From contig CM120648.1 of NCBI GenBank assembly GCA_051362555.1, positions 8,862,587 through 8,926,586 on the forward strand: 64,000 nt of DNA, in the 5' to 3' direction. The stretch's first letter is position 1; every line of letters starts with the position of its first letter. This DNA is from Lingula anatina (taxonomy: Eukaryota; Animalia; Brachiopoda). The notes below the pieces were generated by a model that was given only the letters and a program-made list of their open reading frames with translations, made no database searches and was not told the DNA's origin. This document shows positions 1-64,000 of the stretch, piece by piece. The position numbers were made by a program, and so were the translations under genes.

Positions 1-722
1 TAAAAACTTTGAATGAAAAATGTCCACTTTGTGTAGTCAGAAGAACACTGTGTGTGTGTGTGTGTGTGTGTGAGAAAGAGAGAGAGAGAGTTTAGATAAG
101 ATATACTATATAACTGTTTACTAATAATAACTGAAGTATCACTAGGAGCTAGGTAACAATTACACAAAAGGCATTCCAAGTAAAACAATATTTCATTGGA
201 GACTGTAATTCATTGATCTTCAAATCCAATCTGCCATTCATGTATAAAATGTGTCAAAACTGCTTGGAAATAAGAGATAATATTCTATGCATGAGTGACC
301 GTACCACTGATGAGATATTTGCATGAAAGCAGAACAGGGATGGGCCGAGAATTGCGAAGCTGGAACATGCCCGAGGACAGTTTTCAGCGTGTCATTTCAA
401 GCTAGTTGATTTTATATACGCAATGACTCTCAACATTCAGGCACATCACTGGATGAACCCACTTAATATGTTGTAATGTTACTAAGCTGTTAGTTCATGG
501 TCTAGTAGATTTCCATGCAATGACTCTTGTCATTTAGGCATATCTTTGGCACCAGTGCAACATGCTGACAAACGAATAACCAGAGATATGTCTCTATTCC
601 AAGAAAAATGAAAACTCTCAGACCCTTTTAACTATCAATCGAGACAAAGAGGATAAGCACTCGCTATAACCTATATCACCTCTTCTCTTACTGTAATCCA
701 AAGGCAATCAACACTCCCTGTC

Positions 723-893
723 TTAGCAAAATGAAAAGTATGCAGCAATATTGCTGCAAACTTTAGGCAACAAGTTTGCAAAAAAATTGAATATGCTGCA
801 AATTTGCTGCTAAATTGCAAAAAGGAATTGCAGTTTGAAGCAAAATTGTGGCAAATCTGCAGCAAATTTGCGGAAGGCCTGACATTTTGCTAA
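723..893. mobile_element. Small TIR element with internal TGCAGCAAA/TTTGCTGC repeats
   Basis: 11-bp inverted repeat TTAGCAAAATG...CATTTTGCTAA; internally repetitive. Confidence 0.5.
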
Positions 894-1150
894 TATATAC
901 AATTACATGAATGGTCTAGTATAAAGCAACTGGGGATAAGTGTAAGTCAGTTATAAACCATTATGCCTCCAATTACAATACAATTCAAACAAAGTCTTCA
1001 ATACCAGACCTTTTCCCTTTTCACCTAACTTTATTTGTTCTCTCTTTTTCTTCTATCTGAATTCAAAAGGCTGTCTTCAATATCACTCATTTTTTTCTCT
1101 TTCTGTTCAGCAATCTAAATTAAAAACGCTGTCTTAAAAGCCATACTTAC

Positions 1151-1259
1151 GGCAGTGGCCATCATGTGACTTGTTCACCTTAACCGTTCTTTTCAGCTCA
1201 CAGTTTTCTTTTTCAAGCTTGCAAAGATTAGGGTATGTAATGCCATTGCTTCCACAGAC
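1151..1259 (-). CDS. AGRN: Agrin exon: Kazal half of follistatin module 5
   Basis: CTTTTTCACTTCAG acceptor, C|GTAAGT donor, 109 nt, phase 0 in and phase 1 out. Translates VCGSNGITYPNLCKLEKENCELKRTVKVNKSHDGHC. The gene continues beyond position 1. Confidence 0.9.
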
Positions 1260-1292
1260 CTGAAGTGAAAAAGAAAACAAAAAACAATCAAT

Positions 1293-1390
1293 ATTTCATA
1301 ATTTCTTTTTACTTCATCATGTCATTTTACAGGCATGCCCAATTTCATAATTTCTTTTTACTTCATCATGTCATTTTACAGGCATGCCCA
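1293..1390. repeat. Tandem duplication of ~49 bp
   Basis: ATTTCATAATTTCTTTTTACTTCATCATGTCATTTTACAGGCATGCCCA occurs twice. Confidence 0.9.
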
Positions 1391-3285
1391 GTCTCTTTTT
1401 GTATTTTCAAACAAATTAAGTTTTTATGGTACATGCTATCACTTTCAGATTGCTCATCATTTATTTGTCAAAGTTTAATTTAGGTAAATTAAAAACAGTT
1501 TCTGCTAAAATGGTTCCTGACATTTTTATTTGGACTGAAATATTATGTCTATGTTCATGCCTACAAAAAAGGAGCCAGATTCATAACCATGTTTGTACCA
1601 TAAAGGATGGAAGAGGGCCAGGCTGCAGAGAGTACGGAGGCCATTTGGTTCTTTTGTACGGATAAAGATCTGGGCACCTTGGGAAAATATGCGTGAACAT
1701 AGTACTCTTGAACTCTTTTGCAGCTAGAAGAATCACCTTTGGGTGAAAGCACTTAGATCAAATGGACCACACCTGACTCAAACTCCATAGCATTAAATAT
1801 TGATGGAAGAACTCACTTGAGGCTGTAATTATTATCAAGAAAAGTGAATACATCGTACGCGCTATACAAGGAATGTGCGTTGTCATGCTTTAGTGAATGT
1901 CACTGACCAGTCTTAATTGAAAAGAAATCTCGCAGGATTTTAACTTCCAGAAACATCAACATGCAAATACTGTATATTGTTCAAACTTTCTTAAAATAAA
2001 TTGCCATGAATAGAATTCTATCCCAAATGCTTCAAGTTTCATGAAATAGACAAAGTAAAAGGCAATTTAACATGCAATTAAAGCTATGAAAATTAGAAGG
2101 ACAGAAATCACATGCATGCAATGCATATTCACTACAAAAAAGATGAACTCCAAGACTTCACCATGAAATGCCAATGCGGAAATAAAATGACTAAAGGGAG
2201 AAAAAAACATTTTAGTCATTAAAGTTCTTTGTGCCAAAAAATAATGTTCAAAACATGGATATACTGAAAAGCTATATCACTTATATAAATGATGACAAAT
2301 GTCGAAATTCACCCTTTTCAAACACCTTTTATTTAGAAAAGTATTTAACCTTTACAACTGCATGAAATGTCTGGACCCCAAAAGCAACATTTAAACATGT
2401 ACTTTCTATTTAATTTTCACTATGAAATATGCTGTCTGTATCAAGAATAATCATTAGTAAAAATAAATATAATTTTTGGGTCCAGATGTTGATACTATAT
2501 TATTACTATTATCATTATTATTATTATTGTTATTTTAATGAAAATATACAATGATTCCGAGTCTGATGCAACATGTCAACAGGTGACACTTCCCTTTCCA
2601 TGACAAGTAGAAGAATGGTGGTTCTGGGACATATAAAACAGACATTTTTTTCTTCTGTTTGTATTTATTTTTCACAGAATATCTTATGAATATGTATTTT
2701 AAATGTATATTCCAGTAATATTGTCATCTATTGTAAACTGCACTGAGACACAGTGAAGTAAGAACTGGATTTTAATTTTTTTTAAGAATTTAAACATTTT
2801 ATATTGAAGGCAACATTGCAAGGCCACAAAATGAATACTCATGAATAAAAAAAAAAAGAAAGCCCTGAAAACTCTGACTTCTGAAAGCTCTGATTAAACT
2901 TTAAGTCCAAATGAGCCAACAACTTAATCTATATCCATGCATGCCAGACCCCACGTCTTGAAAAAAGGTCCCTGAGGACTGATTGGCTGGTTGATCTGAA
3001 TCATAGTACAATTGATACACCTAGTTTTACTCGATAGTATAATTAAGGGATTTCATTTTTGATAAAAGACTACATGGCCTGTGTATGTGTATTGATGTAC
3101 AAGGTCAGATGAATTAGATCTTAGGACTGCCTGCGACCTTCCCAACGTTCAGTTCAAAGAATTATTCGCCTTAGATTTGACCCAAATTAACGAAATCAAT
3201 TGTACATGGTTCACACCACTAAATTTGCTGGAAGGAGTTCAAAGTGAGCATGAGCATTTTTCAATTTAGATAGAAGTGAGGCATC

Positions 3286-3321
<36 letters not shown>

Positions 3322-4581
3322 CGCACATGCACGTGCGTGTGCGCACATGTGCATGTAAGCATGCCTTCTTGTCGTGACCTTGTCGCAGAATCTTCCCCTC
3401 CAAGGCCAACCCATCATCATTAGACAATGACATTATAAGTGATCAACATCTGTTGCAAATTACCAACAGTTGATGGTATCATCTGCCGATGCAATTAAGT
3501 ATATTTTTTTTGCTGCTGCTGTAGGGCATCTCACAATAAATGATGTCCCCTAGTATCTGTCAGTACATGTAGTTATGTACCTTGTGGTGTTTCGTAATTG
3601 TTGCACCAGAAAAAAGACCAATTGTGTAAAAAAGGACAGTGTCTGTTGCACGGTTAGGTCAATTTTAGATGGCAGTAGCAATTAATTCACAATAGCAGGT
3701 ATATGTATAAGGGTCCACTTCCAGACTTTTTTTTTCTTTTTTGAAATGTAATTTATGAGAGTAGAAGGATGTGGTGCTAATTATCCAGGTATTACAAAGT
3801 AAAGCAATTTATCATTCCAATATTTAATTTTTTTCTGGGTTACTGTTTATTGTAAAATGTTTTCTGTAATTAGTCTTACAAAACATTAAAAAAAAATTTC
3901 GAAAATAATCAAGTCAATTTAAGTATAAAATAAATCCATTATTATCATTCTAGTACTAGTCCACTTAAATTAAGTATCACGAAAGTATTAATCTGAACCG
4001 TAAGTCATGTCTTAATACTTATAAAACAGGCACAATATTTCATTTAATTTGGCTGTTACTTATTCATCTTCAAAGTAAACTCAATCTTTGGTCTAAAATG
4101 TTAGACCCCTTTTTGGGCAATAACTCTGGAAATGATCCAATTTACATTTTACAGCTTAGGGATCTTTTTAGTATAAGAAAAGGTAATAAAATTTTGTTAC
4201 TGAATATAAAATTAATGTCTTATCAACTTTTGGCAAAATGTGGGGAATAACTGCTACTGTAACAATTATTGTAAAAACATGTAATTTAAGAAAATTTCAA
4301 AAACAGGCAGGGACAGGGGGATACGGGGGGGGGGGGGAGGAGGTTCAAAGGAACTCACTGCAACACTGATTGAAAAAGATCCACTTTGAATCAAATGTGA
4401 TCTGTTTCTAAACCATATCTCAAGTAGGGTCAATTAAGGGGATAAAAAGGTTCATGGTTCACTCATTTGTTTAGCCAAAGACCTCAGAGTGTTCCCCTAT
4501 CCAAAAGTATTAAAGACAGGTCTGCATTGCACAAGTCTCTTTATTTCTCTTCTTTCTAGCTAGCTGTGAGACAAAGTGTAA

Positions 4582-4883
4582 GGCCGCATTCACATCGAGT
4601 TGAGCCATGGCTCTACAAAGCCACGAACTAAATATGGCGGACGTACATGAAAGGAAAACCACCTCATCTTTTGATAGTCTCTCTGCCTCTCACACGCCTC
4701 CCCTAGCGTCATCCCAGTGGGGGTACAGTCATTAAATCTCAGCTCCATTGGGACGACACATGGGGAGGCGTGTGAGAGGCGGAGAGACTATTAAAAGATT
4801 AGGCGGTTTTCGTTTCATGTATGTCCACCATATTTAGTTCGTGGCTTTGTACAGCCATGGCTCAACTCGATGTGAATGCGGTC
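4582..4883. mobile_element. Fully palindromic MITE, PIF/Harbinger (Tourist)-like, family A1
   Basis: TAA flanks both ends. GGCCGCATTCACATCGAGTTGAGCCATGGCT...AGCCATGGCTCAACTCGATGTGAATGCGGTC; arms pair over ~140 bp each. Contains AAATATGGC. Confidence 0.9.
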
Positions 4884-6549
4884 TAAGATTATAATGGATA
4901 TGTCTACTTAATTCTTAGTAACCTTGCTTGAAAAAAAAGCCATAAACTAATCCATGTTCCCTTGAGATGCGTGTGTGTGTGGAACTTTGCAATTCTCTGA
5001 CAATAAATATCTGCAAGAAATTAATTTCAATGATATCTCTTATCCCAGTGTCACACTAATCCTTCTGGAAATCTGCTTTGATAAAAATAATCATTTCTTT
5101 TCCCTTGTGCTCAAAGTTCATGTAAATATAAAACTTCTTATCGTGTCCTATCATAATGCATTTACCTACAATATGGTACTTGGTACACATCACTCAATGA
5201 CAGCGAGAATGGCCGACAGGAAAATACACCGGTCGTTGGACAATAATAAGGGCACCATATTTGTTCAGAGCTCAATTTTATTACACCAAATTCACCCAAT
5301 TTCATTAAAGATTAATATGAGATCACGGACATTGATATTTCAATCTATTTCCACTTCAATCAACTCTCAAAGCACATACAATGACAATGCAGTCATGTAG
5401 CTATCATGGCAAATGATTATTTTGCTTGATACACTGTAATAAAGCATAATGTTAACGACATTTTTTTATGTCTTAGTACGAAATCCGACACTTTGCACAC
5501 TAATGATATGTCACCTAGAATGGAAAATAATTAATTAAATCAAATAATGCTTTAATATCTGGTGTTTAAGATAATTATGTGTCAATTAATTTATAATGCA
5601 TGTACTTAATTAATAAACAGATGGTGCTGACAGATGAAGTTCGTGGCTATATGGCTATTTTAGTTGACAGAATTTGATCATGTGTAATTCATAATTTAAG
5701 ACGGTACATGTAACTTTGTTTAGAATTTTAAATTTTAATCTGCAATCCTCACATTGTAGAGTGCTGAGATTAACATGGAGTGCTGTTTCAAAGAAAATTA
5801 TTATTATTACTATATAGTGCTTGTCCATATAAAACATGTATTTCAGTCAGTTAAACAAAAACATAATGATTCATAGAAGTCTTTCACACAATACATAAAT
5901 TGCATGTGTAACAAAATTGCTTAATGAAATAGCTTCCACTCAAAGGAAAAATTGCAACGACACTTCTCTTCCCCATGTAATCACTGCTGTGATCAAACCA
6001 TTCAACGACATTGTGTCATTCAATAGTGTGTGGCATTGGAACGGTTGCCAATCACATGCTGTTTACCTCCCTGGGGATTAGTGACTGAATGACATAATTT
6101 GTTCAAGCAGATTTGAGAACTGTTCAGACAAGATCAAATTTGAACCGGAAATGTGATTTCAGTCAAATCAATCGATGATATTTCATAACCACACATTCAA
6201 ATGTCTTACTTAGACAAAAATTGGGCCATTCTATCAGAGGTTCAGACTACAGGGAATAAATTCCACTGCAACGTAAAGCACTGTCTGATGAACCTGTTCA
6301 GTTCATGATAAAGCTTTGTCCAAATATCAGTCCAGAATGCATTTCATGAACAATTAATTTAATAAGACTATAAAAAGGTAAAAGGTAAAAGCAGGACTTT
6401 AAAAAGCCATACTAATCAACTATGGAGTGTGTAAGGTGATGGTTTCCAAGTTATAATACTATGAGATTAAACCACATGCAATTGTATGTTAACTTAGTCA
6501 AAGAGTTTTTTTGTCTGAATATCAATTGCTTTATCATTTTTATTTCTAA

Positions 6550-6741
6550 GGGCCTATACAGAACCAGCTGATTCATTGACTAAATATGGCGCAATCAACC
6601 TACTTAAAATCATGCCAAGATTTCACTGCTCTCCCTCTGCAGGGACAGCATACGTGAGAGGCAGGAATCCATTGTCAGGTGTACACCATATTTGATCCCT
6701 GGACTAGTTTGTCTGAGGTTCAACTGGTTGTGAACAAGCCC
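6550..6741. mobile_element. PIF/Harbinger-like MITE, family A2
   Basis: TAA flanks; ends GGGCCTATACAGAACCAG...CTGGTTGTGAACAAGCCC. The interior is the reverse complement of the 37707-37913 copy. Confidence 0.75.
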
Positions 6742-7672
6742 TAAAACACACCCACACATATTCCTCTCATCGGCACATAAGACATGTAGCCTGGAGATTG
6801 TCAGAAAACATTTTCAGACCAACAACCACTAATTTGACCTAATGCCCCCCCTCCCACTGTTCTTAGACATCACAATTAAGTTAGCTTGACTAGTTTTTTT
6901 AAACATATATTATTCAGTGCCCATAAGCTTAATGGAAATTGCTCAAGCGTTAGGGCATTCGGGGACCCCCTGGGGTTTGTAATTTGCCCTTGTGAGTATT
7001 CCACCTCTGCTCTTAAATGTACAGTGCCTTGTTGTACACAGAGAGCTCGTTATTATATCTAAAATTGCTGGTAACTTCAGTAATAAGGATAATAGCCCAT
7101 ATTTTGTATTCAGACACTGTACCTTAAATTGATTTTTTCATCTTTCAAAGATTAATTTTTGTTTGCTTCATTCAATTTAATTAATCAAATTATATACAAG
7201 GTATCTATATAATTGCATGTAAAACCTAATAAACTACATTTACTCAAATTAATATTGATGTTCATGTAATCATTTATGTCAATTTTTGTTTGCTTTTGTA
7301 CAGAAAAAAATTAAGCCATTAAATCAAAATAATAATAACAACACTGGTGTTAGTTTGTAAGCAGAGTGCCCATATAGCAATATACTACACTAACTGACAT
7401 AAACCCCAATCTTACAATATAATTATTCAAAAAGAAAAAGAAATATATTCCAACTTTTTTCAATCAACAAAGGACGAAATATGCATGCTTCTTGTCTTGA
7501 CAAAGCAAAAGAAAGAGATAAATACTTATAAATTGATAATAATGTGCAACACACAATGGGCTAACAAATTTAAGAAAACTCTGTACAAAGTGCAATAAAA
7601 TAATAATAAATAAAAATATTAAAAAAAATAATAATTTGTATTTAGTATAATCAGTAAGAAAATGCCACCTAC

Positions 7673-7794
7673 CGGTTTATCGTCATCGGGACACGTCTTA
7701 CATGTGCAAACACCCCTGCCTTGTTGAACGGTGCATACGCCTCCGTGCTTGCATGTGACAGATTCACACGGGTTGGTCACCATGGGTCCAGTAC
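7673..7794 (-). CDS. AGRN: Agrin exon: N-terminal half of follistatin module 5
   Basis: GTTATAACAG acceptor, CCG|GTAGGT donor, 122 nt, phase 1 in and phase 0 out. Translates (G)TGPMVTNPCESVTCKHGGVCTVQQGRGVCTCKTCPDDDKP and joins the 1259 exon to rebuild KP|VCGSNG. Confidence 0.9.
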
Positions 7795-7864
7795 CTGTTA
7801 TAACAACACAAACAACTGTCACAAAGGCGAGAGCAGTGTAAAATGCAGTCCTCTCATCACACAT
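7795..7864 (-). CDS. AGRN: Putative alternative in-frame 5' extension of the FS5 exon encoding a signal peptide
   Basis: The first ATG after an in-frame TAG (7898-7900) reads MCDERTAFYTALAFVTVVCVVITG-TGPMVTNPC: charged n-region, ~17-residue hydrophobic h-region and a plausible I-T-G cleavage site. Confidence 0.62.
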
Positions 7865-10651
7865 CCCAGAATCCTCTCCTGCTGTCACTGTCGTCTGCTA
7901 ATTTCTACATTCAAGATGGAAAACTGTTGAATTTTTAAAAATTCACTGTCACAAAAACCAGCGCAGGACATTTTTCCCCATCATCAAACATCCCATAATG
8001 ATCAACTGCTGGGCCGTCTGCTACTTTTCTGTCATCTGTTAATGTCTTCTTCCAAAATGGAGGGAAAGTTGAAAAAAGAAATCAAATTATATGAGTGATA
8101 GGGGTTAACCATAGCAATCTTTTATGTCTAAATGAGCAAATAGTTTTTCCTCCCTGTAAGTCATTCACTGTGTCAGTTTCCAAGATGGAGAAACGGACTT
8201 CCAAAAAACAAGTCCTGATACAAGTTTGACGTTGTTATCAAGATTTTGTCAATGAGGCACTATCATGCAATAAATCCCTCTGCGATAAATCTTGTCTACG
8301 GCATCTTAGAAAACAGTCAACTGGATCAGTTATTGAATATGAAACCAACTCGATCCTCGACGGGGTCCCTAAGAAAAATGCATTTGCAATAAATATCCCA
8401 ATATCTGGAAAAAACGTTCCCACAAAACAACCAAATTAGTGGCTATCAACCTCCTTCGTCTGGCTTGTCCGATGGATTTGTGATCTGCCAATTTTACTTT
8501 CATCGGTGGCTTTCATTCCTCCTCCTTGCTTTTAATGAGTTTGCAAATACAATTATGACACTGGGCTTAGAAGGGAACTCAGAGCTATTGATCCTTCCAA
8601 ATGTTTTTTCGGAGAAGGCGGAGGCTTTCACTTAATTGGCTGCAAAATGTAGCAGCCAACTTCAACTGTCAAGAAAAAATGTTTTAACAAACTGTTGCCT
8701 TGTGGCCAATAATTTAAGGAATTGTATAATAAATTAGCTTTAGTCTGTCTTTATAAAACTGATATCCATAAATAAGATATTTCAATGAGCTAGCTAGGAC
8801 ACTTCAGTCAAGTGTTTAAATCGTCACAAATGAATCAAATGGACTCCCAGCTGAGTACCTTAAATAAAGTTTCCAGAGCTTACCATTAAAAAAAATGGTC
8901 ACTCATTCGTCTGACTCGTTTCAATCTCCACGAGTTTTTTTTTCATTCATGCAAATTCAGTATCAGCAAAAAATATACACATTGTCATTTTTCCATTAAT
9001 TGCTTTCCTCACGTCACATTCGTATTTTACCACCAACAAAAAAAGCTCTTCACTGATGAAATTAGGACATAGTGCAATCAAGTATCATTTTCTATCCTAA
9101 AATTCTGAAATGTTCCTAATCCATGCACTGATCTGTCTTCAATTAACTAATTAATGTCTTATAAAAAGTCTCAAAAGACTTTCTACAGTAACTGTAAGAG
9201 AATAAACCCAGACAGGATTTTTTTTAACCACGTTAAGTCTAAGAAGCTACTCTAAGATGCTCTTTGATGAACTTAGTTCCACAGTCAACAAACAATGTGA
9301 TCCTGGCATCTCAACCCAAGACTTCTGGTCTGTATTAAGTCAACCGATCTGGTTATATACCGGGTACATACACCAAGATGGACGCAGGGATCCCAAAGGG
9401 GATATTAAGGTCCCCTTGGCTTTCGCAGCCTAAATGGAGTTCATAGAATTTCTTTTCCATATTGAAATCTAATTGTGGCTGATTATGTTCAGTCATCTGT
9501 AAAAATGAAGAGTAATATTATCACAGATTATGATGTCTTAATCAAATAGGCTGTATAGTTTTCTCCCCCAAGACATACATACGAACATATACGTGTCGCT
9601 TGGTTAAAAGGTTTGATTCAAAATTTACTGCCTTCTTCATATTTTTGTCTAAATAAAATGAATTACAAATAGTTTGCTCAGTTATACAAATCCCTTGCTT
9701 GACAAATTTTAATCAAAATTGTCTCTGAAGTATATAACCCAGTAATCTCGATACTTTAATCAAAATGTCTTGCCAATTCTTATTCTAAGCCAGATAAAAC
9801 GTTTTTTGTCAGAACCACTCACTCTGCCCTCCCCTCTTGAGGATATTTCCTCTCCCTCTGAGCACTTAATATTCTTTCCTTCAAAACCCTCTATATTTTT
9901 CTGTCAGTAAAATTGAAAACCAAAGTAAGATGTTCTATAGAACTCCCAAGTAATTCCGTTACAGCTTCCTACAACTAAAAGAGCACTTATCATTTCTCCA
10001 GCACAACACTGTCATCTCGTCAAAGCCATTGAAAGCCAGAAATAAGCCTTTCTATAAAGAAGAAGACAGGGTTTTCTTCTCACGCAAGCCAATTGACTAC
10101 CAATCGATTTTACGCTATTTAATTTGGGTTAATTAATAAAATGTGAAGAGACCATTAAGCATCTCTCCTGACATCTTGATTGGCAGGTGGTATGGCTGGG
10201 CATCCCTGATGGATCTGATATGTCTGGGAGTGTACTCACAAGAGATTCTGAATAGCTTGTGAAAAGCAAATTCTTTCATTTTGTAAATATTTATTTATTA
10301 GTTTGTTTGTTTGTTTGTTTTTTAACATTATGTACCTGAAGGGAGATATTATTCTTGCTTCCAGGCAGCCAACTCTAGCATTTGATGCTGGAACTTTTGC
10401 CCACATCAAGATGTCAGATTTTGACATTTTCAAACATGCTGATGTATCTCGAGATAAAATCAATAAACTAAACTGGTCAGACAAATCAATAATTAAAAGC
10501 TCTGACAGTCTATGGCTATGGGCAAATTCACACAAGATTCAGCTAGATCTCTTATGACAAATATTAAAAACTCTTCTCTAAATCAGTGGCTAAGAGCTAG
10601 CTTTCAGTTGTAAATTGCAGGAATGCCACATATATTGTGCAACACTTTTTG

Positions 10652-10866
10652 GTGTGTGTGTGTGTGTGTGTGCGTGCGCGCGTACGTGTTTTTTTTCACA
10701 TGTACTTGGTGTGTATGCATGTGTGCGTGTATGTGCGTGTGTACATGTGCTTGGTGTGTATGTGTGTGCACAAGTGTGATATGGATGTGTGCATATGCAT
10801 CTGTGCACAGAGACATGCACATATCTATTTGCATGCATGCATGTACATGCATGCACATGTACATGA
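10652..10866. repeat. (TG)n / cryptic purine-pyrimidine repeat
   Basis: GT run followed by TGCA/TGTA variants. Similar tracts occur at 49-90, 3287-3356, 24005-24043, 26815-26975 and 51218-51340. Confidence 0.85.
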
Positions 10867-13164
10867 GCCTTCAAGTGGAAGGCATATATATCATAACATA
10901 ACCCAGAGCCTAAACCACACTAATCACATCAAATACTATCTCCTATACAGACAGCCAGCCAATTATCCCCAGTCAGGAATTATACCTTCATTCCACAATA
11001 ATGGAAGGGTGTTTATAGACATAAAAACACAATCAGCTGAGATCAAAGTATTTGCTAATGATGACTAGTGTATGACTAGGAATTCTAAGTTCATTATGAA
11101 TTGCTGTTCTTCTAATTTTTTTCTGCAATAAATTCTCCCATGTGTTTTAAAACATTGTGGAAAAATGAAATTGCCCAATGAGTATCACAATTTTATCAAT
11201 TACCTCTTTTTAATGGTGACATTTTATCCCACTGGTAGCTTAGACTTGAAATAAATCACCAACATTTTGTTTTCCTTTTGTTCTTTTTCTTCTACCTTCA
11301 AAAAATTTCAAATGGATGTTTAAAACATCTTCAGTCAAGCAAATTTGTTCTATTACTGATCTTAAGATTTAAATGTTCATATACAAGTAATTATTAACTC
11401 TCTAACTGATGACACATTCCATTTTTTTAATTAAAAAGTTGAGACCTAGCTTAGTGGCATATGCAAGAGACTTTTGCACATCACTTGAGATTTTCTAGGG
11501 AAATATCCCTTGAAGTTTTCTTGAAAAAAAAAAAAAAAAAAAAAACAGGCGAAATACTTGAAATCATGCACTGCTGCACTGCAAAAAAGAGCCACAACTC
11601 ATAATTTTATTTATGAAGCTCCCCTCATCTTGCAATCTAAAATACTGGGATGACTTGGGCCTGGGAGCAATTACAGAAACTATCTCGTCTACATTTTCTT
11701 TTTTGACAAAAAATATATACTCTCTCGAAGTTAAAAAACTACAAGGCAATTACAAGGAGCATCTAATCCCACTGCTGTGGTACCATTTTCTTGATAATCT
11801 AAAGAAATCAATGCTTCTGGGACGCCAGAGACTCAAACTAACACGGTGAGTTGATTGGTATATTTACAGTGGAGTCGGCTCGGGATTCTGACACCCAGTA
11901 ATCTTATTGATTTGAGAGCCAATCTCTTTTCTTTTTCTTTTTTTTTTTCTGTCTCTTACGATTTTCGGAGTCCTACTCGTATCAGCCCTCAGTCTTCCTA
12001 CTCTGGGATGAAACCAATCTCATGAACTTGTGCAACATAAAAAATACTGATTTTAATATGCCATTGAAAATCGAAGAAATAAGGTCAAGATATTTACTTT
12101 TGAATGGGCATGGTCTGTTTGTTTCATTGTGATCAGTGTTACGATGAATTGGTAAACACTGGTAGACAAAATATGTTGGAGCTTGCACTGCAGTTAAGGG
12201 ATTCATAGAAAAAAGCCTTAAGACTAAAAAAAGGATATTCAAATAATATTCAAATATTTGGAAAAATATTGAGTGTCCGATAGTTCAAATTTTTCTTAGT
12301 CCGAGGGTCTGCTTTTATGATAATGGTTATTGATGCGAAAGCTGCATGTGAAAGAAGAGCTTTTAACTATTACATGCCCTGACATTTTGTGTATGGATTT
12401 CATGCGTACTATTTTCTCTTACCTATTTTGAATATACACATATAAACATGAGTCCATGTACTATTATTATATTACTATTGTTTGCCTGTTATTTCGCAAC
12501 ATGTGCATTTGCATATCATGCATATAGAGTTAATTCTTCATAGCAGAATATACAGTGTCCATTTTATTCCTGACGCCATTTTTTGTCTGCACTCAAATAC
12601 TTTAGCCCATATACTCATATACATAAGGCCTCAGAACAGCATTCCCTAGATACACTGGTCCCTCGGTACAAAAGACCTTCAGCACAATGAACCCTTGAAA
12701 CAACGCACCCTAATTCTGAACTTAACATATTTGTTACGCACGTCCCTTTGGTGAATTACTTTATTAAATAAACATGGCTTTGCTCCTACTATCTACTCCA
12801 ATCAATATTTGTAATCTGATCACTGTAGGAAAACAATATCTCACTTACACATATTCTAAAAGGGGCCAAATTTTTAAAAGTGCGAACATGCCAACTGTTT
12901 CTTAATCTTGTCTCTCCATATGTAACAGGTATTCCCACTATTTTACTACTTAATCCTCCTTTGATCAGTTTCCATTATTATCATAAGTTGTAGTATTAGT
13001 GGTAGTAGTAGTAGTAGTAGTAGAAAAAGTAGTACTTGTATGATATTTTATTAGTTAATTCTACTTTGATCAGTTATCATTATTATCATTGTTCTGTCAT
13101 TCTGTTATTGCCATCTGTCATAAGTAGAACTGGTAGAAGTATGCCATGTAGTTACTGTAGTAGT

Positions 13165-13331
13165 CAGGGGCGGATTCAGAGATATTTTCTGACAGTCTTT
13201 CAAATTATCTTTGTTGATACATTCTTCTTTTTTGACCGTCTTCCAACAAAAAAATTAGATACCCGTCAATGTTAACATGAAAATCTGACCGTCTTCCGGA
13301 AGACCCAGAAGACGACCTAAATCCACCCCTA
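13165..13331. mobile_element. hAT-like MITE, family C
   Basis: TIR CAGGGGCGGATT...AATCCACCCCTA with an 8-bp flanking duplication GTAGTAGT (inside a TAG repeat, so weak evidence); internal TGACCGTCTTC repeats. Confidence 0.75.
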
Positions 13332-13834
13332 GTAGTAGTACATTTAGTAGTAGCAGAAGTAGTTCCTAGCAGTAGAATGTAGTAATACCAAGCATGAATG
13401 TACCAATTATAGATTAGCATAAAATTCCTCTTTATATATATATATATATATATCTACATAACATGAGGGAATTCTTTTCAAAAATTGCCCTTTTTGTTGG
13501 AAAAGGTCCTTGCGAACTCAAAATTTCAACTAGTTTCTTTGCCATTTCTCAAGCTGGGTAAATTTCAGTCAGTGGTAATTAAAAAAAACTGATGTTTTCA
13601 GAATAATCCTTTGAGGCTTTCAAATGTCTGACTGGAGGCCTGATTGTACAGTAAGCATCAACTGTCAATTCCAAGCTACTGTTTGTCAGGACCAATTAGT
13701 CAACCATCTGATAAAGAAATGTGCTGACTAGTTAATTAACACACACTATCAGATATCTCTGTATGGAGCTTTTCAAAGAGTTCAGTGATTAGCAGAGGAA
13801 GTGAACTGAGAAACTGCTGACACATTCACTACTC

Positions 13835-13865
<31 letters not shown>

Positions 13866-13891
13866 GGTACTTGTATATACATACTTGTAGC

Positions 13892-13937
13892 ACATAGTAG
13901 TTAGAAAGCCTTTAAATGTAAAAACATTTCTGTGCTC

Positions 13938-14005
<68 letters not shown>
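13892..14005 (+). repeat. Dispersed ~50-bp repeat with (AAT)n tail (probable retroposon 3' end)
   Basis: ACATAG.AGTTAGAAAGCCTTTAAATGTAAAAACATTTCTGTGCTCAATAA also occurs at 34259-34310. Confidence 0.75.
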
Positions 14006-15283
14006 TACAAGTAGCTCCTTGCAAAAAACTGGATAGGCATGAAGCAAGTGATGGCTACAATATAAATTTATGAAAACATCAGATTTGCTGAAATACTTAA
14101 AACATCTTTGGCTGGATTAGCTGTAACATGGTATTATCAAACCCCTTGACTTACAGTGAAAAACCAAAGAGCAGTTTTCTTTATAAGTAATGAGTTTGTA
14201 CAAACAATCTGCAAAAAAAAAAGTATTTTTAAAAACTGGTAGTATTTAGGTTCTTCATGCAACACAATGTGCAATGTTATATCTTGAATCTGATAAAAAA
14301 AAAAACAAGAACAAAAATCGATAAAAGAATCATAAAAACGACTCATTTCCAAACTGCTCTGAGTCCTCTTGCTGAAAGATAAGTGGATAAAGTGCGGAAA
14401 GAGCATCAAACCCTCACCAATATGTTTCATTTATTTATATCCCAAAAACATACACTTGATCTTCTGGGAGAACTATAATTGTCCATCGTTGGAATGGTGG
14501 ATGGTTCTTAATTCGGTTTCGGCACATTATGTGTTGACATTATCTAATTTGGATTGTTTTTGATAGTTTTCTTCCTCAGCTCACAGATACATTTGAAAAG
14601 AAAACCTCATCAAGTGTGCATGATGGTGGCTATAAAAGGAAAGCGTGGTCATTATCAAGCAAGTGCTTTTTGTGTTTTTGCTGTATACATGGACTTTTAA
14701 TTAGGGTGTACTGAAGTTTCATTTGGTGGTAAATTGAAATATCAGTCCATTTTGTCATTGAGCAGTACAGTTTTCTGTACTGTTTTAGTGTCAATTTCCA
14801 ATACTTATGAACTGAGAGTGTGCTCCTATAATGTTCAGTAAAAGCAGGATAGGTCAAACTGAGATTAAATATATTATGCCAGTTTTATCTAGTTCCTTGT
14901 GAGTCTGCATCAATTTATCATTTATCTTTCCAAACTCTTTTTTTATGGACAAGACTCTTATACAACTTTTTTAACTTTGAAATCTTGAATAAATTTATTG
15001 AGTATTGCAGTTTATAACAATTCATGAAGAAATTCAATCAAAACTTGATTAAAGGGTATGTACCAATATCACATTCAATTAGTTTATAATAATAAAACAA
15101 ATAAGAAAATTAATATAATAATTTACTGAGTTCAACATAAGGTTATAGTGAATAATGTTTATATTCAAATTATAAAAAGTGAAAGTAAAATCCTGCAAAG
15201 AATGTGTTACATCTGACAGAAATTAACAGGAAAGTGTGTTAGGTGTGACAGTGATGAAATATAGCAAAGAAAACTGAATGTGC

Positions 15284-15590
15284 TATATTCAACAATTTGT
15301 CAGAGAGAGAAAATAAAGAGTATAATAATAATATAAAAATAAAGAGAAGATCAAAAATGATACTGCACAGTTTATTAAATTGTTGGTAATACAAATTTAA
15401 CCAGGCCAACATTAAAACACTGAAAATCTATCCCTACATCCATTTTGTTGTTATATTCAACAATTTGTCAGAGAGAGAAAATAAAGAGTATTAGAGAAGA
15501 TCAAAAATGATACTGCACAGTTTATTAAATTGTTGGTAATACAAATTTAACCAGGCCAACATTAAAACACTGAAAATCTATCCCTACATC
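15284..15590. repeat. Tandem duplication of ~140-155 bp
   Basis: TATATTCAACAATTTGTCAGAGAGAG...AAAATCTATCCCTACATCC occurs twice, near identical. Confidence 0.9.
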
Positions 15591-15686
15591 CCCGATATTT
15601 TTTAACAGCTATGAAGAAAGCAACCAATAGTGAAAATTTATTTAATATGTTTCCATACGGTAAAAAACAGTAATTATACAACTTAC

Positions 15687-15908
15687 CACATGCCCTTTCA
15701 TGCTTCAAAGTCACACCTGAATTGGTTTCACAAGCAGTCCTATTAAGCTCACACCAATTCGAGTATGTCTTTCCATCCGTCCCGCACACAGGTGACCCTA
15801 CAGGTTCGCAGTGGCCACATGTGCATCTGGCAATCTGGAGGCGATCTATATAGCATACTTTCAGTGGTCCACAGTTTATATTTCGGCAGGGGTGAGGCTG
15901 TGGCGAAT
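15687..15908 (-). CDS. AGRN: Agrin exon: follistatin/Kazal module 4
   Basis: TCTTCTTCAG acceptor, G|GTAAGT donor, 222 nt, phase 1-1. Translates (D)SPQPHPCRNINCGPLKVCYIDRLQIARCTCGHCEPVGSPVCGTDGKTYSNWCELNRTACETNSGVTLKHERAC. Confidence 0.92.
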
Positions 15909-17517
15909 CTGAAGAAGATATGATGAAGTATGCATATTAATTTTTTTTACGATAAATCTAAATTATTTTTAAAAATTTGTATATATTGCACATCCCATGT
16001 ACATTTCACATCCCCCTTTCTTGGAAATTTGAGATAAATCTATTTAAAAAAAAATTTTTTTTTTTTTGGGGGGGGGAGGTGGAAGAAAAATGTCAAACGT
16101 AATAGAATTCTAGAATTTTTATATCACTCCTCAACTAATCAGAAATTTCCCTAGCACATTATTGTAATTCAGTGCTGTTATATGATTAATATAAATTTAA
16201 AGCTTTCCTTTTGTGGTAACAAAAGTTTTTTGTTATTTGATTTTTTTTTTCATAGGCAAAATTTTCAAACTATAAATATATGTTACCATATCTAACCCCT
16301 TTTTCCTTTCCAACTGCAGGAGAGGGCAGATTGTTCTTTTCTCAAAACTTGCTTTGTTAAACACAAGAAGGTACAAACATTACAATAAACGTAAATAAAT
16401 TGCAATATAAATACCAGGACCCAACCCAAACGCCAAAAAAATTATAGTCAAACCAGCACATCGTTTTGTGTATTTTTTACATTCAGCCAATGGCTACTGT
16501 TTCTTCATTACACCAGTAGATTTTTAGACCCTGCTGGTCCATTGGGGCCAGTGAACAAGAAAGTTTTTATTATAATTATAATTATTGTTTATTTATTTAT
16601 TATTTAATATTATTATTATCATTATTATTATTATTTTATTTTTATTTTTTGCAAAGGCTGATTTAATATTTCAGAAAGAAGTGGGAATACTTGGTGAGTG
16701 GTTCCATTACAGCAGTCACTAGTGTACAGAACTGCACTTGTATTGACCCTCGTGAGAGTGCCTGAACGATTATTCCCACGTTTTCAAAGTTTTTTATGTT
16801 TGATGACGTGTGTTGAGGGATATGAACTTATTTGAAACAAGTAAAATAATTGAATCAAAATATATAATCTAAAACCACTGAAGAACTTAATTAACATATT
16901 TCCCAAACCAGGTGTTCAAAATGGCTAACTTAGTTTTATAAAAATATGACCCTGACCTTGTCACCATGCATACAATTTACCTTTTATTAAACAAATGAAA
17001 TCAATAAAATAATATTTTTTGGATTTAAAAGGGTAACATTCAATACTTATCCATATACCAAATAAACAAATAAGTTTAATATGAAAAGACAAAAATTGCA
17101 TTACAAAATAATCATCTAATCTGATTATGTATGTATATATATATCATTCAAATCAATATCAATCAGTTAAAAGATAAATATTTCTTTGGGAAAAAAGACT
17201 AAAAAACACAATCACAGACATCATGCAAATGGCTTCACTGTCACATTCTATATGCTTGGTGAATGGTGCAAGCAGATTCTCAGCAGTCTAATGTGTTAGT
17301 ATGTGTGCTTTACAATAAAAAGTGCCATAGTGTTAAAATCACATTCAACATTTATCATTATCTGCAAAGTAATAAAAAATTAATTTAATAAGTTACCATA
17401 ATAGTGTCATCTTTTCTTTCACAAAAAACTGCTTTTTTATCATTATGTCATTAAAATCCAGACAAGCTTGAATGAAAAACTGGTTCTCCCTCAAGATGGC
17501 GCCAGTTGTCCATTTCC

Positions 17518-17572
<55 letters not shown>

Positions 17573-18662
17573 GCCAAGCAACATTAACAGCCAAATAAGC
17601 TGCATTTTATACAGAATCTAAAATGCCCTGTATCTTCTTTATCCCCTTGAGCAAACTGTGGTTGTCTTGATGACAGCTTCAACCCTCACTAGTGACAGTA
17701 GCCCATTTAGGTATGTCAAATACACTTACTGTGGGCCAATTATTATTGAAAGCTCTTAGATCAATATAAAAAGGCCTTGAATCCCACGTGAATGTTTTAT
17801 GGCATCTGCAAAACTTTTAAAGCTTTTATACATCGAGTCTAGCTTTGAACTTGTCTGAGCATAATTCTGGCTCACAGCCAGAGCTAAAAAATCTTGGTAA
17901 ACTATGATCAGGGGTCTGATCATGGGAGTGGGTAGGGAGGCTTTGTATTTTTTTTTTTTTTTAATTTTTTTTTTTTTTTTTGGGGGGGGGGGGGGGAGAA
18001 GGGACAAGCTTCTTCCCAGGGGACAGGTTTTTCAATGTGATAAGCCAGGCCAACTTACGAACAAAAAGCTTGAGATAAAGTGCAAACATGCTCACTGAGA
18101 GTTTATGCTACAAGAGATATTTCCCAGTGGATAATCTCAGAGAGTTCAACTAGGAATTTTCCTTTAAAAAGAGGAATTAAGAGTCTCTCATAATGGCATA
18201 ATTAAAGATCAACTCTGCTCTGTATACATGGTATTTCTGAACATAAATCAATTAATGGAACAGACTCCTGAGGTTTTCTAGCACACATCCCACTTTTAAT
18301 TTGTTTAAACAGACATTTAAATGCCCTGGTACTCCAAAAAGACATTATAATTATGATAGTTAGATAAATAATCATGGTGAAATACTTGGAGCAGTTGGGC
18401 AAAATGCAATAAAAAGTCCATTACCTCTTTACCGACGTCTACCTATATAGGGGTTTGATCATAAATTTCACTCTTGCTTGAACATAATTGTAGAGATTAA
18501 TAAAGATCATTGTTTTTTAATTCAGAAAAAAAATATTATAACATAACAAGAAAAATGCCAAGCACATCATCCCAATGTATCAAGTCCAGTTGCTTTATGT
18601 TGTTATAACTTGCCATCATCTAAAGAATAAATGTAAGGTAATGCAGTGTACCAAAATAACAG

Positions 18663-18798
18663 ATGATCAGTGGACTAACTGATCAACGGATCAAATATGG
18701 CCGACCCACTTTCCGTGTAAATCACTTTAAAGAATTCCTCCAGTGGATTACGCAGCAAGCTTTCAAATCCATGACTCAAACCGGTTCTGAACAGGCCC
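18663..18798. mobile_element. Truncated family-A MITE
   Basis: Contains GACTAACTGATCAACGGATCAAATATGGCCG and the right end GGTTCTGAACAGGCCC, both shared with the 37707 copy. Confidence 0.6.
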
Positions 18799-21733
18799 TT
18801 AAACATACGTTAGCACTGGTTCTGCTGCCTGATATAATTAATGGACAATATGTGCTATATTCAGATAATGCAAACATCCTTCCATCAGCAGAGTAGATAA
18901 AAATGGAAGTACATCTCTATAAAAAGCAGATTCGTCTTCATTTGTCCTGGTTTAATGGAAACAGAGAAGCTGCACTGTGTCAATTAGTGCTCGAACATGG
19001 AGAAAATGTGGTAAAATATGGATTCTGGTTTGCATTTAGGATATGATATTCTCTTTAGGATGCAGCTTTCTAGCAAAACTGAAGGGCCAGTAAGACTTTA
19101 TAAGATTACGATACGAGATCTTGTTAAAAACGAGACATTTAAGTTTGAATTCTCAAATTTTCATTCAGTTAACTTTGTTGGGCATATCTAAAACAACTGA
19201 AACAGTCCATAAAATTCAAATTTTCTTTTTAAGTTAAACGTGGTCTTATTAATCCGATCATGTTACTTCTTAATTATAACATGAAAAAAAGAGAGAACAA
19301 ATTTAAGTTTCTGGGGAATTTTGGTGAGGGACAGAAACTCACATTTACCAAAACCACAGTAACAGTATTTAAATACAAGTGACAATATAAAAATATAACA
19401 AACTAGAATCAGCATCATACTAAATGGATGTCACTTTACTAGTACATCAAGATCAAATATCATATTCATGTTCTTTTTTTACTGTAAAGCAAAGTTACAT
19501 CATCTGATAATGTATGCAACTTTGTATCAAACTGCATGTATAACATTGCATCTTTATTTAATTATGACAATGTAACTCAATGCATATAATATTCTATTAC
19601 AAAATTGCAAATTGGGTGAATTTACCTGTAAAAATACACTTAATATAAAAGCAACAATTAATAACAGTAAATGTTACAATGTGTTATGTTAAAGTGTCAC
19701 AATCAGTGCAGAATAACAATTGTACTGCTTGTAACATTGCATCTTTATAGCAGTAACAATGTAATACATGAAACAATGTATTACAATGTTGCCAAACAGG
19801 TTCTGAATTTACCTGTAAAAATGCACTTTAATATATGAAAATAACAATGCATGACAATAAACATAACAATGTGTTACAATATGTAACAATATATAACAAA
19901 GTGCCACAACTACATATCAGTGCATAGCTATTAATAGTAAGGTGCAGAAATTGGCACAAACTGTGCAGTTACCAGGATTGCTTGTGCGCTGCAGCGGGTT
20001 CCTCGGACTCAAAGTCCGATCTAGAAGGCGTGGAAAGATATGCTGGGTTACTAAAAAAACAATATTGGCAATACTTGTGCTGTATGTGATCCCGAAGTGT
20101 GCACACATGAAAGAATGTCCCGTTTTATCATAACGACAGTCACTGTAATCTTAATTAAAAATTGTCTCCCTTTTCATCTTAACGGGTATAACAATAATAT
20201 ATTTCAGTAGCAATTTATTTTTATTAAACAATGTGAACATAAACTGTTTTCACAATATATACAGAAAAACTCCCAGTCTGGATAAAAAGATAAGAAAATA
20301 TCTTTCCATTTATATCAAAGACCCCACCCCCACCCCCTCCACGCACACACACACACACACGTCCCACTTTTTGCTTCTCTGGGCCCCCTGTGTATTATGT
20401 GATGCATACTCAGTAACTGACAATTAAATTATTTTACTTTTAACAGTCCTCCTCTGCTTCCAATTTAATTAACAGATGACGCCAATGTGACTCATGCCAC
20501 AAATGAGTGAAAACATCTGCATTGTTGTGGTTCCATAGCCATGATATTACATTTTTACCTTAGTTCTTCCCACGTTCATAATACAAGTACATGCAAAGCG
20601 CTTCCGTTCTTATCTGCATTAACATGATCATGTGTTTTAGGTTTAACCTGCTAATGAGAAAGTATAAACATATTCCCTTCAGTTTCACAAAAGAATTAAT
20701 AACCAAAAGTTGATTTCAACTCCTACTCAACTTGTAAAACTAAATTTTGGTGTTTTTTATTCATTCAAGCTGCCAGTAAATATGGTGTAGTCCCCTATTT
20801 TAGAGTGATTATTGGTCCAAAATATTTTCCATTTTTTTTTTTTTTTTTTGTTATATAACAGATACAATACATCATTTAACAAAGGGACTTAGTACTGATT
20901 TAGCCTGAATCATAAGAGACAAAATATGGTCACAGTGTTTAGACCATCACAGGGCTCAAACAGTTTTCAAGTCAAACAGGTACCAGAAGAAAACTGCATT
21001 CAAATTTGTTTTAATATTCAAGATTTGAAGCAGATCACTATATAAGAGTAATTGTTGGTCCTACCTAAACATTTGCCAATTTTTTCTTGCCATTAAACAG
21101 GACAATATATCAATTTATCTCAAACAGTTCCCAGAATTAAGCTGCATTCACTTTTTTTCCACATAATCTGTTTTAAGCTTTATCCTGGAAAGTAACATTA
21201 ATGGGAAGCATCCTGTGTATAATAATTAGGACAAGGTCTCACGCATATGATCAAATGAAACTTGGGATCTGAACGAGAGTGGGGTTAGAAATAATGGCAC
21301 ACTAGCAAGCATAGTGCATCATTGAATAAAAAGTGACAGAATATTATAAGTTCTGTTAACTTAAGTCTATTTCCACAATGTACAGAAACAAATGTTGCTT
21401 TTGCATTGCTTTCTAAGATGACATGCCCAACATGTACTGTAGTTCAATGAAAAGCTATAATTTCACCTCGTCCCACAAATTCCCACAAATTCTTGCAAAT
21501 TCAATGCAGCTTTAGAAATGGAAATATCTTGGAACAGGTTCTTGCCTGTGTGTCAGAGAGAGAGAAAGAGAGAGAGAGAGAGAATGATTCAAGTTATTTC
21601 AGTGGGAGATATTAAAAGAAATATAACTGTGTAGAGTCAACTTTTTTGTTATATGTCAGCCAGATCTATAAAATAGCATCCCAAATCAGGATTTAAAAAA
21701 CTGCAGATTTTGCACAAAAGAATTTTTTCTTAC

Positions 21734-21946
21734 CATCACATTTTCCTTGGAAAAATACATGAATCTCCTTCTTCTGTTTGCATGCCTCGAGTTTCAGGAA
21801 ACACTCATTACTGTATGTCTTTCCATCCGTACCACACACGGGGGCGAAATCAGAAGAGCACAGTCCACCGCATTTACACACAGGTTTTCGGTTTGAGTCC
21901 AACTGACACATTTCTGTTGCATTACATTTGTGGTCTTTACAGGGAT
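21734..21946 (-). CDS. AGRN: Agrin exon: follistatin/Kazal module 3
   Basis: TTATTTAG acceptor, G|GTAAGA donor, 213 nt, phase 1-1. Translates (N)PCKDHKCNATEMCQLDSNRKPVCKCGGLCSSDFAPVCGTDGKTYSNECFLKLEACKQKKEIHVFFQGKCD. Confidence 0.92.
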
Positions 21947-22000
21947 CTAAATAAATTAATTAAGAAAAAAAGAAAAAGTTTGAAACATACTAATAGGGAC

Positions 22001-22290
22001 AAAATTAAATAAAATGACATGCTAACCCTGACATGAGAATCAAATTAAAAATCTCAGAATTCCATGGTTCAGAGGAAAAAGCTTAATTATTTATGCTAAA
22101 TGCTAAAATACACAACCAATTTTCAACCAAGTATTCATGATGAAAAAAAAGATTGAAACATATTAACTCAGCCAAAATTAAATAAAATGACATGCTAATC
22201 CTGACACGAGAATCCAACTAATAATCTCAAAATTCCATAGTTCTGAGGAAAAGCTTAATCATGTATGCCAAATGATAAAATAAGCAACAA
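22001..22290. repeat. Diverged tandem duplication (~170-bp period)
   Basis: AAAATTAAATAAAATGACATGCTAA.CCTGACA.GAGAATC...AATTCCAT.GTTC.GAGGAAAA occurs twice. Confidence 0.8.
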
Positions 22291-22400
22291 ATTAAATTAA
22301 ACAATTGTAAATGAAAAAAAATTTTTTTTAAATTATTAAATGAAATCATTACTTATATGCAAGAAATCAATCCAAGGTTTTAATACTTTCAATATTTCTA

Positions 22401-22447
<47 letters not shown>

Positions 22448-23383
22448 GTGCTATTCACCAACATAAAAAGAAGATTATAAAAAGGTGTTTTATATATTCC
22501 ATGACTGCTTTCGATTAAACACAATTCAAAATTACTTCAAAATGGAATTGTCATTAATTACAAACTAAGAAAAAATGATAAATAAAAACATTTTTCAGGT
22601 CACTGAAAGAAAATGTCTTATCTATGAAAATAACTACAAAAATTGTCTGGGAAATAAATTACATTTTACATTTAGGGTTAGCAAAATAACTGCATAAGAG
22701 ATTATAACCAATGAAACAATTGTTTTCAGTACTCCTGCAGGTCAAATTCAATTTGTTCAAAAATTAAATAAAATAACATTGGGATACCAACACTGCATTT
22801 TTAAGACTTCATAGCCAGGTTTGCCAATGCAACAAAACTCTTCTCAGAATGTGCATACATATTGGTGAACATTATATAAACACCACTCTAGTAGTACATC
22901 GACACCTTAGGCACTCAGGAAAGTTGATTATGCAAGTACAACTGCCAGCTAAGGTGACTAAAGATGGCTTAAACCATAAGCGATCTAGACAGCTTACACT
23001 TCTTATCACCATCACTGTGTGGGAGTATAGTGTACAGAGACGTTCTGTTGGGGTTAATACCGCAAAATCACAAAAATCATGGATTTTAATATGTATATTT
23101 AGGGCAGCTTGATCTAGCCCCATGATTACAACAATTAGCCTTGGTTAATTACTGCTCACTTGACATAATTGCCAAGGGCATAGGCTGGTGAAAAATTACA
23201 AGGTAAACTGCTCAAGCTGAAGGTTCTGTCCCAGCCATATCGTTTCAATCAATTTGGGGATATTCCAGATAGTCTTGAATTAGTGAAGTTTATTGCCTGC
23301 CTTTAACTAGTTATGCTTTCAAAATAGGTAACCATAACATTCACACACATACATATGCATGTGTACATACAGTGCACACATAC

Positions 23384-23414
<31 letters not shown>

Positions 23415-24002
23415 ACACAAACTCAACACAGATACGCAGATAATCTAACTGGCCTACAACCAGCAATTTCAAAGAAGGGGAAGAAGCTTCTTTTTCAGAA
23501 AAATTGGACTTTCCTTCCCTTCACTGAAACAACTTTAACCTAAATTTTAATTCTTCTCTGGCAAAAAGGTGGTTCTTGCACTCCATCTCCTAAGGGGTTT
23601 GTTTATTAAAAACTGCACTTATTATTACTTTTCCGTCTATGGATGTGTGTACATGTGTGCGCGCACACGTGTCTGTGTGAAAATGAGTACCTTGGTGACT
23701 TGAAAGAATGTCATATAGAACCTAGATCAGATTTGGATTCAGAATGGATCTCCATTGGCAAAAAAGGTGGTTCTTGCTCTCCATCTCCCAAAAGGGTTTG
23801 TTTAATATTGAAAGCTGTATTATGGTAATAAATCAATCTTTTCAATGAGGGCAAAATAGTGAATTTTACAGATACTGTATTTTTAGAGTCATAATTTCTT
23901 AAAATTTGAACAATTTTATTGACTGGTGGCAACAACATTAAAAAGCAGGCTATAATCTATAATTCTATTCGGTGTAGTAAAAGCACCCCAAAATCATTAC
24001 CA

Positions 24003-24045
<43 letters not shown>

Positions 24046-25644
24046 ACAAAAATTAGTACCTTGGTGACCTGAGAAAACATGGTACAGATGCATTGCAAGA
24101 ACTAAATTGCCCATTCAGATCTAAAAATGCTTGAAAATCGTCAATCTTCCTCACTTACAATTCCCATATGCCTAAAATAAAAGAGTAACATTACAAAAAA
24201 AGGCAACTTCTTCTGCTGTTTCATTAGATTAGTGGTTAGCAACAATTCTACAGCTGTGGTATATGGAGGATCATGATCCATAGTTCTATTGCCTTCCTTT
24301 TTCTTCCAATATTCTTCTTTGTACAAAAATCATCCATCTACTAGCTGTAAAATTTACAATTTTTCCTTAATATCCAAAGACTAATTTCACAAGAGAAACT
24401 AGTTCCCTTTATTAATTTTTTTCTCAAGATAATCATCTTATGGTAATAATGGATCTGGAAAAAGGAAAACATTTAAAAAAGATTTGGACTACTAAAAGAA
24501 GAAAAAAATCCTTTAAATGATCTTAACCTTTTTGATTTTAATCCTGTATTTATTATTGCATTAACACAGGGTTCATATTTGAAAAATGATGTGGTTGGTT
24601 TTCTTATTGCTCTTTTATCATGAGGTTATTCCTTAAATTGTTCCTTACATTTCCTCCATTCATTCATGCAATGTTCTGGTCTCATGTCTTTATGTAAGAC
24701 CCGTAAGGCACTGTAAAGCCATCCTCATCTTATAATTTTACCAAAGTCTTTAAAGATTTAAAATCAAAATTCAAATCTATTTTACTACTATAATATTTTT
24801 CAAGTTAATAGTTTTATTATTTTGAAGCTGGCCAAACTTGAGATAAAATTCATGTCTACATTCATAACATTTCTAAATACACTGTAGAAGAGACAGGAAG
24901 GACACAGTATCCTTGTAATCAAATCACATTCAACTGGCACAGAAATTGAATGGGAAGCATTTATCAGATAAGGAAAAAAGTAATGGATGATGTCTACATC
25001 CGGTGGTAAATGTATGCATCAGACTGGAAAAAACGGCATGGGTACATGCACAAAAGGAAAAAAACATTATAATCAGTGATAAAAATAGGTTTAAAAAAAC
25101 ATGTTTAGTTTCTTAAGAGATTATTTGCTTTTTCATTACCATCCTACAAGATACAATAAAAAAAACTGTACTTCAACATATTCTAATTGGGGTGTAAGTT
25201 TTTGTTGTTTTTTTTTAAATTTCTTTTAGCTGCACTCTTTTATATTGAGGGTACCATTATTATATAGAGTGGTGCTTATTAATAAGGCAGTTTGTTACTT
25301 TATTTCAACATTGTATAATAAGACAGCAAAAGCTATATTAAAAAGGTATGTACAGACATTGACCATATTTTCAATATCAAAACAGCATGTGCTACAAATT
25401 TATATCCATGTAGTTTTCCATAAACAGTATAATTATTTTAAACCAAAACTGTTGTTCAAGTTCTTCAAATTATTATTAACAGGATCATATAACATACACT
25501 AACCATCTCAGAGTGATAGCCAATATCACAGCAAATCAATGTCTGTACATAAAAAATGGAAAACAGTTGATGGATCCCTTTTGCCAATTAATTGTAACTG
25601 AGAACACCTGTTTCTGGCATACAGACTTGAGAACTAGACACATT

Positions 25645-25922
25645 GGTCGCATTCAGAACAAATGATCCTCGGATCTACTGGTCTACGGATCAAATATGGC
25701 TGACCCTACATGAAAGCAAGACCATCTTATCCTTTCATGGTCTCCCCGCCTCCACACAGATTAAATTTTGGCTTCAAGGTTTAATTGCTAGGCCCCCACA
25801 AGGATGGTACATGTGGAGGTGTGGAGACCATAAGCGAATCAGTCAGCTCTTCTTTCATGTAGGGTCTGCCATATTTGATCCATGGATCAGTAGACCCTTG
25901 GATCTTCTGTTCTGAATGACCT
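25645..25922. mobile_element. Palindromic MITE, family A3
   Basis: Arms CATTCAGAACA..GGATCAAATATGGCTGACCCTACATGAAAG / CTTTCATGTAGGGTCTGCCATATTTGATCC..TGTTCTGAATG. A homologous copy lies at 31292. Confidence 0.85.
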
Positions 25923-28433
25923 CCTAGACATACAGACATTGAAGAAGTGGTCATCATGGAAGATTAAAAACAGTATTCAATAAGTTGTGTCATAGGCCTG
26001 GAAAATACATGCACACAGATGTACAGTATAACTGATAGGGTTCCTTTTTCCTTATTTGAGTTAATTTATTAATGAATAAAATATTGGTTTGACCTGAGCT
26101 AGATCAATGAATCTCAAGGCCAACACTCAAATCTGATATAATTCAATTGGCAATGGAAGGCAGACACAATTGTTCTGCAGTGCCAAAACAGCATAGTTTC
26201 CAAGACAGGGAGCAGCCAGCAAATTGCATTAAACAATATAATAATACTACTTGAATGTAAAGAAACTCAATTTCAATTGATTTTGCCTTCTCTGTATACC
26301 TTGAATATGTGTATGTTGAGCATATAGGGAGGTTACACACACAAACACCTATGCCATACAGAAACAGCAATGAACAGTGTTCCAATTAGATTTAAGAAAA
26401 ATGTTTCCGAATCGTTAATCACTAAGAGAAGAGATGCTAAATTGCAAACTTCAACTTTTCTATTATAAATTTGAAGTAATCCAAAAGTTCAGGGATCAAA
26501 GTTCAGCACAATGACTTAATGACGAATGGGTGAAATCACAATTGGGGCAGTAGGAAGGATAGGAATTGCAATCAAATCGCTGTTGGCTCATTAAAAATTT
26601 TGGATTAAAAAACCATCACTACATTTTTCCATCATCCATTTTCACACAATAATGTATAGCATTCACTATTTTTTGCTACAATTGAGATATTTTGTTTTTA
26701 CTATATGCCATATGTGTAACTAATAAAAAATTACACATACCATGTGAGATAGCACAGTCAGACAAACCATAATGTATTCAAATGAATAAAAAATTCAGGC
26801 CAACATGATTACAAACATACTGACATATACATGTACAAGCAAAAGCACATACATGTGCATGAGAATTTGGGACATGCACATGCATGTGCACATGGGCCCA
26901 TACATATGTGCATACACACGCACACACACACATACACACACACACACATACACTAAAACAAACACACATACAAGCACAGTTACAAATGCCTATTTTACAA
27001 TGTATAAAACCCTGATCATGAAACTAAATTCCATAATTTAATATGACTAAACACAACCCCATATCTGCTACATGGTGTGTACAATATATTTCAATCAAGT
27101 CTCATATAATAATGACATAATAATTACCGGTAACTTCAATAATAATCAAGCATAACATTCAACTAATTGAGACATCAGAATCAATCACATTTCCAAGGAT
27201 GCAGTAATTTACAGGAAAAAGGGTGGACCAATTTCCAGTGTGACGATGTAACATTATATTAATCTACAGTAAAATTACGCTCCATTAAGCAACTGATCAA
27301 GCAGAAAACATACCATAACATGTTTTTTTTTTATTTGTCACAACACAGATCAATGCGCGAGCACACAGTATAGAGTATGTGGCCAGCCATTTTGTTTTCT
27401 GCTCCAATCATGGTTTAAGTCAGATAAAGTGCCTGTCACAAAACTTGACACAAAAATTGCGGAAACAACTGTCTTCACTTCACCTCAACAAAATTTCATT
27501 TCCACTCAACTTTGTCTCGAAAATTACCTCCTTTATTTTGTGTAAAGATTTAATACTCAAACTTTAGCTACTGAAGTTGGTAATAAGTAACCCAAACTAT
27601 TACTTTTTGGAATGGTCCCCACAACTGGGGCTGTTTCATATCAGAACTTTGGATCAAAATTTTGTTCTATTTCAATTCATGATAAATCTACTGTATCGCA
27701 ACTGTTTCGCATCTAAAAAAAAATTAGCAATTACTTTCTTGTTATTAAGTGGGTGCAACATTTCATATAAGTGAAATACTTTTCAGTAATAATTTAAATT
27801 ATAATATTTAGATCAATCTCTGTGTCAAAGTTTTATGCTAAAATTTTGGTCTACTGGTAAAAGTTTCAACCAAATTTCTGTCCTTTCAATAAACAGGCCC
27901 AAGAGCACAGCTCTTGATTTAATTCAATAACAATCCCAGTGAGCAGGAAAAAAGAAGGGTTAGATCACTATCATCATGCATCCTTATCTCATGGTCTGCT
28001 GAAATGGTTGATTTATCTCTGTTGGACTGTAGATTTGCCCACTGACTGATGACAGACATTTGACTTAACCATGATGTTTGTCCAATCTACAGGCACAGTA
28101 GTTGTATCCAATAAAATATTATGATTATCGTGACAGTTTAAATTTCCATATGCTTGTATCTAATTAGCTAAATGAATCATTTTGATATAGTCTAAGATAC
28201 CTATATAGAGTATATACTCTAAAATAAAAGAGCTGCATTGATGAATCAAATAAATCAATAAATTTAAGTTCCTGGTTCCATCCCATCCAAGTGCAACTAT
28301 ATATATAAATCTTGAATAAAATATACTCTTGATAAGAAAATCATTGTGGCCAATATTTCTCATCAATTAACTCAAAAGCAAACTTGAAATCTGGAAAAGA
28401 AATCCCCATTACAAAATAAATAGTAAAACTTAC

Positions 28434-28670
28434 TGCATTTTCCATAATATAGCACCCTGAGGTCACTCTGGTTCCTGCATGCCTTGGCGTTCATCTCACA
28501 TTCATTTTTATAGTCTCTCCCATCTGAGCCGCATACTTCACGATCCTGTAAGCTGTCGCCATAACTGTAGCACACGCTCGGACACTGACATTGGTATTCC
28601 ATTCCCCCTTCTGCAGGCACGCACACTCCCTTGAAGGGGCACGTCACATTTTTACACGGATCCTCGATAC
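28434..28670 (-). CDS. AGRN: Agrin exon: follistatin/Kazal module 2
   Basis: Acceptor CTTTACGAAG, donor A|GTAAGT, 237 nt, phase 1-1. Translates (G)IEDPCKNVTCPFKGVCVPAEGGMEYQCQCPSVCYSYGDSLQDREVCGSDGRDYKNECEMNAKACRNQSDLRVLYYGKC. DPC-NVTC-F and VCGSDG-DY match agrin FS2. Confidence 0.92.
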
Positions 28671-28797
28671 CTTCGTAAAGATAACAGCACTGTGAGACTG
28701 CAACTAATGACAGTAGGAGAGGTCCATATTTATGCAATATGTGTACGGACCAACACTGAATGACCAGATCAGAAAATGTGTCCGAATGAAACTTCAT
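28671..28797 (-). CDS. AGRN: Putative alternative in-frame 5' extension of the FS2 exon encoding a signal peptide
   Basis: ATG at 28797 is open through the acceptor: MKFHSDTFSDLVIQCWSVHILHKYGPLLLSLVAVSQC-CYLYEG-IEDPC, with hydrophobic core PLLLSLVAV and a small-residue cleavage region (SQC). Confidence 0.6.
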
Positions 28798-31291
28798 TGT
28801 TCATTGTGAAGTGAATGATAATCAATAGACTTTCACCAGCCAACTTTATAAGTGGTGACTGACACTCGGAAGAAGTTAATGTAATTCAGATCACTGTCAG
28901 GATAGCGAGAAGCCCTCAGGTGGCTCAACAATCCCCCATACGCTTCTCGGAATTAATCAACACGGTAACAACGTCACTTAACCTCCGCTGATCTGAATTT
29001 TTGCTTCTCGTCCTTTTGGTCAATGAAGTCATGTCCCAGAGCCCAATTAAATACAATTAACTATCGGAAAACTTCCCGTGAGGTAATCAGATTAAGAGAT
29101 ATTGGAGAGACTGGTGGTAGGTGCATTTGTGTTCTAAATTTATTATGTATGTGTCTGCCTTCCATGCAAAATTACCTGTCAAATATTATCTCCTCATTCA
29201 GTGACTTTTAGTAATTGAAAGTAATTTAAGGGACTTTCAGTAATTAATGAAAAACCAAGAATAAGGTTTTTAAAACTTGGACTAATATGTGTTGCTCATA
29301 ATTAGTCCTTTATTCAATTTCTACCAAATTCCTCTTCATAATATACTTGGTAAGTGCAATATCTGTATTCAATAGATCAGACGATACATATATAAATGAT
29401 GAAAAGTTGTTAAAGATTTTGAGAGAGGCATATGAATAAATGTATCCTTAATCTATTCTGATGTTTGGCATCTACATTGTATTTCTCCAGGAAGGGCAGC
29501 AAGCAGACGTTTCTTCTTGGATAGATCTTTCCAGAAAAATTATCAGTCAGATCTCCTGCATTTTCCAATGATTCCTGGTGATAATCCTAGGTAAATTAAT
29601 TGATTCATTCAAGTCCCCATTGCGTGAGATTTGCAGGTCTCCTTGTCTCACAAAAATTCCTGGCAAATCCCGAAGGATTATGGGAAATGAGCCACCAGCA
29701 CAGCCAAATAATGAAGAAATTGCGATGAATCTTTTATGTGGATCGAGAGCAATCCAGAAAAAAACCTGAAAGTTCAATCCTTATTGCTCCTGGGATACGT
29801 AACTTGAAGAGGAGGCAAGTTGCGCAACTCCCCAAAAAAGTAATGCTCCTAAAATTCCAGGAAACTAAATTCAGATCTACTACGAGTGAGTTCTCTTTAG
29901 TGTTATCTGCATTTTAAAAGAGAATGCTTCCTTCGTGTTGAGGTAGAATTTAAGAAAAAAAAATACTCAGACAACAAAACCTGGATTCTCTCTGTTTCGA
30001 ATCTGGATCAGTGATTGTGATTCCTTGAGAAAAAGCACAAATTGTGAAAAATATGCATTTTCTCTACAAGCTGTGTGCTCGATCAGAGGAGGTTTTTTCA
30101 GGAATTTCATTGGTAGATTTAACGTTCTCCAGCAGCACTCCTTCCTTGAGGTCAATGATTCAAAAAACAAAAGTAATATTTAACACCTGAAGTCTCCTAG
30201 GCCCCAGGAGACACCAACCAGTCATGTAAGTTTACAATTACACTGACATCCCTTCCTCTGAAGAGCGAAGAGTCAAATAAAAATGTGTCTGCTCCGATGG
30301 CACTGACATTTGCTAAGTCAAATTTCTTTCGCACAAGTGAAGATTTTCAAAAAAAATTTGGAAGATTAAATATCTTATACACATACCCCAAAGCTATACT
30401 GGGCGAGTCTGGCAGTTTCTGCAGGATTAGCAGACCATTCACAAAGTGAAGGACAATTAAGACAAACCTGAAAGTAGAGCTGCGGCATCAACAGCATCAC
30501 CATAATGATTAAAAATGGATGAAATCTCTATAGGGAATGGTACTCATGCAAAAACATTCACTTTGAACCAGCTCAGCTGAAACTGTAACCGTGAATAGAG
30601 AAGAAGCAATTACAGTTCAGTTCACACTGGTCTTGACTGGACCGAATCTGGTTAAGTCTGAAATATGTCAACCGTTCTAATTGTAATCAAACCAGCAAAG
30701 TGGTCACAGGATTAGCATTTCAGTGACAATATCCACTTCTGTGTGCAATTACCAGTGTGCGGGAAAAAAATATAGAGAATATAAGATAAATAACTCATCA
30801 AAATAGGGGCATATTCACATCAGTAAATGGTGGATATTTGCTTTTAAATTTGTCTAAATTACATAAGGGTTCAGTTTTGAAGGTGCTGATAGTAATCAAG
30901 TAAATTTTCTCAGACCTTACACTTGCCTCGAAAGGCCACCATTCTGAGTATAGCACTTCACGAAGCAGTTATATAAATTCTTTAAATTTTTTAAAAATCA
31001 CATTTTTAAGATTCAAAACCAACCAAACCGCATCACGTGTGAACAGGTCTTTAACAGTTAGTGACAATGTTGAGAAAATTGAAATGGCATAATAATGGTA
31101 TGGGGGTTCCTATGTCTATTGCCTTTAATAATGCATTATAATTGTTCCTCTCTCTTCCCTAGCACTTTTCACAAGTAGATTACACGATTGTGGCACTACA
31201 GAAAGAACTCCCATGATGCCCATCAATATATTAGACCTCAGAAACATACAAAATACTATTAAGAGTGGGGCACAATCATTATAAACATTTT

Positions 31292-31569
31292 GAGGCCATT
31301 CCAGACAGAAGATCCAAGGATCTGCTGATCCACAAATCAAATATGGCAGACCCTACATGAAAGAAGAGCCAATCAATCTGCTGATGGTCTATCCACCTAC
31401 ATACACGCCTTTAAATGGCTTAAACCACGGCTCTGAGGTTTAATTGCTAGATCCCGTGTGGAGGCAGGAAGACCGTCAGTGGATTAGTCGGCTCTTCTTT
31501 CATGTAGGGTCTGCCATATTTGATCCATAGATCAGAAGATCCTTGGATCTTCTGTTTCTTAATGGCCAC
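31292..31569. mobile_element. Palindromic MITE, family A3
   Basis: GGCCATT..ACAGAAGATCCAAGGATC..ATCAAATATGGCAGACCCTACATGAAAGAAGAGCC with its inverted copy; same family as 25645. Confidence 0.85.
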
Positions 31570-31573
31570 TATT

Positions 31574-31789
31574 AGGGATCATTCTCATTCTCACTAAATT
31601 GCTATCAGCTTAACCGGCTTAAATATCTGTCACGCCTACTAAAACTGTTAGGGGGTAATTATCTTTACCCCCTAGCTGATTTGGTAGGCGTGACAGACAT
31701 TTAAGCCTATTAGTTGACAGCAATTTAGTGAGACTCCCCAAGGAGTTAGACGGATGCCACTGGATCGATCTAGGCATGGGAACCCAGTC
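31574..31789. mobile_element. Palindromic MITE, family B (abutting the A3 copy)
   Basis: Inverted arms CTCACTAAATTGCT..GGCTTAAAT.TCTGTCACGCCTAC / GTAGGCGTGACAGACATTTAAGCC..GCAATTTAGTGAG around AGGGGGTAA. Confidence 0.8.
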
Positions 31790-34150
31790 ATATTTTAACT
31801 TCTAAGGAGTCTCATAACTGTGCAGGTAAATGTCAACATTGATTGGTGCCATTATCTGACCTTTGAAATGAGAGAAACTTCTCCGAAATAAGAAATTACA
31901 CCACCAATTCATAATATCTGTATATCAGCCATTGATGAAGATCCTTCTTTCAACATAGAGAACACTGAAAGTCAATGCTCTCAGCTCTTGAGTAAACCAA
32001 ACTAGACCATGCCACAAGTTTGACACCTGAATTCAACTCAGCCGCCCTCTTTTCAAGAACATAGGGGCACTTCGAAGCCAACTAGACTGTGAATGCCAAT
32101 GTCTTTATACCGAGACCCTACAGTTATATACTCCCTTTATCAAAAGAATGTTAAAGGAAATGTCACTATCTTTATATCAGAATGTGCACAGATGTATGTG
32201 GTGCCTGCGTATAATCAGATTGAATTTTTTTGTAAAGAAGAAGTGTAACAATGAGATCGCTTAAACATGCTATGGGCTTTAAGGTGCATGTTTATACAGA
32301 ATCGCTGACATACATGTAATTATGTACAAGTCATGTTACTCAAGATATTATCCCTCTGCAACAATTTGGCCAAAATGGGATTGGTTAAATTAATTACACA
32401 TCCATGAAACCTTTTAGTTTTCATAATTTTTGTTATATATTTATTAATGAATTAATGCCTTGGAGGTAAATCTGTTCATCATACTGTACATCTTTATAAT
32501 TTCACAATATAATTTGTCAATAGCAAAATGTCACCTAAATACATGAAAATATGATGATGAATACAAGCATGAAATGCTGCCATTCAATTTGATTGTCACT
32601 GATGGTATAAATGAGCAATTATAGTTATGACATTAAGATGCAATTAATAAATGATTAAAATGAACAATTCACATATAATAATGATTCATGTGGCATTCTG
32701 CTGAACAATCCTTGATAAACAATTTGGAAAATGAATTCACAGTAGTAATAGGATTATTGTAATGGCCCATTATTTTGTGCAGAAATGGATTTCTTGGTAG
32801 TATGGCACTTATTATATGAACCTGTAATTCCACAGTATCCCCCCCTCTATAACAGATTACATAGCTCAATAAAACTTATTTCCCACTTTAATTTAGTTTT
32901 TATATACTTAAAAACAGTTTAAGGTACTACATATGAGATTTACCCACCAAAATTAAATTTCCTTGGGGGGAAAAAGCAATTTTTCATCCTCACAAATCAT
33001 TACGCAAACCTGTTCCTGCAAATGGATTCGGATGATTTTGTCTCAACTGAATGGCCAGTCATTTAAAACATCATGTCTTCTTGTTCAGTGCAGAAAAATA
33101 TCAGCATCAAATTCTTTTATTTGAGTTTTTTTAATGTTCTTAAGGTCTGACTTGGAAAAGGCAAGTGGTTTTGCAAAATATGCAGTAATTAAGACATAAA
33201 AATATATATATTCAGATAATATGCCTCTGAGATAAATCGCAATTAGTTTTGAGTTTGTAAGACCAAGGGGGGGGGGGGGGGGTTACAGAGTGGGAAAACT
33301 CTTGTGAAATGATCCTAAAATTAACCCATAGCAGCATACAGTTTTATATAGTTCATATCTGTACTTCATAAAAAAGGACATTTGCCTTCAAAAGTCCTGT
33401 GAGAAGTTAATTTTCACAAACTTTAATTTACTATCAAATACCTCCCTTTACTGACCTAACATGATGCCAAAATGTAACAAAATACATGTGTTGTTTTGGG
33501 AAGAGTATTATATTGGCGTCACTTCTCTCTGAAATGAAATGGATTTACCTAATCAGGCAAAATCTTCATGACGGCTTCCATTTAAGAACAAGGATCAATA
33601 CATTAACACTTCTTTTCCACTGACAGCCAATTTTATCATAAAGAACATCTACTGTAGCTAAGCAAGCATTTCTCACTCCTGAGTAGAATTCAATGAGCAA
33701 GATCGTAACGTTATTTTTTAAGGATAATGATAATGCCACTGTGCCATGGTATAATTTTTTCATCGAGCATTTACTTTAAATTAAAATGGTACAACTTGTA
33801 AAATTAATGGCTCTTATTTGCCCACACAGATACTAATTTATGCACAGCATGTGTATTTAATCTCTCATATTGAAATAAATTAAATTTATCTCATCATTTC
33901 ATTGGATTAAGACCTAACCAATCAATGGTGATGACACATTTCCTTCCCCTGAGTTTCAAAGTTTAGAGGAGATGGAATTGGCAGGAATATATGCATGTTC
34001 ACAATAGATGGTGACCAGCATCCAGCAAAAGAAACTTGGTGTACTTTTAATAAATTATGGTAATTACTCGATCTTTTTTACATGTATCTTGTTATAACGC
34101 ATATTGTATAATGCTATATTTATTATTTCATTTATTTATTATTATTACTA

Positions 34151-34326
<176 letters not shown>

Positions 34327-35318
34327 AATTTTTACAAAGCTTTCTATAGCTACAAACTTAAAAAGAGGCTGCTTTATAGTTCTAATTTATGCAGTAAAAG
34401 CTCGCAAACTAGAAATATAATTTTTGTGAATATAAAATAATATACCTGAAAGTTTGATAATTTTTGTTCATTGAAAAGATTGAGTCATCACAATATATTG
34501 TACTCTGATAAAACATTCTGTTTCAAGCAATCAAGACGAATAAATGAGAAAATGGCAGCTAAGCACTGTCCGGAGTACAGTTTCACTTGACCTATCAGTG
34601 ATCTTGTTACATTCCAAGAATAAAGTCATCAGCCTTTCTAAATGTCATTTTAAGAGCAGCATTTATCATTTACTGTAGTTTCAAATAACAAAATTGTTCA
34701 AAAAGACCTTTTAACTCCATAACAGACAGTGATATGGAAGGATGGTTTAATTCAATCAGATCAATCTGTATTTGTTCCATGATTGAAATACTATCATTAT
34801 AATAACCTTAGCATTTACATCTTGCTGCCAATCCAAGTGACATTCTTTTAAGCAGTTTCTGTAAAATATAACAGATTCATCTATTGAATTCAATTAAAAG
34901 ACAACACGTATCTCATTTGACAAGTTCTAAATATCCAGACTGCATTACATTTTTCACTGTCAAAATTGAAATCCTTAGACTGCACTTGGTTGCACCTCAT
35001 TGTTTTACATAGACATGTGCCACAGGAAACATCTATTCAGATGATTTTCTTTACAAGATTTTAATACACAACCATTATCCAATTGGAAAGCTAAGACCTT
35101 TAAAAAACACTAGTCAAGAGCAACCATCGACCCACAGGATACTGAATAAGAACAGCATTCCATCCATGTATCACATGAATAACATTGTAAAATTTACGAA
35201 ATGATCTCCTATTTGATTTTTTGTTGAGAAATGAAACAGGCAGGTCAAAACAAACCATGAAAATATTGTTTTTACCAATGTTTTTTTTCTGAAAATATAA
35301 TAAGGTGTAAATACAACT

Positions 35319-36893
35319 TTAGTCTCTGTACTTGAAAATCTGTATTTTTCCCTTGCACTCCGTCACAACCAGGTGGCCATCGCTATCAACTTCAATACCT
35401 CTAGGATACTGCAACCCGTCGTCCTTGGTAACCAGGTCACGTATAAACTTCCCATCAGGTGACACCAAGTGAACACGATGTGTCACCCAATCGGCAACCA
35501 TAATGTTCCCTAACTTATCAACACAGACGCCCCTTGGTTCGCTCATTTCTTCACCCTCACCAGACCCTTTGCGACCATATCGAAACACAACATCACCCTC
35601 TAGTGTTAAACCACACATGCAGTATTTTCCATTATCTGAAACTACAATCACATTCTTGCGAGTTTTGGTGAGAAACCATGGGTGGTCAAAAAGCTGATTT
35701 CCTTGACTGTCAATGGCGATGGTTTTTAGCTTGGCCCCATTTATGTTGACCAACGTGACTGCTTTGGTGGCATCCCCCACAAAGGCTAACTCATTCTGAC
35801 TGAGCCATACCACACCTCTGCACTTTGGTGCTACAAGGGCTTTTTTCACTCGGAATGTGGAATCTAATATAAAAAGGCTATCATTTCCAGTGCTGGCCAC
35901 AGCAATGTTGCCATCTTGACCACAGGAAATATCCCAGGGGTGGTCAAGATGGTGTCCACCATCCCCTGACCATTCATAAATAAGATTGCCACTCTTCTTG
36001 AAAACTTTGATTTTGTGGTTGTTGAAGTCCGTCACAAGCATGGTGGAGTCCTTGGCAATAGCTACACCTGCAATCCAAGGATCACTGGCATCTGACTTTG
36101 ACCGAGCATTAAATTCTTGGACTTTGGTGGCTTTAGGTCTGATAGCGTACGGTTCTTGTTTTCCTGGTTCCACATCTGGTTGTGATTTGTCACCCTGGCT
36201 AACTGTAGTGGCAGGCGGCTGATGGCAGGAATGTGTTGGATTACACGGTAATGTGTTAGGTGTGATTGTGCTAGGTGTGACACTGCAAGGAATGTCACTC
36301 TCAATAGATGGCATCACAGGCAGCTGGACGGTTGACTCAGGATTTTCTTTTCCTGTTAACCCTAATTCTAAAATTCCTAATGGAGATGTCATATCATCAG
36401 TGACTTCTTTAATGAATTTGTCATTTGGAATAAACTTTAAAGACCTTGGAGACACTGGGTGATGTTTCAATGCATCCTTTTCTTTCAAAAGTTTGGTCTG
36501 GTCATAGATTTGTTGGGCAACTCTTTTCACTTCAGCTTTTGATCTGGAATGTGACACGCTGCTGCCCAAAGCCAAGGAGCCCTCAATCTGATGCTGAAAC
36601 AACGACAATTCAGCCATCTTGGTTTTCACTTGACGCATATCTTCATCAGCTACTGTGTTAACTTTGCTGTGTAATTTTGCTTGGTGCTGTCTGATAATAT
36701 TTATAACCCTCTCACAATGAGCATCAATAGTATTTCTCATTTCATCCTGCTGTTGAGAAATTTTGACTTCATTGTCTTTCAGAACTTTGACATGCTCCGC
36801 ACATTGTCTCTCAATGAACAGAAGAGATAATCTATTTTTCTGAAGCTCATCTAATACATCCTTTGCATCTTCACAATCTGCTTGACAAGACAT
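35319..36893 (-). CDS. Intronless coiled-coil + NHL-repeat protein (TRIM2/3/71-like C-terminal part, no RING or B-box), nested in an agrin intron
   Basis: 524-aa ORF from ATG 36893. It has an N-terminal coiled coil resembling the TRIM BBC region, a Pro/Ser/Thr linker, and NHL blades (GVAIAKDSTMLVTDFNNHKIKVF; HPWDISCGQDGNIAVA; HPWFLTKTRKNVIVVSDNG; EPRGVCVDKLGNIMVADWVTHRVHLVSPDG; YPRGIEVDSDGHLVVTE). Confidence 0.9.
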   Translation of the reverse strand: MSCQADCEDAKDVLDELQKNRLSLLFIERQCAEHVKVLKDNEVKISQQQDEMRNTIDAHCERVINIIRQHQAKLHSKVNTVADEDMRQVKTKMAELSLFQHQIEGSLALGSSVSHSRSKAEVKRVAQQIYDQTKLLKEKDALKHHPVSPRSLKFIPNDKFIKEVTDDMTSPLGILELGLTGKENPESTVQLPVMPSIESDIPCSVTPSTITPNTLPCNPTHSCHQPPATTVSQGDKSQPDVEPGKQEPYAIRPKATKVQEFNARSKSDASDPWIAGVAIAKDSTMLVTDFNNHKIKVFKKSGNLIYEWSGDGGHHLDHPWDISCGQDGNIAVASTGNDSLFILDSTFRVKKALVAPKCRGVVWLSQNELAFVGDATKAVTLVNINGAKLKTIAIDSQGNQLFDHPWFLTKTRKNVIVVSDNGKYCMCGLTLEGDVVFRYGRKGSGEGEEMSEPRGVCVDKLGNIMVADWVTHRVHLVSPDGKFIRDLVTKDDGLQYPRGIEVDSDGHLVVTECKGKIQIFKYRD

Positions 36894-37706
36894 TTTTCTA
36901 AGGTTCACTCCTTTCTATCACTCTGTTGACAAAAAAATCACTTTTTTCCCAGCACCTACTTTGGAATGGTGGAACTCTGCGTGACAGGAAGCCCCATAGG
37001 GCTCTCGAAGGCTGTTACTTCTATATATGACTAACTTTCAGTTCAGATTATCAAAGATACAGTGATATTGATACATATAGTATGAAGTGGACTGAATCAT
37101 TGATATCATTCACATGAACTGAACTCTTTATCTGCAGAATGATATCCATGATTGAAATTTAGGTCAGAATAATTTGATCAGGAAACTTGCCTATATTAGC
37201 TTATGGCAAGTTCAACTAGTACCTTGATGATTATCATGTTTGGGGTTTCACCCCGAGTTCCATACATACTATAACCTCCAATGCCAGTGCCAGTAACATG
37301 TGTAATTGATGTATAAGTAACCTTTGAATCTCAGGGACAGCAGAGAATGGGAAAAAATAAGATGAGATTCTGATTTTCCCAGAAAATCTCGAAACATTTT
37401 TTAGTCAATGCCTGACAGTGTACGGTACCTCATTCACCTCTTTCAGAAATGAAAGAAGAGGCTATATTTGGTGGGTTGGACTGTCAATAAATTCACCAAG
37501 GCAGAAATGCACAATCATTAGATAATAGGCAAATATTCAATCTACATCTATATGTGCGAGGAATTATAAAAACACAAATTGGTCTGCATCATATGAGTGT
37601 GGTAAGAAATCAATTGCAAGTCAAACATAAAATGAGCAATGTGTTACAAGCAGTGTGGTAGTTGAGAAGCAATCTCAACCTGGTGCAATCAGTATTTTCA
37701 CTTCAA

Positions 37707-37913
37707 GGGTCTGTTCAGAACCAAGTTGATCTGCTGACTAACTGATCATCGGATCAAATATGGCATATACTTGACAATGGATTCCCTGCCTCTCACGCAT
37801 GCCATCCCTGCAGGGACAGAGCAATTAAATCTCTGCATGCTTTCAAGTGGGTTGCTCCATATTTGATCTGTGGCATAGTTAGCCCGCGGATCAACTTGGT
37901 TCTGAACAGGCTC
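37707..37913. mobile_element. PIF/Harbinger-like MITE, family A2
   Basis: CAA flanks; TIR GGGTCTGTTCAGAACCAAGTTGATC...GATCAACTTGGTTCTGAACAGGCTC; ATCAAATATGG/CCATATTTGAT subterminal motif. Confidence 0.8.
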
Positions 37914-38610
37914 CAATACTCAACATTCACATAGTTTGTTTTGGTAGTTTCCTTCAGCTATCAAGAACTTTTTTAAACCAAAAAATGGGAAACTTTACAC
38001 ATGAAATTGTGCATAATTAGTAATCTCCTTCTAAAACAGGACCAAAAACAAGCATCAACCAAGCCCCCTCGATATGTAAGAAGTATAAAAGAGATCCATC
38101 TCTAATAGGGGACTTCAAAACAAACACAATTTACTGATGAAAAGTGCCAACAGTTTGGTAATTATAATAAATTGAGTGTAATTGGTATCTATAAGATCAA
38201 CTAATATAAAAAAGAAAAATATCCTTTTTTTTAATATTTTTATATTTTTTATCAGTTGATCTTATAGATTTATCTATCTACATTTGTCACATGGGTGAGA
38301 ATGTTTAAACATGTGCAATGAATGTGCTGTAGTCTGTAATAGACACTTACCAACTTCACTTTCTGCAATAATTACAAAAGCAAAATGCTTTAAATACATA
38401 TGGTGTTATTTAAAATATTGTAATTTCTAAAAAAAATATGCATAACAAACCCTTTTTTATCATGAGAACCACAGGTATACAGAATACAACAAACTTAAAC
38501 TGATATTTCATAATTATCCTGTCTTTATCAATTTAAATCTGAAAATTATTGATTAAATATAACGAAAACAAAATATATCTTAAATGTTAAAAATAAAATA
38601 AGAACCTTAC

Positions 38611-38829
38611 CATTAACACAAGCACCTCGTAGTTTCTGTACGATCCTCCTCTGCGTGACACAGCTCAGTCGGCGCATCTGACATTCACTCGAGTACGTGA
38701 CACCATCGCTGCCGCATACTGGCGCATGCACAGAGGAACAATGCTCGATGCATTTACAATATGGCTCGTTTGTTGTGGCATTGACTAAACACTGTGCTCC
38801 AAAAGCACAGTAGAGTTTCTCGCAGGGCT
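38611..38829 (-). CDS. AGRN: Agrin exon: follistatin-N + Kazal module 1
   Basis: TTGCAG acceptor, G|GTAAGG donor, 219 nt, phase 1-1. Translates (E)PCEKLYCAFGAQCLVNATTNEPYCKCIEHCSSVHAPVCGSDGVTYSSECQMRRLSCVTQRRIVQKLRGACVN, with 10 Cys and the PVCGSDG-TY Kazal motif. Confidence 0.92.
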
Positions 38830-38969
38830 CTGCAATGTGTATGTGATAATAACATTTTTACATATTTTTTTAGCTATAATGTTCAGATCATCATGAAAAA
38901 TTACTACTATTATAAAAGTTGGTTTTAAAATTCTCTGGCATCTATCCAAAAATAGGAACTAATCTAAAA

Positions 38970-39016
<47 letters not shown>

Positions 39017-39018
<2 letters not shown>

Positions 39019-39518
39019 GCCATTCATACTAGCAAGTTAACCCCGAAAGAATCGTGGTCAAACAAACCCACTTTCTTTGTGTTCACACTGATACTAGCAG
39101 TGATAGCCTTTCACCAATCATATTTCCTGCTTAGCATGTGTATTATTGTTCTCATTAAAAAGTAATAAGAAGAACATGGCTAGAGTTGGCAACAATGACT
39201 CTTATGCTGCACAAAATATTTATTTTACCAAGAAATACTTCCATGAGAAAAAATTACAATTTCTGCAAATATGCGTGGCAAGGAGAAGAAATATTATTGA
39301 ATATGATGTGCCATGTCTGATAAAATCAGTATCAGTATACTGTCAGAAGTTCCTGCGAAATCTGACTACTGCACACAAAGTTCACTTCGATAGAACTGTA
39401 GTTCCGATCTGGTTTATTTGGACAGCAGTCAGGGTACATAGTCCACTAGAAAAGTTTAGACCTGATAGGACAGCGATCAGGCCTTAACCACAGTCAAAAT
39501 TAGCAGTGTGAATGGACC
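39017..39518. mobile_element. Harbinger-like non-autonomous element inserted in a (CT)n microsatellite
   Basis: Ends GGGCCATTCATACTAGC...GCAGTGTGAATGGACC; TC repeats lie directly on both sides. Confidence 0.65.
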
Positions 39519-39782
39519 TTCTCTCTCTCTCTCTCTCTTTCGCCATAATGCCACTAATTTCACACAATGAGGTGAATTGGATCAGCACAGCATACATTCC
39601 ATACTTCTGTGGTTGCAATTACATCTCCATTAGCTTGATGCTTTGGATCAATTCCATCAGCAGGAGAGCCATTTTTTTCTTTCCTCTCTGTGTTCTATAT
39701 TCAGCACATCTAATGAGAAAGATTATTGTGTTGCATTCCTTTGGGAATAATAACAGGGGCACTTTGGCATGTTCTGGGGTAT

Positions 39783-40150
39783 AGTGCGGTCAGGGGTGTG
39801 ACACAGTCAAGGTCATGTAGTTGTCAGGGGTGTGACACAGTCACCAACGTGATACAGTCAGGGGTGTGACACAGTCAAGGTCGTGTAGTTGTCAGAGGTG
39901 TGACAAAGTCACCAACGTGACACAGTTAGGTGTGTGACACAGTCAGAGACATGAGTCAAGGGTATGACGTGGTGAGGGATATGACAGTCATGGACGTGAC
40001 AAAAGGGTGTAGTGTGGTCAGGGATATAGCACAGTCAAGGTATGACACAGGGGTGTGAACTGGTCAAGGGTATAGCACAGTCAGGGGTGTGAAGTGGTCA
40101 GGGGTATAGCACAGTCAGGTGTATGTGTGAGGTGGTCAAGGAAATGACAG
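39783..40150. repeat. Degenerate G-rich minisatellite (GTCAGGGGTGTGACACA-like units)
   Basis: Repeated CAGTCAGGGGTGTGACA/CAGTCAAGG variants. Confidence 0.85.
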
Positions 40151-42199
40151 GTGACAGTTTAGAAAGGTTGACACTACTAAAAACAAGGGTTAAGTTCAGT
40201 TTTCTTTTTCAGGGCATCTAAATTATTTTTGAAATATATCTTGTTGTTTTTGTTGTTGTTTTTCTTTTTTATTTTTATTACCTTTTCTTTTTAGTAAAAT
40301 TACCACAAAAGATTGAGAAAAATACCCCAACTACACCTGTAAACCCACATGACAATTTGCCTTTTTATAAGTCAATATTCACAAATTAAACTTGATAAGA
40401 TTTTCTTTTTTTGTTCAGTTCAAATGTGATATTTTCCCCCCAAATCTTAACACTGAAAAATCTTGACAAAATTGCTGAACTGAGAAGTACTTCTAAAAGC
40501 TATCCTCATCCACATTCTTTAATTCTATTAAAATATTAGTTCATTTCAGCAACCTTTATATAAAATGTGCAAAATATCTATATTTAGTAATTTAGCACCA
40601 GAACATGACAGATCGGCTGTTTCCATTTGTAAACCTTTTGCTAGTATCTCTAAGCTATTAGGCTGTTATGTCAGTTATCAGGCCAGACATGCTCTTTCAG
40701 TAATTTAAGATATTACTCTCAGTTGGAAATATGTATTACAGAAAGGCCAACATTTTCTGCGCGATTCTCACAAATGCTCTTTATGCGCACTTAGAGTGAC
40801 ATATTGCTTTTAAGCTGTTTCCCAAATGAAAAAATGTGGGGTAACTTTATAACTTATTCATCAAGATTCAGACTGTATACAAATGTTGGTTTTGCCTATG
40901 TTTTGTTTTTCTTCCTGATAATGATTGCTTCAGAAACTCATATCAACTGCACTTCAAATATATTTTGAAAAAGTTCTACAAACAACTAGCATCAACCTTA
41001 ATTTTTTAACATTCAATTAAAAATATTCTGCATTCTTTATCTTTCTACAGTCAAGTAACTTAGACCATTTTTGGACAGTTTTATAACATAATTATTACCA
41101 ATGGATAAGAGCGGCTGTGAAAAATGTGTTGCTTCACTACTTTAATCGAGAAATATTCATTCTACTCACTTCAAACTGTGCAATGAGAGGTTTCTAGGTT
41201 ATTTTGGAAAAAAAAACAATCATAATCTTTTTTTTTCCTTTTCAAATGGAAAACAGAAGCCATGCACGTAATCAGGCTTATTCTGTCTTAATGGAAGCCA
41301 TTTTGCCAACATCCCCTATGAAAACACAACACCTAATTCAGCTCAAATAATGTATATTGAATGGCACGCCTTTCCATCACAAAACAAGAAATTAATCAAG
41401 AAAAACAATTAAAGTAATGGAAAAATGGAGAGGTTTGGACATACACGAGATGGGTTAAATCAGCGGTGTGTGCATGCAGTACATCTCTTGATAAGCAGCA
41501 TCAACCATCTTCATCAGTTTTAATAAATAAAATGTTTTGTACTAATCAACCGCACCCTCCTTTTGTTTGAAAGTGCTTAAGGACTCATTCGACATAACAC
41601 AAAGAGCAGCACACTGATGAGAAATGACAAAATATAATGGCATATAGTGTCATTTCTTTGGTAACCATTTTAGATTTGATTAAGCTGAATCAATCACCTT
41701 GTGGCTTGCTCCCCCATGAATGCTTGGGTGGCAAATGAAAGCGAATTGTAAACTAATCATCCACAAAGGGACGTAATTTAGAGAAAAATTCCCGTTATCT
41801 ACACTCATTATCGTCAATCAGTGTAAATCACGGGAATGATTCATTTGTCAGCGCCAGGTTTTATCTCGAATGCTACTGGTACACAAAATACTGAGAAGAT
41901 CACACACAAAATGGCAGTCATCTATCTCATTTCACAGGTAGTTTTTTTTTCTACTTTTGGGAAACCACCACATGGAAAAAGGTGACACAAAAAAAAATAA
42001 GAACATGTTATATCTACGACTGGTTAAATAAAAACAGAAGAGATTTACCCTGATAAGATAAAAAACTAGTAAAAACAAAGACAAAAAAGATGCAGGCTTT
42101 AGATAAAAATGTACATATAACTACACAAATAAAACCATGTCACAAACTGCTGCTGCAAATTCCCACATGTTATAATGTGTCTCCCTCTCCACCCTCCCC

Positions 42200-42375
42200 C
42201 CTGTCATGCTCAAGAAACCCCCAACCCCATTATGCTCTAGACCCCCTCAGCCATGATCCAACACCCCCTCAGCCATGCTAACACCCCTCCTATCTCCACT
42301 CCAGCCATGCTCCAGACCCCTCCCCCCAAACCATGATCCACCCCCTCATGCTCCCCCCCCCCACCCCAGCCATGC
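42200..42375. repeat. Degenerate C-rich repeat (CCCC-AGCCATGCT)
   Basis: About 8 variants of CCCCCAGCCATGCTCCA adjoining the family C fragment. Confidence 0.7.
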
Positions 42376-42480
42376 TTGACAGGTATCTATTTTTTCTGTT
42401 GGAAAACGGTCAAAAATGTAGGATGGATCAACAAAGCTAATTTAGAAGACAGTCAGAAAATATCTCTGGATCCTCCCCTG
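42376..42480. mobile_element. Family C MITE, partial, inverted relative to 13165
   Basis: TTGACAGGTATCTATTTTTTCTGTTGGAAAACGGTCAAAAA...CAGAAAATATCTCTGGATCCTCCCCTG. Confidence 0.7.
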
Positions 42481-43411
42481 CCTTGCATATTCAATTTACT
42501 TAGCATGTGTTGGTGGTAGCCAAACTAATTATGGCAAATGAGCAGAGAGAATGTGTCAGATCACTAGGGATCTTGGAGAAGAAAAAAAAACTTGCTTTTA
42601 AGTTAATAAATGAACATCTCAACAGGTGGACAGACATGTGCTGAACACTTATTAAGGAGCACGTTAAAGTTACTGTTGTGACCTTTTGTCTTGCCCATTT
42701 GTTATCTAGGTGATCAATTCTAATAAGGAAAATAAAACCATCTTTCTCCCTGGCACTGTATACAGCATTTTATTTGACTCTATGACCTGAGATGGTCACT
42801 GTACTTCTAGTCAATACAAGCACATTTTATTTGTGCTAAGTGTTCAACATCTCCTCCCCCCCCCCCAAAAAAAAAAAAAAGGTTTTTAATAAATAAATTA
42901 GAAAGAAAGAAAAGAAAGGAAGAAAAATATGTTTTGGATTTGACAACACTATATTAGTATTGTCACGGCAGTTGTAAAGAATGCATATAATAGTGACTAG
43001 CAAAAAAAAAAAAATCACTTGATTATCTGATTATCAGAGAAATAAGGGGTGTACATAATCAAAAATTAAAAGAAAGAAAGAATTAAACGATGCTCAAGAT
43101 TTCTGGTATATTTTGTTGTAACTGTCTAATAAAGTGAAACAGATGCATTTTTGTGATCTCCAAGTCTAATTCGGCACTGTGTGTATGATTTTCACTGCAA
43201 TCAGTTGGTTTTGAATGGTCAGAGTTTTTAAAGTCTTGTATATGCTGCCTAGCTTGAACTTTTCAAATCAATTACATCTCAGTCACATTAAGGAACCTTG
43301 GACAAAGCGCGTCATTCAGCTGATTGTCATTTCATAGAAATCCAGGATATTATTCATTAGAAGGGGCCAGGGATCCGTGACAGGTTTCTGGAGAATTGAA
43401 TCAAACATGAC

Positions 43412-43760
43412 ATGTCTTTAGGTCTGTTCACACACTGGGCTAACTTACAAAAGATGTCTTTGGGTCTGTTCAAACACTGGACTAACTTACAGAAGATGTC
43501 TTTGGGTCTGTTCACACACTGGGCTAATTTACTTACAGGAGATGTCTTTGGGTTTGTTCACACACTGGACTAACTTACTTACAGAAGATGTCTTTGGGTC
43601 TGTTCACACACTGGACTAGCTTACTTACAGAAGATATCTTTGACTATGTTCACACACTGGACTAACTTACTTACAGAAGATGTCTTTGGGTCTGTTCACA
43701 CACTGGACTAACTTGAAGAAGATGTCTTAATATGAGTCTGTTCACACAATGGATTAATTT
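43412..43760. repeat. Minisatellite, ~8 units of 42-46 bp
   Basis: Unit GGGTCTGTTCACACACTGGACTAACTTAC(TTAC)AGAAGATGTCTTT. There are no unique spacers, so it is not a CRISPR. Confidence 0.9.
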
Positions 43761-43890
43761 AATCATGGATAAACTGACCGTATGGTAGTTCATTTTCAAA
43801 TATAAAAATACTGGGCCTGTTCACAAAAGTTAAAGTAAAAAAAAACAGAAATAATGCTTTGGACAATCTTTTTGATTACTACTTCTCTAT

Positions 43891-44116
43891 CACCCCATTT
43901 CCATAGATTTTTAGATCGATCTATCCCTGTGGGGAGTCTCACTAGATTACTGTCAGCTTGACTGGCTTAAGCGTCTATCCCGCCTACTAAAAGCTGTAAG
44001 GGGGTAATTAACTATGGTGCCCGCTCGGCTGACTGCAATTTAGCGTGAACCCCCAGGGAGTTAGGTCGATCTAAAACTTAATCTTTATATCGATCTAAAT
44101 CTCTGGGAAAGCACCC
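43891..44116. mobile_element. Family B MITE (partly deleted)
   Basis: TAGATCGATC, GGGGAGTCTCACTA, GGCTTAAG, GGGGTAATTA and GCAATTTAG motifs shared with the other B copies. Confidence 0.7.
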
Positions 44117-44761
44117 TATTCCTACCCAGGGTTCTGGTCAAAGCAGATCAAAAACTGAAGGTCTTCAATTTAAGACTAACTTTCAGCTCAAGTTCTCAAC
44201 CAAAAATGGTATTGGAAAAAAGGATTGCTGTGACAGTCCCAAGAGTTACGCAGCATTACTCTAATGCAAAAACATGCAACCATCTCATAAATGTTTACAG
44301 GATAAAACCAACTGAAAACCTTATCCACTGGCATTTCTAGAATGAAAACAACATCCAATAAAAAAATATCAAATTGTCATCATTCACCCAGAGCTCGTAA
44401 AAGTCCATAATATTTCTTTTATCATAACATTACAATCATTCCCTATCTGTGGCCCGGACACAAAAAAGTCCTGGAACTCACAGATCAATTACCTACAGCC
44501 ATTACTGTCTTGACGTCAATCAAAACGACATATTTTCTCATTTAGAATAATCTAAATCCACCACAATGAGAGGTCCCATGCAGATCAACACTTAAACTGT
44601 CATTACGGTTTCATCATGTCAATGCTATGGTTTTTTCCGTGCTTTTTGTAAGGAATGTGCGTATGAAGGTAGAAGCGAGATGAGGAGAGTGGTTTTACAT
44701 GATTTTTGTAAAGTATGTGCATGTGCACATTGTGGCGTGATAGGAAAATCAAAGAAAGGAC

Positions 44762-44764
<3 letters not shown>

Positions 44765-44826
<62 letters not shown>
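44765..44826. repeat. (CT)n microsatellite
   Basis: About 30 CT units; others at 38972-39016, 45111-45147 and 61300-61331. Confidence 0.95.
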
Positions 44827-44830
<4 letters not shown>

Positions 44831-44932
44831 GATTTTCTTTTAGCCAAATAGGATGATTTTAGCCATTTGACTAAAATTGTCATACAACAGTGAGCTAAGA
44901 ATGTTAAAATTAAATTAAAATAATAGCCTTAC

Positions 44933-44968
44933 CTTGTGGGGGTGGTGGCTTGGGAACAAATGGCATAT
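44933..44968 (-). CDS. AGRN: Agrin 36-nt linker microexon (D)MPFVPKPPPPQ preceding follistatin module 1
   Basis: Acceptor TTTTATTTCCAG, donor AAG|GTAAGG, phase 1-1. The Pro-rich peptide resembles the linker between NtA/TM and FS1 in vertebrate agrin (recalled as DKPGTHFTPVPPTPP). Confidence 0.75.
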
Positions 44969-45106
44969 CTGGAAATAAAAGAATGAACTGTAAATGGATT
45001 CATAAATCTTGATTATATTATCAAATTATTTTCGTTAAGTATTACATTTGGAGATTAAATTTATTGAGTAAACATCTCAAAACAAAGCAAATGTTTGCTT
45101 GATCAA

Positions 45107-45147
<41 letters not shown>

Positions 45148-45513
45148 GTTATTTACACCCAACAGTTGAGAATTAATTAAGTAGCATACCATTTTACATT
45201 TTGTAAAAAAAAAAAAGGTATTAAATCCTAAATAAAAAATTCATTTTAAATAAAAGAGAAAAACATCTGCACTTGAGAACCTTTGTCAAGAAAAAAGTTC
45301 AATGATGTACTTCTACAGGTAGGTCCTACATATCTCAATCATTTACAAAGACCCACTCAAAATCTTAAAACACTTTTAACTGGGCCATCTGACATTAATG
45401 TATATATCAAGAAGTGCTTATTCCATAGGAAGCACCAATTTGATGGTTTATAATGAAAATAAGAATCTCATAAACATGGCAACCCACTTGGGAAGTTGGC
45501 AATCATATATTAA

Positions 45514-46904
45514 AGGCCTACTGCGCTCTAGGAACACATAGCGTTCACTGCTTTTTTTACAGTATAAAAACTATAAATCCACGTCAAAAAATTGTTCTTT
45601 TTAAGTTTTAGAGAGAAAAGATGAGATTTAGATGAGAAAATTCTGATTGGTCAGTTTCTAGTGACGTAACCCGTGGAGTAGCTTCCCACAGCTGTACTAG
45701 TAATAGTATATACTATGCAGTAGGCGACTAAACATCCAGGTGTCAGAAAAACAAATGCCGCAAAGTTGTGTTGCTCCCGGGTGCCGTAATGTAGGTTACA
45801 ATAAGAAAGACATCTGCTATTATATCCTGCCTGCGGATGCCGCTAAACGTAAAATTTGGCTCAATTCTCTGAAGTTAAAAAATCCCAGCACAGTGTCAAA
45901 ACACGCGAGGATCTGTAGCGACCACTTCGAGCCGGAATGCTTCGTACGTGACCTGCGAGCTGAATTGTGCGGTGGAAAAGCAAGGAGAAAACTAAAAGAT
46001 GATGCTGTACCCAGTATATTCGATTTTTCGGAGTACCAAAATGCGACAGTAAATGCCAGAGCGCTGCCGACGAGAGTCTTACCTGTAGGATGTGTGCATG
46101 ATGCGGCCGTCGAAAGGAAGAAGAGAGCAGCTTCTAGAGCCCAAAAAATAGTTCGTAGCAGAATTACGTTGTCGAATTTTTTGGTTATGTTAGTGAAAAC
46201 GTTAATATTAACATGATAGTGGAATCAAATTTTTACTCGACATACTGCTGCACTGATCACGTGTAAGGCAGAAGTAGCGAGGTAAGTTGCAGAGGTGTGA
46301 AATGTAGTGTCCGATGCTATCAGTCCGATATCTTTGGCCTTTTGTCCACTGACCTGGCTCTCCCGGAATGACACTGGTAAACTGCACGGGTGTGAAAAAT
46401 AATGTTAGCTGTCACACCTGCATGTATTAGGTAACTTTCTCTTATCAGTCGGGATAAGAACGTTCAGCCGACGCGACAGATGGGCAATGTGTGAAAAACT
46501 GTGTTCGCTGCCCTGCTTCCAAACCTTTACTGTTAACATAGTTTTGGTGTATTTTGTTGGTTAATAAATGGTAACCACGTGGGGAATTCATCTTTTTTTG
46601 TGTATCTATCTTCAAAAGTTTGAATTTATAAATGATCATGTAGTGATCAATTGCGTGTATCGCTTTTAGTTTGCACTGCTAGCAAGCGGATAGCTGATTC
46701 GAATATGGCTTTCTGAGCCTTGACGCTAGTGACGTCACTCGCCTTAAAGCGCCACCACGCGGGAGTATCATAAACTACATTCACACCTGCATAAAATCGG
46801 CTTTAAAAACTAAATAAACGTAAGAACTTTTTTTTCATTACTCAAAAATGACTTTTGGGCACCTAACGGATAGTTTTAACCCGTTTTTTCATCACAGTAT
46901 ACCT
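45514..46904 (+). mobile_element. Kolobok-type DNA transposon, internally deleted/non-autonomous
   Basis: TTAA at 45510-45513 and 46905-46908. Ends AGGCCTACTG...CAGTATACCT form an imperfect TIR with AG...CT termini, unlike the piggyBac CC...GG. The body is CpG-rich relative to the flanks and carries a THAP ORF but no DDE domain. Confidence 0.8.
45755..46216 (+). CDS. THAP zinc-finger ORF (N-terminus of the element's transposase)
   Basis: MPQSCVAPGC...LP...RKIW...RICSDHFEPECF...LKDDAVPSIF contains the full C2CH THAP signature, conserved P/W/F residues and the AVPTIF-type box. 153 aa. Confidence 0.85.
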   Translation: MPQSCVAPGCRNVGYNKKDICYYILPADAAKRKIWLNSLKLKNPSTVSKHARICSDHFEPECFVRDLRAELCGGKARRKLKDDAVPSIFDFSEYQNATVNARALPTRVLPVGCVHDAAVERKKRAASRAQKIVRSRITLSNFLVMLVKTLILT

Positions 46905-47696
46905 TTAAGCCAACTGATGTAACATCTCCACAGGGAACAGGTAGTAATACCAGCTCTGCGACAGTGAAACTCTATAGGAGAACTAAACATATTCTTCTTG
47001 GTGCCTGTGGGGAATTGCTTCTGTATATCATGCATGAGAAAGTTGGACTGTTGTGCACTTTCTGATTCCAAATTAACGTCAAGATTTACAATAAGAACTA
47101 GTGAAAGGAAAACTCAACATGCAATGCAAGAAGTCCAATAATTTTTGTCAAATGGATTTTTTCTCTTTTTTATTGTTCATATAAATGCTATAGCATGGTA
47201 CAATACACATAAAATGCTGGAAAACTGTGCAGACCCATTTAGAGATTGAATTATCATGATAACCTAGTGTTCTCATTAATAACTCATTAATTTAGATGAC
47301 AGTATTGCCTGATAATACATCATTGTGTTACGAGCTATCGTAATTTCTATCAGGTAATAATCACTGTAATTGTGGAATTATCTGTATACTATTATTATTA
47401 TTGTTATCATCATTATTTTACCTTCATACATAAGCATAAAAATTCTGAAATAATCTAAGAATAGTTTATAACAAGTTTACAGGAGGTTCAAAAGTGGAAA
47501 TTTAAAGTAAAGAGTATCCAAAAAACCCATCCCCTCTCTCCATCCCGGGACACACACCCATAAAAAGCAATATGTGTTCTTCAAACACAGAATCAAATAT
47601 TTCCCACATATACTGTGCACATTTCTGGTTGTTTTTTTTTTTTTGTTTTGTTTTTTTTTTACCACAAAAATTATATTCCACATGAAAATTAGTTAC

Positions 47697-47880
47697 CTGT
47701 AGGATTCTGGCCGGCCTCAAACATGTGATCCAGGTAGCCCCCATATAGTAAGATCATGGAGCATGCTAGCCCACACCAAAACAGACCAAACAGAAAGCAG
47801 ACAGCAGTCAGTACTCTACGTCTGCTGCAACTGTCCTTCAGTTTTATGTGTCGTCTTCCACTGACAATTATTTTTGCCAT
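47697..47880 (-). CDS. AGRN: Putative alternative first coding exon of agrin encoding a type II transmembrane/signal-anchor N-terminus
   Basis: ATG in strong context (AAAAAC-ATG-G) reads MAKIIVSGRRHIKLKDSCSRRR-VLTAVCFLFGLFWCGLACSMILLY-GGYLDHMFEAGQNPT, a basic segment followed by ~24 hydrophobic residues. It ends at donor CAG|GTAACT in phase 1 (184 nt), which joins the 44968 microexon in frame (T-D-M-P-F). Confidence 0.7.
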
Positions 47881-48938
47881 GTTTTTTGGTCTGGTTGCAT
47901 AAGTATCTTTTTCATATCCTTCTCCAGTATTTTTCCTTTGAATATTTTATATTTGAACTGTATCCTGTGAAAATACTCCCAAATAATGTTAATTCTTGGA
48001 GTGGATGTGTCACAATTTTTTCATATCTTTCTCTACTTTTCTTCTGAATATTCTATGATCTATTCAAATATGAACCCCTCTCATAAGAGCCCCTAATGGA
48101 AAACTGGGCTTATCATTGGATCATATATCTTCTGATACATTATAAATAACTGGATCTTCTTTGGTCTAGCAGTATATAACACTTAAAGCCTTCCCTGTCC
48201 TATGAAAAGTTCCCATTTTTTACATGTCTTCATTATTACACCCATGTAAATATCTAACGTCATTTTTTAGGAATTTTTTTGAGCAGAAAAATCTGTATTT
48301 CATTTCAGTATTCTCTCACTTTTACATTTGTCTCAGTCATGAGTCCTGAAATGGGAAAACAACATCAGCGTGCACAAATATTCACATATCCATTTTGAGA
48401 TACTGGTAAAAAAAAAAAGCATAAAAGTGAAAAACTTAGTTCTCCCCACACAAACAGCCTTCAGTTGTACTCTAAAGATATGTGAATATTGTGAATAATC
48501 TAAAATCAATGAATAAAATGAATATATCCTAACTGTAATGTACTGTTACAAAGTACATGTGAACCATTTTCATGTGGAATGAAAATAAAACTATCCTTAT
48601 AACTTGGCTGATTCCCTCGGGTTCTACTGACCTTAGCAATACCTTAGCAATGCCAAGAACATTTCCTACCCAACTTCAGGCAATCAAATAACAACTTCTA
48701 GATTCCTATTTTAGTTTTATAAGGAACACAGTTCAGTTGACATTTAACGAAATTCATTTAGTTGACAAATGAAGTGTCATGTCACACTGTACATCTTCAT
48801 GCACACCCAGCGAGCTCCAAGTTCCATAAAAAAACAGGACATCAGTGTTAATGATTCCTACCTTTCCATTAGAACAAGCAACTAAACTGGTGTTTCAAGT
48901 CATTTTTATCGACTTGACTCATTACCACCCATCTCTAA

Positions 48939-49193
48939 GGGACCATTCCCAGACCCTATCTTACTAACTGTAGATCGATCTATCTCCAAGAGGATTCTCA
49001 CTATTGCAATCAACTTAAGCAGCTTAGATGTCTATCACTCCTACTGAAGCTGCTAGGGGGTAATTAATTATCGTTTAGCAGCTTCAGCAGGCGTGCCAGA
49101 CATCTAAGCCGCCGAAGTTAAAAGCAATTTAGTGAGAAACCCCTTGGAGATGGATCGATCCTGTTAGATTGATCTAGGTATGGGAATCCAGCC
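48939..49193. mobile_element. Family B MITE, PIF/Harbinger-like
   Basis: TAA flanks (48936-48938, 49194-49196); palindromic arms GATCGATC-TCTCCAAG..GCTTAGATGTCT..CTGAAGCTGCTA with their inverted copy. Confidence 0.82.
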
Positions 49194-51219
49194 TAAAGCT
49201 AGCTGCCTCATAACCATTATGTTGCTCACTACAAGAAGACAAGCTAACAAATTAAAGGCCTAAGAAGCATATTCAGAACAGATGATCTGCAGACTAACTG
49301 ATTACCATCAGCAGGCCTATGGCCAGCAATTTTAAAAGGGAGTTCTTAATTATTCTGAAAAAGACGACACTTTTGACCCTCTTACTTGACCCAACTAAAG
49401 AAATGACATACAGGCATACATAAAACCTTAGGTTCAAATTTTGTTTCAGAGCAGGCCGTTTCTGGCTAAAAAGGTCCTTTGACCCTCCCCCCACCCCACC
49501 CCCCAAAAAATGAGCCACAACACCCAACCTCACCTATGGGCTGGAAATATTCTAGACACTCAATACTTCAAATATTCAGGACACTCAATACTTCAAAAAT
49601 TAAAAGGTGGCTGTCTCAATTCCAATGCAAGCAAGACTATTTTCTCTTGGATGGTTTCAAACACCCTAATGGTTTCATTTTCTGATGGCAATGGTTTCAC
49701 ACACTCTGAGGACAATGATCTATCTTCTCTCCAAAGATGTTTAGAACCAGACCTCCACTTCTTCCAAGTAATTACTTTTTAATATCCACAAAAGCTTGAC
49801 CTGATCAATAGGAAAATGGCATTTCTCAAACAAAGACTGAGCATAGTACCTATATATAAAAGTATAGAATATTTCTAAAGGAATTTCTCAGCTGTGTACC
49901 ATGATCAGGATTAATAAAAAGACCAGTTCACAACTGTGAAAATGCTAACAGCAAACATTTTAACTGACAGTCATCAAATTTCAAGATCACCAGAGGAGCC
50001 CAAATTGGAACCCTCAGTGGTCCTAATTTGAGCACACTTTTCCATACCCCATGCGTAAAACAATCTTTTCAACCAGTAAGGTCTGTTATGCACTGGTTCA
50101 GCTTCAATAAGTGAGAACTCTTACACAGGTTGCACTATGTTAGGCAAGTCCAATCTAACTAGAAACACGACTTTCTGGTAAAGTACATGCATGTCAATAA
50201 TAGCTGTCTCCATTCCTTAAGATAAATTGTCCTATGTGTAATCCACGTTCCTCTGAAAAAGTTCCTGGAAAACAATTGCCTAGTAACTACCTGTACATGT
50301 AGTATTCCTCCCATATGCAAGTATTTCAAGGATAAAAATTGAGAGGATGTGAAAATCAAGAGTATATATTTGCTACAAGTACTGAGATATCCACATACTT
50401 CATCGGCAGTAACTGTGAAATGTACACTACTTAACAAGGCTCCACACTAACTTTGATGACCGCCTGTCCTATTCCTGTGTTTCACATTTTAAATGTCTTC
50501 CATTTTCCATGATAATTGATGGAAAGTTTTCTATGATCCAGAAACGAAGTTCCAAAATATCATCCACTGAGAAATCTCCAAAACAGTTCTAAATAATAAA
50601 TGAGAAACACCGAAAAATGCCTTCTGTCTATACCATATAAAATGTCTCAGGAGATCCTGCTTTTTCCTTAAAAATCATTAAGAAAGCATGGAACACATGT
50701 TCTTTTGGGCCGGTTCTTTCTATAAATCTCATGCAATCATTTCTAGGATACTGTACTACAAGACTCCTCCTTCTGTGATTGGTTCATTTGGATCACATGG
50801 TTGCATGAGAACAACAAATCAATTTTAATACAAGTTTATATCATCAATTACCACTATCACTGAAAAGCCCTTGGTTGAACCCTGCATGAAAGAATCCACT
50901 TTGGTATTATCAAAACAGATTTATATGTTGAGCAGAAAAGTGGAAAGCAATCATCAGTTTTGTCTGCATGCCCTTGAAGTGCTTACAGATATATAAAGTA
51001 CAGTACAGAAAAAGAAGACTACAGAGTTACTGTATTTATCTCTAGGAATAATGTGTACAGAATTATCTTTGTAATGTAGCAATTCTTTGCAGACATGTTC
51101 TTGATTGTATGCAATAACTGTACTTTGCTGATGTCCGCTGTTTCCCTGTACCGTTCTCTATGGTAGAGATGTGAACCAATGACAATTACAAAAACAGGAG
51201 TTTCTGTTTTTCTTTCTGG

Positions 51220-51277
<58 letters not shown>

Positions 51278-52199
51278 CATGCATGCATGAGGGTGTGAGC
51301 AGGCATGTGTACTAGTAAGCCTATGCATGTGTCCATGCAGTTAATAATTTTGGTCTAATTTTGCATTATATAACATCTACCTTAAATGGCGCAATCCTAA
51401 ATATATCTGCCAAAATGAATTAGAGAGAAGGAAATTATCTTTAAAATCAGTTTCTTGTAGAGTTAAGCTAAAAATAACATTGAACAGACAGCAACATGTC
51501 GAAGAAGATCCTACAAAGAAAAAAAAGAAGGAAAGAAAAAAGGGAAAATGTGATGATTTCTATTGCAAATCAAACCTTCAGAGATCTGAACAGACAAGAA
51601 CTTGGAAATAAATTGAAAAGAAGCCATGCTTCCCATCTTTTTGTTGGGTTCGAAGAAACAAACTACTTCATCAAAAGATTTCTTTAATTATCTGGTCTGA
51701 CTGTAGAACAGCTTTTAAGCATCCACATCCATTAAAGCAATGTACTGAAAGGAAACCACGGCCTGTGTCTCTTTCCACTGTGTAAAGGGATCGCCTGAAT
51801 GCACAATTAAGGGTATGTGTTATCTGGTAATCTCGTAGGAATTCCCAAGCAAACGACTGCTTTTTTAAGCCTGACACAAGCTGCACACATTGAGTTAGCT
51901 GGACGTGATGGGATTTATCAAGTAAAATGAATGATGCAACAAAGGCACTTACGCAGCGTCCACAGGGATGAATCCTATCATTGATCTTTTCATTTATTCA
52001 TTCCTTTTTGTTCTAATCTGTGAACTGTTCTTTTTTTTTCCTTTTTGTTTCAATCCAAGTTGCAATTGTTTTATTTCAATTTTATACCAAAGCCAAACAA
52101 ACATAACATTTATCAGTAATAACCCATTATGCATGTTATACATTTCATATCATACAGTGTTTTATCCAAAAAGTTGCCTTACTCATCCTTACAATTTTC

Positions 52200-52335
52200 T
52201 TTTTTCCATCAAAACCCCTAGTGCATGTATGTCAACCTTGAGCAAAAGACCTCGGTTTAAAGTCTCTTCAATGCCTAGTTCCACTTAATTCCTGTCAGCT
52301 AACTCTCCTCAAATGGATTCAAATCCCAGTAAAGA
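52200..52335 (-). mobile_element. Possible degenerate tRNA-derived SINE (Meta-domain-like core)
   Basis: Minus strand shows a B-box-like GGGATTTGAATCC followed by GAAGAGACTTTAAACCGAGGTC, close to the core GATGAGACGTTAAACCGAGGTC that I recall from invertebrate SINEs. Confidence 0.4.
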
Positions 52336-52524
52336 TTAAAAGATCTAATTGTGAGCTGTGTATGTGGAGACATTTCCAGTCTCTAATTTTTTCCCTTCTT
52401 TTAAGCCATCAGACTTTATATAGTCTGGATATAAAAAAGATAGCAGAAATAAAGGTTAGTCTACTTGATTTAGAAACTTTGAAAATCTAATTTTTATCTT
52501 GTCACTTGTACAATACCAAAGCAT

Positions 52525-52708
52525 GACAGATGGACAAAAAGGCTGACAGAATGAACCCCAAGATGTGGACACAGAGACCAAGGGAAGCCTCGCACGTAAG
52601 AGGTAGATAGATGAGCTAGATGAATATTAGAAGAAAGCAAACTGGTAGTCCAAAGCCCAAGGTAGAAGACAGTGGAAGCATGCTGAGGCCATTGCCCAAC
52701 AGTGGAAC
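52525..52708 (+). mobile_element. Decayed 3' fragment of an RTE-clade LINE ORF
   Basis: Translation with stops and a frameshift: DRWTKRLTE*TPRCGHRDQGKPRT..DELDEY*KKANW*SKAQGRRQWKHAEAIAQQW. This matches the RTE C-terminal pattern RW-K-TEW-P..GRP..RW-D..W..AQDR..W..EAF-QQW. Confidence 0.75.
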
Positions 52709-55700
52709 ACTTTTGGCTGAGCCGCTCTTCTATGAATACCAAAGCTTGTTGTCTTACGACTTGTGGATCAGGTCAAGATAGTCTGATGATGATTTCCTTC
52801 GATAAAATCTTTTTTCAAAAGCTATTTTTTAATCGCTTCGCTCAGCTGACCATACTGATATCTTAACAATAGTTACAATTGGCTGACAGGAATATTACAG
52901 CCTGATAGAGTGCTAACCATCTGATTGGACTGAAGTTCAATTCCCTGAAAATCAATGAGCATGAAAAACAATTTCATATTCAGTCCAGTCCTCCTTACAT
53001 CTGCAATGATCCTATTTCTACCACATTCTTCATGAGTATCTAAGCTCTCTTTTTTTTTCAGCATGAGAAATGACACGAAGATTCATCATTCTGCCCTCAT
53101 CGTAGGTATGAATGTCAGTAATTTTACCTAATAATACCGAAACCTAACTGATACTTCTCCTGAGACCTGGACAAAAAGATACTACCGCGGCATACAGAGG
53201 GTTTAGATGTCAGTAATTACCTTTACTCTGAAGAACTTTTGGGAATATCATAAATCTTTTTTTTTTTCCTCACGAAATTGTAGACATAATCATTAATCCA
53301 TTTCCTCAGCTTCTTCTGAGAAATAGAAAGAATAACAACGATGATGACGAATCATCGACCTCAAGACTAAAATTACGCCCCCCCGTGCTCAGTTGGAAAA
53401 ACTCTCTGCTCAAAACTAGAAAAGCAATCAGTGTCGAAATTAATCTAATAAAAAAATTCATTCTGCATTGCTTTAAGTAATGATGGCCTTAAAGTAATGT
53501 CCCCTTAAATAACCCACCATCAGTTTCAGTTCCAGGGGTTGATTTCTCATCCAATATTCAATTTGGATAGATTTTCCTCCAACAAGAGATGAAAGATTTT
53601 TCCACACTACATGCCTAGCATGTCTTTTCACTTTAAATTTCCAGTTATTGGCTCTTTGTTCTTTGAACAAGTGATACATTCTCCCTAAGTCAGTTTTTAA
53701 TCCTCAATCTGAGAGCTAATTCTACCACACCAAGCAGGTCTTATTTTCTTTTTTTTTTCTTCTTCTTTTTTTTTTTCCTAAACTGCCCAGGTATCTGAAC
53801 TGTCCAGGTATCACTTGAATTCTTCTGGCAAGGAAAATATTGTTTTCCTGATAGAGGTCAAAATCTTCATCCACAATTAGAGCAGGAATTCTTCCATGTG
53901 ATTTAAGTGAATAAGACTTCTTTCTATACAGGGACATGTCTTTTAACCCAAGCCCATAGGCAGGGCGGGGGAGGGGGGGGTGCATGGTTAGTAAAAAATC
54001 CCTTGTGGCATGAAAATGATTGATTTTGAGTCCAAATTTGATCTAAGCCATTCCCCAACTTGGGTTAACTAAGAGGGTAAGAAGGTACACTTTTTCAGAA
54101 AAAAGAACCCACGCCCTTTAAAATTGCTGGCTCCAGGATAAACCTTTTCATCTGACCAAGTAGCATTTGAAATATGATGAAATATGTATGATGGTGGTGG
54201 GGTCACATGGCCAGACCTGTACATCTCTCTTCCTCTCTCACTTGAGAAGCACTGATTAAAAACAACAAGATGATCCCTTTTATCATCTCCATCCATCCCT
54301 TTAAATTGTCCAGACATTTGTCACAAATCCTCACAGCAATTTTCCAATCAAACCTGTCCATGGGTGAGAAGATCAACCACTAATTCAATGATTATTTTCA
54401 AAATGAACGGTCTTAAATTATCCAGGCCATGCTCTCTGACAGGCCATACAACAGGCAATTCAATAAGAACGAATGATGAGTCTGCCCTTGGTCAGCCATC
54501 ACTGTCTTGTCAGGCCTTTTAATCACTTAAAGTGAGGGGTCACTCAGTGTCCAGAGGCCATACAAAAGGACTGACCACTTACACTGCACACCTGACCTGT
54601 GCACAGGTGTGGTATGTTTTCTGGCAGATGCCCAGAAGATGTCAGATTTGCAATTTGTCCAATATAAAACATATTCACTCATGAATACTAGTGTTTTGAT
54701 GGAGAGAGTGGTAGAAGACTGAAAATCTGAATTTGGCAATTTTCCAAACTATACACAATAAAAACTCCTTAAGTTGGAGACAGTGAATCAAATTTTGTAA
54801 TTTTTTTTTTATGAAATAAAGTAATTTGAAATGACTACACCATGTTCCAATGAATTCAGTCTACACATGCCATATCTGAGAAAACAAAAACTGCAACAGA
54901 TCATTAACGATGTTCACATACCATTTTCACATACAGTTGTCACTGTAGAAAAAAATATTGAAATTAAAGTTGCTTAAAGTCACAGCCAACAAGGCACCTT
55001 ATCATAACAGTTTCCAAAATTAAGCCCTCACCATTTTTTTCTCCATTTATGCACATTTCAGTGCACGATACATGTCAAATAAAGCACTTATACCTCCAAT
55101 TGCCCAATCCCCACCATTTTTTCCACTTCCCCCCCCCCCCCCAACCATCCCCCCTTTCCCCACCAATGAAAAAAAAAGATGAAAAAGTTCAACGCTTTGG
55201 AGTAAACCTTCTCACTAAAATTCATCTTACAAAAAAAAAAAAGACTGTGACAAGAGTTCTGAAATGTGCATTATCTATCACAGTTTTCTCATAACTTATG
55301 CAGTAAGCAAGCCTCCGAACTGTGAACTGGCGCTAGGCTGTCTTAATGTTTTAGTAGCTAAAAGGCAATCATCCCGCGGGGATTCAAACAGACAAAGCAT
55401 ACACACACCATGACATTTGTACAAGCAATACATTATATGCTGATACTTCTGCTGGAAACTTGTTAAATAAGTGCGAACTGTTTGCTAGAAGATGTCCAAT
55501 ATCCTAGAAGTTCTCCATGCAAAATTCCTGTCATTAACCACATAAACAATCATTTATAAAATTCCCAGAAATATCTCCAGATAAAATATGGTTTCTTTTT
55601 CCTTTTCTGGACTTTCTTTTGCAAGCCTGGGTTTATATAAATGGATCGTCCTGAATACAAGTCATCTGTATTAGATTCATTTCAGAAAAACAATTTTCAG

Positions 55701-58093
55701 GAAAAAATTGCTGACAGATGATTGCGTTGTAATGAAATTATGCTTTTTTTCTTGTGTTATATTTCTCCTATTTGATGCTCCCCTCTGGGAATAAGTCTTG
55801 GACTAATGGCAAACATCAATATTTCAAGAAACTAAAATTGTCTCAGGATCAGAGATAGTTGTTGGGTTTCTTATAATGTCTTCTGCTGATTTATTTTATT
55901 ACGACTTTTCCCCTTAAGTTTTTAAACTAAAAAGCTTCATTTCTTTTTATCTATTTTTACCGAAGATTCTGTATTATAAGTACAGTTTCCTTATTATGTA
56001 TAAAATGTTGCAAAAGCTGTAGCCCAATAAACCAGCCAGTAAGCCACACATTCCAGCATGAGGAAGAATTTCTAATCCTATGCATTACAGGCCAATATAG
56101 GCAGGTGACTGGGGGTGGGGTGGGGGGGGGGGGGGGGGGAGGGGTAAAAAAAAAACACCCTTTTGGCAAGAAAAGATCTGCTCTGAATCAAACTATGATC
56201 TGGATTCTATGCCATTTTCTAAAGTTGGGTCATGTAGGGAGATAATTTTGAAATATCACTCCTTTCTGAAAAAGACCTCCCTCCCCCTTTTTAAAGAGTA
56301 CTTATACCTGTTCTTTTAGGTATCAGTGCCCATGTTATTACGTGTTTATCATTAATTGTTATGTTTAACAGCAGCAAACCCCTTAAAACGAACTTTGTGC
56401 ACATTTTTCTAAAACTTTGAGCATGCATCTTCAAGAAGACAGTAAAGACCACCTCAAACTACGATCTCTAAAACTAAAGGATTACGTCTGCAACAGCTTG
56501 CACAGTTTACATCACATTATTGTGCATTACAATAGACATGTGAAAAATCATCAGTTCATATGCAATGACAGACTTCCAATAACACTCCTGAATCTGCCCA
56601 ATATAAGGCTGCATTCAGCATCATACTTACTGAAAATGTTTTCAAACATATAATAGTGTTCCAGGAAGTTACGACAACAGCATGATTGCAATATTTGTGC
56701 AATATTTGCCATGCTAAAAAAAACCAACATCAACCTGACATGCTTGACTGATTTCTCTTGTAAGTGACCTGTTCTTTGAATAATAAACATACTAACCAGC
56801 CTCTATCACTTTAACTCTCCATTTACATGTCAACCTGAGACACAGATAATAGTTAGATGATAAATTAAATGGCCCAAAACTTCTAAGATGAATCGAAAAG
56901 AAAAAATATTTTCTATTATCATCTATCTATGATCTACATTCAGCATTGCTAACATTCCTAAATATAAAAGTTTGTCCAAATGACCTCATGCCTCATTTTG
57001 AAAAAAAAAAACAGCTAGTAAATTCCTTGTGAATTTCTCTGCCTTGTTGATTATGCCATTTTGTGTCCAGGTAAATCTTGCCCAAAGTCTCCAGATTTTA
57101 CTCCCAGTATCTTCTCTAAGCTTTAGTATTCAAAATAAACCTGAGAGTGTGAAGACTGACAGAAAAGTGCTCTGTCGATCCACCTTCCCCGTGTAACAAC
57201 ATATTTACAGAATACCACCTCTCTTTGATGTAAAGTATATCTATCTTAGTTCGTCACTTGGCTGATGTCAACCTTTTCAGTTACAGATCACAATGAAGCC
57301 ATAAATTATATTCCAAAAGGAGAAGTCCTTCCTCCATACCATGCAGCGCCAAACTTGGGATACACTGTATACAATCTTCGACTTGTATGTATCATTATTA
57401 TCATGTTTCAAGCTAACGTGGTGATTTATATGATCCCCAAATACCTCCAAATCCCCAGTGAATACAGGGCAGACAAATGGACGTAATAATTTTGTCATGC
57501 ACTCATGCGAGGCATCTCATTTGGGGGAAAACAGATATTCAATATTTTCGTTCTTACAAATATTTGGGAGATCCTAGTGTTTTTGTTATTGGCACGTTGC
57601 CAATTGGAGTGGTTCACAATGAAAAATGGATATACTATGGTGTTTAATTTTCTGAAAGTACTTTCTATTATGTGACTATGTTATTGATACCTGCTTCATC
57701 ACGATAATTATTGTAATTATGTTGTCAAACATGTTTTCACCTAGGATTTGGAGGATAAAACACCCCATGACCCTCATTTCTCATAATGTAATCAAAAGTC
57801 GTTTTTCAGTCATTTTGGGTCTTACCCCCACCCCAGCCTGTTGTTACGGATATCTGCTATATCATGAAAATTTTCCTAATTATCTTGTCTCGTGAGTCTC
57901 TACTCACTTACATGATCCCAACCTGGCACACATTTCCCATGAGGTCATAAACAGTCAGGCTAGCTCCACCTAATTTAGCACCCCCCTCTCTCTCCCCAAC
58001 CCAACCCACCCCTACCCACCCCTTCATCACATTTCAGCAAGCAATCTGGTTATCTTAAGCTTATTACCAGGAGAACAAAATCTTGCTGCCATA

Positions 58094-58340
58094 GACTGGG
58101 TTCCCATACATAGATCGGTCCATCTGGATCGATCCAACTCCCTGGGGTGTCTCACGAAATTGTTATCAACTAACCGGCTTAAATGTCTGTCACACCTTCA
58201 AAATCAGCTAGGGGGTAAAGATAACCACCCCTTAACAGCTTTACTAGGCGTGACAGACATTGAAGCCAGCCAAGTTGACAACAATTTAGTGAGACTCCCC
58301 AAGGATTTGGATCGATCCAAATATCTGTAGGAAGGGTCCC
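58094..58340. mobile_element. Family B MITE
   Basis: ATA flanks; the left end GACTGGGTTCCCAT is the reverse complement of the right end of the 31574 copy; palindromic arms. Confidence 0.8.
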
Positions 58341-60595
58341 ATAGTTTCATTTCTCTTTGCAAATGAAAAAAGACAGGTGCTAGAAACAATGCTAGGGACA
58401 ACCCTCTGCTTTGGGCTGCCCCAAGTTACACCAATCCTTCTTCACTAGAAACAGGCCTGGGTTGCCAACATTGTGCATCTCAACACATAGATCTTCTGTT
58501 AATCACATAATTAACAATAAATGAACACCAAAAGAAACTAAGGGAATCAATTACCAGAATTACCTAAATTTGTATTAATACAAAAGAGCTGGTATGGTAA
58601 TTACTGTATAAATTTGGACAAAAATTAATTAACAATTTTTCCAATAAAATGTTAGTTATATTCTAAAATGCAAATTCAAATGCATTAAAAAGTAAGTTGA
58701 CACTTACTGTGATTAATAAAAATTTATTTATAAGTCAAATAAAAGTTGTTTTAAAAGACATGAGACATTTGACACTTTTAAGTAATTACCTAACTTTTTT
58801 GTTTATACTGACATAACCAAAGTAAGGCTAAGTTACCTAGTCCTAATTGGTAACTAACTCTACCTAATTCTTAACTCTGTTCCATACCTTTTTTGTGTCA
58901 AAATAAATAAGTCACTATTCCCTGTACACTTGTTCACATGCAAATTAAACATCTGTATTTAAAGGACCTACAGGCAATATTGTGAGCCAGCTTTGTTTTT
59001 TATCACTGTTTTTAAAAAGATTAAAACCTACATTGAACCCCTCCATATAACTGAAGGCTGATTATATGGTCTCATAACTGATCTTTGTCTTCCATGTAAA
59101 CCAATTTACAAACTTTAATGCATATGAAGGGAGAATGAATGAATGAATGAAAAGATAAACTTTAAGAATAGACATATAAATAAATGAATGAATGAATGAA
59201 TGAATGAAAAGATAAACTTTAAGAATAGACAAATTAAAAATAAATAAATGATTAAAAAACTCTCTCAAAACTCTCTTAAAATTCTAACTGGTTAAATCTC
59301 CACCATCTCAATGTCAATTGGGATCACCCATTGCTTCAAAATTTGCAATCCACTTCAAATATTGATTCCTTTGTCACCTAATTGTCGCAGCCTCCATTTG
59401 ACAAGCCAGAGAAGTACATCTCCATCACCTGCCAAGCCAAACATCCATTATAATAATTCCATGTGTGAGGGAGAACATGAAAACTCCATCACCAGGATCT
59501 TTCACCAGCATTGAGATGAGCCAGGTCATCCTTCATCATGAGATGTCCTCCGTAAAACACAACAACCAAAAATACGTTCAAAGGTGCCTGGAAACAGCTT
59601 GGAAACTTCTCAGCTCAATCACTGTTCTTCAAAACTATAGATCTATAAATTGTCCATCACATTTTTAGAAACAAGCTATAACACCTGAAAATAAGGGCAA
59701 TCGCAATCCAAACATGTTTAGAACATGTGAAAATGTGCCTTAAACTGGCAGCATGAAGACTTTCATCCATACTTGTACTTGTATTCAGATATTGTGCCTC
59801 CAGTATGGAAAAACACCATGCCTAAGGAGTGTCTAGTGTGTGTAACTCGAAAAATCAAAGGAACATTCGCTCAGTAATCACGTTAAGACAGGTTAAAAGC
59901 TTTAGCTCATAGCTATGGAAAGGACCCTCCTTGCGCTGTTGTGTTTGCTTAGCATGGTTGGGCTACAAAGGGTATCTATCACATATAGATGATGAGAGAC
60001 TTAAGAAGCGCGGACATCCATCATCTGTACCTCGATAGTTATGAAACAAGATCAAGACAATACAGATTTGGCGTGTCGGAGACCATAAATTCCTACAAAA
60101 TTTTATTTCAAGGTAATTAATAGGCCAAATGAAAGGGGGCTTTTTCCATAGTATGCTTTATGATCACTAAGATTTTCAACCAAAAAAGCTCATTTCCAAT
60201 GTCAAAATAATATCTTAAATGACAATACTTTCCACTCTCAATTTTCCCATAAAAGGCATCTTTTTAAGCCTTCTATCAATATAACAAAGAGCACTTCACC
60301 TTTGCAAAAAAGTTCTTACGTACAAATATAAATAGCTACCCTCCCCATCTGTAGCCCTACAACTTAACATAGTTAATTGAGCCAGATTTCCGATACTTTT
60401 TCTTCTACGGAGTGAGGAGAATGATTTCAGCAGAGCATGCTCGTACAGTTTGTCATGTGCTGGACCCATTATTCTGATCACATTACATATAATAGATATG
60501 TCCCTCCTTGCTTGACATGAGTGCGACGACACAGACATGCTGGCAATGTATGGGTGTGTCACAGTGAAGGTGGTCTACAGCAGAAAACATGAAAA

Positions 60596-60638
<43 letters not shown>

Positions 60639-61295
60639 ATATATGTGCAGATGGATAAAAAACCTCTTATCAAGGAATAAAAAGTCAAAGTTCAGTTGAA
60701 CAAAGACAGGGAGTTAACAAATTGCTGCTGATCAGCTAACACTAGAACTAAAGCAGAGAAAAATGAGTGATTTGAAGTTTCATAAAACCAAGACAGAAAC
60801 TCATTACTCAGGATATATTTTCAGTTTTGTAACAACAAAACAAGCTGACTGCATTCCCAAATTACATATGACAGGTAGAGTATGGGTCCAAATGGGTGAG
60901 GCAACAAGATCGCGACAAGAATTTCCATTTTTCTCTTTGAGGTGTCAGGATCTTTTCCATGGTGGTTTAAATTCAAAGGAGAAAGTAAGCAAAAATTAGA
61001 TGTCATTTTGAAAACGCACCATTGATTGAGACACTCAGGTCTAGCACCCAAAATAATGACTCAAATTATTAGTGGGCAATTACTGAAGTCAAATACATGG
61101 AAGCAGACTTCATGTCTATTAAAATTTGTTGTGTAAATGTCACAGTCTGTGTGTTGTGTGTTCATCTCTTATTAGGCAGATGATGGCTCATTTACAACTG
61201 GTTAAATGGTACAAGTGGCAGGTAAGTGGTTGTAAAGCATGCTCTTATGTCAGCTTATGAATAAAGCGGTTTATGATGAATAACAGATGGGTGGA

Positions 61296-61332
<37 letters not shown>

Positions 61333-63884
61333 GAACAGAAGGGCAATATCTGACAAAAGCCCCACACCATCTATCAAATTTTTTCCCCTTCCCATAACTA
61401 TGATCCAGTTTGAAGTGATCCCTTGCTGTTTGTCTGCTTTCATCACTTTTTTCCTATTCAACCCACAGAATTTCTTCTGTGGATATATATCTGTCTATGA
61501 TATCGATATCAAATTGAAGGGTCTCATGATCTCATCGCGAGATACGATTCATTATAAATCACTCTCCTCAATACAGTAACAGATAAGAGACGGGTTAAAC
61601 TTGTGGAAGAGAGATAGCGTCTTAATAACAGATACATCAGATGTCAGGCAAACTAATATTTTAAGTGTTTTTTTCTTGTTGCTGTGGGGAAAGTGAATAT
61701 GATTTAACTTTGTACAAAAAAAAAATACATGCATTGCTTGGAGCTATGGAATTTCGTGTTTGAAGTCGACATTAATGTCAATTTTGACTAAACATTCTGT
61801 TTTACCTGCCGTCATAGAACTAAGTTACTGAATGGGAAAAAAACATGAAAAAATACCTGAGGTAATTCCACACATCTTACCCTATTATTTCGCATAAATA
61901 TTTGCATATGTTTTAGACATCAAAGAGTTTTGGTAAAAAAATATATATCGCTTTTTCCAAATGGAGGAATAGCATTTGGTCTAAACAGCCAAAAATCAAG
62001 AAAATTTCTTCAATTTAAAAGATTGTAACTTATAACTCTACACTGAAAAAAATTATATAACTAAAATTTCCTTAAACAATCCCACTGATATGGTACAAGT
62101 TTTGTATTGCAATTCAGCTTTGTCACACCAGAAAGGAATTTTCTTTAAGTAAACCAAACAACTACAAAACAAACATGAAAAAAAAATGATATTGGAACAG
62201 GAGAGAACGTGATATTTAAAGATTGATAGATTTCTGGCTGAAAAAGGACCACTCGGAATCAAAAATTGATCTAGGTTTTGCACCATGATTCCAATTGGAT
62301 CAAATAGGAGGTAAAAAATGCTCACTTTTTCAGAAAAAGTCCCTCCCCCTAATGAGAGAGAGAGAGAGTGAATGGTCAGATTATGGAGGGGTTTAGAAAT
62401 AAAAAAAAAATGAACTATTCACAAGAAAGTGGATCAGAGAAGAAGAAGATGAATTCCAAGGGGTAATTCTTAAAGCACATATCACCCTCATATCACATTC
62501 CAATCATAATGATGAATAGGATCATTCCTCTTGTGATCCGAGATAGAGTAAGGAGGATATTGCCTTCAGAGATGACATTTAAACACAAATTGACCCGTGA
62601 GAAAAGCGTGATAAGAATCTGTCACTGTCTGCAGGGTATATGACTTTCAAGTGTGAACTGGGTGCTAATATCAATTTTCTTCAACATGTGCCTGGAACAA
62701 AACAGAAGATGAATGAGTTTTTTTTTTTTTTTTTTTTTTTTTTTAATGCTACCTTGTTGGAGGTGATAGGTTGTCCAAGAATTATGCCAAAAACCAGTCC
62801 ATACAAGTACTAAAGACAAATGGGTCTATCAAATAATAATTTTTAGACAAAGTTTTGAACCATAAAAGTGGCAAATTTTACTTTGAAAAACTAATTAATG
62901 TATACTTTTCTGAGTAAAATTAGTAAGAATTAGAACATCTTTAGCAACTGTGCTAAAATTATCTACGAGAGACCAAACAGAAACACACAAGCAATGGTTA
63001 GTGGTAAGTACTAACATTTACAGTCTGCTACGACACCGATCATTACACATTTAACTTTTATGTATTTTAACTGTAGCCCCCTTTCTGGCACACCACTATC
63101 CTAGTCAATTTAACCTATTTTTACACTTTGGTTCAAAATTAAAAAAAAAAAAAAAAAAAAAAAAACATGACATTTTTTCAGCACACAATTTCTGACCTTA
63201 ACCTTCCTAATAAGCCTAAAAAAATGAAAAAATAAAAAAAAAGAAAAAACTAAAAGAAAAATATATATAGTTTATCTATGGAGTTTAATGTTGGACTAGC
63301 ACACAATTTCTGAACTTCACCTTTGAATTCCCAAGCTTATAAAATATAAAAGCCAGGAATAAAAAACCTAAAGAGACAAAATGCATTTTTTTCCTACAGA
63401 GTAAATGTTGAATCACTTATTTTCCATATCAAGTAAGCAAAAAAAAAAAAAAAAAAAAAAAGAAAAGAAAATTACAATAATGTTCACTATAAACATAATA
63501 CATCATTTCTATCCATTACTTCGGTCTCCAGGGCATTTTTACTACATACAACACGGCACAATTATCTTTCCCTTAATTTCTTTACACAAATTACAATCCC
63601 CTGATGAATCAACTACCATGTTTCGGCATGCAAGTGTGACAAGCAACGAAACAAATAATTACACGCCCTATTGACTGGTAGGACACAAAATGACTTAGCG
63701 TGCAAGTCTTTTGTGGTTCAAGGAGGTATTTTGGAAATAAAATAAAAATGCAGTGCATATTGTGTCCTATGTAAAATATTAGAAATAATATTTCAAAAGC
63801 ATATATTTTGTACAGGTCGCACTTATGAGGATGGTTATAACTTATATCATATGGGTAGTTAACATCTGACACTCCATAATAATA

Positions 63885-64000
63885 CAGGGGCGGATTGAAG
63901 CCGTCTTCTGGGTCTTCTGGAAGACGGTCATATTTTCAAGTTTAAATTGACGGGTATCTAATTTTTTCTGTCGGAAGACGGTCAAAAATGGATGGATCAA
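63885..64000. mobile_element. Family C MITE, cut by the window edge
   Basis: CAGGGGCGGATTGAAGCCGTCTTCTGGGTCTTCTGGAAGACGGTCA... is the reverse complement of the 13165 copy. Confidence 0.8.

Follow-up and report, generated by a model that had tools for sequence, protein, structure and literature searches.

Organization of the agrin locus

The window analysed here (64,000 nucleotides of contig CM120648.1 of Lingula anatina, assembly GCA_051362555.1) contains, on its minus strand, an agrin gene with 99% identity to the L. anatina RefSeq agrin; this match, together with the Pfam domains, bears out the identification made in an earlier note on the same DNA. An NtA domain (PF03146, E 6.9e-26) is present in record P0001, whose following exons are those of the window (97-100% identity for the exon parts FS1-FS5). 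The Pfam stretches of P0001 (9 Kazal_2, 2 EGF_laminin and 3 Laminin_G) correspond to the tandem-follistatin layout of agrin. Since no NtA match above 70% identity occurs within the window, the NtA exons are most probably located upstream, outside it. Pfam detected no SEA domain, a trait of vertebrate and Ciona agrin, in P0001; as the agrins of bee, beetle, nematode and sea urchin are also reported to lack it (PMC2874008 for part of these), SEA does not define the family outside chordates. Searches of the ESM Atlas returned generic Kazal clusters alone, all under 0.9.

All features described below lie on the minus strand. The TM first coding exon (47697..47880) is followed by a common linker exon of 36 nt (44933..44968, AG/GT ends), which is the meeting point of the NtA and TM starts and comes after NtA in 7/7 RefSeq isoforms. 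The follistatin chain then runs through FS1 (38611..38829; 10 Cys, Kazal_2 E 1.8e-12, 100% to RefSeq), FS2 (28434..28670), FS3 (21734..21946), FS4 (15687..15908) and FS5, the last being split into a first-half exon (7673..7794) and a second-half exon (1151..1259; Kazal_2 E 2.7e-13). A 12-nt alternative microexon with AG/GT ends (38351..38362) is placed between FS1 and FS2 in 5/7 RefSeq isoforms, and the FS2 exon, which has a weak AAG acceptor, is skipped in isoforms Lingula X7, Argopecten X1, Gigantopelta X2 and Haliotis X6; the earlier note had mentioned neither the microexon nor the skippable cassette.

Hydrophobic leaders in frame with the exon chain

Three ATG-led hydrophobic leaders, at the TM exon, FS2 and FS5, are present and in frame as the earlier note had described. 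An exon of 61 codons begins with the ATG at 47880 and encodes a basic N-terminal tail of 22 residues and a hydrophobic helix at approximately residues 23-46; it ends at a phase-1 GT donor after 47697 and is in frame with the linker exon at 44968. The frame from the ATG at 28797 reaches the FS2 acceptor at 28670 after 42 codons (leader 28671..28797), and that from the ATG at 7864 reaches the FS5 acceptor at 7794 after 23 codons (leader 7795..7864). The closed introns cited as an internal control are indeed closed: upstream of the linker, FS1, FS3 and FS4 acceptors an in-frame stop is reached after 10, 9, 4 and 9 codons, respectively, without any ATG.

The leaders exceed what chance would give: an ATG leader of 20 or more codons with an 8-residue hydropathy of at least 2.9 occurs at 20/2913 intronic AG sites, and a leader of the FS5 grade (11-residue hydropathy 3.25) in 3/4158 control tests (site-by-phase). 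The GC content of the 105 nt preceding the acceptor is 0.41 at FS2 and 0.47 at FS5, against 0.22-0.26 at the other 6/8 acceptors, and such values are less rare in the full set of 1650 intronic YAG sites, which average 0.35 and where at least 0.42 is reached in 16% and at least 0.45 in 8%. A further ATG, out of frame, is found 7 nt upstream of the FS2 leader. A sigma-70 promoter scan, which uses a bacterial-type model inapplicable to an animal, gave nothing above shuffles.

The predicted membrane-anchored start

An HMM built from the TM starts of four molluscs and annelids (Liolophura, Argopecten, Lamellibrachia and Haliotis) recognized the TM exon among 2032 ORFs with 49.9 bits (E 2.3e-14), the next best score being 9.7 bits. 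This cross-phylum conservation argues for the membrane-anchored start proposed in the earlier note. A type II topology is predicted from the basic tail and from the hydropathy, which averages 2.36 over a window of 19 residues. The single TM exon sits in frame between the NtA exons, in their presumed upstream position, and the first common exon. The TM helices of lophotrochozoans, insects and vertebrates could not be aligned as homologues (hhalign probability <1%); for the comparison with the vertebrate SN exon the probability was 0.22%, and the aligned segments were short and of low complexity.

A cysteine-tipped leader at FS2

The FS2 leader is a predicted signal peptide which ends in C-Y-L-Y-E and is contiguous with the FS2 exon. 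A leader-only HMM derived from other species ranked it first among the 2032 ORFs with 12.4 bits (E 0.018), the next score being 7.6. The Lingula leader is atypical in its 26-residue n-region and short h-region, and it is one residue shorter and lacks Pro. A database search with it returned solely the NtA form.

Among database agrins, 34/35 short hydrophobic starts on FS2 carry C-Y/F just before the module. This is the unselected count; C38 and Y39 are also invariant in a 28-row alignment, the rows of which were chosen for that motif. Short hydrophobic starts were found on FS4 in 0/11 cases and on FS5 in 0/10. Such leaders are spread over molluscs, chelicerates and insects, and were found in 0/74 deuterostome records. 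The 37 CY records, mostly automatic gene models, comprise 20 from Lepidoptera, 6 from other hexapods, 7 from chelicerates and 4 from molluscs. In T. madens, Folsomia, Xylocopa, a cephalopod, Nucella and Centruroides, comparison with NtA or TM isoforms places the junction of the leader at the FS1|FS2 boundary, and Folsomia has records for all three starts. The CY-start ORF P0156 (1599 aa) is located on a Logan contig of 6568 bases and therefore derives from spliced sequence. In Lepidoptera the leader belongs to a short paralogue that shares 47% identity with the long agrin. A metagenome scan yielded 41 loci, none of which included the FS2 exon.

A secreted start at FS2 devoid of NtA, as put forward in the earlier note, thus gains support from conservation across phyla. 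The antiquity of this feature in protostomes and its invariant cysteine had escaped that note.

The -1/-3 pattern predicts cleavage of the leader such that Cys38 (28686-28684) becomes residue +1; the preceding residue is A, G, C, S or T in 37/38 pattern matches. In the aligned set each FS module has 10 Cys, barring a few missing or partial modules, and leader plus FS2 have 11 in 11/12 records tried (one was unparsed). Because the cysteine count of every downstream module is even, Cys+1 is predicted to be free in the chain. The odd Cys of Lingula LG2 was considered as an intramolecular partner and ruled out, as it is not conserved. Among the possible fates of Cys+1 an intermolecular disulfide appears the most likely, and we favour it with some reserve.

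Proposed nested first exons of one agrin gene

Agrin is usually described with two N-termini. With considerable confidence, we propose that the conserved TM exon and the conserved cysteine-tipped FS2 leader are likely nested first exons of a single agrin body. By analogy with mouse LN/SN agrin, each start would have its own promoter, and the products would be directed to three predicted destinations, i.e. the basal lamina, the cell surface and a secreted pool devoid of NtA and FS1. The TM helix would act as an uncleaved type II anchor with the basic tail inside. The FS2 leader would be cleaved just before C-Y, and a disulfide formed by the resulting Cys+1 could dimerize agrin or cross-link it to a different matrix protein, an anchor that would take the place of laminin binding. 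Transcripts from the upstream promoters would have the FS2 exon as a cassette, and those from the internal promoter would likely begin with it; the leader doubling as a 3' splice site would explain why the acceptor is weak and the exon is skipped.

The FS5 leader, which would add to this proposal rather than replace it, has to be weighed separately. The full ladder of the earlier note may be real, with FS5 as a fourth start, confined to Lingula and used in unsampled tissues or stages, whose product would be a secreted agrin lacking FS1-4, a possibility that we take seriously but rate as slightly the less probable outcome. The claim drew its support from composition: the leader has a textbook signal-peptide shape that few control tests match, and an exon-like GC content, in contrast to the six ordinary acceptors. 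However, its h-region overlaps the pyrimidine tract, and a counterpart was found in 0/339 homologue records and at 0/2 genomic FS5 acceptors of other animals (2 of the 41 metagenome-scan loci).

Four of nine RNA runs of the same species (X1, X4, X7 and X9) were compared with positions 7645-9144, and X4 had no reads of the gene. All 19/19 informative reads at the FS5 acceptor (10 in X7 and 9 in X9) had been spliced from FS4, their loose ends matching the 3' end of the FS4 exon (agreement 0.99-1.0 at 7795). At its other end the FS5 first-half exon was joined to the second half by 7 + 11 reads, the loose-end consensus of which matches the start of the latter. No read fell on the leader, the depth at 7845-7894 being 0 in 3/3 runs holding the gene (X1, X7 and X9). 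In favour of an FS5 start, 6/8 reads of run X1 lie upstream, at approximately 8010-8925, and all of these have their mates oriented as in the exonic reads.

The leader is also unchanged in a second haplotype, P0388, but flanking pseudo-exons of P0388 are kept about as well. This record was rejected as an FS5-start transcript: its first base coincides with an AG acceptor, its frame remains open over 81 codons (1.6% by chance) and passes through a codon which in the window reads as a stop, and the record is therefore probably a partial gene prediction. The FS5 leader is thus unusual in composition and unproven as a start.

With regard to FS2, the leader might lack a promoter of its own and be reached from upstream via a non-coding exon, through use of an alternative 3' splice site or by retention of the intron, and further phase-compatible AG sites do occur within it. 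We consider this unlikely, as transcripts initiated upstream would already translate the NtA or TM frames, and all 20 lepidopteran short-paralogue records start at the CY leader and lack FS1; moreover, separate promoters are argued for mouse LN/SN agrin (PMC2189804). As another alternative, Hhat/Rasp might attach palmitate to the N-terminal Cys+1, as it does in Hedgehog and Spitz, which would yield a lipid-tethered FS2 agrin. The cysteine lies right behind the predicted signal peptide and is kept across protostomes, and Rasp acylates Spitz on such a residue; however, according to PMC8061759, an N-terminal Cys is insufficient and a basic residue is required within the first seven. Such a residue is found in 11/37 CY records and not in Lingula, and position 2 is Tyr, outside the residues listed there as tolerated, which makes this modification rather improbable. 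Finally, the leader is very improbably an artefact of predictors extending to an ATG through pyrimidine tracts (which translate as hydrophobic runs of F/L/S/P/Y/C), despite its position in the 3' splice-site region, the predominance of automatic models and the modest Lingula HMM score, since such an artefact would strike every module, whereas short hydrophobic starts concentrate on FS2 (35/58, against 1/49 on FS3-FS8, that one a CY record), C and Y are position-fixed across phyla, and the leader is present on the spliced Logan contig.

Implications

The FS2 leader likely gives rise to a shorter secreted agrin tipped with a predicted free Cys. Neither this start nor the TM start is contained in any of the seven RefSeq Lingula isoforms examined (0/7), which therefore miss both. 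That brachiopods, molluscs, chelicerates and insects have all kept a likely third start speaks for a conserved role independent of laminin binding, and the two-promoter layout of NtA and TM (promoters being presumed) can be extended to lophotrochozoans. Agrin function in invertebrates is practically unknown (PMC2874008). As in rat agrin the follistatin region binds to BMP2, BMP4 and TGF-beta1 (PMC2874008), the loss of FS1, or of FS1-4, could alter growth-factor storage. Cys+1 offers a one-residue handle, and isoform-specific knockouts become possible in Tribolium, bees and moths. A bolder and frankly tentative view is that protostomes possess an ancient third N-terminus, the free first Cys of which covalently links agrin molecules with one another or with a matrix partner as a third anchoring mode beside laminin binding and the membrane helix, and that such starts continue to be invented anew, Lingula adding a fourth one at FS5, so that the choice of promoter in one gene tunes both the location of agrin and its number of growth-factor-binding follistatin modules.

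Comparison with known systems

The earlier note had known of no description of such a multi-step system. Our literature search found no paper on a cysteine-tipped FS2 leader. TM agrin in invertebrates is not new: a type II TM form was predicted for Apis and Tribolium by Banyai et al. 2010 (PMC2874008, Table S1). Unlike the set described here, those predictions give one form per species, with no FS2 start and no cysteine motif. For sea urchin, the same table lists a model that lacks NtA and has its signal peptide joined directly to FS1; this model was considered erroneous. C. elegans AGR-1, which has a signal peptide followed by seven FS (PMC1939731), was rejected as an FS2 form, since Table S1 of PMC2874008 assigns it a divergent NtA.

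With Hedgehog and Spitz, acylated by Hhat/Rasp, the FS2 form shares the conserved Cys predicted at +1; it differs in that the basic-residue rule (PMC8061759) fails in 26/37 records and in Lingula, and in its Tyr at position 2.

A close parallel is the LN/NtA and SN/TM agrin of vertebrates. In the mouse gene (PMC2189804) the exon order is NtA, TM, short common exon and FS1; in Lingula, too, the TM exon lies just upstream of the short common exon, and alternative first exons would choose between basal-lamina and cell-surface agrin. In contrast to vertebrate agrin, the Lingula gene has a likely third start within the follistatin chain, which would drop FS1 and add a predicted free Cys (a start found in none of the deuterostome records), its TM helix lacks detectable sequence homology, and it has no SEA domain.

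A hybrid first/internal exon can act as a cassette inside a transcript or, when extended at its 5' side, open one. The FS2 exon of agrin would differ from these in that its 5' extension encodes a predicted targeting signal kept across protostome phyla.

Gene identity and exon organisation

We showed that the Kazal/follistatin exons occupy the minus strand of the window and that the gene is agrin, as the earlier note had proposed. Among 74 candidates, the frame of the second follistatin module (FS2) matched one protein, Lingula anatina agrin-like X3 (99%), whose cluster comprises seven RefSeq isoforms (P0001-P0007), all beginning with a signal peptide and the laminin-binding N-terminal domain (NtA). 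FS1-FS5 of this protein were placed in the window, and no NtA exon mapped there. The full-length protein contains NtA, nine Kazal, two laminin-EGF and three laminin-G stretches and lacks a SEA domain. A 12-nt microexon (38362-38351, minus strand) between FS1 and FS2 is present in five of the seven isoforms and missing from isoforms X3 and X7, the latter omitting FS2 as well. The last laminin-G (LG3), located outside the window, carries a 12-residue cassette in 5/7 isoforms of P0001-P0007.

The introns contain further features. An intronless 524-aa ORF (35322-36893) is nested in the FS1-FS2 intron on the same strand as agrin. Its N-terminal part looks helical and is followed by NHL repeats (Pfam E 8.5e-19), an arrangement that we take to resemble TRIM-NHL proteins lacking RING and B-box. 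Transcription of this ORF could affect a putative promoter of the FS2 start, located 6.5 kb downstream. A THAP-domain ORF (45752-46213; Pfam E 9.5e-17), possibly a transposon-derived gene or remnant, occupies the opposite (plus) strand of the intron that separates the TM exon from the linker. Minisatellites with 46-nt and 17/34-nt units (43412-43761 and 39789-40124) lie in the linker-FS1 intron.

Candidate N-terminal leaders

The three ATG-initiated leaders described earlier, namely the TM exon (47880-47697), the FS2 leader (28797-28671) and the FS5 leader (7864-7795), were all confirmed on the minus strand, in frame and in phase 1. The introns proposed as closed controls indeed reach in-frame stops 9, 4 and 9 codons upstream of the FS1, FS3 and FS4 acceptors, and the acceptor of the common 36-nt linker exon (44968-44933, minus strand) is closed after 10 codons. 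By chance, a loosely defined ATG leader occurs at 20/2913 sites and one of FS5 grade at 3/4158. The 105 nt before the acceptor have a GC content of 41% (FS2) and 47% (FS5), against 22-26% for the other six acceptors; the mean over arbitrary intronic YAG sites is 35%, and 8% of them reach 45% or more.

A probable transmembrane start

A helix closely resembling the Lingula TM exon opens records of Liolophura, Argopecten, Lamellibrachia and Haliotis. An HMM built on these four starts matched the Lingula exon with an E-value of 2.3e-14, the next of 2032 window ORFs scoring 9.7 bits. In Liolophura the linker is the point at which the TM and NtA isoforms meet, and TM starts occupy the same place in insects, chelicerates, a crinoid and vertebrates; profile comparison detected no homology among the lophotrochozoan, insect and vertebrate helices.

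A probable cysteine-tipped start at FS2

First modules were classified in 339 agrin-like records of at least 700 aa, 12 records without a laminin-EGF alignment (two of them with a hydrophobic leader ending in C-Y/F directly before the module, hereafter CY) having been removed beforehand. FS2 came first in 58 records, 35 of which open with Met and a hydrophobic leader of 15-62 residues, and in 34 of these 35 C-Y/F stands just before the module. Hydrophobic starts on other modules amounted to 1/12 for FS3 (itself a CY record), 0/11 for FS4, 0/10 for FS5 and 0/16 for FS6-FS8. A pattern search returned 38 of 358 records, one being a non-hydrophobic false match; the 37 true CY records, which are not independent and are mostly automatic models, comprise 20 Lepidoptera, 6 other hexapods, 7 chelicerates and 4 molluscs. 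None was found among 74 deuterostome records, mostly vertebrates, from a thinly sampled group.

Against an HMM built on leaders alone, the FS2 frame of Lingula scored best of the 2032 window ORFs (E 0.018). Its sequence S-Q-C-C-Y-L-Y corresponds to S-Q-C-C-Y-V-F in two bees. The boundary at which the leader takes the place of FS1 is identical in six lineages, and in Folsomia all three starts (NtA, TM and FS2) are represented by records. In a cephalopod, the CY form was recovered as an ORF of 1599 aa on a Logan contig of 6568 bases, and thus derives from spliced sequence. Isoforms omitting FS2 occur in Lingula, Argopecten, Gigantopelta and Haliotis, which fits the weak AAG acceptor of Lingula FS2.

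Signal peptidase cleaves after a small residue. In 37 of the 38 pattern matches such a residue (A, G, C, S or T) precedes the Cys, which fits cleavage there and would leave the Cys as first residue. An alignment of 23 agrins showed, with few exceptions, ten cysteines in each FS module and even numbers in the other modules, and the odd Cys of Lingula LG2 is not conserved; the terminal Cys is therefore predicted to lack a conserved partner within the chain. Acylation of this residue by an Hhat-type enzyme would require a basic residue within the first seven (PMC8061759); 11 of the 37 CY records have one and Lingula has none. Our preferred reading is that the predicted terminal Cys would form an intermolecular disulfide.

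In Lepidoptera, a short agrin paralogue (protein records P0115 and P0235-P0267; ~1090 aa, one laminin-G) opens with a CY leader and, across its first 500 residues, shows 47% identity to the long agrin of Spodoptera. Three Spodoptera records (P0068, P0381 and P0383) join different signal-peptide and NtA-like N-termini to the same linker, and a TM start also exists; this suggests that moths have duplicated alternative NtA exon sets.

The FS5 leader

The signal-peptide-like shape, rarity and high GC of the FS5 leader speak for it. RNA coverage of the leader, upstream of the FS5 acceptor (7794), failed to appear when four same-species RNA runs (X1, X4, X7 and X9) were aligned to 7645-9144. X4 gave no reads on this stretch, and X1 gave eight (two exonic, six upstream intronic), none on the leader. 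X7 and X9 gave 17 and 19 reads from a diverged haplotype, with zero depth on the leader; all their loose ends at 7795 (10 and 9, respectively) were FS4 sequence. This 0/19 is compatible with leader use of up to ~15% in the samples read, whose tissues are unstated. The leader was absent from all 339 homologue records and from the genomic FS5 acceptors of two other animals.

The sole record containing the leader (P0388, from a search with 18 hits) was rejected as an FS5-start transcript: it begins exactly after an AG, and its frame continues across a position where the window has a stop codon, which points to a gene prediction on another haplotype. Its upstream pieces (9900-9823, 9496-9372 and 7904-7795, minus strand) have good GT-AG sites and are probably predictor-made. 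Alternatively, they could represent untranslated 5' exons of a transcript that starts at FS5; of the three, 9900-9823 and 9496-9372 fall outside the stretch searched for RNA reads.

The proposal of several internal starts is supported for the TM and FS2 starts of agrin, with homologues across phyla, and is weaker at FS5, where neither a homologue nor an RNA read turned up. We consider the NtA, TM and Cys-tipped FS2 starts likely to be real, and put a fourth start at FS5 at slightly under an even chance.

Comparison with known agrins

A literature search, mostly at title level and with few subscription papers, found no description of an agrin start at FS2 or FS5, nor is one mentioned in the available portions of PMC1939731, PMC4967905, PMC3927609 and PMC12445529. 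The CY proteins are already in databases, unremarked. 5' RACE of C. elegans agrin gave one isoform (PMC1939731), whose N-terminus was later assigned as a divergent NtA (PMC2874008). Table S1 of the latter paper dismisses as an error the sea urchin model XP_791472.2, which lacks NtA and has FS1 immediately after its signal peptide; this model may represent another internal start. The table also contains a Ciona NtA form with C-Y immediately after the signal peptide. TM agrin was already predicted for Apis and Tribolium in PMC2874008.

The use of alternative first exons is itself well established. In PMC2189804, the mouse agrin exons are ordered LN, SN, common, and separate promoters are argued from a gene trap; the order is the same as that proposed here, with LN/NtA exons followed by the SN/TM exon and then the common exons.
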